NCBI GenBank assembly: GCA_964590985.1
Contig: CAZPZA010000001.1
Coordinates: 1-24,495, forward strand
Direction of reading: 5' to 3'
Source: an uncultured Gammaproteobacteria bacterium
GTDB lineage: Bacteria > Patescibacteriota > Microgenomatia > Levybacterales > UBA12049
Length of the DNA: 24,495 nt
The notes under the pieces were generated by a model. That model searched no databases. It was not told where the DNA came from and saw only the letters and a program-made list of their open reading frames with translations. This document shows, piece by piece, positions 1 through 24,495 of this stretch (within the stretch, counting starts at the first letter, position 1; each line of letters begins with the position of its first letter). Both the position numbers and the translations under genes were made by a program.

Positions 1-337
1 CTGCGCGCCAAACTGGTTGGATTTGGTAGCGTTTAAATGGCATCGGAAGCTCATCGCCATATTGGGCTACAACTCGGGCTAGAGGAACAGTCTGATCATA
101 CCTTAGAGCGACTCTTCTTTTTCCCCTATCAACAAATCTATACATTAACTTATCGCCTTCATCCCCATATTTTCCAAGCAAGACTTCTTCATATTCCAAA
201 GCCGGTGTTTCAAGTGGCTCAAAACCATAGGACTCAAACACTTTTCTTAAAGTGTTTATAACATACTGCCTTTTCCTCGCCTCGCTTGGCAAAAAATCCC
301 TAAAGCCTTTGAGTGTTTGTGGTTTGATACTTGACAT
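1..337 (-). CDS. hisS: Histidine--tRNA ligase, N-terminal part (runs off the left edge)
   Basis: Not in the ORF track. Manual translation from ATG at 337: MSSIKPQTLKGFRDFLPSEARKRQYVINTLRKVFESYGFEPLETPALEY...ALRYDQTVPLARVVAQY...PFKRYQIQPVWRA. Contains HisRS motifs KGFRDFLP, GFEPLETP, LRYDQTVPLAR and motif-2 VWRA. Confidence 0.96.
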   Translation of the reverse strand, partial: MSSIKPQTLKGFRDFLPSEARKRQYVINTLRKVFESYGFEPLETPALEYEEVLLGKYGDEGDKLMYRFVDRGKRRVALRYDQTVPLARVVAQYGDELPMPFKRYQIQPVWRA

Positions 338-359
338 AGACTACTTTTTATGATATATT
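331..359 (+). promoter_or_regulatory. sigma70-type promoter overlapping the hisS start, pointing away from hisS
   Basis: TTGACA (331-336), 17-nt spacer, TATATT (354-359); the predicted start near G366 coincides with the first hairpin base. Confidence 0.5.
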
Positions 360-365
360 TTCTTT

Positions 366-412
366 GCAGTCGAAAGATTGTTGTGAGCGCCCCTGAAAAG
401 GGGCTTTTTTTT
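366..412 (+). ncRNA. Candidate ~47-nt small RNA or attenuator: GAAA-tetraloop hairpin plus intrinsic terminator
   Basis: GCAGTC-GAAA-GATTGT (366-381), then GCCCC-TGAAAA-GGGGC (389-404) followed by 8 T. Confidence 0.35.
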
Positions 413-474
413 GGCAAACTCACAGTTTCGTAAATCAATAAATTTGTCCACTTGTGTTTTCCATTATATACCTC

Positions 475-503
475 TTGCTAAGTTTGGTAAAGAGAGGTAA
501 AAT
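475..503 (+). promoter_or_regulatory. Promoter of the DUF5678-like gene with an overlapping inverted repeat
   Basis: TTGCTA (475-480), 17 nt, TAAAAT (498-503), ATG 9 nt later; TACCTCT...AGAGGTA arms overlap the promoter. Confidence 0.55.
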
Positions 504-512
504 ATTCTCGAT

Positions 513-755
513 ATGATAAATCATCGGCAAAAAATAAAGAAAGAGTCAATAAAGATTTCTCCTGAGTTTGACTTTTTTGTTCATAACCCTCTTACCAAAT
601 ACGAGGGCATGTATGTTGCTATTTTGGATGATAAAGTAGTAGCCTCGGGTTTTTCGGCAAAGGAGGTTTGGGAGAAAGCTGTAAAGAAGAATCCCAGAAA
701 ACTTCCTACACTTGCAAAACTTCCCAAAAAGGAAGCAATATACCACTTTTGCTAG
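513..755 (+). CDS. DUF5678-like small protein
   Basis: 80 aa; KYEGMYVAILDDKVVASGFSAKEVWEKA matches the Y-x-G-x-Y/W-V-A...VVASG pattern I recall for DUF5678. Confidence 0.7.
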   Translation: MINHRQKIKKESIKISPEFDFFVHNPLTKYEGMYVAILDDKVVASGFSAKEVWEKAVKKNPRKLPTLAKLPKKEAIYHFC

Positions 756-898
756 GGCGGGAAGATTTTTTTAAGTACTTTGATGAAGAGATAGATGTTA
801 CGACTCAAAAAGGTATGGAACCTGTTTCAAAGTACAGTATATTTGCAAGCCGGGAATTATTATCAATGGCGAGCTTTTCTCACAAGGAAGACTTTTAA
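737..898 (+). pseudogene. Remnant C-terminus of a retropepsin-like aspartyl protease
   Basis: An overlapping frame reads NIPLLLGREDFFKYF (the LLGRD/E-F tail of retropepsin-like proteases), with no catalytic D-[ST]-G motif and no plausible start. Confidence 0.45.
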
Positions 899-1134
899 TA
901 AAGATAGATTATTTATTGCTTGAAACTTCTTCTGGGGGTGATTCCCAGCCGATTTGATTGTGTTTCCATCCTTCGGTATTCATAGTCAGAGCAAAAAAAC
1001 CATAATCTGGGTATTCCGTTTGGAACTGTTGATCAACCTTCTTTAGACCATCAACAATCAAAAATATCTCCTGCCAATTGTAATATTATCAGGGACGAGC
1101 GCTTCTCTCAATAGCCTATAATATTTTGTTGGAT

Positions 1135-1165
1135 CAAAGTATAGCGCTACATAGTAGTATACTTT
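1135..1165 (+). repeat. REP-like palindrome family B, intergenic copy
   Basis: CAAAGTATAGCGCTACATAGTAGTATACTTT with AAAGTATA/TATACTTT arms; 30/31 identical to the reverse complement of 24109-24139 inside pyrC. Confidence 0.9.
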
Positions 1166-1212
1166 GGAATAATTTTGAGGCTGAATGGCAAAAATGGTAT
1201 AATTGCGATCGT

Positions 1213-1797
1213 ATGCTACAAGAGGTCGAACAACACAGATTTGGACGGAGAGAGTATGCAGGTAGGACTATTGGAGGAAATGTTGCAGACAATCCGTTTT
1301 CCAGAGCGCTACATTGCATGGCAGCTAAAAGAGGTTTTGAGTCCCAAACTGCTTTAGGCAGGGCTCTTGGGAAAAAACACATTATAGTAGTAAGTAGGTG
1401 GCTAAGAGGTGAGAGTGTTCCTTCGCCTAAAGAATTTGGCAACATAATTAAAACGCTTAAGCCAACGGACAACGAATTAGATGTGTTGGTTGAGCCATAT
1501 GCCCAGCTGATTCTTGAAGGAAGAGGGATCAAAGGAGGATTGCCAGAGAAACGAGTCGGCAAGACAACGGGTGGTATAGTTACACGAATGCAAAACAATA
1601 CCGATCGTGTAACTTTTAATGGAGCACAGGCAGGTTCGATATTTGGAGTTAGCCGAGAAAGAATAAGACAGTTGCGTCGTAGATTGGAATTACCCTTATT
1701 AATGACAGAAGAAGATCTAGCTGCGATTGAAGCCAAACTTGAAAAGACAAAGATTTTTCGAAGACGACTTCGGCAAACCAGAATTAGAAATCGCTAG
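1213..1797 (+). CDS. Putative DNA-binding protein with an XRE-like HTH and a C-terminal sigma70-region-4-like HTH
   Basis: SQTALGRALG...VSRWLRGESVPS is XRE-like and AQAGSIFGVSRERIRQL is region-4-like. ATG 1213 is preferred over TTG 1126 because TGgTATAAT (1195-1203) lies just upstream and the extension translates a repeat. Confidence 0.6.
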   Translation: MLQEVEQHRFGRREYAGRTIGGNVADNPFSRALHCMAAKRGFESQTALGRALGKKHIIVVSRWLRGESVPSPKEFGNIIKTLKPTDNELDVLVEPYAQLILEGRGIKGGLPEKRVGKTTGGIVTRMQNNTDRVTFNGAQAGSIFGVSRERIRQLRRRLELPLLMTEEDLAAIEAKLEKTKIFRRRLRQTRIRNR

Positions 1798-1856
1798 CTA
1801 TAGCTGAAGTCCTATTTTTCCATTTCTAGTTTATACTATAGTATACTAACGACACA

Positions 1857-2528
1857 ATGATTCCTAAAGAACGCGAACATAAAGACTCTTCAGGCTTACC
1901 TTTAATTTCTAGAAAGATATCTAGTGAACGACTCAAAGAATTTTCTGGGAAACGTTGGCTAAGCGATGATCTAAGAGCTGTGTCCCAGGCTATAGTGAGG
2001 AACGGAAAAGAACTGCTTGCTGGAGATGAAACTAATTGGGATTTGGTTTTGGGTAGTATACGCAGTCAGCGACAGGACAGCGTGCAGTTTGGAGAGGCTG
2101 CGATAGCTGCAAGTGGCGCTAGTTTTATTGGAGCATTGGGAGCGCAGGCCCAATGGTCAATGCACGATCCACAAATGGTTTATCTTAGCGGGGTATTGCT
2201 TGGTTACAGGGTAAATGCAAAAGACAACGGGGAATTGGAAGGCTTCAAAAATCGAATGCAACAGGCTTGTGTTGATTATGGACAGAAAGTTCTTCCTAAG
2301 CCCAGTATTTATTATATGGAGATTTTAGACTTTTTGTTATTAGAAATTACAGACAGAAGAACACATAGGTCTACTATGGATAAGGTGGTGTCTTTATTGA
2401 AGGAGGGCAATATTAAAAAAGCCTATAATTTAATTAACTCCCTTGATGATCGAGTAAGAAAGCGTGGACAAGGTTCTTCCAAAACTACCACGTCTTCTAT
2501 TCTTACCCCACCAAATCCCGGCAAGTAA
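1857..2528 (+). CDS. Hypothetical protein
   Basis: 223-aa ORF, TATACT 9 nt before the ATG, no recognised motif; the last 106 bp overlap the convergent peptidase gene. Confidence 0.6.
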   Translation: MIPKEREHKDSSGLPLISRKISSERLKEFSGKRWLSDDLRAVSQAIVRNGKELLAGDETNWDLVLGSIRSQRQDSVQFGEAAIAASGASFIGALGAQAQWSMHDPQMVYLSGVLLGYRVNAKDNGELEGFKNRMQQACVDYGQKVLPKPSIYYMEILDFLLLEITDRRTHRSTMDKVVSLLKEGNIKKAYNLINSLDDRVRKRGQGSSKTTTSSILTPPNPGK

Positions 2529-3514
2529 ATTCCTGGTTCGATAGTAAAAACCATGCCTGGTTTTAGAATATCTTTTGAGTTTGGAGAAAGACGCGGTGCT
2601 TCATGGACTTCAAGACCAATTCCATGACCGACGCTATGAGGTATGGTTTTATAGTTTTTTGAGATAATATAATCGCGAGCAACTTTATCGACTTTTTTTG
2701 CAAGGATACTCCTTCGCAAAGGAGTATCCTTGTTAGCAAGTACGTTTATTGCTTTTTGTTGGGCATCAAGGACTGTTTGATACATCTTTTTGTACTCTGC
2801 ATTAGGAGAACCAAAAAAGACAGTTCGAGTCATGTCGGAGCAGTAGCTGTCGATCTTAACACCAAAATCAATCAATATTATGTCTTTGGTTTTTAGTCTT
2901 TGGTAGCTAGTCTTATGGTGGGGAAAAGCAGAGTTTTTGCCAAACGCAACAATAGGCGGAAAAGAAACATCTGCCCTATGTTTTTTGATAAACAATTCTA
3001 TTTCGCATGCTAATTCTTTTTCTGCTATACCCTCTTTTATCTTGCCTAAGATATAATTAAATGTTTTATCTCCTAGACTACAGGCTCTTTCTATAGTTTC
3101 TATTTCTTTTTTATCTTTTATTATTCGTAGGTGATCGGCAGTATAATGATATAAATCGTTGCAGTGTTTAGAAATCATTCTGTGTTCTTTAACTGTGAGG
3201 TTATCTTCTTCGATGCCAAGTTTTTTGATTTTGTGTTTTTTAGATATTCTTTTTAATGCCTTTTCAAATGAAAATTTTGTAGATATTTCGATGAGCTCAA
3301 AATCGCTGATTAGAGTTTTAACTGCTTGGCTATAGCGGCCATCAGTTAGAATGTATTGTTTGTCCTTTGCAATAAAAATATATGCTTCGCGTTCCTCTTT
3401 TGAAAATGAAGAAAAGTTGGTTAGATAAGTAATATTTGGGACAGAGGAGATAAGAGCAGCATTGAAGCGACTGTGGATCAGTTTATGTCTCACTTTTGAT
3501 AAACGGCCGTTCAT
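2423..3514 (-). CDS. Xaa-Pro aminopeptidase/dipeptidase (M24B family)
   Basis: Creatinase-like N-domain (TDGRY); metal ligands in DFG...YCSDMTRT, HSVGHGIGLEVHE, TIEPGIY and GVRIED. Confidence 0.95.
   Translation of the reverse strand: MNGRLSKVRHKLIHSRFNAALISSVPNITYLTNFSSFSKEEREAYIFIAKDKQYILTDGRYSQAVKTLISDFELIEISTKFSFEKALKRISKKHKIKKLGIEEDNLTVKEHRMISKHCNDLYHYTADHLRIIKDKKEIETIERACSLGDKTFNYILGKIKEGIAEKELACEIELFIKKHRADVSFPPIVAFGKNSAFPHHKTSYQRLKTKDIILIDFGVKIDSYCSDMTRTVFFGSPNAEYKKMYQTVLDAQQKAINVLANKDTPLRRSILAKKVDKVARDYIISKNYKTIPHSVGHGIGLEVHEAPRLSPNSKDILKPGMVFTIEPGIYLPGFGGVRIEDVVVLEEPCPRFLTRSSRELIKL
2701..2732. repeat. Perfect 14-bp-stem palindrome inside the peptidase CDS
   Basis: CAAGGATACTCCTT-CGCA-AAGGAGTATCCTTG; encodes NKDTPLRRSIL on the minus strand. 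Confidence 0.85.
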
Positions 3515-3556
3515 TTGTTTTAGATAAAGTTGTTAGATAAAGTGATTTAACAGATA

Positions 3557-3624
3557 AGATTTATGATTTAAGAATAAGAGGAGGGAAGATAATTCATAAA
3601 TCTTAAATTGTAAATCATAAATCT
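3557..3624. repeat. Inverted heptamer-type array (ATTTATG/ATTTAAG units), possibly a terminator
   Basis: AGATTTATGATTTA (3557-3570) is perfectly inverted at TAAATCATAAATCT (3611-3624), directly after the stop of 3623-4321. Confidence 0.75.
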
Positions 3625-4321
3625 ATCTAAGAGTAGTTAGGATTTCGGGTAAAAGAATAATTCTTGTTGCTGTAATTAGATTTTCTTCTTCTTTGTTTGC
3701 TTGTCCTGTCGCAATAACTCTTTCATTTCCTTTTATCTTGGAAAATCCAGAGCGGAGGAGCCCTTCGTCTTTAGAATAAGATGAAGTTTTGGTTGTTTTT
3801 TCTACGTCAAGAAACATCTCTTTGTTATCTTCCGTTTGAACTTTAACTCTAAATTTTGTAGCATCGAGAGAATCAATAACACCATAAACAATGACAGGAA
3901 GATCTATCGTACTTACAAAACGCGCAAGAATTCTTCTCGACTCTTTGTTGTAAAGCCCCAATGCACCAATAGTGTCGCCTTTTGTAATATCGGAAATTCC
4001 AAATTCCTTTTGAGCAGGATTTGAAAATTTTGTTAGCTCGTCCATATCTATAAATCTTGTATTGTTTTTTAAGTCAATAATTGTTATTTGAGTATCAGAA
4101 ACATCTGTTACTGTACCAATAATTCCCCGCTTTTCAACAAGATTAAGCTCTGCTACATGAGAAGCTATACGAGTTTTAAGATCAGTTATCTGCTGATTTA
4201 TAACTTCCTTACTATCCTTGCTTTCTGTGGTAGGCGTAGGAGTTGCGGCAATAGTAGGAATAGCGAAAATAGCAAATAGCAAATAGAAAATAGAAAATAG
4301 AAATAAGAGAATCTTTGCCAT
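3623..4321 (-). CDS. Secreted protein with probable tandem OB-fold (DUF5666-like) domains
   Basis: Hydrophobic signal peptide, Thr/Pro linker, and two repeats of the GxV-x-x-V...I-x-x-G-D-x-V/I-x-A-x-G type. Confidence 0.65.
   Translation of the reverse strand: MAKILLFLFSIFYLLFAIFAIPTIAATPTPTTESKDSKEVINQQITDLKTRIASHVAELNLVEKRGIIGTVTDVSDTQITIIDLKNNTRFIDMDELTKFSNPAQKEFGISDITKGDTIGALGLYNKESRRILARFVSTIDLPVIVYGVIDSLDATKFRVKVQTEDNKEMFLDVEKTTKTSSYSKDEGLLRSGFSKIKGNERVIATGQANKEEENLITATRIILLPEILTTLR
4266..4300. repeat. Heptamer tandem array (A/C)AAATAG x5 encoding part of the signal peptide
   Basis: AAAATAG CAAATAG CAAATAG AAAATAG AAAATAG, read as LFSIFYLLFAIF on the minus strand. Confidence 0.8.
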
Positions 4322-4340
4322 ATGTCAACCTCACCCCCAA

Positions 4341-4361
4341 CCCTCTCCTAAAAGGAGAGGG
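4341..4361. repeat. REP-like hairpin
   Basis: CCCTCTCCT-AAA-AGGAGAGGG preceded by CCTCACCCCCAA, between two co-directional genes. Confidence 0.7.
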
Positions 4362-4366
4362 AACTC

Positions 4367-4795
4367 TTAAAACTCCTCGGTTGAGAAGGTTACCGTTCTA
4401 GTCAATCTTTCGCTTTGTCCATTTGGGGCAATGGCTATTACGTCTATCATATTTTGATCATCTAAAATGCTGATAGTTGTTAGGAAGTCTCCATTTTGTG
4501 AGGGAGTTACAATGTCTTGATAGTCTTTGGAGATTATAGCAACGATGGCATCAGCAGTGGTTTTGCCAGATATTGTGATTATCTTTTTGGTAAATACCTC
4601 TTCGTCTTTTGGCGAATCAAGAGTTAAAAAAAATGTTTGCTTTGGAGTAGGTGAGAGAGCTATTTTAGAAACTACTTTATTTTGTTTTTGATCTGCTATT
4701 CTGTTTGCAGATTCGTAAAAATAGAATGCAATTGCCGCAACCAATAACCCAATAAAAACAGCAACAAAAGACAATATGATTTTCTCCTTTTTCAT
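4367..4795 (-). CDS. Membrane-anchored protein with a bacterial Ig-like domain
   Basis: N-terminal TM helix, then ITISGKT...NGDF...N-x-I-x-V-x-A beta-sandwich pattern; start moved to ATG 4795 (MKKEKII) because of the promoter position. Confidence 0.7.
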   Translation of the reverse strand: MKKEKIILSFVAVFIGLLVAAIAFYFYESANRIADQKQNKVVSKIALSPTPKQTFFLTLDSPKDEEVFTKKIITISGKTTADAIVAIISKDYQDIVTPSQNGDFLTTISILDDQNMIDVIAIAPNGQSERLTRTVTFSTEEF

Positions 4796-4808
4796 AAAAG
4801 CGAGAGAA

Positions 4809-4837
4809 ATCATACGATAAAAAAATATGCTTGTCAA
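4809..4837 (-). promoter_or_regulatory. sigma70 promoter
   Basis: Minus strand TTGACA (4837-4832), 17 nt, TATGAT (4814-4809); ATG 13 nt downstream. Confidence 0.75.
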
Positions 4838-4871
4838 GGAAAATTGGCTATGATATCATAGGTATAATAAG

Positions 4872-5393
4872 ATGTTGGATATTTATGTTCTTGGTAGTAA
4901 TTCAATAAAAATTCGTACAAAACGGGTATCTTTTGTTGTTGATCCCGTTGATTCAATTAGCAAAACAAATGCTGACGCTGTGCTTGTTTTGAGGAAAGAG
5001 ACTGTAGATTTAGCAAGAGTTTCAAACTATAGAGTTGTTTTGCGAGGCGAGGGAGAATACGAGATTGAAAATGTTAAGATTTCAGGCATTGCGGCAGGAG
5101 AGGGTTTTGTTTATAGTATTTTTGCAGATAATATGGAGATTGTTTTGGGCAGAGTAAGTACGCTTTTAAGAATACAAGATAAAAGCTTGTTATGCCAAGT
5201 TGCGCTTCTTAATGTAGACAACGAATTAAAATCTATTATTGCAAACTTAGAACCAAGAGCTGTTATTTTGTATGGAGAGAAAAGGATCGAAGGAGCCAAA
5301 GAATTAGGAAAAGATTGGGTAAAGCCAGTTTCGAAAGTTACTGTTACGAAAGAAAAGTTAGAGAAGGAGATAGAAGTAGAGGTGTTGGGATAA
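4872..5393 (+). CDS. Degenerate metallo-beta-lactamase-fold protein
   Basis: LGSNSIKI...VVDP...ADAVLV...GEGEYEIENVKISGI resembles MBL-fold proteins, but the HxHxDH motif is absent and the protein has no His. Confidence 0.6.
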   Translation: MLDIYVLGSNSIKIRTKRVSFVVDPVDSISKTNADAVLVLRKETVDLARVSNYRVVLRGEGEYEIENVKISGIAAGEGFVYSIFADNMEIVLGRVSTLLRIQDKSLLCQVALLNVDNELKSIIANLEPRAVILYGEKRIEGAKELGKDWVKPVSKVTVTKEKLEKEIEVEVLG

Positions 5394-5400
5394 AATAGTT

Positions 5401-5496
5401 AAAAGTTCAAAGTGCAAAGTTCAAAATTACAATTCAAAATTAAAAATTTTTAACTTTAAACTGTAACTTTTAATTTTTAACTTTGAACTTTAAATT
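5401..5496. repeat. Inverted heptamer array (AAAGTTC/AAAATTC units)
   Basis: Left AAAAGTT CAAAGTG CAAAGTT CAAAATT ACAATT CAAAATT AAAAATT; right TAACTTT AAACTG TAACTTT TAATTTT TAACTTT GAACTTT. Confidence 0.85.
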
Positions 5497-5501
5497 TATT
5501 T

Positions 5502-6824
5502 ATGGCAACCTTAAAGGTTCCTCCTCACAACGAAGAAGCCGAAAGCAGCGCATTGGGTGCGATACTTATAGACAAAGACGCTATAAGCGTTGTATCCTCA
5601 TTTATTTCTGTGAATGACTTTTACAATCAGGTTAATGGTTTAATCTATAGGGCAATGCTATCTTTATACGAGAAAGGCGAGCCAATAGATATGCTTACTC
5701 TTATATCTCGACTTAAGAAAGAAAAAACGTATAAAAAAGTTGATTCTTCTTATCTTGTTAACCTTGTTAACACTGTTCCAACTGCAGCAAATGTAGAACA
5801 TTATGCATTATTAATTAAAGAAGCTGCAACAAAAAGAGCATTAATTCAGGCTGGAACTCAAGTTGTGGAGATGGGATTCTCCGAAGATCAAGAGGCGGCA
5901 GACTGTCTTAACAAAGCAGAATCAGCGATATTTTCTATCTCTCAAAAAAACAACTTGCGGTCTTTTGTTTTACTAAAGGATGCACTCGCAGAAAGCTTTG
6001 ATAGAATAGACGAACTTCATAAGAAAGATTCGGGACTGCGAGGTGTTGCGACAGGTTTTGTGGATTTGGACAAAATTTTATCTGGCATGCAGAGATCCAA
6101 CCTTCTTATTTTGGCAGCGCGCCCGGGCCAGGGAAAAACAGCTATGGTGGTAAATATTTCTCGGTATATTACAGTTAACGACAAAAAACCAGTTGGTATA
6201 TTTTCTTTGGAAATGAGCAAAGAAGAATTGGTGGATAGACTGTTGGTTGGGCAAGCAGATGTTGATGCTTGGAGAATAAAAACTGGAAGGCTGTCGGATG
6301 CAGACTTTACTAAACTATCAAATGCTATGGGAGAATTGGCAGAGGCAAAAATTTTTATAGACGATACACCGGGAATCTCGGTATCTGAAATGCGTACAAA
6401 AGCAAGGCGTTTGCATCTTGAGCAAAATTTATCTTTACTAATAGTAGATTATCTCCAGCTTGTTGATCCCGGACGAAGGTACGATAACAGAGTGCAGGAA
6501 GTATCTATTGTTTCTCAATCGCTTAAAAATTTGGCGCGAGAACTTAAGATTCCGGTTTTGGCTGTATCCCAACTCTCAAGGGCAGTTGAGCACAGAGGCG
6601 AAAAAAGACCTCAACTTGCCGATCTTAGGGAGAGTGGTTCTATAGAACAAGATGCAGACGTAGTGATGTTTTTGTATAGGCCAGAGAGTGAGCCTGCGCC
6701 TATAATACTAACAAAACTTTTTGTAGCCAAACACAGAAATGGTCCAATGGGAGAAATAGATTTAGGCTTCCGTGGAGCAAGGTTGAGATTTGAAAATATA
6801 GAAGGAAGAAGAGAGTTCGCATGA
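5502..6824 (+). CDS. dnaB: Replicative DNA helicase
   Basis: PPHNEEAE N-terminus, Walker A ARPGQGKT, IVDYLQL, SQLSR, LRESGSIEQDAD, KHRNG; no intein. Confidence 0.98.
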   Translation: MATLKVPPHNEEAESSALGAILIDKDAISVVSSFISVNDFYNQVNGLIYRAMLSLYEKGEPIDMLTLISRLKKEKTYKKVDSSYLVNLVNTVPTAANVEHYALLIKEAATKRALIQAGTQVVEMGFSEDQEAADCLNKAESAIFSISQKNNLRSFVLLKDALAESFDRIDELHKKDSGLRGVATGFVDLDKILSGMQRSNLLILAARPGQGKTAMVVNISRYITVNDKKPVGIFSLEMSKEELVDRLLVGQADVDAWRIKTGRLSDADFTKLSNAMGELAEAKIFIDDTPGISVSEMRTKARRLHLEQNLSLLIVDYLQLVDPGRRYDNRVQEVSIVSQSLKNLARELKIPVLAVSQLSRAVEHRGEKRPQLADLRESGSIEQDADVVMFLYRPESEPAPIILTKLFVAKHRNGPMGEIDLGFRGARLRFENIEGRREFA

Positions 6825-6830
6825 GCATAT

Positions 6831-6915
6831 TAAATATAAAAAATATAATATCAAATATACATATAAAATATTAAAAATATTTAATATTTACTATTTACCA
6901 TTTAATATTTTATGT
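6831..6915. repeat. Inverted AT-rich heptamer array (AAATATC-type units)
   Basis: CAAATAT ACATAT AAAATAT TAAAAAT on the left, mirrored by ATTTAAT...TTTAATATTTTATGT on the right. Confidence 0.65.
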
Positions 6916-6937
6916 GGTTTGAGGGGGGTGATGAATA

Positions 6938-7129
6938 GTGGATGATCAGATGAATCAAGGAACGGGAGGTATGGTTGGATCGGTCCCCCCACAGCCTATG
7001 GGAGGGATGAATCCACAGCCTCCACCAATGGGAGGAATGGAAGGAGAAGACCCGCATGAAAAAATTATAGCTTCACTCTTAAGAATAGAGGAGAAGTTAG
7101 CAACAATTGCTGCCAAAGTTGGAGCGTAG
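6938..7129 (+). CDS. Small protein with a Met/Gly/Pro-rich N-half and a coiled-coil C-half
   Basis: 63 aa, GTG start preceded by the strong SD-like GAGGGGGGTGA (6921-6931). Confidence 0.6.
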   Translation: MDDQMNQGTGGMVGSVPPQPMGGMNPQPPPMGGMEGEDPHEKIIASLLRIEEKLATIAAKVGA

Positions 7130-7131
7130 AT

Positions 7132-7152
7132 TTGCAAGGTGAGACCTTGCAA
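7132..7152. repeat. REP-like hairpin
   Basis: TTGCAAGGT-GAG-ACCTTGCAA, 9-bp perfect stem; the CAAGG/CCTTG outer arms are shared with 2701-2732. Confidence 0.75.
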
Positions 7153-7164
7153 GAGGAACTTGCA

Positions 7165-7188
7165 ATATCTATAACGATCCCATATCGT
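7165..7188 (+). repeat. REP-like family A, diverged copy
   Basis: ATATCTATAACGATCCCATATCGT versus consensus GTATCTGTACCGATCCCRTATCGG, with a compensatory A-T closing pair. Confidence 0.65.
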
Positions 7189-7240
7189 TAGTATATCCAC
7201 GAAATGGAAAACTCTTTTCTCCAGGTAAAAATTTCCTTAC

Positions 7241-7285
7241 TGGTGCTGGGGAGGAAGTCGAACCCTCACAGCCTTGCGACTAGTA
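7241..7285 (-). pseudogene. 3' half of a tRNA-Leu (att-like remnant)
   Basis: 7250-7285 is 34/36 identical to 8657-8692 of the tRNA-Leu in the same orientation; it ends CCCAGCACCA. Confidence 0.85.
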
Positions 7286-7289
7286 ATCC

Positions 7290-7559
7290 CTATTTTGTCT
7301 CAAGCAGAAATGGCTCTTGTTTTTTAATTCTATTGTTATTTTTTAAGAATCCTGCAATATTTAATTCTTTTGGAAATATGCCAATTACCTCAAGGCTGAT
7401 TGCTCTACCTTGCCTATCTTTGATGATTACATCATTACTATAGGGAGAATCTACTTGATGAGAAGAATATGCTTTTTTAGGATCACCCCACCAGATATTA
7501 AGTGTGTTTGCTACAGGATCAAGATAAAGTTTTACTGTTCTTTTTGTTGCTTTAGCCAT
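7290..7559 (-). CDS. DUF2283-family protein (putative antitoxin)
   Basis: LYLDPVANTLNI and KDRQGRAISLEVI match the DUF2283 pattern; overlaps the upstream gene by 28 bp. Confidence 0.7.
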   Translation of the reverse strand: MAKATKRTVKLYLDPVANTLNIWWGDPKKAYSSHQVDSPYSNDVIIKDRQGRAISLEVIGIFPKELNIAGFLKNNNRIKKQEPFLLETK

Positions 7560-7882
7560 AGAAGCTCTCCCTTCTTTATATATTCTTTCGTTTGATAAAC
7601 AGTGACCAAAAAGCCTTCTCCGTTTAAGACTTTGACTGCAACGATAAGTATATCATATTTTGCAACCTTTTTGGCAAAGAGAATAACAGTTGGGTCTGTT
7701 ACACTTCTTCTTGCCTCTTCTGGATTTTTTAATGTTTTCTTGATTTCCTTAGTACCATAGCGCAACTCTCTGTGTTTTAATGTCTTAATTTTTAGCCAGT
7801 AATCCTTGGTTGTGCGGATCTTTCTACCAAAAATATCTTCAATCTCAAATAGAATTTCGTGCTTGATAATTTTTGTTGCCAC
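7532..7882 (-). CDS. Putative BECR/RelE-like ribonuclease toxin (DUF4258-like)
   Basis: 116-aa basic protein with W...KH, TLKNP and the C-terminal GFLVTVY strand; typical partner of DUF2283. Confidence 0.6.
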   Translation of the reverse strand: MATKIIKHEILFEIEDIFGRKIRTTKDYWLKIKTLKHRELRYGTKEIKKTLKNPEEARRSVTDPTVILFAKKVAKYDILIVAVKVLNGEGFLVTVYQTKEYIKKGELLWLKQQKEQ

Positions 7883-7888
7883 GAAGTT

Positions 7889-7917
7889 ATTGTAATGGCA
7901 TATCCTGTATTTTACAA
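7889..7917 (-). promoter_or_regulatory. Leaderless-type promoter of the toxin/DUF2283 pair
   Basis: TTGTAA (7917-7912), 17 nt, TACAAT (7894-7889), GTG 6 nt later. Confidence 0.65.
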
Positions 7918-7979
7918 GGCATTAGCTATTTAACTGTGGGCTGCGGTCGCAGGGGATAGTTAAATGCTGTTCTCAAAAT

Positions 7980-8036
7980 TACCGTTTCGTCGTATCTGTA
8001 CCGATCCCGTATCGGAAGTATGTCTACGAAGCGGTA
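7980..8036 (+). repeat. REP-like family A, full composite copy
   Basis: Core TCGTCGTATCTGTACCGATCCCGTATCGG (7987-8015) inside the outer stem TACCGTTTCGT/ACGAAGCGGTA. Confidence 0.9.
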
Positions 8037-8065
8037 TGAAGTGGAGTTGGTACCCTATCGATAAT

Positions 8066-8647
8066 CTAACCAGACATATCTAAAACCGATTTTAGAGCGA
8101 TTGGGAGTTTGGTTATACCGTAAGCTTTATTGAAATGACCCATGTTATGCTTAACAACAATTTTTGACCCAAGTTTATCCTTAAAATCGTCCTGATTGTC
8201 TAATGGTACATACGGGTCATTATCGGAAAAGATTGCAATACTTTTAGGAAGATGAGACTTAACTTTGTGTAAATCAAGAGGCGCTTCAAGCCAATGTCTG
8301 TCGGTTTCTGCAGCGCCTGGTTCATTTTCAAGCCCAGTTAATCTTTTAAAAAATCCAGCAACAAAAACAGCCCCTCCCACCAGCACATTCTTAGAAAGAG
8401 ATTCAAGATACCTCGCAATTGTTTGACATCCCAAGCTATGTCCAACAAAATAAGCTTGTTTGTTAGCAGTGCCGACCGCATTGGACAAAGCAGGAACCCA
8501 CTTGTAGATTCTTGGGTTATCTGCATCGGGGAGTTGGGGAACATAAACCTCAAAGCCTTTCTTTTCTAATTCTTTTTTGAGCCACGGAAACCAATTTTCT
8601 TTTGGATGCCCATCCCAACCATGCACTATAAAAACCGTCTTTTTCAC
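8066..8647 (-). CDS. Alpha/beta hydrolase, RBBP9/YdeN family
   Basis: VFIVHGW, nucleophile elbow GHSLG, SDNDPYV, GHF. The true start is probably GTG 8647; the ORF-track extension is translated tRNA. Confidence 0.9.
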   Translation of the reverse strand: MKKTVFIVHGWDGHPKENWFPWLKKELEKKGFEVYVPQLPDADNPRIYKWVPALSNAVGTANKQAYFVGHSLGCQTIARYLESLSKNVLVGGAVFVAGFFKRLTGLENEPGAAETDRHWLEAPLDLHKVKSHLPKSIAIFSDNDPYVPLDNQDDFKDKLGSKIVVKHNMGHFNKAYGITKLPIALKSVLDMSG

Positions 8648-8649
8648 AG

Positions 8650-8732
8650 TGGGCAAGGAGGGAGTCGAACCCTCACAGCCTTGCGACCAGTAGTTTTTGA
8701 GACTACCGCGTATACCATTCCGCCACTTGCCC
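8650..8732 (-). tRNA. tRNA-Leu(CAA), CCA not encoded
   Basis: GGGCAAG/CTTGCCC acceptor stem, GGAATGGTA D-loop, GTAGT-CTCAAAA-ACTAC anticodon arm, long variable arm, GAGGG-TTCGACT-CCCTC T-arm. Confidence 0.97.
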
Positions 8733-8762
8733 AAAAGCCTTGTTTATTATATACTTTCTTTT

Positions 8763-9725
8763 ATGACCATTCAAGAAATCTACGATTTAGCGGTTGCAAT
8801 GGGCGTAAAAGCCGATCCTAGGGGAGAGGAGGCAGTTAAAAATCTTCTTGCCCGCACCAAAAAAGACTATAGAGAATTGTCAGAAAAGAAAAAGAAATAT
8901 TTTGACAAAGAATCTTTTAAAAATCCTTATTCAGACTCTCGCATATTGGTTGGCAACCCAAAAATGGTTGTTAAAAAATTAATGGCTGGAATTGATGGCG
9001 ATGCGTCGGAAATACTCCTTGCGGATCGGCTAATTCAAAAAGGAGAAAGAATTGATTTGGTAATATCTCATCATCCAAGTGGACACGCTCTTGCGAGTCT
9101 ATATGAGGTTATGGATATCCAAATTGATCTTTTTGCAGAAGCAGGAGTTCCAGTAAATGTTGCCTCTGCGCTCTTTGAGGAAAGAAAGGCAGCGGTTCGA
9201 AGAAGACTTAATCCACTTAATCACACACAAAGCGTGGATGCTGCTAGGCTTCTGAATATTCCTCTTTTGGCTCTTCATACTATTTGGGATAATCTTGGTC
9301 ATAAATTTATGGAAAAGTATCTTACAAATAAAACTTTTGATACAGCTGGTGATGTTTTGGACTATATTAATGAAATACCGGAATTTCAAGAGGCAATAAG
9401 AGGGAAAAATAGTCCATTTATTGTTGCCGGATCCGAGAAGAGGAGGGCTGGAAAAGTGGTGATTGGTTTTACAGGAGGCACAAGCGCTTCAAAAGAGCTA
9501 TATTTAGAAATGGCAAAGGCAGGGGTTGGGACAATTGTTGAAATGCATGTACCAGAGGAATCGGTTCTTGAACTTAAAAAAGCTACTCACATAAATGTTA
9601 TTGACTGTGGACACATGGCAGCAGACTCTATTGGCGCTAATTTGTTTTTGGACGAGATTGAAAAGAGAAATATAGAAGTTGTTCCATGCTCTGGACTTAT
9701 ACGAGTTAGGAGATTTGATACATAA
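8763..9725 (+). CDS. NIF3 (NGG1p-interacting factor 3)-like protein
   Basis: MTIQEIYDLAV...DPRG, NPYSDSRIL, ISHHP, HTIWDN, VEMH, GHMAADSIG; start moved to ATG 8763 (TATACT 7 nt upstream). Confidence 0.8.
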   Translation: MTIQEIYDLAVAMGVKADPRGEEAVKNLLARTKKDYRELSEKKKKYFDKESFKNPYSDSRILVGNPKMVVKKLMAGIDGDASEILLADRLIQKGERIDLVISHHPSGHALASLYEVMDIQIDLFAEAGVPVNVASALFEERKAAVRRRLNPLNHTQSVDAARLLNIPLLALHTIWDNLGHKFMEKYLTNKTFDTAGDVLDYINEIPEFQEAIRGKNSPFIVAGSEKRRAGKVVIGFTGGTSASKELYLEMAKAGVGTIVEMHVPEESVLELKKATHINVIDCGHMAADSIGANLFLDEIEKRNIEVVPCSGLIRVRRFDT

Positions 9726-9741
9726 GTACCGTTTGAGTGCT

Positions 9742-9823
9742 CCATTGTTCTATTGCTTCATTGTTTAATTGTTCACTTGACAAAATGTCTTAGCAATTGA
9801 GCAATGTAACAATTTTACAATTT
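9742..9823. repeat. Inverted octamer arrays
   Basis: CCATTGTT CTATTGCT TCATTGTT TAATTGTT ... AGCAATTG AGCAATGT AACAATTT TACAATTT. Confidence 0.8.
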
Positions 9824-9894
9824 TTGCTATGATTTTTATAAATGATTTAAGGAGCCTCGAAACTTAAAGCTAGGAGAAGACATAGTAGATTAAT

Positions 9895-11148
9895 ATGAAC
9901 CTTTTCAAAAAGCATATAGTTGGCAACGACATAGTTAGCGTGCTTAAAATCCCTCCTTTTGCCTACATGATGCTTTCGGAATTCTTCGGACAACTAGCAT
10001 TTAACATGCAAAATTTTGTCCTTATATTTCTTATCTATCAGTTAACAGAGTCTAATACCGCTGTTTCTATACTTGTTTTGTCTTTTACTCTGCCTGCCAT
10101 TGCTTTTAGTTTGGTTTGTGGCGCTTATGTGGACAGATGGAATAAAAAAAGCGTTTTGTTTTATACCAATATAGCAAGAGGAATTCTTTTAATTCCACTT
10201 TTGTTATTTGGTTTTCATTTGGGACTTATTTATGTTTTAAGTTTTTTGATTGCTATTGCCACCCAATTTTTTCTTCCAGCAGAATCTGCCATAATCCCAA
10301 GCCTTGTCCCTAAAAAACTTATTTTATCGGCAAATGCTGTTTTTTCTTTAGGAATTTATAGCACAATTTTTGCTGGATATATTTTGGCAGGCCCAATACT
10401 TTTGCTTTTGGGAAAGACTAATGCTATTGCTGTTTTGATTTTTTTGTTTTTTGTAAGCACGCTTTTTATACTGGGAATAAAAGTTGCGAAGAAAGAGAGT
10501 ATAGGCAAGCCACAGTTTGGAGGCGCAACTCTTGGAGTATCTTTGTATAAAGAAATAAGAGAAGTGTTTCGTTTTATAAGAGCCGCAAGAAAAGTTACGC
10601 AATCTTTAATTGTTTTGACCATTGCTCAAGCTGTAATATTTACGTTTGCAGTTTTGGGCCCTGGTTACGTCGCAACCGTTCTTCATGTTCAAATAGAGAG
10701 TTTGTCTCTTATTCTTATAGCACCTGCTGGTGTCGGACTTGTTTTTGGAGCGTTTTTCCTAGGAAGTATAGGTAAAAAACACAAAGCAAAAAGTTTAGGA
10801 CTTGTTGGATTTATAACAGCAGGTTTGACATTTATTCTGTTTCCATCGGTTAAGAATTTTTTGCCTCAAGTTTTTGATACGCTCTATGTAGTAATTTTTC
10901 TGGCAGGTATTGTAGGCTTTGCAATATCCTTAATATTTGTTCCATCTCATGCTACAATCCAAATGGAAACAGACGACACATTGCGGGGAAGAATATATGG
11001 TCTTTTGAATGCGTTGATTGGGGCTGTGTCCTTTTTGCCAGTTATAATTGCCGGAGGACTTGCAGACGTTTTGGGTGTTGGTATTGTAATTACCCTTATT
11101 GGTGTTTTGATAATAATTGTAAGTGTGGCAATTTATTCGCTTAAGTAG
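9895..11148 (+). CDS. Major facilitator superfamily transporter (DHA3/MFS_3-like)
   Basis: About 12 hydrophobic helices; motif A GAYVDRWNKK, QFFLPAE, LRGRIYG. Confidence 0.9.
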   Translation: MNLFKKHIVGNDIVSVLKIPPFAYMMLSEFFGQLAFNMQNFVLIFLIYQLTESNTAVSILVLSFTLPAIAFSLVCGAYVDRWNKKSVLFYTNIARGILLIPLLLFGFHLGLIYVLSFLIAIATQFFLPAESAIIPSLVPKKLILSANAVFSLGIYSTIFAGYILAGPILLLLGKTNAIAVLIFLFFVSTLFILGIKVAKKESIGKPQFGGATLGVSLYKEIREVFRFIRAARKVTQSLIVLTIAQAVIFTFAVLGPGYVATVLHVQIESLSLILIAPAGVGLVFGAFFLGSIGKKHKAKSLGLVGFITAGLTFILFPSVKNFLPQVFDTLYVVIFLAGIVGFAISLIFVPSHATIQMETDDTLRGRIYGLLNALIGAVSFLPVIIAGGLADVLGVGIVITLIGVLIIIVSVAIYSLK

Positions 11149-11150
11149 TT

Positions 11151-11864
11151 ATGGAATTTTTTATTTTGGTTTTGTTGGTTTGCCTTTTGATATTTTTAGG
11201 CTCTCTTTATTTCTTGGCAAATGACGATCTTGTGTTGTTGCGGAAAGACACGTCTTTGGAGCGGGTTTTTGACATTGCATTGGTTATGGCGTTTAGTTCT
11301 TTGCTTTCGGCAAGAATTTTATATGTTATCCTTAATCCAAGCTCTGGTTTTTTAAATCCTTTGGTGTTTTTTTTGTTTCCTTATTTTCCTGGGCTTTCTT
11401 TAACTGGTGGGGTAGTAGGGGCATTGTTGGCATTTTTTTTGTTTTATGCCAGAGAATCAAAAGCACCAGTTGGTCGTTTGTTGGATTTTTTTTCTATTGC
11501 TTTTTTGGTCGCTTTGTCTGTGGGGCTTTTGGGTTTTGTAATTCTATCTTGGGGGCAAGAAGACACGTTTCCTATGATAGGATTAATTGTTGCATATATA
11601 GCCTTGTTGGCTGTTGTTATAAAATTTTATTTGCCCGAGATGTTAAGGGGCGAACTTAGAGATGGGACAATAACACTTATAATTTTATTATCATTTTCCG
11701 CAGTTTCCTTGCTTGCAAATTTTATACAAAAGCAGAAGATTGATTTTAGTATTGAAGAGTGGATTTTAATAGTCTTATTTTTATCCTCGCTTGCCCTTCT
11801 TGCCAAACAGCATAGGTTGCATTATAGGTTGATGGAGAAGGTTAGGGAAAAGCTTAAGAGATGA
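11151..11864 (+). CDS. Prolipoprotein diacylglyceryl transferase (Lgt)-like membrane protein, divergent
   Basis: ARILYVI, GLSLTGGVVG and RLLDFF resemble the Lgt N-half; the RxGNF and HPSQLYE motifs are not found. Confidence 0.6.
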   Translation: MEFFILVLLVCLLIFLGSLYFLANDDLVLLRKDTSLERVFDIALVMAFSSLLSARILYVILNPSSGFLNPLVFFLFPYFPGLSLTGGVVGALLAFFLFYARESKAPVGRLLDFFSIAFLVALSVGLLGFVILSWGQEDTFPMIGLIVAYIALLAVVIKFYLPEMLRGELRDGTITLIILLSFSAVSLLANFIQKQKIDFSIEEWILIVLFLSSLALLAKQHRLHYRLMEKVREKLKR

Positions 11865-11899
11865 TTATTATTGTAAATGGTTTTAGCAAAACTCCCACA

Positions 11900-11958
11900 T
11901 CGTCGTATCTGTACCGATCCCGTATCGGAGGTAATGGTTCGTATCGGAGGTAATGGTT
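11900..11958 (+). repeat. REP-like family A copy plus an adjacent 19-bp tandem duplication
   Basis: Core 11900-11928; CGTATCGGAGGTAATGGTT occurs at 11921-11939 and 11940-11958. Confidence 0.9.
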
Positions 11959-12079
11959 GCTTCCTTAAAGCATAGTTTTCAAAGTTCTTTTTGATAGTCT
12001 TATCGTCGGTTTTCTGTCTTGCTCTTGTGGTGCTGGCATAGTTTTGGAATTATATCTAATTCTATGAGATAATTCAAAA

Positions 12080-12868
12080 ATGGAACCAAGGATAATTTTT
12101 GAGGACAGTGAGATTTTGGTTTTGGATAAGCCGTCTGGGATGATTGTTAATAAGTCGGATACAACAAAAGGGGAGTACACGCTTCAAGATTGGGTAGAGA
12201 AGTATCTGAAAATCCGAAGCACGAAGCACGAAATCCGAAACAAATCCAAAATACAAAATTTAAATGCTCAAAACGATTTCGAATTTCGAGATTCTAATTT
12301 CGAATTTTCCAACAGAGCTGGAATTGTTCATAGATTGGATAAGGAGACTTCGGGAGTTCTTTTGGTAGCTAAAAATCTTGAGGCATTCACAAACTTGCAA
12401 AGGCAGTTTAAGGAAAGAAAAGTAAAAAAAACATATATTGCTTTGGTTCACGGAAAGGTAGAGCCGACAGAAGGGGAGATAAATGTAGCAGTTGGTAGAT
12501 TACCATGGAATAGGAAAAGGTTTGGAGTAGTAGCCGAGGGGAGGGAAGCTGTGACTAAGTATAAAGTATTAAGTATTAAGTATTATGTATTAGGGAATAA
12601 AAATGAACCATTGACGCTTCTTGAATTATATCCAGAAACAGGGAGAACACATCAGATAAGAGTGCATCTTAAGTATTTCAATCATCCAATTTTTGCCGAT
12701 CCCCTCTATGCTGGCAGAAAAACAGCAAGAAACGACAGAAAGTTTTTGCCCCGCATTTTTCTGCACGCGTCAAAAGTTTCATTTATGCATCCCAAGACCA
12801 AAGAGATGGTTGAATTTCAGAGCGCAGTACCAGATATATTGAGGCTATTTTTAAAACAGCTTTCTTGA
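12080..12868 (+). CDS. RluA/RluD-family 23S rRNA pseudouridine synthase without an S4 domain
   Basis: LDKPSG, HRLDKETSG (catalytic Asp), TGRTHQIRVH, HPIFADPLY, FLHA. Confidence 0.95.
   Translation: MEPRIIFEDSEILVLDKPSGMIVNKSDTTKGEYTLQDWVEKYLKIRSTKHEIRNKSKIQNLNAQNDFEFRDSNFEFSNRAGIVHRLDKETSGVLLVAKNLEAFTNLQRQFKERKVKKTYIALVHGKVEPTEGEINVAVGRLPWNRKRFGVVAEGREAVTKYKVLSIKYYVLGNKNEPLTLLELYPETGRTHQIRVHLKYFNHPIFADPLYAGRKTARNDRKFLPRIFLHASKVSFMHPKTKEMVEFQSAVPDILRLFLKQLS
12210..12307. repeat. In-frame inverted heptamer array within the RluA-family gene
   Basis: AAATCCG AAGCACG AAGCACG AAATCCG...AAAATAC AAAATTT...ATTTCGA ATTTCGA GATTCT AATTTCG; encodes KIRSTKHEIRNKSKIQNLNAQNDFEFRDSNFEF. Confidence 0.85.
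12557..12591. repeat. In-frame heptamer array AAGTATT x5 within the RluA-family gene
   Basis: AAGTATA AAGTATT AAGTATT AAGTATT ATGTATT; encodes KYKVLSIKYYVL. Confidence 0.85.
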
Positions 12869-12916
12869 TTATCTCGTAAAATGTTGATAATATTTGGAGT
12901 GTTGATGTCTTTTGGG

Positions 12917-13038
12917 GTCCGCCTGAACTTACCGTGAGGCTTTTCAGAACTGTTCGTTCACGCCTCACGGAGCGTTCTAAGGCGGACTTAAGAAGCTCTA
13001 AAACTCTCCTGCTAAGCGGGATAGTTAAGAGCTTCTAA
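12917..13038 (+). ncRNA. Candidate structured RNA or 5' leader with two long hairpins
   Basis: GTCCGCCT/AGGCGGAC, GAAC/GTTC and CCGTGAGGC/GCCTCACGG (12917-12987); then AGAAGCTCT/AGAGCTTCT with inner TCCTGC-TAA-GCGGGA, abutting the SD. Confidence 0.5.
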
Positions 13039-13051
13039 AGGAGGTGATTGT

Positions 13052-13195
13052 ATGGGAGCTTATGGAGGATTTTACAAGGGAGAAAGAAAAAAAAAGAAAA
13101 AAGAAGCTATAAAAACTGTTTCAACTTCTGGTCTTGGATCACCAACAGTTATCATGCCCGAAATAATCTCGAAGAAGAAGCCTTCAGGCAGCTAA
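13052..13195 (+). CDS. Small basic protein (47 aa), missed by the ORF track
   Basis: Perfect SD AAGGAGGTGA (13038-13047); MGAYGGFYKGERKKKKKEAIKTVSTSGLGSPTVIMPEIISKKKPSGS. Confidence 0.7.
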   Translation: MGAYGGFYKGERKKKKKEAIKTVSTSGLGSPTVIMPEIISKKKPSGS

Positions 13196-13213
13196 TATCA
13201 ATATCATCTGCCC

Positions 13214-14017
13214 ATGAAAAGAAAAAAGAAAAAAGATGCTGCGTCAAATATCAGACTTATTGTAGCTTTCTTCGTACTTGTTCTTGTTTTTATTGCAATT
13301 TCCTTAGTTTTTAAACTAGGAATTATACTCTCCAAGAGTATTTATGATGACTCTAATCGCTTTACAATTAAGATTGAGAACGGTAAGGACTTAAGGATTA
13401 TGTCGTTTTCGGGAAGATCGAAATTATTGTCTTTGCTTTACATCAAAGATGTTCAAGACATAAATATTAACAAACTTTTGGCAATTCCAATAGACGCTTC
13501 TATTGCAACCTCTTTTCGGATAAAAGAAGATAATATATCGGATTTAATAGCTAATCTTATTTTAAATTATGCCAAGTTAGAAACAAATCTTACCATCATA
13601 GATATGGCAAAAATTTATTTGTTTACTAAAACTGTGCCCACAAACAATCTTTCCTATAATAGCGTTTCTTTGTCTTGGGATAATAAAGCGATAGACAAAA
13701 TTATTAGCGAGTTGGTAAGAGACGAGGCAATCGAGAAAGAAAATTTAACTATAAAAGTCGTAAACTCTACAGACGTTGATGGTCTTGGCGGAAGACTTGC
13801 AAGACTTATTTCTAATATGGGGGGAAACGTAGTGCTCATAGAATCAGCTGATAAGACAGAACCCCAATCCACCATTTACTACTTCGGAGAAAAAAGCTAT
13901 ACGGTAGAAAAATTAGAAGAGATTTTAGGATACACGAGTAATAAGTTGGGGACAAGACCTATAACAGATGTAGTTTTGGTTATAGGAGAAGATGGTGAAA
14001 AGACCAATATCTTTTAG
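13214..14017 (+). CDS. Membrane-anchored protein with a LytR C-terminal (LytR_C) domain, LCP-like
   Basis: Basic N-terminus and TM helix; IKVVNSTDVDGLGGRLARLISNMG...DVVLVIGED. Confidence 0.8.
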   Translation: MKRKKKKDAASNIRLIVAFFVLVLVFIAISLVFKLGIILSKSIYDDSNRFTIKIENGKDLRIMSFSGRSKLLSLLYIKDVQDININKLLAIPIDASIATSFRIKEDNISDLIANLILNYAKLETNLTIIDMAKIYLFTKTVPTNNLSYNSVSLSWDNKAIDKIISELVRDEAIEKENLTIKVVNSTDVDGLGGRLARLISNMGGNVVLIESADKTEPQSTIYYFGEKSYTVEKLEEILGYTSNKLGTRPITDVVLVIGEDGEKTNIF

Positions 14018-14682
14018 TCATTGTGATCTTTTGGTTGACGTTTTTTTTCAAATTCTAAGCTGTAATCGTTTCCTTGAAGAAAAGAAGGTTGGTCTTTAAA
14101 CCTAGCTTTTCTTAACTCTTCTTTTATGAATATCACAACATAGTTGGTGGTTGCGGATTTCACATAAGCTTCATACTTATTTCCCCCTTTTACAAATTTA
14201 ATTAATCTTTTTCCTATATCGTCAGGAAGTGCGCCTATATATCGTTTATTTTGGTCCTGAAAGAATATCTTTGAGCGTTTTATAAAAATGCCAAGCGGTT
14301 GACCAACAGCCAGCGCAGCTATGACTTTTGAGGGGGCTACATTTATTAATTCCACTACTTTTGTTTTTCCGACTTCTTCTATAAAAGCATGATTAACAGG
14401 AATAGTATAAGTTTCGTTTTTTTTGCTTTGTCGAGAAGGTAGGTCTGATATGCGTTTTATGTTTTTAAGAGCTATAGGATTTAGAGGATCTATTTTCAAA
14501 ACTCTTTTGTAGAAAGATTTTGCTTTTTTGATATCTCCTTGTATTGCGTAAGCAAATGCTAAGCGATTTAGAGCTTCTATGTCGTGGGGGTTGTCATTTA
14601 TAATTGCTTTATTTATTTTGGTGGCATATAGCCAATCACCGTGGAGCGCTGTTTGGATCGCTTGATTTTTTGACGCAATCAT
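14014..14682 (-). CDS. TPR-containing protein
   Basis: TPR motifs (NPHDIEALNRLAFAY...A...YKRVLKIDPLNPIA); start moved to ATG 14682 because TTG 14706 overlaps the -10 box. Confidence 0.8.
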   Translation of the reverse strand: MIASKNQAIQTALHGDWLYATKINKAIINDNPHDIEALNRLAFAYAIQGDIKKAKSFYKRVLKIDPLNPIALKNIKRISDLPSRQSKKNETYTIPVNHAFIEEVGKTKVVELINVAPSKVIAALAVGQPLGIFIKRSKIFFQDQNKRYIGALPDDIGKRLIKFVKGGNKYEAYVKSATTNYVVIFIKEELRKARFKDQPSFLQGNDYSLEFEKKRQPKDHND

Positions 14683-14705
14683 TTGTGGCAATTTTGGTGA
14701 AATCA

Positions 14706-14750
14706 ATTTTACTACCTTTTATTGAAAAAGTCAACGGGGAAAAGTATAAT
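14706..14750. promoter_or_regulatory. Interleaved divergent sigma70 promoters
   Basis: Plus strand TTGAAA (14722-14727)-17-TATAAT (14745-14750); minus strand TTGACT (14734-14729)-17-TAAAAT (14711-14706). Confidence 0.75.
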
Positions 14751-14758
14751 GTACAAGT

Positions 14759-15487
14759 ATGAGTGGGCATTCCAAGTGGGCGACAATTAAAAGACAAAAA
14801 GGAGCGGCAGATATAAAAAAGGGTCAAATTTTTACAAAAATTGCAAACGCCATAACAATTGCCGTAAGAAATGGAGGAGGAGTTACAGATCCAGAGAGTA
14901 ATTTTAGGTTAAGACTAGCTATAGAAAAAGCTCGTGAGGTAAATATGCCAAAGGAAAATATCCAAAAGGCAATTGCAAGAGCATCAGGAGGCGATGCAAA
15001 GGGCTTGGAAGAAGTGATTTGTGAAGGGTTTACACCTGGTGGAGTAAGTGTAGTTATTGAGGCAGCAACAGATAATTCGAAGCGTACAACAAGCGAGATT
15101 AAAAATCTCTTTAGAAGCGTTGGGGGGACTTTTGGTCAACCGGGATCGGTGACGTATCAATTTAAGCAAGTTGGACAAATAGTTGTTAAAAAAGAGGGAA
15201 GAACACTAGATGAAATATTTGAGCAGGTTGTTGAATGCGGCGCAGAAGATTTAGAAGAGAAACAAGACTCAATGATTATTTATACCGATTATAAAGACGC
15301 TAGAAAAACAAGAGATTGCCTCCATGAAAAAGGCTTTAATATTGCAAGTGTTGAGATTATAAGGAAACCGCTTGTAGAAATGAGTGTTGATGATAAAGAT
15401 AAACTAAATAAAGCAATAGAATTATTGCAAAAATTAGAGGAATTGGATGATGTACAAAAAATTTATACAAATCTTAAGATTTACTAA
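14759..15487 (+). CDS. yebC: YebC/PmpR family protein
   Basis: MSGHSKWATIKRQKG, NFRLRLAIEKAR, MPKENI, TDNSKRT, LEELDDVQKIYTN. Confidence 0.97.
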   Translation: MSGHSKWATIKRQKGAADIKKGQIFTKIANAITIAVRNGGGVTDPESNFRLRLAIEKAREVNMPKENIQKAIARASGGDAKGLEEVICEGFTPGGVSVVIEAATDNSKRTTSEIKNLFRSVGGTFGQPGSVTYQFKQVGQIVVKKEGRTLDEIFEQVVECGAEDLEEKQDSMIIYTDYKDARKTRDCLHEKGFNIASVEIIRKPLVEMSVDDKDKLNKAIELLQKLEELDDVQKIYTNLKIY

Positions 15488-16310
15488 GTCTTTGATTGGT
15501 TTTAATTTCAAGCAGTATTTGAGATTCAGAAGAAATTTTTCAGGAATTGGTAAGAGACAAAAGTTTATAATTACCGCTGTAAGCTCATCTCTTATTTTAT
15601 TTTTAGCCCAACATTTGTTAGGTAGCCAAACTTTCTATATTGCTTTTTTCCTGGCATTCTTTTCTGTTTTTCTTCTTTTCTGGTCTGTATATAAAGACTT
15701 AAGAAACAACAATTCTTTGCAAGTTTTTATTCTTCCGTTTTTTTACAGCCTTGCTTTTGCGCTTTTTTATCCTCTGGTTCCTGAAAGGCTTTTAGTAAGA
15801 ATTGTAATGACAGCTATATATGGTTTTGGTTTGTATTCTTTGCTTTTAAGTATGAACATTTTTGTTGTTTCATCGATAAGAACTATAGCTTTAGTATCTT
15901 CTGCCCGTACCGTATCTTTTATAGCCACTATTTTGTCTTACTTTTTTATTGTCAACGTTATTTTTTCGATGCACTTAAACGGTTTTCTTACTCTGCTTTT
16001 TGTTTTTGGATTTTCTTTCCCTTTTGTTTTGCATTCGCTTTGGGCACATAGTCTGGAAAGTAGGTTTTTTTCTAATTTATTATGGGTTTTCTCCATTAGT
16101 CTTTGTTTAGCAGAGATAGCATTTATTTTGTGGTTTTGGTCGGTACTTCCGACGATTATAGCCTTGTTTTTGACTGGTTTCTTCTACATAACAGTTGGAA
16201 TTTCTCAGGTTTGGTTAGATAGGAGGCTTTTTAAAAGCATTATGTGGGAGTATATATGGGTAGGAAGTCTGGTATTTATATTGTTTATTGTGTTTGCTTT
16301 TAAAAGATAG
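15447..16310 (+). CDS. Multi-pass membrane protein, function unknown (start uncertain)
   Basis: About 8-9 hydrophobic segments. Confidence 0.75.
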   Translation: MMYKKFIQILRFTKSLIGFNFKQYLRFRRNFSGIGKRQKFIITAVSSSLILFLAQHLLGSQTFYIAFFLAFFSVFLLFWSVYKDLRNNNSLQVFILPFFYSLAFALFYPLVPERLLVRIVMTAIYGFGLYSLLLSMNIFVVSSIRTIALVSSARTVSFIATILSYFFIVNVIFSMHLNGFLTLLFVFGFSFPFVLHSLWAHSLESRFFSNLLWVFSISLCLAEIAFILWFWSVLPTIIALFLTGFFYITVGISQVWLDRRLFKSIMWEYIWVGSLVFILFIVFAFKR

Positions 16311-16311
16311 A

Positions 16312-16355
16312 CTCGTAAAAAGCAGACACCTCGTTGGGGGGGGTGTCTTTACGAG
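16312..16355 (+). terminator. Hairpin after the membrane protein stop, possible terminator
   Basis: CTCGTAA/TTACGAG outer and AGACACC/GGTGTCT inner stems; U-tract is weak. Confidence 0.4.
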
Positions 16356-16492
16356 GTCTTGTCGTTTGATTAGCATAAAGGTAGGGAAGAGGAGAGGAGA
16401 TATGACAGATGATGTTTTGTTTTAAAAAACGCTTTGGTTGGCCCAAATGATCTATTTTGATATATTTACCTAAATTATTATAGGATATAAAT

Positions 16493-16501
16493 TGTGGATA
16501 A
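16493..16501 (-). promoter_or_regulatory. Consensus DnaA box (single)
   Basis: TGTGGATAA, i.e. TTATCCACA on the minus strand, next to an AT-rich tract; another perfect box lies at 19289-19297. Confidence 0.35.
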
Positions 16502-16584
16502 CTTTTGTTGGAATAGAATTTTCACGAGATTTCTGCTTGAGTTTTCACAGGGATTGAAGGATAAGTAGTTGCCCTCCGCCCCAA

Positions 16585-16785
16585 TCTTGTCTTGCGCTTT
16601 GTCAGTACTATTCGTCGAGCTCAGATCGATTTCTATACTGTGCAAAGGCGGACATAAGAAACCGTAATGTGCTCTCCGCCTGAGGGGCGGCTCGCAAACG
16701 GTTTCTAATGAAAAAAATACGAATGTCTGTTTTCGCGTGATTGCGAGGCGAAAATTGAACGTTTAGATTGTAAAATCAATCTAAA
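16585..16785. other. Dense cluster of hairpins (possible ncRNA or stacked REP remnants)
   Basis: Imperfect 75-nt hairpin 16585-16659; AGAAACCGT/ACGGTTTCT 16657-16706 with inner CCGCC/GGCGG; TTTTCGC/GCGAAAA 16730-16754; TTTAGATTG/CAATCTAAA 16762-16785. Confidence 0.5.
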
Positions 16786-16841
16786 TAGTAAAATAAATAA
16801 CGAATGATCTACGGCACTCCTTAATTTCCTCAAAAATGTGA

Positions 16842-16870
16842 TTTACAAATTAAGATCTAATATGTACAAT
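16842..16870 (+). promoter_or_regulatory. Promoter of the LAGLIDADG gene
   Basis: TTTACA (16842-16847), 17 nt, TACAAT (16865-16870). Confidence 0.55.
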
Positions 16871-16900
16871 ACACTTATCTAGTTCTTTTTTTATTCTTGT

Positions 16901-17410
16901 ATGGAACCTTCTTCTCTTCCATCAGGAGACTTTGTCGCTGGTCTAACAGATGGCGAAGGATGTTTTGCATTAAAGTTTCGTCGTGACTTTAAAAAGAACC
17001 GGCCCAATTCTCCTGTCTACTTCGGTTGGCAGTCCGCTTTTATTATTACCCTTCGAAAAGACGACTTTCCTTTATTGCAGAAAGTTAGACAAGTGGTCGG
17101 ATGTGGAACAATCACTATCTCAGGGAATTCTGTTAGTTTTCAGGTTCAAGATACGGATGAGCTTCTCAATATCATTGTTCCATTTTTTACTCGTTATAAG
17201 CTTCATGGAAAGAAATCGGAAGATTTCAAGTTATGGGTAGAGGCAGTGAAATTAATAGCTTCTAACAAAAAGCGAAATGTAAATGTTCAAAGAGGAGTAC
17301 GGGGCTTTATCAAAGTTAATTGGAAAAAAGAAGATCTTTTACGTTTAAACGAAATCCGTAAGGATATGAGGGTATATAAAGCTGCTCATTCTCCTTTTAA
17401 ATGGGATTAA
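16901..17410 (+). CDS. Single-motif LAGLIDADG homing endonuclease, free-standing
   Basis: DFVAGLTDGEGCF, IIVPFFTRYKLHGKKSEDFKLW; 169 aa, homodimeric class. Confidence 0.92.
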   Translation: MEPSSLPSGDFVAGLTDGEGCFALKFRRDFKKNRPNSPVYFGWQSAFIITLRKDDFPLLQKVRQVVGCGTITISGNSVSFQVQDTDELLNIIVPFFTRYKLHGKKSEDFKLWVEAVKLIASNKKRNVNVQRGVRGFIKVNWKKEDLLRLNEIRKDMRVYKAAHSPFKWD

Positions 17411-17638
17411 GTCTAGGAGAGGAGAAACCTATTGGTTCGCACAATAATACTTTTGCGACCCAAGATTTGGAGGGTGTTTGGGAGAAGTGGCATTTTCCCC
17501 ATCCTTTTTCTATTACATATTTGCTCATTATTTTCAGCGCCATACCTCTTTTGTTATCTAGTTTGCTTCCTTTTTAACCCATTTGCAAATACAAATCCCA
17601 GTTCTCTACTATAGGATTATTGACATTAAAATAACTGT

Positions 17639-18151
17639 ATGATAAAAGATACTTCCATGTTAGAAGATTTATTTGGAAGAACAAGGGGGTTGCCAGCAAA
17701 TCAAGATTCCATAAAACAAAAAGCGTTTGATAAAGCATGGAAAATATTAGAAGAAGCAGGCGTAGAAGACCTACCGCCAAGAGAAAAAGACATCCAAGGC
17801 ATCCCTTATAAGGAAGAGATAATTGAAAATTCGTTATTTATATATAACGTAGAGACGGGAGAAGTTGAGATGAAAAGCGATGGAAGAAAATTTAGGCTGA
17901 CTCCAACTCTTAATAAGTTGTTAACGGTTTTTACGCACAATCCAAATAGAGTTTTATCAACTCAAGCTCTTGAGAGTGCAATATGGGACGACTATAGTAG
18001 CGACATCTCTATTGATAAAGCTTCAGCTTTGAGAAACTATATAAAGAAGTTAAGGAGGCATTTGGAGCCAGAAGCACGCAAAGGAAATTATAAGTTTTTG
18101 GTGACATATCCCTGGAGGGGATACATGCTTGGTGTACCAGAAATGCCGTAG
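17639..18151 (+). CDS. OmpR/PhoB-type winged-helix DNA-binding protein without a receiver domain
   Basis: RLTPTLNKLLTVF..NPNRVLS...IW...LRNYIKKLRRHLE...TYPWRGYML. Confidence 0.8.
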   Translation: MIKDTSMLEDLFGRTRGLPANQDSIKQKAFDKAWKILEEAGVEDLPPREKDIQGIPYKEEIIENSLFIYNVETGEVEMKSDGRKFRLTPTLNKLLTVFTHNPNRVLSTQALESAIWDDYSSDISIDKASALRNYIKKLRRHLEPEARKGNYKFLVTYPWRGYMLGVPEMP

Positions 18152-18166
18152 CCCTTTTATTGTTAG

Positions 18167-18209
18167 TTGACAAACATTTTTTTATGTCGCATAATTATTG
18201 TGCGACATA
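18167..18209 (+). promoter_or_regulatory. Promoter with an overlapping palindromic operator
   Basis: TTGACA (18167-18172)-17-CATAAT (18190-18195); TATGTCGCA...TGCGACATA arms (18183-18209). Confidence 0.7.
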
Positions 18210-18328
18210 TGGATAGAGAACTGCTTTCTTTAATTAAGCAATTTCTAGAATACCTAGAGATTGACCCCACACATGCTTACTTCTCGGCTTTTCAATTCTA
18301 TTCGAATACGCCTCGAAGAGCGCAATGA
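18209..18328 (+). pseudogene. Truncated 5' end of a Xer-type recombinase followed by a palindromic element
   Basis: MDRELLSLIKQFLEYLEI is homologous to MSSYLDDLIIQFLEHLEV of the downstream gene; it then runs into a CCCC...CGCAATGACGGGG palindrome and stops. Confidence 0.7.
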
Positions 18329-18353
18329 CGGGGCAAGGAAAAAATTGTTTAAT

Positions 18354-19286
18354 ATGAGTAGCTATCTTGATGATCTAATCATTCAATTTCTCGAACACTT
18401 AGAAGTGGAGAAAAACTGTTCGAAATTAACTATTCGTGACTATCGACATTATCTAGACATATTTGCAAAATGGTTCTGCTCTACCCTACCCAACAGACAG
18501 ATTTCCGATCTCAACTTACAAACTGTTAGAAAATATAGAGTTTATTTGGCAAACAGAGTTGATAAGAAAGGGCTTACTCTAAAAAGAGTTACACAAAACT
18601 ATTACATAATAGCTCTCCGAAGTTTTTTAAGATTTTTAATAAAAAATGATCACAAAACTCTTGAGCCCTCCAAAATAGATTTACCCAAAGCAGAAAGCAG
18701 GTCTTTAAAGTTTTTAGATAGAGACCAAATTGATCGGTTGGTAAATATGGTTGATACTTCAAAAGAAGAAGGATTAAGAGATAGAGCAATTTTGGAGCTT
18801 TTGTTTTCTACCGGACTTCGAGTTTCGGAACTTGTAAGGCTTAATCATAATCAAGTAAATTTAGAAAGAAAAGAATTTGGAGTAATTGGAAAAGGCGGAC
18901 GAGCCCGTGTTGTTTTTATTTCTGATAGAGCTGCTGCATGGATAATGAGATATCTTGAAAAACGGAAAGATCGTTTTGCGCCCCTTTTTATTCGGTACTC
19001 GGGGAGAGTGGATGAGCAAAATAATGGCGAAAAGATGCGCTTGACTTCCCGAAGTGTTGAGAGAATTGTTAAAAAATATGTTCGCTTAGCAAGGCTCCCT
19101 GTCGATGCTACGGTGCACACGCTAAGACACAGCTTTGCAACAGATTTGCTGACAAACGGCGCTGATTTAAGATCGGTTCAAGAAATGTTGGGGCATAAAA
19201 ACATCTCAACTACCCAGATCTATACTCATATAACAAATAGGCAGTTGCGAGAAGTACATCAGACTTTTCATTCGGGGAACAAATAA
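18354..19286 (+). CDS. XerC/XerD-family tyrosine recombinase
   Basis: SAM-like N-domain; catalytic residues in GLRVSEL, GKGG, HTLRH, LGH and TQIYT; ATG 18354 is preferred. Confidence 0.95.
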   Translation: MSSYLDDLIIQFLEHLEVEKNCSKLTIRDYRHYLDIFAKWFCSTLPNRQISDLNLQTVRKYRVYLANRVDKKGLTLKRVTQNYYIIALRSFLRFLIKNDHKTLEPSKIDLPKAESRSLKFLDRDQIDRLVNMVDTSKEEGLRDRAILELLFSTGLRVSELVRLNHNQVNLERKEFGVIGKGGRARVVFISDRAAAWIMRYLEKRKDRFAPLFIRYSGRVDEQNNGEKMRLTSRSVERIVKKYVRLARLPVDATVHTLRHSFATDLLTNGADLRSVQEMLGHKNISTTQIYTHITNRQLREVHQTFHSGNK

Positions 19287-19291
19287 ATTTA

Positions 19292-19346
19292 TCCACATCG
19301 TCGTATCTGTACCGATCCCATATCGGTTTTCTATTGGCGATGCGGA
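19292..19346 (+). repeat. REP-like family A composite copy
   Basis: Core 19298-19326 (CCCAT loop variant) within outer stem TCCACATCGTC/GGCGATGCGGA; starts 5 nt after the xer stop. Confidence 0.9.
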
Positions 19347-19458
19347 AAAAGAATTTTGCTGAGACTGCTTTTGCCCGACCACAAGTTGGAAAGCAACAAC
19401 TTAAATAACGTCCTCCCCCCTCAAACTCCTAGGATCAGTCTAGGTAATATTTTCTATC

Positions 19459-19511
19459 TCAAATGCATTTCTTAAACCATCACAATTTGATGAATTGAAA
19501 AATTTGTGATA
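19459..19511 (+). repeat. Left arm of the inverted repeat flanking the PaaX/Cas2-like gene
   Basis: AATTGAAAAATTTGTGATA (19493-19511) is the exact reverse complement of 20162-20180; similarity extends imperfectly to ~53 bp. Confidence 0.85.
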
Positions 19512-19541
19512 ATTATAAGCATTTAGTTTTTAACTGGGTTT

Positions 19542-20120
19542 TTAAATTCCAAAATATTCCCTGTAGGCTTTTTCATTTTCGAGTCCGCTTACCGTAAGTA
19601 TTAATGCTTCTGTATTAATGGAGCAAACTTGGCGTAAATATTCAATTTCGTCATAACACTTAAATGGCGTTAAATATACGCTTCTTTGGAGCTTTAGGAA
19701 TTTAAGTCTTTTTAAGGTTTTTCGAAAAAGACTTGCCTCTTCCTTTTTGCCGGTAAGAATATCATAAATTATAATTCGCCATTTTCCATCCCATTTTTGG
19801 TCTTTAAGTTCCATTTCATCAAGATTAAACTTAAGCAATCTTTTTTTACCATTTTCAGAGATTTTTACTATATGTTCTTCGTTGTTCTCTACTATCTCAA
19901 CCAATTTTTGTTGATGCATTCTTTTTAATACTTGCTTTAATCTCCAAGTATTAAATTTTTTCCACTCGTTTTCTTCTCTTTTTTTCTTTTCGTCCAAGAA
20001 TGGCTTTAAAACCATTGGGAGATTAGGCATAACAATACTTGCAGCAAGGAATGTTCCTGCACCAAGGAGCATTAACACTTCTTTTACTTTTGGATCAATT
20101 TTCTTAGAAGGTGGTCGCAT
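19542..20120 (-). CDS. PaaX-like protein: winged helix plus Cas2/VapD-like ferredoxin-fold domain
   Basis: LKQVLKRMHQQKLVEI...ISENG (wHTH); KWDGKWRIIIYDI...FRKTLKRLKFLKLQRSVY (PaaX central, Cas2-like domain). Confidence 0.8.
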   Translation of the reverse strand: MRPPSKKIDPKVKEVLMLLGAGTFLAASIVMPNLPMVLKPFLDEKKKREENEWKKFNTWRLKQVLKRMHQQKLVEIVENNEEHIVKISENGKKRLLKFNLDEMELKDQKWDGKWRIIIYDILTGKKEEASLFRKTLKRLKFLKLQRSVYLTPFKCYDEIEYLRQVCSINTEALILTVSGLENEKAYREYFGI

Positions 20121-20161
20121 AAATAAATTGCTAAAGTTAAAGTTTAGCTATAATCCTAAAG

Positions 20162-20213
20162 TATCACAAATTTTTCAATTGCGCAATCTGTGATGGATTT
20201 GAAGTGGATTTGA
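20162..20213 (-). repeat. Right arm of the inverted repeat flanking the PaaX/Cas2-like gene
   Basis: TATCACAAATTTTTCAATT GCGCAATCTGTGATGGATTTGAAGTGGATTTGA. Confidence 0.85.
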
Positions 20214-20261
20214 ACGATTTAAACAAAAAAGTTTTGTAACAAATAGCATATAATAGCGTCT

Positions 20262-21110
20262 ATGGGAAAACAGTTGGTTTTTGGTAGGAAAACGTTGGTC
20301 ATGGGAGTACTCAATGTAACTCCCGACTCTTTTTCCGATGGCGGTTTGTATATTGATCCTAAAAAAGCAGTTGGCCGGGCGAAAGAGATGGTTTTGGAGG
20401 GTGCGGATATTATAGATGTTGGCGGCGAATCAACAAGACCTGGGTCAGAGCCCGTATCGGTTGATGAAGAAATAAAAAGAGTAGTGCCAGTTATAAAAGA
20501 AATAAAAAATACTTTGCCCGCGTCAGACGCGGTTTTGATATCTATAGATTCCTATAAATCAGAAGTTGTTAGACAAGCACTTTTGGAAGGAGCTAACATA
20601 GTAAATAGTTTGGGAGGATTTTTGTTTGACGAGAAACTAGCAGATGTTGCGAAAGAGTTTAATGTGCCAGTAATTATTTACCACATAAAAGGAAAACCCA
20701 AGATTATGCAACAAGAACCAGTTTATAAAGACGTTATAAAAGATATAATGGGATTTTTTAGAGAGCAGATTAAAATCGGAGTTTCTAAAGGCTTGAAAAG
20801 AGAACAGTTTCTTGTAGATCCAGGAATTGGTTTTGGAAAAACGATTAAGCAGAATTTGGAGATTGTTAAAAGACTGTCAGAGATCAAGTCGTTAGAGCTA
20901 CCTATCGTGATTGGTGTTTCAAGAAAAAGTCATTTGGGAAAGCTTTTGCAGGAAGAGCTAAAATTGGATACTCTCCCCTCCCCAACCGAAAGACTAGAAG
21001 CATCGCTTGCCGAAACAGCAGTTGTTGTTCTTAACGGCGCAAATATAATAAGGACTCATGATGTTTTACAAACAAAAAAGTTTTTGGCTCTTTTGGATAG
21101 GTTAAAATAA
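20262..21110 (+). CDS. folP: Dihydropteroate synthase
   Basis: MGVLNVTPDSFSDGG, DVGGESTRPG, DPGIGFGK, GVSRKS, RTHDV. Confidence 0.97.
   Translation: MGKQLVFGRKTLVMGVLNVTPDSFSDGGLYIDPKKAVGRAKEMVLEGADIIDVGGESTRPGSEPVSVDEEIKRVVPVIKEIKNTLPASDAVLISIDSYKSEVVRQALLEGANIVNSLGGFLFDEKLADVAKEFNVPVIIYHIKGKPKIMQQEPVYKDVIKDIMGFFREQIKIGVSKGLKREQFLVDPGIGFGKTIKQNLEIVKRLSEIKSLELPIVIGVSRKSHLGKLLQEELKLDTLPSPTERLEASLAETAVVVLNGANIIRTHDVLQTKKFLALLDRLK
20518..20532. repeat. Short GC palindrome inside folP
   Basis: CCGCGTC-A-GACGCGG; encodes PASDA in a surface loop before ISIDSY. Confidence 0.5.
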
Positions 21111-21119
21111 AATACAATA

Positions 21120-21614
21120 ATGACATCACACAAAATTTTCTTAGGTCTTGGAGCAAACGTGGGAGATAAAAAGGCAAATTTGCTAAAAGCTATTGAGCTT
21201 TTGAAAGAAAAAGTATCAGATATTGTTGTTGCGCCAGTATACGAGACAAAACCCTGGGGTTATAAAGAGCAAGATAATTTTTTGAATACTGCTGTTAGGG
21301 GGAGCACTTCCCTATCGCCTATCCATCTTTTAAGATTTGTCAAAGATATTGAGAAAAAAGTTGGTAGAATAAAAAGATTTAAATGGGGACCAAGAGAAAT
21401 TGATATTGATATTTTATTTTATGACAATCTTATTTGCAAAGATCATAATCTTGAAATTCCCCACCCTCGTCTTCATAAGCGAGATTTTGTCTTAAAGCCC
21501 CTAATGGATTTGGACAAAGATTTAATTCATCCAGTTTTCAAAAAGACAGTGATTGAGGTTTATAAAGTACTACCAAAAACAGATTGTTTTATAGTTAGGA
21601 CTATCAAAGCATAA
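21120..21614 (+). CDS. folK: 2-amino-4-hydroxy-6-hydroxymethyldihydropteridine pyrophosphokinase
   Basis: LGLGANVGD, YETKPWG, FLNTAV, WGPREIDIDIL, IPHPRLHKRDFVLKPL. Confidence 0.97.
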   Translation: MTSHKIFLGLGANVGDKKANLLKAIELLKEKVSDIVVAPVYETKPWGYKEQDNFLNTAVRGSTSLSPIHLLRFVKDIEKKVGRIKRFKWGPREIDIDILFYDNLICKDHNLEIPHPRLHKRDFVLKPLMDLDKDLIHPVFKKTVIEVYKVLPKTDCFIVRTIKA

Positions 21615-21621
21615 TACCGGA

Positions 21622-21650
21622 TCGTCGTATCTGTACCGATCCCGTATCGG
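21622..21650 (+). repeat. REP-like family A copy between convergent genes
   Basis: TCGTCGTATCTGTACCGATCCCGTATCGG, identical to 7987-8015 and 11900-11928. Confidence 0.9.
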
Positions 21651-21659
21651 AATAGCATA

Positions 21660-23156
21660 CTAATGCTGATTACTCAAATTATCAATGACCATTGCTGCTA
21701 CTTCAACATCGGTAATTAAATTTATTCCCATATTCACAGAAATTTTTCTAATCAACTTTCCATCAGTAAACTCCTTGCCCTCTTTAATCTTATCTCTGGT
21801 TGGAATGTTGACGACAAGGTCAAAAACCTTTCTTTGTAAAAGATCGGCAATATTTGGGTTTTTGCCTCCTTCAGAGATTTTGTAGACAAGAGATGTAGGT
21901 ATTCCATGTTCTTTCAAAAATCTATGTGTTTTTTCGGTAGTATATAGAATGACATTTGAGTCTCTTGCCAAGTTTTTGATATGAGGCAGTAAAAATTTTT
22001 TATTTTTAATTTTCCCAATTGTCAATAAAACATGTGTTTTTTTCTGACTTAAGATTGCAGCTTGTCCATACCTTGATTTGCTCCAGTCTTCTGTTTGAGT
22101 ATTGAGAAGTGAAAAAATAGAAACATTTCTAATATCTTTTTCAGCAAAAATGTATTGCAGTACCCTTTCATTTCCAATGCCATAACCAGCGTGCGGATTA
22201 GTAGAATTTTGCTCTATAATATCTAGATACCATTTAAAATCTTCGTATTTACCTCCTCGCATTATATGTAGTTGATACATGGTGGAGGTGATTAATCGGC
22301 TATTGAGTTTTTTGAAATCATGCTCGCGAACCGATGCTCCTGTTCCCTCTCCGGCATAAGGAAAAATTAAATCTGCAGATAACACCACTCTCTCATCTTT
22401 AGTATAAACCTTCATGTTGAAAAACTTAATTTCTTTGGGATATTTCATGATAAACACCGGCAACTCCCCATTTTTTTTATTAAGGAGTTCAACAATTTTT
22501 GCCTCGTGTTTAGTTTTTAAATCATCACCAAATTTAACTTCTGGATAACCGTTGCTATTTAAAAGTTTTATTGCTGATTCATACTCGATTCTTAAAAAAT
22601 TTTTTATTGTTGTTTCAGTTAGTCTATCTACATTTCTTTTGTAAACCTTTCTTAAAATCTCCTCACGATCTATTAGCACTTTTTTAATCATGGACTGCAC
22701 TGTTTTTTGAATACTATTAAGCAAAGCTCCATACATTTGATCTTCGTCATAGTTTTCCCTTGTAAGACCAGTAAGTGTGCAGTCAAACTCTTCTTCTGTA
22801 AGCCTGAATTGTCTAAGATGTCTTTCATCTTCTTTGTCCTCATCGCGGCCCGAATGAATAATAGTGTATACAGCTGGCAATGACTGGAGTGCTTGTTCGA
22901 GAGCAAGTTGGCCTGTTTGGGTAAAAAATAGCGGTAGATCAAGACGATTGCCTACCTTAAAAAGAGTATCAACATTCTCACAAGCGCCTGTAATGCCTAC
23001 TATTTGGGGTACATCGACATATACTCTTCCTCTTTCTTGATAGCTTTCGTGGGCGCCTTGGTTTAGACTTTGGTTAACATTTATTAAATTTAGGAAATGA
23101 TCATCAAAATCTAAAGCGAGCCTTTTTCCTTCGGCACAAAGAGAAATTTTTTTCAT
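21660..23156 (-). CDS. AsnRS/AspRS-like class IIb catalytic core (no anticodon domain) fused to a CarB-type MGS domain
   Basis: FFTQTGQLALE, motif-2-like SGRDE...RHLRQF, FIMKYPKEIKFFNMK, SADLI..GE..GAS.RE, motif 3 PHAGYGIGNERV; C-terminal VLLTIG...TTEKTHRFLKEHGI...DLVVNIPT...DGKLIRK...ITDVEVA. Confidence 0.85.
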   Translation of the reverse strand: MKKISLCAEGKRLALDFDDHFLNLINVNQSLNQGAHESYQERGRVYVDVPQIVGITGACENVDTLFKVGNRLDLPLFFTQTGQLALEQALQSLPAVYTIIHSGRDEDKEDERHLRQFRLTEEEFDCTLTGLTRENYDEDQMYGALLNSIQKTVQSMIKKVLIDREEILRKVYKRNVDRLTETTIKNFLRIEYESAIKLLNSNGYPEVKFGDDLKTKHEAKIVELLNKKNGELPVFIMKYPKEIKFFNMKVYTKDERVVLSADLIFPYAGEGTGASVREHDFKKLNSRLITSTMYQLHIMRGGKYEDFKWYLDIIEQNSTNPHAGYGIGNERVLQYIFAEKDIRNVSIFSLLNTQTEDWSKSRYGQAAILSQKKTHVLLTIGKIKNKKFLLPHIKNLARDSNVILYTTEKTHRFLKEHGIPTSLVYKISEGGKNPNIADLLQRKVFDLVVNIPTRDKIKEGKEFTDGKLIRKISVNMGINLITDVEVAAMVIDNLSNQH

Positions 23157-23170
23157 GTCGCTGGGATTTT

Positions 23171-23199
23171 AGTTTATAGATCTTATTATTTTTTGTCAA
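23171..23199 (-). promoter_or_regulatory. Promoter of the AsnRS-like-MGS gene
   Basis: TTGACA (23199-23194)-17-TAAACT (23176-23171); ATG 14 nt downstream. Confidence 0.7.
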
Positions 23200-23285
23200 T
23201 AGTCAATTCTTGTTCGAAGAGTTACATGGGAGGTGGACTAGATAGGACACCGCCTTAGAGATTTTGTACAAGGGGATGAACTATG

Positions 23286-23321
23286 CCGATATGGGATCGG
23301 AATAGCTATGCCGAAGCGGTA
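23286..23321 (-). repeat. REP-like family A diverged copy overlapping the pyrC stop codon
   Basis: Minus strand TACCGCTTCGGCATAGCTATTCCGATCCCATATCGG aligns without gaps to 7980-8015. Confidence 0.75.
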
Positions 23322-24495
23322 ATAATTTTCCCAAATCCTTCTTTTGCGAGGATTTTTCCGTTTTCAAAGACTTTTTTTCCACGAATAAAAACTCTCACAA
23401 CTTTTCCTTTTACCTTCATTCCCTCAAATGGTGACCAACCACACTTCGTAAATAAGGATGAATTATGAATGATGAATGATGAATTAAGATCTACTTCGGT
23501 ATAGGTTTCCTTATCAACTTTAATTCCAAAAATTTTTGCAGGGTTTGTGTGGCAGAGACGAATGATATCACTAAGTGTTAATCTTTTCTCAGAAACTGCG
23601 GTTAGTAAAAGTGGAAGGGTTGTTTCAAAACCAGGAACTCCAAAAGGTGGAAGAATCTGCGGGTCCTGGCGGGCTTTACCCCCGTCCGACATCCTCAGTC
23701 GCTTTGCTCCCTGCGGTTGCTCGACGGGGTCCCCCGCGCCCGCCACCCGCATAGTTTTTCCCACTTTTTCCGCAATTGTATGGGGGGCGTGGTCGGATTC
23801 GACAACGTTAATATATTTTAAATTTTCCCACAAAAACTCTACATCTTTTTTACTTTGCAAAGGTGGTCTCATTTTTCCAAAAGGACCAAGGATTTTTGCA
23901 TCTTTTTCATTCAAAAATAAATGATGAGGAGTTACGCCACAGGTTATTGGAAGGCCTTGTTCTTTGGCATGTATGATCATTTTAAGTTCAAAAGCTTGAC
24001 TTATATGACAAAAATGAGTCGGTGTTTTTATTTTTTTAACTACATTTATTACATCTTCAATTTTCTTCCCTTCTGCATGTACAAGTATCGGTTTTACGTT
24101 TTTCGTCGAAAGTATACTACTATGTAGTGCTATACTTTGGAACGCGTTTAACCAAGCGGTAAATATACTCTCTAAGATGTTTTTCTGAACAATAAAGTTT
24201 CCAGTAGTTTGATTAAGATATAATTTAAGTCCCATTACTTTATCTTTTACTTTTCTGAATTCATCGAGATTGTCACCCATTGATCCAAAGTAAAATCCTA
24301 CGTCGCAGACAATTTTTTTCTTGGCAATTTTTATTTTTTCATTTAATAATTTTGAAGTTGTAACAGGGACTTTGTTGTTCGGCATGTCAAAGATTGTGGT
24401 AAAACCTCCGGCAAGCGCGGCGCAAGTTCCGGTATAAAAATCTTCTTTGTGAGTCTGCCCCGGATCGCGTAAATGAACATGAGGATCAATAAGGC
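23306..24495 (-). CDS. pyrC: Dihydroorotase (runs off the right edge)
   Basis: The frame is open beyond the ORF-track start: LIDPHVHLRDPG...AALAGGFTTIFDMPN; also VHAE, CHIS, CGVTPHHL, SDHAPH, FGVPGFET, CGWSPF. Confidence 0.93.
   Translation of the reverse strand, partial: LIDPHVHLRDPGQTHKEDFYTGTCAALAGGFTTIFDMPNNKVPVTTSKLLNEKIKIAKKKIVCDVGFYFGSMGDNLDEFRKVKDKVMGLKLYLNQTTGNFIVQKNILESIFTAWLNAFQSIALHSSILSTKNVKPILVHAEGKKIEDVINVVKKIKTPTHFCHISQAFELKMIIHAKEQGLPITCGVTPHHLFLNEKDAKILGPFGKMRPPLQSKKDVEFLWENLKYINVVESDHAPHTIAEKVGKTMRVAGAGDPVEQPQGAKRLRMSDGGKARQDPQILPPFGVPGFETTLPLLLTAVSEKRLTLSDIIRLCHTNPAKIFGIKVDKETYTEVDLNSSFIIHNSSLFTKCGWSPFEGMKVKGKVVRVFIRGKKVFENGKILAKEGFGKIITASA
23456..23483. repeat. Heptamer array (GGATGAA TTATGAA TGATGAA TGATGAA) inside pyrC
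   Basis: Encodes (NS)SFIIHNSS just before LFTKCGWSPF. Confidence 0.7.
23658..23751. repeat. 94-bp GC-rich palindromic element, in-frame in pyrC
   Basis: Nested arms TGCGGG/CCCGCA, TGGCGGGC/GCCCGCCA, CCCCGTC/GACGGGG; 68/94 G+C by hand count. Confidence 0.85.
24109..24139 (-). repeat. REP-like family B copy, in-frame in pyrC
   Basis: 30/31 identical to 1135-1165; encodes QSIALHSSIL. Confidence 0.9.

Follow-up and report, generated by a model that had tools for sequence, protein, structure and literature searches.

Palindromic operators and translated palindromes in other bacteria

Operators that are read as codons are known from several bacterial genes, such as lac O2 in lacZ, gal OI in galE and the PurR operator in purB, which acts as a roadblock. 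Rickettsia palindromic elements (RPEs) are about 100-150 bp long, numerous, and differ in location from one genome to another. Genomes with REPs carry tens to hundreds of them, usually intergenic and often clustered, together with a cognate RAYT. For the TrpR family, operators have been described as 20-bp palindromes whose consensus depends on the lineage, the regulators commonly control their own genes, and the TrpR motif is TGTAcTnGTnnACnAgTACA (PMC9413887).

The element studied here is a 30-bp near-perfect palindrome, AAAGTATAgyr-CTACATAG-TAGTATACTTT, present twice in the window, i.e. the whole 24,495-nucleotide stretch of DNA that was analysed. Like the operators of E. coli TrpR and Firmicutes HisR/YerC, it is a palindromic DNA site with lineage-specific consensus, it lies ahead of the gene for its putative regulator, its predicted metabolic regulon is small, and it has a GTACT-type half-site in common with the TrpR motif. 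However, it is 30 bp instead of 20 bp long with the GTACT half-sites 4 bp closer, the candidate regulator is extended at the C-terminus by a domain of about 80 residues, sites are located at both gene ends and inside coding regions, and the predicted regulon comprises pyr, pur, murT and pentose-phosphate neighbours in place of trp or his genes. As in the known intragenic operators, the putative site in pyrC lies a few hundred bases into the coding region and is read as ordinary codons, whereas, unlike in lac, gal or purB, pyrC has gained an additional loop dedicated to the site, which its codons spell out, and murT of many species likewise retains the site, its synonymous positions being frozen. 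RPEs resemble the element in being palindromic DNA translated in frame in a housekeeping enzyme, with presence or absence varying among orthologues, but the element is short, low-copy, position-conserved and tied to a regulator gene. REP/BIME sequences are likewise imperfect palindromes of small size that sit in narrow intergenic spacers, in many cases next to gene ends, but here 24.5 kb hold only 2 copies and 960 kb of related DNA hardly any.

The two copies in the window and the genes that carry them

The relevant features of the window are:

1136 to 1165, plus strand: intergenic copy of the palindrome, AAAGTATAGCG-CTACATAG-TAGTATACTTT (covariance-model match 1132-1169, 50.8 bits)
1175 to 1203, plus strand: promoter-like sequence TTGAGG-17-TG-TATAAT (10/12 matches plus TG extension; a consensus match only)
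1213 to 1797, plus strand: gene for an HTH protein with a weak Sigma70_r4-like C-terminus (start ATG 1213, not TTG 1126)
23306 to 24495, minus strand: pyrC, dihydroorotase (first 9 codons beyond the window end)
24095 to 24151, minus strand: whole extra PyrC segment, LNAFQSIALHSSILSTKNV, in place of the 3-residue loop of insert-free orthologues
24109 to 24138, minus strand: palindrome copy in pyrC, translated as (Q)SIALHSSIL (covariance-model match 24105-24142, 56.7 bits)

A sequence-only reading had claimed that one 31-bp element occurs both between genes and in frame inside the dihydroorotase gene. When read directly, positions 1135-1165 (CAAAGTATAGCGCTACATAGTAGTATACTTT) and the reverse complement of 24109-24139 (CAAAGTATAGCACTACATAGTAGTATACTTT) are indeed identical at 30 of 31 positions, the sole mismatch, GCG/GCA, being synonymous. 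A pattern search allowing up to 3 mismatches returned exactly these two places in the window and none in 100 shuffles, AAAGTATA-N14-TATACTTT was restricted to the same two places, and the covariance model with filters off detected no third copy in the window. The two copies are inverted relative to each other, 22.9 kb apart and in the same reading phase. According to GC skew both lie on one replichore, and the strands of copy and gene are +/+ at 1136-1165 and -/- in pyrC.

Such an arrangement could mean that the copies are crossover sites of a site-specific recombinase that inverts the 23-kb segment between them: as both are in the same phase, an exchange would keep the frames open, and a tyrosine recombinase gene (XerC/D-like, 18261-19286) is located between them. 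However, each copy is merely co-oriented with its own gene, inversion would split pyrC, sites in other genomes are single or form direct pairs 550-610 bp apart, and the inverted arrangement was not seen in four other contigs with this pyrC, so that we consider this explanation highly improbable.

The copy at 1136-1165 also lies within an open frame from TTG 1126, in which it would encode the same peptide as the pyrC copy, but residues 1-4 of many homologues of the HTH protein align with residues 30-33 of the query. As the homologues thus begin at residue 30 (ATG 1213), this copy is intergenic, as had been proposed. It is co-oriented with the downstream gene, and the promoter-like sequence starts 10 bp past the palindrome and ends 10 bp before ATG 1213. 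An alternative in which the element itself is a promoter, with TATACT as -10 box giving leaderless transcripts of a TrpR-like gene described below, is suggested by the spacing of 4-12 nt to the ATG of that gene; it was not adopted, as variant lineages have other hexamers (TGTACT, AAGTAT) and the separate promoter-like sequence follows the intergenic copy of the window.

In pyrC, which is preceded by two carbamoyltransferase genes outside the window, in-frame translation of the minus strand places QSIALHSSIL within the extra segment, directly ahead of KPILVHAE. The expectation that typical PyrC has a short loop at this position was confirmed: more distant orthologues read AW-(3 aa)-KPILVHAE, and among 120 close orthologues 39 have a loop of under 8 residues. 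Orthologues with an empty site therefore exist, the segment is not of equal conserved length among them, and the gain at the loop amounts to 10-30 residues; judged from these alignments, the segment is a genuine insertion. An AlphaFold2 model gives pLDDT values below 50 for residues 130-139, between a helix (113-128) and a strand (145-148), and on this model the insert looks like one tolerated in a surface loop, the placement that the sequence-only reading had suggested checking. The pyrC palindrome and its counterpart in the PyrC gene of locus L021 share an identical stretch of 33 nt, although the two proteins are only about 72% identical, and among residues identical between both proteins the same codon is used in 11 of 11 cases within the element as compared to 43% elsewhere in the gene, which shows constraint on the nucleotides themselves. 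The insertion is patchy: on a crude NJ tree it switches between present and absent 24 times or more. In locus L031 the site is found at the pyrC stop codon (KYSTT*) instead of the internal loop, and occurrence in either place indicates that the site is tied to the operon and not to a single insertion event. A link between the pyrC site and the downstream AsnA-like/MGS gene was rejected, as that gene is not conserved beside pyrC elsewhere.

The same pyrC contains a second, GC-rich in-frame insert at 23645-23776. It is a more RPE-like object than the palindrome and better matches the picture known from Rickettsia.

Distribution, symmetry and variation of the site in Levybacteria

The first 14 loci were retrieved with an exact 23-base pattern and their uniformity is partly a product of this search. 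About 960 kb of related DNA contained almost no extra copies, and in about 830 kb of Levybacteria pyrC loci matches were found only at the pyrC site and, once, at the pyrC stop codon. Different genomes carry the copies at orthologous positions, namely in murT, in pyrC and at either end of a TrpR-like gene, and further copies were located ahead of purE, behind purM and ahead of HTH/sigma genes. With locus L010 as a possible exception, nearly every copy has the orientation of the gene that contains or borders it. The proposed search for QSIALHSSIL-like peptides revealed S-I-x-L-H-S-S-I-L also in MurT, in a membrane protein and at the C-terminus of the TrpR-like protein. Alignment with MurT from S. 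aureus shows that in murT the palindrome overlies native codons without change in length, and all 120 MurT orthologues as well as the S. aureus protein have essentially equal length. The site is kept across many species with synonymous positions frozen. As no length was added, insertion cannot account for the murT site, whereas selection for the site can.

By these data, the proposal that a mobile REP-like family donates peptide to a core enzyme, with Rickettsia in-frame inserts as the parallel, is borne out only in part. A small mobile palindromic element (REP/RPE/MITE-like) that sometimes lands in frame, the pyrC loop being one such landing, would be consistent with the real insertion in pyrC, its empty orthologous sites and its patchy distribution, with near-identical 30-mers in several unrelated contexts and genomes, both intergenic and in frame, and with other dispersed elements that do insert in frame in these genomes, the same pyrC included; the 33-nt identity with L021 could also be obtained by recent spread. 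However, copy number is very low, positions are orthologous and not scattered, murT shows no insertion, and synteny speaks against mobility of the flanked TrpR-like gene. Target-site duplications were not seen, and no transposase, RAYT or IS200-like TnpA was found among those of the window's ORFs that were scanned against Pfam. The Rickettsia parallel thus holds for the added length in pyrC but not for murT or for positions that recur across genomes, and a mobile element is an unlikely explanation.

The TrpR/YerC-like gene is flanked on both sides by the palindrome in 8 of 8 genomes examined, one copy lying 4-12 nt before the start and the other at or just after the stop codon. The gene is absent from the window itself. 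Its product (PF01371, E 5e-14; TIGR02531 below cut-off; TrpR-like PDB structures 3frw/3kor/3g1c) has about 180 residues including the extra C-terminal domain and is conserved in Levybacteria (Patescibacteria/CPR). In four loci of 10-20 kb fetched via the TrpR-like protein the flanking copies were the only matches to the model, and 77 kb around TrpR-like genes contained no model matches beyond them. Synteny is fixed as rpsB-tsf-frr-M50-zwf-[TrpR-like]-gnd-proS, and on this ground a mobile cassette consisting of the gene and its flanking copies was rejected.

The 13-bp arms of the palindrome are 88.5% complementary, with 5 pairs changed on both sides, and 0 of 500 shuffles matched this. Arms vary among lineages while the CTACATAG core is kept. 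Core variants with CTACGTAG, which replace H by R, are present in both PyrC and MurT (L040; L102-L104), and the PyrC and MurT variants were not placed in one same genome. A register with a three-nucleotide bulge (outer stem, GYR bulge, CTAC/GTAG stem) was rejected because variants such as L001a, with TATCACTACATAGTGATA, and L023 can form their pairs in no other than the symmetric register, and the idea of a bulge-helix-loop splicing motif was dropped together with it. Each arm looks like two adjoining GTAyA/GTACTA-type half-sites around the CTACATAG core, and by their sequence such paired half-sites could offer room for a dimer of dimers.

Maintenance of stem pairing by compensatory changes would also be expected for an RNA hairpin with a 13-bp stem and a conserved CUACAUAG apex, which would act between cistrons and within pyrC and murT as a signal for mRNA processing, stability, attenuation or the control of translation. 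The orientation of copies tracks transcription and not replication, upstream copies abut the Shine-Dalgarno sequence or start of the TrpR-like gene, and in L097 a copy fills the 39-nt intercistronic spacer, all of which would suit such a signal. On the other hand, stem asymmetries on the sense strand (G·T 20, A·C 21) reveal no wobble bias, and symmetry kept through double changes together with this lack of bias favours duplex DNA over an RNA hairpin. Rfam 15 gave no match to the palindrome, only tRNA-Leu reaching the gathering score in the window, no U-tract terminator was found, and it is hard to see what two essential coding regions would gain from a stable hairpin inside them. Moreover, stems within one genome are alike in sequence, which is not demanded by structure alone. 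An RNA signal is therefore rather unlikely, if slightly less so than a mobile element.

Mean identity of copies is 0.82 within a genome and 0.69 between genomes, even at orthologous position, and these genome-specific variants are significant in a permutation analysis (p about 0.0007). Two copies in L101 share AAAGTATCATG...CAaTGTACTTT and three copies in L095 share AAACTCyAG...CTAGAGTTT. Shared arm variants per genome are predicted by co-evolution with one trans-acting protein. The recognition helix is almost invariant among eight TrpR-like proteins, and gives no information on a match with the arm variants.

A candidate operator of the TrpR-like regulator and its meaning

From sequence comparison, a protein-binding operator fits the evidence better than a selfish element, and the palindrome is probably the operator of the TrpR-like regulator, including translated intragenic operators in pyrC and murT, a link built on adjacency and co-variation. 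The element would be a double-stranded DNA recognition site bound by a Trp-repressor/YerC-family protein, which presumably represses upon binding and may respond to an effector, with just a handful of sites per genome. The site directly upstream of the regulator's own gene suggests autoregulation; a second putative site overlaps its stop codon and precedes the next gene, and still others would precede, or be contained in, genes of nucleotide and cell-wall metabolism (purE, purM-adjacent, pyrC, murT) and a sigma-like HTH gene. In the window, the first site lies just upstream of the putative promoter of the HTH gene (1213-1797), and protein bound at the second, about 380 nt into pyrC, may control the pyr operon from within the gene, the site acting as an operator or the bound protein as a roadblock. 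The extra PyrC loop would carry the site such that the codons for QSIALHSSIL are the operator itself, and in murT the same site would be written over native codons. A LexA box of Patescibacteria was also considered and dropped, as there was no literature match and no LexA link was seen.

Strict co-orientation with transcription is not required of a symmetric operator, and coding constraints and shared ancestry account for much of it. The origin and patchy spread of the pyrC insertion are beyond what a plain operator model explains. Because of these features an extended model was kept, though with the same low expectation as for the mobile element: the palindrome might be a portable module with a TrpR-like binding site that is copied into genes, in frame into enzyme loops, spreading regulon membership, or, as a variant, might work as RNA, in a directional manner, together with the TrpR-like protein or a different factor.

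To our knowledge, gene regulation in the uncultured CPR/Patescibacteria is almost wholly unknown. The operator reading provides a concrete candidate regulator-operator pair for the whole class Levybacteria, with a predicted regulon that touches pyrimidine, purine and cell-wall genes. It would also be a natural case of a DNA-level signal constraining protein sequence: the synonymous positions of ten PyrC and MurT codons are frozen since these codons also serve as a putative binding site, and the extra PyrC loop apparently has no purpose other than to accommodate this site. For annotation this suggests caution, as an unusual conserved peptide shared by unrelated proteins, SIxLHSSIL for instance, can be the trace of a DNA site and not a protein motif.

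Two copies of a palindrome and the PyrC segment

The sequence CAAAGTATAGCGCTACATAGTAGTATACTTT occupies positions 1135-1165 of the window and differs at one base (GCG/GCA) from the reverse complement of 24109-24139. The same two copies were returned by a repeat finder as an inverted repeat, I3, of 34 nt and 94% complementarity. When the window was searched at up to 3 mismatches, only these two places matched, with 0 matches in 100 shuffles, the arm pattern AAAGTATA-N14-TATACTTT was likewise unique to them, and a covariance model run with filters off detected no third copy in the window. The two near-identical palindromes claimed by the sequence-only reading are thus borne out, as is its descriptive core of palindromic DNA translated inside a core enzyme and accompanied by an intergenic twin. 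The second copy is translated in frame from the minus strand as QSIALHSSIL, within LNAFQSIALHSSILSTKNV and abutting KPILVHAE, in a PyrC protein that matches Amidohydro_1/DHOase, has dihydroorotase relatives in thousands and finds its best relatives (58-69% identity) in Candidatus Levybacteria/Patescibacteria. The first copy lies inside an open frame that begins at TTG 1126 and would encode the same peptide. Residue 30 of this frame, ATG 1213, is the start of many of 95 homologues, and the copy at 1135-1165 is intergenic, as these homologues begin past the element.

Element copies and adjoining promoter-like site
1136-1165, plus strand: element, intergenic copy
1175-1203: promoter-like site TTGAGG-17-TG-TATAAT, between the element and ATG 1213
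24109-24138, minus strand: element, copy inside pyrC

In 120 close PyrC orthologues the stretch from IFTAW to KPILVHAE holds between 1 and about 38 residues. At least 8 residues are present in 81 of the 120, most of them with recognisably related peptides (QSIALHSSILS, SMSLHSSIL, SLHSNRLY, TPSLDSAGVL, SILPSIRLF), and fewer than 8 in the other 39, down to a single residue, so that empty sites do exist. Almost all more distant orthologues among 80 metagenomic pyrC loci have a 3-residue loop (PKN, KSS, PGx), as had been expected of a typical PyrC. By these alignments, the 19-residue PyrC segment is an insertion. On a crude neighbour-joining tree at least 24 presence/absence changes are needed, which means either many losses after one old gain or repeated gains. 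In an AlphaFold2 model the ten residues that the element encodes (130-139) fall in a low-confidence loop joining a helix to the HAE strand, which is consistent with a surface loop although not strong evidence for one, the model being poor at the insert.

At the related locus L021, whose PyrC is about 72% identical to that of the window, 11 of 11 identical residues inside the element use identical codons, compared with 43% elsewhere, and other pyrC pairs show a like codon pattern. At another related locus, L031, PyrC has a short loop and the internal site is empty; the same palindrome (6359-6388) lies at the pyrC stop codon, where it encodes the C-terminal residues plus the stop (KYSTT*), an arrangement exactly as in the genes of a TrpR-like regulator.

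Other repeats and genes of the window

The window has a G+C content of about 36% and carries ordinary chromosomal genes (dnaB, M24 peptidase, MFS transporter, rluA-type, yebC, xerC/D-type, folP and folK); two carbamoyltransferase genes lie ahead of pyrC, beyond the window end. No transposase was found among the window ORFs scanned.

Further features of the window
5384-5509: very AT-rich 126-nt palindrome with 63-nt arms, 78% complementary, directly 5' of dnaB and overlapping its start (5502)
7250-7285: 36-nt copy of the 3' part of tRNA-Leu(CAA), 94% identical to 8657-8692 and 1.4 kb off
7532-7882: weakly PBECR3-nuclease-like ORF, one of the small ORFs between the tRNA-Leu copies
8649-8732: tRNA-Leu(CAA) gene, the one tRNA-Leu
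7988-8015, 11901-11928, 19299-19326 and 21623-21650, plus strand; 23286-23313, minus strand: repeat CGTCGTATCTGTACCGATCCCGTATCGG, with a variant near 7166-7211
16901-17410: free-standing LAGLIDADG endonuclease ORF (E 1.5e-20)
19474-19514 and 20159-20199: 41-nt inverted repeats, 83% complementary, around a gene with a PaaX_M/Cas2-like domain (19542-20120, minus strand)
21660-23156, minus strand: gene 3' of and adjoining pyrC, AsnRS/AsnA-like class II catalytic core fused to an MGS-like domain
23645-23776, minus strand: second in-frame insert in pyrC

The second pyrC insert separates DHAPHT from FGVPG by about 34 residues (TMRVAGAGDPVEQPQGAKRLRMSDGGKARQDPQ) and is unrelated to the palindrome; its DNA has 60-67% G+C in a 36% genome and forms a strong hairpin (-61.7 kcal/mol). 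Long inserts at this place are limited to 23 of the 120 PyrC orthologues. The inserts that other orthologues have here show kin in frame in carB (7503-7604 of locus L046) and, in either orientation, in further ORFs (5841-5939 and 6377-6461 of locus L040, GTCATTGCGAGC...GCTCGCAATGAC type); the window's own insert gave no second copy, only a 36-nt match in locus L041 at the same place in pyrC. This family looks RPE/MITE-like and far closer to Rickettsia palindromic elements than the palindrome is. The repeat CGTCGTATCTGTACCGATCCCGTATCGG, with five or six copies in 24 kb, includes a small hairpin (CCGAT-CCCGT-ATCGG), always lies at or just past gene 3' ends, the pyrC stop included, and is a REP-like or terminator-like family. 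The tRNA-Leu 3' duplication matches the signature expected of a small element that has integrated at a tRNA gene. Around the LAGLIDADG ORF, Rfam detected no rRNA or intron RNA. The MGS-like domain of the gene at 21660-23156 is of the kind seen at the CarB C-terminus; the architecture is unusual, and the gene is not conserved beside pyrC at other loci.

Copies of the palindrome in related genomes

An exact scan with AGTATANNNCTACATAGTAGTATACT, one genome per species, gave 14 loci, for a chance expectation of about 0.02 by our own estimate (23 specified bases in 596 Gb). Their hosts are Levyibacteriota, other Patescibacteria MAGs and "Gammaproteobacteria"-titled MAGs with Levybacteria-like genes. 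The uniformity of these first 14 loci is partly by construction because they were found by an exact pattern.

Contexts of the element
murT, in frame: five genomes
membrane protein, in frame: TSQSIVLHSSILSTD
gene end: element forms the final codons plus the stop codon (KYSTT*)
5' of purE
spacer between purM and a peptidase gene
adjoining lepA

LHSSIL-type peptides were present in frame in unrelated proteins, MurT and the membrane protein. In the case of MurT, all 120 orthologues are of equal length across the site, about 60% of them read ..S(I/L/M)(V/L)LHSSIL.., and the segment aligns with the native S. aureus MurT sequence GITSAFIMQSTPK. The murT DNA is also palindromic with compensations (e.g., AAGTATGTTGCTACATAGCAGCATACTT at locus L105), and the core variant CTACGTAG was found both in MurT (L102-L104) and in PyrC (L040). 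The murT site was written into existing codons, for which an insertion model cannot account.

In three loci a relaxed search detected paired copies with a spacing of 548-608 bp. The gene between them encodes a Trp_repressor-family protein of about 180 residues (PF01371, E 5e-14), whose nearest kin are YerC/YecD and TrpR-like proteins of the PDB, and its synteny is conserved (rpsB-tsf-frr-M50-zwf-[gene]-gnd-proS). Four more such genes were fetched via the protein itself, a sample unbiased with respect to the element, and in each of these 10-20 kb loci the only matches of the covariance model lie directly 5' and directly 3' of the TrpR-like gene. Both flanking copies are present in 8 of 8 genomes; for the genome of the window itself, no TrpR-like gene was seen.

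The covariance model, built from 22 copies and applied to 960 kb from 95 sources with rough E-values, added pyrC-site copies, the L031 stop-codon copy and the missing upstream copy of locus L013, and nothing else. The mobile REP/RPE-like family proposed by the sequence-only reading fails on this low copy number, on positional conservation and on the murT case.

A putative operator of a TrpR/YerC-like regulator

Variants show the register to be symmetric, with 13-14-bp arms and a CA centre; a stem with a 3-nt bulge was rejected, as the variants fit symmetric arms instead. Pairing holds for 88.5% of cells over 22 copies; in five pairs both sides have changed, and the covariation was reached by no shuffle. 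The pyrC copies hold the palindrome with different arms (AAAGTATGCCACTACATAGTGACATACTTT at L023, AAAGTTTACTACTACATAGTAGTGAACTTT at L034, AAAACTCCA...TGGAGTTTT at L016). G·U is tolerated by an RNA stem and A·C is not, whereas a symmetric protein on duplex DNA is indifferent. Among the non-complementary symmetric positions of 31 copies oriented with transcription, 20 are G·T and 21 A·C, which together with the lack of any Rfam match to the element argues against a role at the RNA level; in favour of such a role, almost all copies point with transcription.

The core CTACATAG is kept while the arms are lineage-specific, one arm variant being common to the copies of one genome. Mean copy identity is 0.82 within genomes versus 0.69-0.72 between genomes (p ~0.0007 for within-genome sharing in a permutation test), and between-genome identity at orthologous positions is not above that at non-orthologous ones. 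Co-evolution with a single trans-acting protein would be expected to yield such sites, old, conserved in position and homogenised within genomes.

The simplest account is that the element is a putative operator of the TrpR/YerC-like regulator, for which we infer binding, sign of regulation and ligand. TrpR-family operators are palindromic, have a lineage-specific consensus and are frequently autoregulatory, and the TrpR motif contains GTACT half-sites (PMC9413887); the element has the same half-site, but is longer (30 bp) and has a closer spacing. The operator model leaves unexplained the origin of the pyrC copy and the near-uniform co-orientation with transcription, and because of these two points a role at the RNA level and a mobile origin are retained as rivals. 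Under the operator account, the regulator would control its own gene and would have further sites at a few metabolic genes, and at the pyrC and murT sites, which lie inside the coding region, the bound protein could block elongation.

Follow-up and report, generated by a model that had tools for sequence, protein, structure and literature searches.

Among the described systems closest to the arrays reported here, the STRR sequences of cyanobacteria (Mazel et al. 1990) are said to be heptanucleotides in short tandem runs, scattered through non-coding DNA. The Rickettsia palindromic elements (RPE) are stretches of palindromic DNA of about 100 nt, found in spacers and also in frame within conserved genes. 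According to the Ripley model and the work of Dutra & Lovett, fold-back copying within a strand reportedly evens out the differences between the arms of an imperfect inverted repeat, and indels are passed from one arm to the other. This quasipalindrome template switch is a mechanism of point mutation and indel formation in E. coli and is not known to generate periodic arms.

In prokaryotes, heptamers form the most abundant class of longer simple-sequence repeats (SSRs), lie mostly between genes and have no unit fixed across organisms, and a slippage origin with a polymerase-footprint hypothesis has been proposed for them, as far as Mrazek, Guo & Shah (2007, PNAS) are summarised in PMC4679880 and PMC4692102. 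The footprint account of the 7-nt preference is a literature hypothesis, not a demonstrated mechanism. Xanthomonas genomes carry 70-75 inverted heptamer-array pairs each; the arrays are intergenic, stand singly or as closely spaced pairs, and are conserved between species in position and type (single or pair), with varying length and sequence (Rehm et al. 2015, PMC4692102). Inverted pairing of heptamer arrays is thus a layout that has been described before. In marine Beggiatoaceae, 2-6 copies of TAACTGA precede, at a distance of no more than a few nucleotides, start codons without a Shine-Dalgarno sequence, only one of 170 repeats is indirect, and a regulator-binding site has been proposed (MacGregor 2015, PMC4679880). 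The REPINs (PMC3116915) are a conserved-sequence family with a dedicated RAYT transposase. A literature search returned no description of heptameric SSRs in CPR/Patescibacteria.

The window (the whole stretch of DNA analysed, 24,495 nt) comes from a Levybacteria-like genome of the CPR/Patescibacteria and is 63% A+T by base counts (GC 0.33-0.41). The sequence-only reading had claimed repeat arrays at eight places, and TRF returned a match at every one: 3597-3624, 4265-4303, 5397-5498, 6827-6910, 9738-9824 (period 8/16), 12215-12307, 12556-12592 and 23457-23484. Arrays missing from that reading lie at 13081-13106 and 13217-13236 (AAAAGAA) and at 2882-2919 (period 14). Our own scan of the window picked out four strong period-7 arrays, compared with 0.00 when 200 dinucleotide shuffles were scanned; the other periods between 2 and 15 yielded no array. 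Shuffled AT-rich sequence likewise fails to reproduce the arrays in 1.14 Mb of CPR loci, where TRF detected 53 arrays of period 7 (0.0 in shuffles), 54 of period 14 (8.4) and 18 of period 21 (0.6), compared with 5 of period 8 (0.4), 8 of period 10 (4.4) and 11 of period 11 (5.4). A replication set of 0.86 Mb of metagenome loci contained 25 period-7 arrays. Period 7 and its multiples are thus specifically and massively over-represented, in the window and in CPR loci generally. Head-to-tail 7-nt copies longer than chance, as in heptameric long SSRs (LSSR5-11 or STRR-like), are present in the window, and period 7 prevails over the other non-triplet periods in the CPR loci and again in the second set; together with the literature parallels, this excess bears out the proposed kinship with heptameric SSRs and STRR.

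Unit diversity was also as claimed. At least eight unrelated A/T-rich units occur within 24 kb, each site having its own, with pairwise distances mostly of 2-3 positions out of 7, and no sequence is common to the window arrays beyond A/T-rich similarity at the unit level. The re-use of one or a few units at many sites, typical of STRR and GGGAATC-type repeats, was not found in the 24-kb window; STRR-like re-use of few units does occur in some CPR loci (L038, L053). The supposed rule that units keep an AA at the period is without significance in the window (P(8/8)=0.16), because 79.5% of the window 7-mers, taken as circles and on either strand, contain AA or TT. Over 55 arrays from all loci a modest AAAT-type bias is seen, with 26 AAAT/ATTT-containing units against 9.2 expected from the flanks (P=1.6e-7) and 13.8 expected from permuted units (P=3e-4). 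The AA "grammar" is largely AT composition.

All four intergenic arrays of the window start 0-13 nt past a stop codon, in co-directional spacers. The first, on the minus strand at 3540..3630 (AAATCAT/AAATCTT and complements; TRF 3597-3624, fold and arm alignment), lies between the stop of the ORF at 3623..4321(-) and the start of an M24 peptidase ORF at 2423..3514(-). Its arms, 3543-3570 and 3590-3617 (inverted pair I8), are 82% complementary, and the RNA fold reaches -20.3 kcal/mol (z -5.4). The second, on the plus strand at 5384..5509 (AAAGTTC... / ...GAACTTT; TRF 5397-5498, fold and arm alignment), occupies the spacer from the stop of ORF 4872..5393 to the dnaB start at 5502; it is formed by 63-nt arms with 78% complementarity (pair I1) and folds with z -4.2. 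Its right arm ends 5 nt upstream of the dnaB ATG, a layout repeated in L004, L007 and L011. The third, a plus-strand pair of A/T-only arrays at 6827..6910 (AAATATN, TRF 6827-6879, then AATATTT/ACTATTT, TRF 6876-6910), begins 3 nt past the dnaB stop. The fourth, on the plus strand at 9738..9824, is a hairpin of octamer period (TRF period 8/16, fold and arm alignment) reading CCATTGTT CTATTGCT TCATTGTT TAATTGTT / GCAATTGA GCAATGTA ACAATTTT ACAATTTT; it starts 13 nt past the stop of a NIF3-like ORF ending at 9725 and folds at -25.1 kcal/mol (z -4.0). These hairpins do not have the stem of a typical intrinsic (Rho-independent) terminator: they are A/T-rich, 30-50 nt long and interrupted by periodic mismatches, with no G+C-rich stem followed by a U-tract, and a consensus scan for terminators gave none at the arrays, U-rich 3' sides being present. 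Rfam covariance models matched only a tRNA-Leu in the window, both at the gathering threshold and at E<=1. The window also contains six copies of a dispersed 30-nt element, and a palindrome of 34 nt is present in two ORFs.

Five arrays had been read as pairs of inverted arms. When one arm was aligned to the reverse complement of the other and scored against shuffles, the pairing was significant for four: 30 vs 9.7±2.0 at 5401 (48 nt, ungapped), 18 vs 7.7±1.3 at 3557, 14 vs 6.4±1.2 at 9742 and 17 vs 6.4±1.2 at 12210 (33 nt, ungapped). The A/T-only array at 6831 is marginal (18 vs 12.9±2.1; RNA fold z -0.5). Close, convergent arrays of complementary units, as in Xanthomonas, are accordingly found in 4 of 5 window pairs, and across the loci 21 of 55 arrays have an inverted partner within 150 nt, compared with 6-9 of 55 in controls; about half of the period-7 arrays have no such partner and form no fold. 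The hexamers said to interrupt the heptamers are all in the sequence (5429-5434, 5458-5463 and 6859-6864), as inherited 1-nt deletions rather than a writing grammar: the first two occupy mirror positions of one hairpin, as the ungapped 48-nt arm alignment demonstrates, and the hexamer AAACTG is also conserved in L004. Neither an indel mirrored in both arms nor the paired arms themselves are explained by plain one-strand slippage alone.

Other arrays are located within reading frames. On the minus strand, a heptamer array at 4265..4303 (coding strand CTATTTT/CTATTTG, 5.6 copies, 93%, TRF) encodes the hydrophobic signal-peptide core MAKILLFLFSIFYLLFAIFAIP in the translation of ORF 3623..4321(-). 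The orthologues in L008, L004 and L084 carry period-7 arrays with other units at the same site (CTATTTA in L008 and TCATTTT in L084). A dihydroorotase ORF at 23306..24385(-) includes four copies of ATTCATC on its coding strand (23457..23484; TRF, 4.0 copies, 90%), translated as NSSFIIHNSSL; as this segment aligns with human CAD dihydroorotase without gaps, the array represents no net insertion. At 13217..13236(+), AAAAGAA x2.9 (TRF) encodes the Lys-rich N-terminus MKRKKKKD in the translation of an ORF with a Pfam LytR_C domain (13214..14017, +). The A-rich array at 13081-13106 is related to it. The M24 peptidase ORF contains the period-14 array at 2882..2919(-) (TRF, 2.6 copies), near-identical to one at 1825-1856 of the relative L004, with the unit GTCTTTGGTAGCTA in both.

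The RluA-family pseudouridine synthase ORF (12080..12868, +) has two arrays. The first is an in-frame, two-armed heptamer array at 12205..12312(+) (TRF 12215-12232 and 12276-12307), which encodes KIRSTKHEIRNKSKIQNLNAQNDFEFRDSNFEF in a loop directly ahead of the catalytic HRLD motif and has an RNA fold z of -1.65. It is an insertion relative to L005, L006, L012 and L013, and the ORF has about 29 residues more than a solved RluA-family structure. Homologous loop arrays are present in the window (AAATCCG), L004 (AAATTCC), and L007 and L010 (both AAATCAC), and the 4.6 perfect copies in L007 suggest ongoing homogenisation. The right arm prolongs ancestral GAT-TTT (Asp-Phe) codons that are conserved in relatives without the insert, and thus appears seeded from local sequence. 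In other lineages (L098, L013, L088, L086) the same loop carries other repeats, including period-4 and period-9 hairpins; taken over the different lineages, the loop harbours period-7, period-9 and period-4 repeats that are independent of one another, along with a perfect palindrome of 28 nt. The second array, AAGTATT x5.3 at 12556..12592(+) (TRF, 90%), encodes KYKVLSIKYYVL in a segment conserved among RluA orthologues and forms no hairpin by RNA fold. It is kept in L004 (11382-11417), and a related period-14 array, AAGTATAAAGTATC, occurs in L006.

The arrays occupy tolerant places: short post-stop spacers, a signal-peptide core, an RluA surface loop, a dihydroorotase segment and a Lys-rich N-terminus. 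By crude gene calls, 28 of the 53 period-7 arrays in the CPR loci lie outside ORFs in DNA that is about 91% coding, an approximately 11-fold enrichment in spacers and the non-coding preference known of heptameric long SSRs. Over deep divergence, arrays stay in place at orthologous sites, and their units drift and re-homogenise. Copy number and unit both differ between relatives at the species level. Three strain contigs of 99.9% identity agree in copy number at each of the four arrays that they include, the sole change being a unit-variant switch at 4280 in the signal-peptide array, so that slippage is not seen directly on short time scales.

Taken together, these arrays are probably heptanucleotide (once octanucleotide) microsatellite-like repeats, produced by local slippage with a 7-nt bias plus copying between arms, and kept only at permissive sites. 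Replication slippage with the bacterial preference for a 7-nt register would duplicate whatever sequence is local, which would leave the units unrelated, and units containing an A-tract would be somewhat favoured. In two-armed arrays, intrastrand fold-back copying of the template-switch, quasipalindrome type may keep the arms alike; this would explain the mirrored indel and the bases that co-vary in both arms, even within a gene. Selection would only act as a filter, removing arrays that break genes and tolerating the rest, and perhaps sometimes putting them to use, for instance as stem-loops at 3' ends or as peptide segments of hydrophobic or polar character. Several observations count against this explanation. 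Pairs of arrays with identical units are commoner within a locus (8.0%) than between loci (1.2%), and in L038 the unit CTAA(A/C)CC stands three times at distant spacers, neither of which is predicted by purely local seeding. The clustering of identical neighbouring units that local duplication predicts was not observed (53 against 55.4 expected), array lengths cluster at 30-32 nt, and the dihydroorotase array arose without net length change, which simple expansion does not give.

Alternatively, the two-armed arrays may be RNA or DNA stem-loops maintained by selection, as intrinsic terminators, as stabilisers of 3' ends or as insulators between cistrons, whose periodic arms are a by-product of stem growth. 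This reading is compatible with microsatellite-like slippage; we consider it fairly unlikely. It agrees with the post-stop, co-directional position of all four intergenic arrays, with the three that fold far better than shuffles (z -4 to -5.4) and whose 3' sides are rich in U, and with the rarity of canonical GC-rich terminators in the window (3 vs 7.7 in shuffles). Gene ends of the window bear either a heptamer hairpin or the 30-nt dispersed element, never both, and in several lineages hairpins with other units are again found on either side of dnaB. However, by crude gene calls the intergenic arrays of the CPR loci simply follow spacer length (18 co-directional, 3 convergent and 5 divergent, against 55, 12.6 and 23.4 kb), and the lone, unfolded half of the period-7 arrays is not accounted for. 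The hairpin upstream of dnaB has a homologue in L004, but many close relatives (L084, L005, L008) lack it, the site being empty in L084. The same architecture recurs inside the loop encoded by the RluA reading frame, a place in which it could hardly act as a terminator.

A more speculative proposal, to which we give a rather low probability, is that CPR/Patescibacteria share a common hairpin-coupled synthesis by fold-back or template switch with a step of about 7 nt, seeding paired inverted arrays from local sequence at permissive sites, some of them exapted within genes. If so, T-rich units would yield signal-peptide or transmembrane cores in any of the three frames and A-rich units polar loops, giving very small genomes a way, shared across the lineage, to gain protein segments de novo by mutation, with a possible tie to a peculiar replication or repair machinery.

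It is distinctly improbable that the two-armed arrays are decayed small mobile palindromic elements of the MITE, REPIN or RPE type, inserted in spacers and in frame in genes. Two related hairpins flank dnaB in L038 with a common unit and loop (ACGGATGG), and the dnaB-flanking hairpins of L007 and the RluA inserts of the window, L004 and L007 align with one another beyond shuffle expectation, although these similarity z-scores are inflated by the tandem structure. The conserved multicopy sequence of such elements is in part present in L038 and L007, but not in the window, whose arrays have only A/T-rich units in common. Presence at the dnaB-upstream site is patchy, and the window holds other small dispersed elements, namely the 30-nt element and the 34-nt palindrome; yet ancestral codons run on into the right arm of the RluA insert, a comparison of filled with empty dnaB-upstream sites revealed neither target-site duplications nor sharp ends, and neither a transposase nor a RAYT gene was found in the window.

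The sequence-only reading had favoured a dedicated repeat-writing or templating enzyme (a telomerase-like reverse transcriptase, HUH nuclease or similar) laying down AA-phased heptamers. Its premises that the arrays are non-random and that plain one-strand slippage does not suffice are upheld; the writer itself is very unlikely and is not required. The strong lineage-wide specificity for period 7, the modest AAAT bias beyond composition, the one unit placed at several sites in some genomes and the narrow 30-32 nt length mode would suit such an enzyme. Against it, eight units in 24 kb would demand many templates, the units at orthologous sites drift gradually as inherited rather than freshly written sequence, and periods 8, 9 and 4 show the same architecture. 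The AA rule is largely AT composition and the hexamers are inherited indels, the RluA right arm was apparently seeded locally, and heptamer preference with an inverted-pair layout is known from unrelated bacteria (PMC4692102, PMC4679880). The uniform unit expected of templated addition by a telomerase- or RT-like enzyme was not found and, as that reading had itself remarked, no candidate gene is visible in the window (reverse transcriptase, HUH nuclease and transposase are all absent). Chance low-complexity AT-rich sequence or an assembly artefact can be dismissed, the 63% A+T of the window and the pure A/T array at 6831, which folds no better than shuffles, notwithstanding, since period 7 alone is affected, shuffles of the window and CPR loci yield none, three independent assemblies carry identical arrays, and arrays are translated within ORFs conserved across lineages.

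The preferred reading, of slippage-born arrays with copying between arms, is best placed beside the known systems. Like the heptameric long SSRs of prokaryotes, tandem 7-nt units dominate among the non-triplet periods; in contrast to them, about half of the CPR arrays lie in reading frames (by crude gene calls) and many are joined in inverted pairs. The window and its relatives resemble the GGGAATC repeats of Xanthomonas and the GGGGA(T/C)T repeats of Nostoc in having single or paired arrays at kept sites with varying units, whereas those systems rely on a single G-rich unit family that could form quadruplexes and the window uses at least eight A/T-rich units, also within genes. STRR sequences have few genome-wide units, which holds for L038 and L053 and not for the window. 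The position of the 5401 right arm just ahead of the dnaB ATG recalls the Beggiatoaceae repeats, which differ in having a single unit that is almost never inverted. The RluA insert at 12205-12312 behaves like an in-frame RPE, but RPE and REPIN have a conserved family sequence, which the window arrays lack, as the window lacks a RAYT. The hexamer mirrored at 5429-5434 and 5458-5463 needs arm-to-arm transfer of the quasipalindrome type, whose role here we infer. On these comparisons, the arrays look like the CPR/Patescibacteria counterpart of the heptameric long simple-sequence repeats of Xanthomonas, Nostoc/STRR and Beggiatoaceae, a poorly understood kind of repeat.

Tandem arrays of short units are present at all eight places listed in the sequence-only reading (starting near 3557, 4266, 5401, 6831, 9742, 12210, 12557 and 23456); each is reported by TRF and can be read directly in the sequence. 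Their occurrence is beyond chance, with four strong period-7 arrays against 0.00 in 200 dinucleotide shuffles of the window, and the same scan revealed no strong array at any other period from 2 to 15. In 1.14 Mb of dnaB loci belonging to candidate phyla radiation (CPR) bacteria, with expectations derived from block-wise dinucleotide shuffles, 53 arrays were observed at period 7 (expected 0.0), 54 at period 14 (8.4), 18 at period 21 (0.6), 5 at period 8 (0.4), 8 at period 10 (4.4) and 11 at period 11 (5.4). Period 7 was again the commonest, with 25 arrays, in a second and independent set (80 metagenome loci, 0.86 Mb), and the small non-CPR sample (174 kb) contained two such arrays, both at one locus. 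The sampled CPR loci carry about 47 period-7 arrays per Mb, or about 50 for a 1-Mb genome, which suggests that heptamer arrays are also common across this radiation; the window, at 2.9 per 10 kb, exceeds the CPR average of 0.47 about sixfold. Across all loci, 31 of 80 period-7 arrays are 30-32 nt long and the numbers fall sharply beyond 32 nt. A perfect array can be detected once it reaches 20 nt, and the mode at 30-32 nt may be due either to detection or to an equilibrium in length.

The closest DnaB matches (identity at most 77%) come from MAGs carrying the label Candidatus Levybacteria/Levyibacteriota or that of other Patescibacteria, and portions of the window recur at 99.9% identity in three metagenome contigs. 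The population is present in samples ERZ27245685, ERZ27245644 and JGI 3300009444. The genes are of a housekeeping type: M24 peptidase, DnaB, MFS transporter, Lgt, an RluA-family pseudouridine synthase, YebC, tyrosine recombinase, FolP, FolK, an AsnA-like ligase and dihydroorotase. The GC content is 33-41%. Cumulative GC skew climbs across nearly the entire window with small local dips, so that neither origin nor terminus lies within it, and a replication origin was rejected. Several other elements accompany these genes. Within 16310-17410, a free-standing gene (16901..17410) encodes a LAGLIDADG endonuclease (Pfam E=1.5e-20); the approximately 590 nt before it contain no ORF of at least 80 aa and match no rRNA, tRNA or intron model. 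Inverted repeats of 41 nt, 83% complementary (19474-19514 and 20159-20199), bracket a single gene, ORF 19542..20120(-), which encodes a PaaX_M (Cas2-like) domain and adjoins the tyrosine recombinase gene; together, the ORF and its flanking repeats may be a mobile or invertible cassette of small size. A 36-nt copy (94% identical; 7250-7285 vs 8657-8692) of the 3' half of the tRNA-Leu gene (8649-8732, reverse strand) sits 1.4 kb from it. Between gene and copy are two small ORFs, of which one matches the PBECR3 nuclease weakly, and an ORF of alpha/beta-hydrolase type. The arrangement is reminiscent of a small island that integrated at the tRNA.

Four of the arrays in the window occupy co-directional spacers and start 0-13 nt past a stop codon; the 5401 hairpin, a two-armed array, terminates 5 nt ahead of the dnaB ATG. 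The four other listed arrays and two found by TRF alone are located inside reading frames and translated. Since 7 is coprime to 3, a heptamer array is read in all three unit frames and yields a peptide that repeats every 7 residues. The signal-peptide hydrophobic core MAKILLFLFSIFYLLFAIFAIP is encoded by the T-rich CTATTTT/G array (4265..4303, in ORF 3623..4321(-)), and a Lys-rich N-terminus by AAAAGAA units. In the RluA-family ORF (12080..12868), the A-rich AAATCCG/AAGCACG arm of the 12210 array and its complementary arm form a 33-residue polar loop just ahead of the HRLD catalytic motif. Compared with a solved RluA-family structure, the protein has about 29 additional residues at this loop, which is absent from four related dnaB-bearing loci (L005, L006, L012 and L013), relative to which it is an insertion. 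The dihydroorotase array (23457..23484(-)) aligns ungapped to human CAD and therefore brings no net length change. The dihydroorotase also contains one of two copies of a 34-nt palindromic element, AAAGTATA-GCGCTACATAGTAG-TATACTTT, found 23 kb apart in opposite orientation (1135-1168 and 24106-24139). Both lie within ORFs and are translated QSIALHSSIL, the dihydroorotase copy within a stretch of roughly 14 residues missing from human CAD; the element looks like a small palindromic insertion, in frame. In the CPR loci, by crude ORF-based gene calls, ORFs hold about half of the period-7 arrays though coding sequence makes up about 91% of the DNA, an 11-fold spacer enrichment; by the same crude calls no preference among co-directional, convergent and divergent spacers was detectable, the arrays tracking spacer length.

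A grammar common to the arrays had been proposed on three grounds, which fared differently. The AA dinucleotide at the period is no special rule: 79.5% of the 7-mers in the window contain AA or TT (circular reading, either strand), so its presence in eight of eight arrays is expected from composition (P=0.16). A bias towards A-tract units is nevertheless real, if modest, over the 55 arrays from all loci, 26 of which have units containing AAAT/ATTT, against 9.2 from flanks and 13.8 from permuted unit bases. Past the leading A-run, 143 units share no consensus (the most frequent, AAATTAG, occurs 7 times), and identical neighbouring units are not clustered within arrays (53 vs 55.4). The three hexamers between heptamers do exist in the sequence. 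Two of them (5429-5434 and 5458-5463) mirror each other across the arms of the 5401 hairpin, whose arm-to-arm alignment is 48 nt and ungapped. AAACTG recurs in the homologous hairpin of L004; the hexamers are inherited one-base deletions and do not amount to a rule. Inverted arms are real at 5401, 3557, 9742 and 12210, the 9742 element, of period 8, having the two-armed build of the heptamer arrays, whereas the A/T-only array at 6831 is marginal. An inverted partner lies within 150 nt of 21 of the 55 period-7 arrays across loci; controls that were only reversed or only complemented gave 6-9 of 55.

The turnover of units can be followed at three orthologous sites. In four lineages the signal peptide contains an array of period 7, with units CTATTTT/CTATTTG in the window, CTATTTA in four perfect copies in L008, CTATTTT/TCATTTT in L084 and TTGTTAA in L004. 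The arrays of the window and L008 both close with CTATTTTCG and are thus homologous, homogenised to different variants. The RluA loop likewise contains homologous arrays in four lineages, the left arm reading AAATCCG/AAGCACG in the window, AAATTCC in L004, AAATCAC in L007 (4.6 perfect copies) and AAATCAC/AAATCGC in L010. Its variable bases shift in both arms, with CG/CG paired in the window and CAC/GTG in L007 and L010. The final unit of the right arm matches conserved GAT-TTT (Asp-Phe) codons present also in insert-free relatives, which suggests that this arm grew out of local sequence. The same loop is a repeat-insertion hotspot in many CPR lineages, with unrelated repeats in L098 (CAATTTT x3.8), L013 (CCAATTT x3), L088 (a 135-nt hairpin with arms periodic at 9 nt) and L086 (the perfect 28-nt palindrome TTGACCTGCCTGCCGGCAGGCAGGTCAA, made of CCTG/CAGG repeats). 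The perfection of the last and its position within a coding loop point to a mutational origin rather than selection for structure. Upstream of dnaB, heptamer hairpins with differing units occur in the window, L004 (a homologous copy), L007, L011, L012 and L038; the spacer is empty (1-14 nt) in L008 and L084, and without an array in L005, L010 and L013. The three 99.9%-identical strain contigs show no copy-number change, uninformative on slippage rate; their sole difference in the arrays is C-to-A at 4280, converting one unit variant to the other. A metagenome scan returned no relatives between these contigs and the closest at 78% DnaB identity.

The arrays are consistent with local slippage favouring a 7-nt register and with selection as a filter, under which they persist only where the added sequence does no harm; continuing homogenisation would make old arrays look young. 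The paired arms would require, beyond slippage, intrastrand fold-back (template-switch) copying between arms. We infer this to be the simplest account of them from the mirrored indel, the variable bases changing in both arms and the two-armed arrays inside a reading frame. For the preference for 7 nt the literature (PMC4679880 and PMC4692102) offers no more than a hypothesis, namely that 7 nt is the length of DNA the polymerase grips.

The intergenic hairpins possibly act as 3' stem-loops: they fold well, canonical terminators are scarce, and gene ends in the window have one of two elements, a hairpin or a distinct dispersed element of about 30 nt. The placement statistics (from crude gene calls) and the two-armed array in coding sequence argue against such a role as the reason for the two-armed architecture. 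A consensus terminator scan gave no match at the arrays, and Rfam, at gathering threshold and at E<=1, returned tRNA-Leu alone. The 30-nt element, TCGTCGTATCTGTACCGATCCC(A/G)TATCGG with an internal stem CCGAT...ATCGG, has six copies in 24 kb, every one in a spacer: 7987-8016, 11900-11929, 19298-19327 and 21622-21651 on the forward strand, 23281-23306 on the reverse strand, and a variant at 7166-7190. All but one of the six follow a stop codon in sense orientation at a distance of 8-36 nt, and element and heptamer hairpin never occur together at one gene end in the window. It has no Rfam match and is missing from all 160 related loci, hence specific to this genome. A perfect 19-nt tandem duplication (CGTATCGGAGGTAATGGTT x2, 11921-11958) prolongs the 3' end of one copy.

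There are signs of array mobility in a few genomes: in L038 two related hairpins flank dnaB, the unit CTAA(A/C)CC recurs in three L038 spacers, and identical units are about 7-fold commoner within a locus than between loci. The arrays of the window, however, are unrelated to one another. Similarity across arrays scores above shuffles, but that null destroys tandem structure and the result was given little weight as a sign of mobility. The L038 CTAACCC/CTAAACC arrays (1025-1055, 11465-11495 and 11835-11864) are spread over three spacers on a single CPR chromosome, and two of the arrays flank a small gene in direct orientation; the complement, TTTAGGG/GGGTTAG, is the plant-type telomere unit. 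A dedicated repeat-writing process, as the sequence-only reading had proposed, is not supported; its remark that no candidate enzyme is visible holds, with no reverse transcriptase, HUH nuclease or transposase found among the window genes. Heptad operators of a ribbon-helix-helix protein of the omega-repressor type were rejected, since eight different units are more than a single protein could read.

The arrays are real and of a known, poorly understood kind, in a lineage for which no description was found in the literature searched, a search that covered few subscription journals, so that absence is unproven. Heptamer microsatellites have long been noted in some bacterial genomes and are essentially unexplained. 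Because the CPR arrays can be followed at orthologous sites across deep divergence and enter reading frames (the hydrophobic core of a signal peptide, a 33-residue loop of a conserved enzyme), these genomes offer a compact data set on why a period of 7 nt is preferred and how paired inverted arrays arise. In annotation, such arrays should not, without further evidence, be called regulatory repeats, CRISPR-like or TIGR-like arrays, or mobile elements. According to Mrazek 2007, as cited in PMC4679880 and PMC4692102, heptamers outnumber every other class of longer SSR in bacteria. Xanthomonas genomes contain about 185 GGGAATC arrays each, 70-75 cases per genome being two closely spaced inverted arrays, with position and type kept between species while length varies (PMC4692102); in Beggiatoaceae, TAACTGA repeats lie directly upstream of start codons (PMC4679880). 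In contrast to these systems, the window combines many unrelated A/T-rich units, its arrays often occupy reading frames, and their turnover is traceable at orthologous sites.

What the first reader, a model, noticed from the sequence alone, without database searches (positions are those of the whole stretch)
21660..23156. tRNA-synthetase paralogue (AsnRS-like core) fused to a CarB-type MGS allosteric domain, adjacent to pyrC
Seen: about 370 aa of class IIb core with motif 2/3 arginines but no N-terminal OB anticodon domain, followed by a ~125-aa MGS-like domain (about 21663-22040). Established: anticodon-less AsnRS paralogues in archaea act as ammonia-dependent asparagine synthetases via beta-aspartyl-AMP, and the CarB MGS domain senses UMP/IMP/ornithine. 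I do not know this fusion as characterised. Inference: an aspartate-adenylating enzyme under nucleotide allosteric control that may partition Asp between Asn and pyrimidine synthesis. More speculatively it could be an ATP-driven ligase acting on carbamoyl-aspartate. Caveat: it has its own promoter, so linkage to pyrC may be incidental.
Basis: partly seen in the sequence, partly recalled or inferred. Interest (0 to 1): 0.75.

Follow-up and report, generated by a model that had tools for sequence, protein, structure and literature searches.

The report
AsnRS-derived ligase in pyrimidine operons
This gene encodes an uncharacterised enzyme built from the catalytic half of asparaginyl-tRNA synthetase plus the regulatory domain of carbamoyl-phosphate synthetase; in ultra-small Patescibacteria it sits directly in front of, or is fused to, dihydroorotate dehydrogenase, so it probably takes part in an unconventional way of making pyrimidines.

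Summary
ORF 21660-23156 (minus strand, 498 aa) is an AsnRS-type class II catalytic core without the OB anticodon domain, fused to a CarB-type MGS domain. It is not an assembly artefact: hundreds of full-length homologues at 64-82% identity exist in Patescibacteria. The pyrC adjacency is peculiar to this window, but the link to pyrimidine genes is strong. In 45 fused-form loci PyrD follows immediately on the same strand in 20-22 (median gap 1 nt) and is fused in frame in others, with PyrE and PyrF after it. The same MGS subtype is also attached to argininosuccinate synthase and to dihydroorotase in these lineages. CarA, CarB and PyrB were never seen on a contig carrying this gene (0 of 85), although they exist in related organisms. 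The catalytic and Asn-pocket residues of AsnRS are all retained. My best reading is an AMP-forming ligase that helps build dihydroorotate just upstream of PyrD under nucleotide control. The exact reaction is unresolved. The family is uncharacterised and worth testing experimentally.

The parts
21660..23156 (-). Whole gene: AsnRS-like catalytic core + linker + MGS domain, 498 aa (stop codon 21660-21662)
22077..23156 (-). Class IIb (AsnRS-type) catalytic core, residues 1-360. An N-terminal beta-hairpin takes the place of an OB domain
   Evidence: Pfam tRNA-synt_2 E 2.2e-31. AF2 model pLDDT 92.5. Foldseek top 24 hits all AsnRS, 1x54 E 1.3e-26, rmsd 2.9 A over 332 columns
23001..23027 (-). Motif 1 region (RVYVDVPQI, P50 conserved)
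22974..22991 (-). TGACEN loop with invariant E60, which aligns with the conserved Glu of canonical AsnRS (assigned to the substrate alpha-amino group from my own knowledge of class IIb enzymes)
22896..22919 (-). QTGQLALE: Q80/Q83/L86/E87. From my own knowledge L86 occupies the position of the AspRS side-chain Lys, so the pocket is AsnRS-type
22788..22859 (-). Motif 2 (IHSGRDEDKEDERHLRQFRLTEEE): R104, E106, R112, H113, F117, E121, E123 invariant. Family-specific G103, D105, D110
22323..22373 (-). D262...E270...R277-E278 segment (acidic residues and side-chain-pocket Arg), shared with AsnRS
22155..22193 (-). Motif 3 (HAGYGIGNERVLQ) with R331
22041..22076 (-). Flexible linker, residues 361-372 (pLDDT below 50 at 365-370)
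21663..22040 (-). MGS-like, CarB-type allosteric domain, residues 373-498. Conserved T378, K386, T407, T410, K426, N450, T453, D465-G466, R470
23171..23199 (-). Sigma-70-like -35/-10 match upstream of the start codon (consensus match only)
23306..24495 (-). Upstream neighbour pyrC (dihydroorotase), runs off the window end. HxH, carboxylated-Lys and DHAPH motifs present. 50% identical to the PyrC of a CarA-CarB-PyrB-PyrC cluster (L134) and 42% to a PyrC-MGS fusion (P0223)

Best explanation
The protein is a catalytically competent, tRNA-independent, AMP-forming ligase derived from AsnRS. It works in the dihydroorotate-forming part of de novo pyrimidine synthesis in Microgenomates-type Patescibacteria, immediately before dihydroorotate dehydrogenase. 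Shown: an intact adenylation site and an AsnRS-type amino-acid pocket; no anticodon domain; tight operon coupling and in-frame fusion to PyrD (and PyrE); a CarB-type effector domain that these lineages also attach to argininosuccinate synthase and to dihydroorotase. Inferred: as in every characterised anticodon-less AspRS/AsnRS paralogue (AsnA, archaeal AS-AR, SlgZ), it adenylates the beta-carboxylate of an aspartyl moiety and hands it to a nitrogen nucleophile. In a pyrimidine setting that bond is N3-C4 of the ring. The most economical version is an ATP-driven closure of N-carbamoyl-aspartate, or of an argininosuccinate-derived equivalent, to dihydroorotate, replacing or reinforcing the reversible dihydroorotase step. 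The carbamoyl-aspartate may come from the co-operonic pair ArgG-MGS plus PRK06886-type amidohydrolase, acting on citrulline and aspartate. The MGS domain would bind a phosphorylated effector (UMP or IMP type) for feedback control, or help assemble the MGS-tagged enzymes into one complex. I put membership in this pathway segment at about 0.65 and the specific ring-closing chemistry at about 0.3.
For: Active enzyme: motif 1 P50, motif 2 R104/E106/F117, acidic D262/E270 and motif 3 R331 are invariant across 78-97 diverse family members. AsnRS descent: best models and structures are AsnRS; Foldseek top 24 hits are all AsnRS; pocket residues E60, Q83, L86, E121 and R277 are the AsnRS set. Pathway link: among 45 fused-form loci from GTDB genomes, PyrD matched in 22 (immediately downstream on the same strand in 20, opposite strand in L001, three genes upstream in L059), plus in-frame fusions in L003 and L033; PyrF in 20; PyrE in about 21, counting both types. 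Median stop-to-start gap to PyrD is 1 nt over 21 loci, 19 fused-form plus L038 and the broken L064, with 9 overlaps. Fusion proteins: core+MGS+PyrD of 807, 833 and 845 aa, and core+MGS+PyrD+PRTase of 1129 and 1134 aa. Complete operon in L087: ArgG-MGS, PRK06886 amidohydrolase, core-MGS-PyrD, PyrF, PyrE, next to a purine operon; L009, L011 and L102 are similar. L038 adds a DDAH/ADI-type citrulline-forming enzyme and an aspartase/fumarase. No CarA, CarB or PyrB-like gene on any of 85 contigs carrying the gene, against 9 of 75 ArgG-MGS contigs without it (Fisher p 0.0008 with an anchoring caveat). PyrC is on only 1 of the 85. The MGS domains on the core, ArgG and PyrC are 39-49% identical to each other and 30-34% to CarB's own, with the putative phosphate-site residues conserved. 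Precedent chemistry: AsnA forms beta-Asp-AMP then an amide (PMC5370406); SlgZ is an AsnRS-like enzyme tailoring 3-methylaspartate (PMC5357945).
Against: No biochemical data exist, and the substrate cannot be read from sequence. The window itself has a canonical-looking PyrC next door, which would make a ring-closing ligase redundant there. The non-CPR sister paralogues in Psychrobacillus, Glycomyces and a third isolate are also paired with a DHOase-like gene. The commonest ArgG-MGS operon (ArgG-MGS, PRK06886, PyrD, PyrE, PyrF; at least 13 loci) lacks this gene altogether, so it is either encoded elsewhere or dispensable. Thirty-five core-only relatives at 52-72% identity mostly show no pyrimidine context. 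The conserved E60, which I read as the alpha-ammonium-binding Glu of AsnRS, argues for a substrate with a free alpha-amino group (Asp or Asn) rather than N-carbamoyl-aspartate. Absence of CarAB and PyrB was assessed only within 10 kb flanks, not across whole genomes, and within the ArgG-anchored set alone the exclusivity is not significant.
Confidence: 0.4

Rival explanations
1. AMP-forming N-carbamoyl-L-aspartate synthetase. The enzyme replaces CarAB plus PyrB by amidating the carbamate of N-carboxy-aspartate (Asp + CO2 + NH3 + ATP), or by an equivalent carbamoyl-adenylate route. A DHOase-type amidohydrolase then closes the ring.
For: It explains the adjacency to a canonical PyrC in the window and the stable pairing with DHOase-like genes in three non-CPR genomes. 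It explains why CarA, CarB and PyrB are never on the same contig. In L129 and L120 the slot after ArgG-MGS and PRK06886 is filled by CarA-CarB, while in L009 and L087 it is filled by this gene. It explains why the gene carries CarB's regulatory domain as the committed, regulated entry step.
Against: I know of no class II aaRS-fold enzyme that adenylates a carbamate. It would make the ArgG-MGS/PRK06886 module redundant in the six-gene operons. It is not the step next to PyrD, although fusion and coupling are with PyrD. PyrC is absent from 84 of 85 loci.
Confidence: 0.2
2. AsnA-type, ammonia-dependent asparagine synthetase whose activity is tuned by pyrimidine or purine nucleotides through the MGS domain. 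The pyr-operon location would reflect co-regulation of aspartate-consuming enzymes.
For: All known anticodon-less AspRS/AsnRS paralogues amidate an aspartyl beta-carboxylate (PMC5370406, PMC5357945). The full AsnRS-type pocket, including the conserved E60, is retained. Core-only relatives stand alone among housekeeping genes or next to LysRS. ArgG, another Asp-consuming enzyme, carries the same domain.
Against: It scores far below the asparagine synthetase A models (59 against 368 bits), has no Pfam AsnA hit, and 3p8t is not among the top 50 structural matches. It offers no rationale for translational coupling and repeated in-frame fusion to PyrD and PyrE. The distance tree suggests core-only forms are secondary losses from a fused, pyr-linked ancestor (no support values).
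Confidence: 0.2
3. Non-catalytic regulatory or scaffolding subunit, in the manner of HisZ for HisG. It would sense an amino acid and a nucleotide and control PyrD or PyrE, or assemble the MGS-tagged enzymes.
For: aaRS paralogues can be regulatory (HisZ, from my own knowledge). The protein is fused to PyrD and a PRTase. The MGS domain is shared by three pathway enzymes.
Against: Every residue needed for ATP binding and adenylation is invariant over a wide divergence, which is not expected for a purely regulatory paralogue.
Confidence: 0.05
4. A minimal AsnRS that still charges tRNA-Asn, or another RNA, without an anticodon-binding domain.
For: Very close conservation of AsnRS active-site residues, including motif 2 loop R112/H113. 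Automatic pipelines label it asparaginyl-tRNA synthetase.
Against: No OB domain. Scores half the asnS cut-off (180 against 342.6). Operon and fusion partners are metabolic, not translational. Distribution is patchy rather than universal.
Confidence: 0.03

Closest known systems
Archaeal asparagine synthetase A (AS-AR, Pyrococcus 'AsnRS2', PDB 3p8t/1nnh) and bacterial AsnA
   Same: Class IIb catalytic core without an anticodon-binding domain. A tRNA-independent adenylate-forming enzyme. This is the likely kind of chemistry: beta-aspartyl-AMP plus a nitrogen nucleophile.
   Different: Only a weak match (3p8t E 7e-5 over residues 247-348; NCBIfam 59 bits against a cut-off of 368). The present family is nearest to true AsnRS, which suggests a recruitment separate from AS-AR. 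From my own knowledge of the AS-AR papers, which I could not read here, AS-AR is reported to descend from AspRS. The present family also carries an MGS domain and sits in pyr operons.
Canonical asparaginyl-tRNA synthetase (e.g. P. horikoshii 1x54, T. thermophilus 5zg8/9sh8)
   Same: Fold (rmsd 2.5-3.0 A over ~332 columns), motifs 1-3, and the Asn-type pocket residues L86, E121 and R277.
   Different: No OB anticodon domain. Family-specific switches F to G103, A to D105, T to D110, Y to N247, G to N61. A C-terminal MGS domain. A metabolic gene context.
SlgZ, the AsnRS-like tailoring enzyme of streptolydigin biosynthesis
   Same: A bacterial AsnRS-like protein used as a metabolic enzyme on an aspartate derivative rather than for translation (PMC5357945).
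   Different: It belongs to secondary metabolism, and no MGS domain or pyrimidine link is reported. The primary paper was not available, and I had no SlgZ sequence to compare.
CarB / CPS1 C-terminal allosteric (MGS-like) domain
   Same: Same domain family (Pfam MGS). Best solved match is the human CPS1 allosteric domain. Positions aligning with the effector-phosphate site are conserved.
   Different: It is attached to a completely different catalytic module. It forms a distinct subfamily shared with ArgG and PyrC of the same lineages, 39-49% identical among themselves and 30-34% to the local CarB. The effector is unknown.
Dihydroorotase (PyrC)
   Same: If my preferred reading holds, the net reaction is the same: N-carbamoyl-aspartate to dihydroorotate, feeding PyrD.
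   Different: Unrelated fold and mechanism: an ATP-driven adenylate rather than a reversible Zn-dependent dehydration. The functional analogy is inferred only.

Membership tests
Class II aminoacyl-tRNA synthetase catalytic core, subclass IIb (Pfam tRNA-synt_2) | Profile match above the curated cut-off | tested here: met
   109.5 bits against a cut-off of 25, residues 21-349
Class II aminoacyl-tRNA synthetase catalytic core, subclass IIb (Pfam tRNA-synt_2) | Motifs 1, 2 and 3 with the motif 2 and 3 arginines | tested here: met
   P50; R104/E106/F117; G324-G328/R331 invariant
Class II aminoacyl-tRNA synthetase catalytic core, subclass IIb (Pfam tRNA-synt_2) | Antiparallel-sheet class II fold | tested here: met
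   AF2 model pLDDT 92.5. Foldseek top 50 hits are all AsnRS or AspRS, probability 1.00
Asparaginyl-tRNA synthetase proper (asnS, EC 6.1.1.22) | N-terminal OB-fold anticodon-binding domain | tested here: not met
   No tRNA_anti-codon hit. The asnS models align only from position ~130
Asparaginyl-tRNA synthetase proper (asnS, EC 6.1.1.22) | Score above the NCBIfam equivalog cut-off | tested here: not met
   TIGR00457 180 bits against 342.6; NF003037 170.5 against 414
Asparaginyl-tRNA synthetase proper (asnS, EC 6.1.1.22) | Asn-type specificity residues (non-basic residue at the AspRS Lys position; Glu at the AspRS Asp233 position) | tested here: met
   L86 and E121 invariant. The assignment of the AspRS positions rests on my own knowledge
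Asparaginyl-tRNA synthetase proper (asnS, EC 6.1.1.22) | Charges tRNA-Asn | not testable with these tools
   Needs an aminoacylation assay
Asparagine synthetase A (archaeal AS-AR type, NCBIfam PRK06462 models; bacterial AsnA, Pfam AsnA) | Profile match above the cut-off | tested here: not met
   Best 59.3 bits against a cut-off of 368. No Pfam AsnA hit at E up to 0.1
Asparagine synthetase A (archaeal AS-AR type, NCBIfam PRK06462 models; bacterial AsnA, Pfam AsnA) | Anticodon-less class II core acting without tRNA | tested here: inconclusive
   The architecture fits. tRNA independence is inferred, not shown
Asparagine synthetase A (archaeal AS-AR type, NCBIfam PRK06462 models; bacterial AsnA, Pfam AsnA) | Asp + NH3 + ATP gives Asn via beta-aspartyl-AMP | not testable with these tools
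   Needs an enzyme assay or complementation of asnA asnB
MGS-like domain / CarB allosteric domain | Profile match above the cut-off | tested here: met
   PF02142 48.9 bits against 24.1. CarB models match at positions 934-1050. 2yvq E 4e-6
MGS-like domain / CarB allosteric domain | Effector (UMP/IMP phosphate) binding residues | tested here: inconclusive
   K386, T407, T410, K426, N450 and T453 align with the CPS1 T1391/T1394 region and with E. coli K954, T974, T977, K993, N1015 and T1017. The E. coli landmark sequence and residue roles came from memory, and binding is untested
De novo pyrimidine operon member | Conserved adjacency, co-orientation or fusion with pyr genes across divergent genomes | tested here: met
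   PyrD matched in 22 of 45 fused-form loci, at +1 on the same strand in 20. Fusions with PyrD or PyrE in at least 5 distinct proteins. PyrF in 20 and PyrE in about 21
HisZ-like regulatory aaRS paralogue | Loss of catalytic residues with retention of ligand sensing | tested here: not met
   All adenylation residues are invariant

The most novel reading that the evidence does not exclude
Microgenomates-type Patescibacteria make dihydroorotate by a route that needs no carbamoyl-phosphate synthetase, aspartate transcarbamoylase or dihydroorotase. Citrulline, made from arginine by a DDAH/ADI-type enzyme, and aspartate are joined by an MGS-tagged argininosuccinate synthase. A PRK06886-type amidohydrolase converts argininosuccinate to a ureido or cyclic intermediate and releases ornithine. 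The AsnRS-derived ligase closes or drives the N3-C4 bond with ATP and hands dihydroorotate directly to a fused or coupled PyrD. All MGS-tagged enzymes answer to one effector. This would be a new pyrimidine pathway and a new catalytic use of an aaRS core.
Probability: 0.3. Interest if true: 0.92.

Novelty: new variant of a known kind. Interest (0 to 1): 0.8.

Why it matters
De novo pyrimidine synthesis is regarded as one of the most invariant pathways in biology, and CPR/Patescibacteria are usually described as unable, or only partly able, to make nucleotides. This is a widespread, strongly conserved enzyme family (about 65-70% identity across candidate phyla) that databases label only 'amino acid--tRNA ligase-related protein' or, wrongly, 'asparaginyl-tRNA synthetase'. 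It sits exactly where the missing early steps should be and is fused to PyrD. If it is a pathway enzyme, metabolic reconstructions of thousands of CPR genomes under-call pyrimidine autonomy. It would also add a new reaction to the short list of metabolic jobs taken over by tRNA-synthetase cores, and it would show the CarB allosteric domain acting as a portable regulatory cassette placed on at least three other enzymes. Even the conservative outcome, a nucleotide-regulated Asn synthetase, would be a new regulatory design. The hypotheses are directly testable by complementation of standard E. coli auxotrophs and by simple adenylation assays.

Tried and rejected
1. Assembly chimera or lost stop codon: rejected, because hundreds of full-length two-domain homologues exist.
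2. The pyrC adjacency as the general rule: rejected. It is 1 of 46 fused loci, and the closest relative L174 has an unrelated upstream gene.
3. 'These lineages lack CarAB and PyrB altogether': rejected. My first motif scan (STRTR, EFDYSG) on set 1 found nothing. The ArgG-anchored set then revealed CarA, full-length CarB with its own MGS domain, and ATCase-like genes with a variant EPSSRTF motif that the regex had missed. I re-probed with real sequences.
4. The Berkelbacteria neighbour as AsnRS, which would have supported Asn supply: rejected. It is a class IIb synthetase with LysRS hallmarks.
5. First AF2 model from 21 near-identical sequences: pLDDT 67 with the core below 50, so it was discarded. 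It was replaced by a 78-sequence model. Coordinates are not exposed, so no pocket geometry was possible.
6. Cluster-member look-up for names or taxa of distant paralogues: uninformative.
7. Literature searches for the fusion, for CPR pyrimidine variants and for AsnRS paralogues: nothing specific except SlgZ. The primary SlgZ paper is not held.
8. Own promoter as evidence against operon linkage: the site is a consensus match no more frequent than in shuffles.
9. Reading the substrate from conserved residues: this cannot separate normally bound Asn from flipped Asp or an N-substituted Asp, so I left it open.
Full report
OBSERVATION. The ORF at 21660-23156 on the minus strand encodes 498 aa. Pfam finds tRNA-synt_2 at residues 21-349 (E 2.2e-31) and MGS at residues 399-482 (E 7.2e-13), both well above their curated cut-offs. 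The NCBIfam asnS models align only from model position ~130 onward, at 170-180 bits against cut-offs of 342-414. So the OB anticodon-binding domain is missing and the protein is not an equivalog of AsnRS. The C-terminal ~125 residues match the last ~115 positions of the CarB models. The best solved relatives are AsnRS for the core (1x54, E 3e-27) and the human CPS1 allosteric domain for the C-terminus (2yvq). The upstream same-strand neighbour is a dihydroorotase. It runs off the window end and has its HxH, Lys and DHAPH motifs.

NOT AN ARTEFACT. The capped protein search returned 642 hits. The best 120 are all ~495-527 aa proteins with both domains at 64-82% identity. The few that are named come from Patescibacteria (Levyibacteriota and unclassified members) as 'amino acid--tRNA ligase-related protein', and JGI labels them 'asparaginyl-tRNA synthetase'. 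A scan of one genome per GTDB species found relatives in 156 species. The named ones are Roizman-, Levyi-, Gottesman-, Beckwith-, Woese-, Ames-, Falkow-, Nomura- and Uhrbacteria. Several MAGs carry labels such as 'uncultured Gammaproteobacteria' that do not fit their Patescibacteria-type gene content. Mean column identity over 21 members is 71%.

TWO FORMS. Of 80 non-redundant loci, 45 encode the fused form and 35 a core-only form of ~340-385 aa that is 52-72% identical over the core. Three of the 35 (L025, L062, L064) are split, broken or contig-truncated fused genes. A neighbour-joining tree, without support values, places fused sequences at the base of the CPR clade and scatters core-only forms among fused ones. 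For example L037 is sister to the window protein and L038 is sister to L013. This suggests an ancestral fusion with repeated loss of the MGS domain.

CONTEXT OF THE FUSED FORM. I called ORFs mechanically and clustered them, so gene starts are approximate. PyrD matched in 22 of the 45 fused-form loci. It is the next gene downstream on the same strand in 20, and it is fused in frame in L003 and L033. PyrF is present in 20. PyrE-type PRTases of two kinds are present in about 21. The median gap between the stop codon and the PyrD start is 1 nt over 21 loci, with 9 overlaps. Fusion proteins in the databases include core+MGS+PyrD (807, 833 and 845 aa) and core+MGS+PyrD+PRTase (1129 and 1134 aa). Core-only loci mostly lack such context. 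The exception is L038, which has the full set.

PARTNERS WITH THE SAME DOMAIN. A ~540-aa protein recurs upstream. It is a bona fide argininosuccinate synthase (507 bits against a cut-off of 334) with a CarB-type C-terminal domain. It forms its own conserved family at 75-84% identity in the same lineages. It is almost always followed, often with overlapping stop and start codons, by an amidohydrolase of the uncharacterised PRK06886 family (508 bits against 340), whose nearest named relatives are cytosine deaminases. A dihydroorotase-MGS fusion (P0223) is 42% identical to the window's PyrC. The MGS domains on the core, ArgG and PyrC are 39-49% identical to each other but only 30-34% to the MGS domain of CarB from related organisms.

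AN INDEPENDENT SAMPLE. Eighty metagenome loci anchored on ArgG-MGS show PRK06886 in 59 of the 64 with room for it. A DDAH/ADI-type gene lies between them in 18. PyrD is present in at least 40. The commonest arrangement is the five-gene operon ArgG-MGS, PRK06886, PyrD, PyrE, PyrF, in at least 13 loci. The AsnRS-like gene appears in only 5 of the 80, placed just before PyrD where it lies within the operon (L102, L154). Nine loci instead carry CarA, a full-length CarB with its own MGS domain, or ATCase-like genes with an EPSSRTF variant motif, and three of them also carry PyrC. Canonical genes therefore exist in the group. They were never on a contig with the AsnRS-like gene: 0 of 85 against 9 of 75, Fisher p 0.0008. 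The two sets are anchored differently, and within set 2 alone the difference is not significant. In L129 and L120 the slot after PRK06886 holds CarA-CarB. In L009, L087 and L102 it holds the AsnRS-like gene. L038 and L134 add an aspartase/fumarase.

THE ENZYME ITSELF. I compared 41 fused, 30 core-only and 12 distant paralogues with 8 canonical AsnRS-type sequences. The family keeps every residue shared by AsnRS for ATP and amino-acid binding: P50, E60, Q83, L86, E87, R104, E106, R112, H113, F117, E121, E123, K244, D262, E270, R277, H322 and R331. It differs at a few conserved positions: G103, D105, D110, N247, N61 and T81. With a 78-sequence alignment AlphaFold gives pLDDT 92.5 and pTM 0.76, with a disordered linker at 365-370. 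Foldseek's top 24 hits are all AsnRS, followed by AspRS, and the archaeal AsnA structure is not in the top 50. The protein is therefore an active adenylating enzyme descended from AsnRS. From my own knowledge of the AS-AR literature, archaeal AsnA is reported to descend from AspRS, which would make this a separate recruitment.

OUTSIDE THE CPR. Distant core-only paralogues at 38-44% identity occur in Psychrobacillus, Glycomyces and a third isolate. There they lie inside a syntenic cluster that looks biosynthetic: epimerase, BioD-like ATPase, aminotransferase, two unknown ~470-485-aa paralogues, ATP-grasp and NUDIX. In each case the core is directly followed by a 452-466-aa DHOase-family amidohydrolase. 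In a complete Berkelbacteria genome the core-only gene precedes a LysRS-like gene, with PyrF, PurB and PurC a few kb away.

INTERPRETATION. It is shown that this is a conserved, catalytically intact, anticodon-less AsnRS derivative. It carries a CarB-type effector domain and is embedded in, and often fused into, the PyrD-PyrE-PyrF part of pyrimidine operons. Those operons usually lack CarAB, PyrB and PyrC, and often contain ArgG-MGS and PRK06886 instead. It is inferred that the enzyme supplies PyrD with dihydroorotate. By precedent (AsnA in PMC5370406; SlgZ in PMC5357945) the chemistry should be adenylation of an aspartyl beta-carboxylate followed by attack of a nitrogen. In the pyrimidine ring that bond is N3-C4. 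Gene order (ArgG-MGS, amidohydrolase, this gene, PyrD) is colinear with this scheme: citrulline + Asp gives argininosuccinate, which gives carbamoyl-Asp + ornithine, then an ATP-driven closure gives dihydroorotate, then orotate.

The main difficulties are these. A normal PyrC sits next to the gene in this very window. The non-CPR paralogues are paired with DHOase-like genes. Many five-gene operons lack the gene. The conserved E60, the counterpart of what I take to be the alpha-ammonium-binding Glu of AsnRS, is retained. These points favour the rivals. One rival is an AMP-forming carbamoyl-aspartate synthetase that replaces CarAB and PyrB and feeds a DHOase. The other is a plain Asn synthetase under nucleotide control. 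Sequence analysis cannot decide among them. I give pathway membership about 0.65, the ring-closing version about 0.3, carbamoyl-Asp synthesis 0.2 and Asn synthetase 0.2.

NOVELTY. No paper in the held library describes the fusion, the MGS-tagged ArgG, or a variant pyrimidine route in these organisms. As an aaRS-core paralogue turned metabolic ligase it belongs to a known kind. The AsnRS origin, the CarB-domain fusion and the pyrimidine-operon role make it a new variant. If the wider pathway idea is right, the system as a whole would be new.

Noticed in passing
L093-L096, L100, L101, L103, L167 (e.g. L093 10001-11602 onward); also L086, L087, L088: A compact operon of ArgG-MGS, PRK06886-type amidohydrolase, PyrD (class 1A), PyrE and PyrF recurs in at least 13 metagenome loci without CarAB, PyrB, PyrC or argH. 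ArgG-MGS and the amidohydrolase are usually translationally coupled. This suggests a citrulline- and aspartate-dependent route to dihydroorotate that does not need the finding's gene.
   Followed up: partly
window 23651-23752 (minus strand, inside pyrC): An in-frame 34-codon insertion (MRVAGAGDPVEQPQGAKRLRMSDGGKARQDPQIL) that is absent from three PyrC orthologues. It is 64% GC against 35% in the flanks and folds as a long hairpin (-61.7 kcal/mol, z -4.4). It has a single copy in the window and no Rfam match. It may be a small palindromic insert or foreign DNA.
   Followed up: partly
L134 9628-10599; L143 4808-5749 (minus strand); L145, L133, L169: ATCase-like genes in Patescibacteria carry EPSSRTF in place of the canonical STRTR carbamoyl-phosphate motif, while HPTQ and HPLPR are kept. 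A strict motif scan misses them.
   Followed up: partly
18 ArgG-MGS-anchored loci, e.g. L134 6626-7462, L138 2268-3086; also L038, gene at -2: A DDAH/arginine-deiminase-superfamily gene (PF19420 E 1.9e-14 for the L038 copy, with a C-terminal GGGINC motif) sits between ArgG-MGS and the amidohydrolase in 18 of 80 loci. An aspartase/fumarase-type lyase is nearby in 8. These would supply citrulline and aspartate.
   Followed up: partly
L089 1913-13496; L090 2800-13210; L172 803-12456: A syntenic cluster in Psychrobacillus, Glycomyces and a third isolate contains an epimerase, a BioD-like ATPase, an aminotransferase, two paralogous ~470-485-aa proteins without Pfam hits (CDHNCT and FGGSPE motifs), an ATP-grasp, an AsnRS-like core, a DHOase-like amidohydrolase and NUDIX. 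It looks like an uncharacterised biosynthetic gene cluster.
   Followed up: partly
P0126 residues 1-456; P0136 residues 1-490: Two ~820-860-aa proteins carry the AsnRS-like core at the C-terminus, behind a long N-terminal region with no Pfam or NCBIfam match.
   Followed up: no
L013 3721-4782; L024 11410-12489; L011 11472-13391; L016 11495-13348: A second, divergent PyrD-like type of 353-374 aa has an N-terminal extension, scores only ~72 bits on DHODH models, and is sometimes fused to a PRTase (617-639 aa). It follows the AsnRS-like gene about as often as class 1A PyrD does.
   Followed up: no
window 16901-17410 (+): A LAGLIDADG homing-endonuclease ORF (E 1.5e-20) has no detectable intron or rRNA around it: Rfam at gathering thresholds finds only one tRNA in the window.
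   Followed up: no
window 8649-8732 (-): tRNA-Leu(CAA) is the only RNA gene found. It overlaps the ends of two mechanically listed ORFs (8066-8734 minus strand, 8697-9725 plus strand), so their real starts are probably shorter.
   Followed up: no
L006, L009, L012, L022 and others (record titles): Many MAG records that carry this Patescibacteria-type gene and neighbourhood are titled 'uncultured Gammaproteobacteria', 'Pseudomonadales', 'Polyangiaceae' or 'Sulfotelmatobacter'. These taxonomic labels look wrong.
   Followed up: no
L173 against L086: The two loci share a syntenic backbone (L17-L13-S9, RecA-RecX-RNase Y, HU, ABC transporter, IPPT, Mg chelatase). One carries the core-only AsnRS-like gene before HU. 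The other carries ArgG-MGS plus the amidohydrolase after the transporter genes.
   Followed up: no

Follow-up and report, generated by a model that had tools for sequence, protein, structure and literature searches.

GC-rich mobile hairpins that invade AT-rich genomes, coding regions included, are known from the mitochondria of fungi and sponges as GC clusters, 'byp' and double-hairpin elements. The byps are organellar; ribosomes skip them, and the frame need not be preserved. Among bacteria, the Rickettsia palindromic elements (Ogata et al.) are characterized in PMC10969869 as in-frame palindromic repeats that occur in unrelated genes, with a conserved peptide and at positions compatible with the protein fold. 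MITEs have likewise been described within bacterial open reading frames, as exemplified by the Coxiella QMITE, intragenic ERIC and the Correia elements (PMC10969869, PMC5896051). REP sequences form superfamilies tagged GTAG/CGTC (PMC3733652), and REP/REPIN repeats are found together with RAYT (Y1/HUH) transposases.

Here we analyse a GC-rich palindromic element in the dihydroorotase gene pyrC. The window, that is, the whole stretch of DNA under study, comprises 24,495 nucleotides. A preceding interpretation of its letters (the sequence-only reading) had taken the GC-rich segment for a mobile palindromic element that is read in frame, in parallel to the elements of Rickettsia, and had named a small structure-dependent (BHB-like) intron as the alternative.

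The extra loop of pyrC and its hairpin

The pyrC gene lies on the minus strand (23306..24495), with its 5′ end beyond the window edge. Its full product, P0001 (404 aa), retains all invariant residues of the dihydroorotase family, and its nearest named relatives belong to Candidatus Levybacteria / Patescibacteria. Compared with empty pyrC orthologues (alignment A1 and codon comparison with the loci L150 and L008), the gene carries an extra 102 nt, equivalent to 34 codons, at 23651..23752 on the minus strand, which correspond to residues 257-290 (MRVAG...DPQIL) of P0001. The conserved codons of the SDHAPH motif (23780..23797, minus strand) are located immediately upstream of this insertion loop and those of the PFGVPG motif (23630..23647, minus strand) immediately downstream. 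Across the element, the peptide runs ...SDHAPHTIAEKVGKT MRVAGAGDPVEQPQGAKRLRMSDGGKARQDPQIL PPFGVPG...; this translation of the minus-strand ORF agrees exactly with the one quoted in the sequence-only reading, which had expected only a few residues at this position.

The insert is missing from ~95 of 120 aligned close homologues, in which about four residues separate APHT..EK from PFGVPG, and from all distant ones among the matches listed; 4-71 extra residues are present in ~25 of the 120. The distant PyrC genes listed, mostly from Saccharibacteria and Chloroflexi and also from Daviesbacteria, match over ~1,040 nt and leave no room for an insert, as judged by a scan of genome contigs with the PyrC alignment. 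In the alignment with human CAD dihydroorotase, the best solved relative, chain positions 10-245 match query 6-255 and positions 247-355 match query 291-399, which leaves a single human residue opposite residues 256-290 of P0001. An AlphaFold2 model computed with the PyrC alignment is confident as a whole (mean pLDDT 89.3, pTM 0.89), whereas the insert appears as low-confidence coil (pLDDT 45-59) devoid of secondary structure. The earlier placement of the insert near the active site holds along the chain, ~10 residues past the catalytic DHAPH motif, and is in this sense a statement about sequence position, not about distance in three dimensions.

GC content peaks at 0.70 at positions 23650-23749 (100-nt windows), compared with 0.366 for the whole window, and the GC-rich pyrC segment is the only 60-nt window with a GC content of at least 0.62 in the entire 24.5 kb. 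The strong compositional shift from the host that had been noted before is thus evident (~0.70 versus 0.37). RNA of the coding strand at 23640-23770 folds with −62.9 kcal/mol (z = −4.3; 2 of 200 dinucleotide shuffles equal), and in the minimum-free-energy fold the element adopts a single long hairpin with three nested tiers. These tiers, an outer stem, a middle stem and apical helices, match the three nested inverted arms of the sequence-only reading. A search with the family profile (nhmmer, E = 1.1e-22, model positions 2-97) locates this A-type copy at 23657..23751 on the minus strand, within 1 nt of the 23658-23751 given previously. Its termini are GCGGGTGGCGGGC...GCCCGCCAGGACCCGC on the minus strand, the 'forward' orientation being that of the pyrC coding strand.

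All parts of the hairpin are given here as read on the minus strand. The outer stem is formed by the 5′ arm UGCGGGUGGCGGGC (23738..23751) and the 3′ arm GCCCGCC AGG ACCCGCA (23658..23674), of which the latter contains the family-invariant right terminus CAGGACCC; their pairing represents consensus helices 1-2 and includes compensatory pairs. The 5′ arm of the middle stem, CCCCGUC (DNA CCCCGTC/GACGGGG; 23723..23729), pairs with 23680-23686. Relative to the family consensus, the C-run of this arm lacks 1 base in the window copy, and the reading frame inside the element is shifted as a result. The 3′ arm of the middle stem lies within GAGGATGTCGGACGGGGG (23680..23697), the block that is best conserved across the family; this block contains invariant columns in alignment A2 and served as search pattern. 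The apical region GCAGGGAGCAAAGCGACTGAGG (23693..23714), termed the core in the earlier reading, occurs once in the window and is surrounded by the apical helices. It represents the variable apex of the family, which is swapped for other sequence in the loci L005 and L106, and for an AT-rich interior of ~90-110 nt in the long form of the element. Further repeats that had been reported for the gene and its surroundings are present as well: the heptamer tract at 23457-23484 (4 x GATGAAT), a 34-nt palindrome then designated family B at 24106-24139 and 1135-1168, and a repeat then designated family A over the stop codon at 23281-23319.

The dispersed repeat family and its constraints

A six-frame translation of the element, searched against the protein collection, revealed the element in opposite orientation inside an AlkD-like DNA alkylation repair protein and a GT1 glycosyltransferase, and these copies are ~92% identical to the window copy at the DNA level. 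As a search pattern for metagenome contigs we used an 18-mer common to all copies, GAGGATGTCGGAYGGGGG. About 40 of the 60 matches were due to chance and came from high-GC contigs; the genuine copies reside in low-GC (37-45%) contigs. Copies of the short form (~90-100 nt) were located in the genes for DnaX (four contigs), a WecG/TagA glycosyltransferase (two), IF-2 and AlkD-like proteins (three), and Pfam confirms the identities of the host genes; one additional short-form copy is not traversed by any long ORF and is apparently intergenic. A long form (155-175 nt), which shares both ends and is AT-rich inside, was located in LeuRS and three membrane-protein genes. The family thus ranges from 88 to 175 nt in size and from at least nine different genes to intergenic DNA in its hosts. 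Between the window copy and those in unrelated genes, identity amounts to 86-92%, and at least five of these genes besides pyrC carry their copies in frame, in keeping with the earlier view of a palindromic element that moves and is read through. The search for further copies, which had been suggested as a check, thereby identifies the pyrC segment as one copy of a dispersed palindromic repeat family, found in unrelated genes and in intergenic DNA.

Two or three copies may share a contig, as in L097 (three), L129 (two), L111 and L153. L111 combines an A-type copy in dnaX with a B-type copy in another ORF. Subfamily B comprises the 'RGDTTGR' inserts of PyrC in L006 and L153; its termini, GCGAGGGGTG...CAGGACCCCGAGC, are shared with subfamily A, and its interior is different. 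In L153, a second B copy with ~90% identity lies 2.7 kb away in DNA without a long ORF, and L150, the pyrC site of which is empty, has a related copy elsewhere in the locus. In the two hot-spring runs containing the window, no element match of at least 80% identity was detected outside the pyrC locus; the window's own organism may harbour a single copy. The same pyrC loop and a similar region of dnaX are occupied in different lineages by different subfamilies with common termini, and random insertion followed by selection accounts for this repeated occupancy only loosely. The 18-mer scan of viral contigs gave three chance matches and no element features. A phmmer search of 1.84 billion representatives with the 32-aa reverse-frame peptide, a short and biased query that also missed known positives, returned no hit. 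Up to E = 10, a profile search with concatenated peptides, an uninformative query, was equally without a hit. The neighbouring protein of 498 aa proved not to be on record when looked up.

Across 13 A-type copies, 96.4% of the cells are paired, and six pairs are compensatory, with changes on both sides. The covariation score of 0.176, compared with 0.112 in shuffles, was reached by none of 500 shuffles and lies far above all slid controls. In addition, the unpaired nucleotides of the internal loops are conserved across the family. Owing to 1-nt indels in the C-run, parts of the same DNA are read in different frames in the pyrC genes of L005, L151 and the window; before the insert ends, each of the three has rejoined the host frame. 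The constraint acts on the nucleotide sequence and the hairpin, not on the peptide. In 12 of the 13 copies, folding of the G-rich strand is favoured over that of its complement by 2-12 kcal/mol, regardless of the orientation of the host gene, and in most host genes the mRNA carries the weaker-folding strand. This pattern speaks against a role at the mRNA level and fits one at the DNA level.

Third-codon-position identity among pyrC orthologues is only 44-55%, as opposed to the 86-92% that the element displays between genes, and insert-bearing PyrC proteins are scattered across a neighbour-joining tree of 120 homologues. Hence, the copy is not an old loop that diverged together with its gene; it would be of recent origin, or renewed through recombination with other copies, or subject to a strong sequence constraint of its own.

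Despite their differences in length (87-108 nt net in pyrC alone), all gene-borne copies are in frame and free of stop codons; length differences and internal frame shifts are compensated within or beside the element. Read in reverse orientation, the consensus has no stop in any of its three frames, and all five host genes use the same frame, GPVGLHPRPTSSVA.LP.GARRGSPAPAT, which is rich in Pro, Gly, Ser, Thr and Ala and contains no Cys. Given this preservation of frame, the element is most likely translated with its host gene. In the other hosts, the element is positioned between Pfam domains or splits one domain match into two stretches. As far as the predicted disorder of the PyrC loop and the domain boundaries indicate, such disordered-loop and inter-domain-linker positions would match what is predicted for a tolerated, translated passenger.

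Proposed origin and rival readings

We consider it highly probable that the insert is a MITE/REPIN-like palindromic element, which is tolerated and translated as a surface loop and works like the Rickettsia palindromic elements. The family would consist of small, non-coding, GC-rich palindromic repeats dispersed in low-GC genomes of the Patescibacteria type. One copy would have landed in the variable SDHAPH-PFGVPG loop of dihydroorotase, or would have been refreshed there via recombination with another copy. The pyrC gene stays open because the insertion adds, on balance, a length divisible by three and is read in a stop-free frame. The resulting 34-residue loop, hydrophilic, disordered and surface-exposed, would be tolerated by the enzyme, and the constraint on nucleotides and hairpin would serve the element's own propagation.

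The termini GC(G/GAG)GGGTG...CAGGACCC(C)GC/GAGC are conserved in the A, B and long subfamilies and pair as imperfect inverted repeats, and beyond the read-through of the host gene the element has no internal ORF. Among ~18 copies, neither a consistent flanking direct repeat nor a closely related filled/empty pair was found. The GC...GC and CGAG...CGAG flanks look like parts of the element, since they recur in different hosts. No autonomous parent insertion sequence was found in the loci examined, and it is the distribution of the copies that leads us to call the element transposable. As no target-site duplication is detectable and one strand folds better than the other, a single-strand mechanism with hairpin recognition (HUH/Y1-type) is weakly favoured over a DDE transposase. 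RAYT-like Y1 transposase genes are present in three related Levybacteria loci; the RAYT-like gene of L005 (12441-12986) reaches 51.8 bits with NF047646, for which the cut-off is 80. The flanks of the RAYT-like gene carry a different hairpin, CCACACCCGATGTGG, instead of the pyrC-type element, and an origin from these repeats was rejected for this reason. Likewise, a link to the GC hairpin in folD of L005 was dismissed, as the sequences are unrelated.

It is less likely, though conceivable, that the family represents an undescribed class of GC-rich hairpins of candidate-phyla bacteria whose insertion is not random. Such elements would time and again recolonize or gene-convert the same permissive loops in essential genes (among them pyrC and dnaX), move as single-stranded DNA by means of an HUH-type enzyme that recognizes hairpins, without target duplication, and regularly seed new protein loops. 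These loops would later decay into AT-rich, lineage-specific insertions, as the L009-type inserts suggest.

The conserved unpaired nucleotides of the internal loops, as well as the use of one of three open frames in all reverse-oriented hosts, could also be reconciled with a domesticated insertion that has a function of its own, either as a hairpin (in mRNA or DNA) to which a host factor binds or as a standard peptide module, and that reaches particular loops of essential genes in a targeted manner, through homing or gene conversion. The pyrC and dnaX loops that are filled again and again by different subfamilies with common termini, and the high similarity across deeply diverged hosts, point in the same direction. 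Most orthologues, however, do without the element, the peptides differ among the pyrC copies and copies also occur in non-coding DNA. Moreover, selection for a harmless peptide combined with transposition signals explains the same facts more simply, and we regard domestication as improbable.

Marginally less probable still is that the insert is not translated, but removed as a small structure-dependent intron, by excision and ligation of the RNase III type, or passed over by translational bypassing in the manner of the GC-rich 'byp' elements of yeast mitochondria. Neither RNA excision nor ribosomal bypassing would impose a constraint on frame and stop codons or the use of a single frame, which disfavours both, and the copies in at least nine host genes are all in frame and stop-free. 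A stable GC-rich hairpin within an AT-rich coding region, the ends of which are conserved and the structure of which covaries, is compatible with an untranslated insert, and the repeated occupation of conserved gene sites resembles that by homing introns; yet the structure does not track the transcript, as the mRNA strand folds 2-12 kcal/mol worse in most hosts, and intergenic copies exist. Rfam 15 gave no match in the window at gathering thresholds and nothing relevant around the element at E up to 10. Consequently, the BHB-like intron finds no support: the host is bacterial, Rfam offers no matching family and the frame is kept free of stops despite the indels. A hammerhead-like motif was considered as well and rejected, CUGAGGA being present without the GAAA/stem arrangement and without an Rfam match, and for an intein the insert is far too small.

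We judge it very improbable that the insert is a vertically inherited, lineage-specific loop or subdomain of PyrC with a function at the protein level, in which the hairpin is incidental. About 25 of 120 Levybacteria-type homologues do have extra residues at exactly this loop, and its position follows the catalytic DHAPH motif, but the peptide is unconserved and orthologues read the same DNA in different frames. The segment is 86-92% identical to DNA in unrelated genes, whereas synonymous positions of pyrC are near saturation; its carriers are scattered over the tree, it is missing from distant homologues and from human CAD dihydroorotase, and AlphaFold assigns no structure to it. Copies in other genes largely refute this reading. 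Judging by the alignments, the insert is not an ancestral subdomain: in place of the single-copy segment conserved at the protein level that the sequence-only reading had named as its refutation, we find a segment that is mostly absent and, where present, displays no conservation of the peptide. An assembly chimera or contamination by a high-GC organism, which the abrupt jump in composition and the end of one Logan contig inside the hairpin might suggest, is of negligible probability, because four contigs that JGI and ENA assembled independently carry the identical insert, as do Logan contigs with the same gene from two hot-spring runs, including a Logan contig that spans the whole element, and homologous inserts are present in many other assemblies.

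Comparison with known systems

According to the MITE/REPIN-like model, an in-frame mobile element resides in IF-2, DnaX, LeuRS and PyrC of ultra-small Patescibacteria genomes, a phenomenon previously known mainly from Rickettsia; a literature search retrieved no account of elements of this kind from the Candidate Phyla Radiation. What makes the element interesting is that it inhabits this group of hosts, enters essential genes, contrasts extremely with its surroundings in GC content and turns up recurrently in the same loops. The element would explain part of the lineage-specific insertions that complicate the annotation and alignment of candidate-phyla proteins, and its conserved 18-mer and termini provide a simple marker for the scanning of genomes. 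The route of mobilization, the recurrence at the same loops and the seeding of protein segments by translated repeats thereby become testable.

Unlike the mitochondrial byps, the pyrC-type copies always preserve the frame. With REP/REPIN sequences the family shares the nature of a GC-rich palindrome, and its long hairpin of two inverted halves is REPIN-like. Each arm carries CCCCCGTC, which contains the CGTC motif, no consistent target-site duplication is visible in the copies compared and one strand folds better than the other. REPs, however, are extragenic by definition, whereas the pyrC-type family is mostly intragenic and falls outside the definition in this regard; in addition, in contrast to REP/REPIN-RAYT systems, the RAYT-like gene of Levybacteria is not flanked by pyrC-type repeats. 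In common with MITEs, the element is small, lacks a transposase gene, has terminal inverted repeats and hairpin potential, is dispersed and sometimes forms in-frame fusions with ORFs. It differs from them in that a long imperfect palindrome makes up the whole element, whereas MITEs have two terminal repeats that flank an unrelated core. By its sequence features the element would fit the broad definition of a MITE, although neither a consistent target duplication nor a parent element was found.

Functionally, the element resembles the Rickettsia palindromic elements. Both are short palindromes that are present many times in frame in unrelated housekeeping genes as translational fusions, with a recurrent frame and peptide and at fold-compatible positions, and both also have intergenic copies and inhabit small, reduced genomes. 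The Rickettsia elements have a length of ~100-150 nt, compared with ~95 nt for the short form of the pyrC-type element, whose modular apex expands to ~175 nt. The hosts are Alphaproteobacteria in the one case and Patescibacteria in the other, with no known sequence relationship between the elements, and the composition is opposite, the pyrC-type element having ~70% GC in a genome of 37% GC. In contrast to the Rickettsia elements, moreover, the copy number per genome looks low, and the same loop of an orthologue is filled in scattered lineages by different subfamilies. The parallel to Rickettsia drawn in the sequence-only reading thus holds as one between analogues rather than relatives, and the pyrC-type family is probably best regarded as an analogue of the Rickettsia palindromic elements, not as a member of them.

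Additional repeats within pyrC

Within the dihydroorotase gene pyrC of the window lies one copy (24106-24139) of a 34-nt AT-rich palindrome, AAAGTATAGCGCTACATAGTAGTATACTTTGG, which is read there as the peptide QSIALHSSIL. The other copy in the window (1135-1168; 94% identity) stands at the beginning of an ORF spanning 1126-1797 and encodes the identical peptide. The same 34-nt palindrome is also carried by pyrC of the related locus L151. When compared with human CAD dihydroorotase, the best solved relative of the protein, the pyrC region harbouring AAAGTATAGCGCTACATAGTAGTATACTTTGG is additional, as visualized by a 9-residue gap, and its pLDDT in the AlphaFold2 model is low. Furthermore, the heptamer GATGAAT is repeated four times in tandem within pyrC (23457-23484) and is translated as ...NSSFIIHNSS....

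In the related locus L009, pyrC (6767-7891) contains an insert in the same loop that accommodates the GC-rich palindromic element of the window pyrC. This insert has a GC content of only 45%, yet it still folds into a hairpin (z = -5.4), and its apical palindrome TCCGCCAGYTGGCGGA is common to the copy in L005, another of the loci compared. The L009 insert may represent a copy of the pyrC element that is decaying or AT-adapted.

Other hairpins and palindromes

A GC-rich hairpin distinct from the pyrC element (2984-3079; 0.68 GC) is present in folD of L005. The corresponding product comprises 307 amino acids, compared with 282 in L006 and 266 in L153, two further related loci. In sequence, the folD hairpin does not resemble the pyrC element, and no second copy was found among the loci compared.

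Between the VIT1 and DUF5656 genes, L153 (12901-13826) and L006 (13699-14683) share a stretch of about 900 nt that is about 68% conserved between the two genomes and contains neither a long ORF nor an Rfam match. In L153 this stretch includes a B-type element, a member of the second subfamily of the pyrC element family. A GC-rich segment that differs from it, about 67 nt long, is situated at this place in L006 (14425-14491).

In the window itself, positions 5384-5509 form an AT-rich palindrome whose 63-nt arms are 78% complementary and follow each other without a spacer. In addition, a 36-nt segment (8657-8692) of the tRNA-Leu gene (8649-8732) recurs with 94% identity at 7250-7285, 1.4 kb apart. 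At 7250-7285, tRNA prediction yields no tRNA. This repeat may be a tRNA fragment remaining from an integration event.

Genes adjoining pyrC

The gene adjoining pyrC in the window (21660-23156, reverse strand) encodes a 498-residue protein with an uncommon domain combination, namely a class II aminoacyl-tRNA synthetase-like domain (PF00152) together with an MGS-like domain (PF02142). Upstream of pyrC, L005 and L153 possess a full carB instead of this gene. In L001, a tandem pair of genes is located upstream of pyrC, past the end of the window (312-2200); their products, of 311 and 314 amino acids, carry aspartate/ornithine carbamoyltransferase domains. L006 shows the same arrangement before pyrC.

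REP-like repeats and transposase genes

A further repeat family of the window, TCGTCGTATCTGTACCGATCCCGTATCGG, combines a CGTC motif with a small hairpin, CCGAT...ATCGG, and is located at gene ends (7987-8020, 11900-11933, 19298-19331, 21622-21655 and, inverted, 23281-23319, where it overlaps the stop codon of pyrC). Y1/HUH transposase genes are encoded in L006 (about 1315-1881), L008 (about 5243-5719) and L005 (12441-12986). The L005 gene is flanked on either side by the hairpin CCACACCCGATGTGG, and sequence similar to TCGTCGTATCTGTACCGATCCCGTATCGG is found upstream of it; its best match is the REP-associated tyrosine transposase, at 51.8 bits and below the cut-off. By appearance, the TCGTCGTATCTGTACCGATCCCGTATCGG family resembles a REP-type element.
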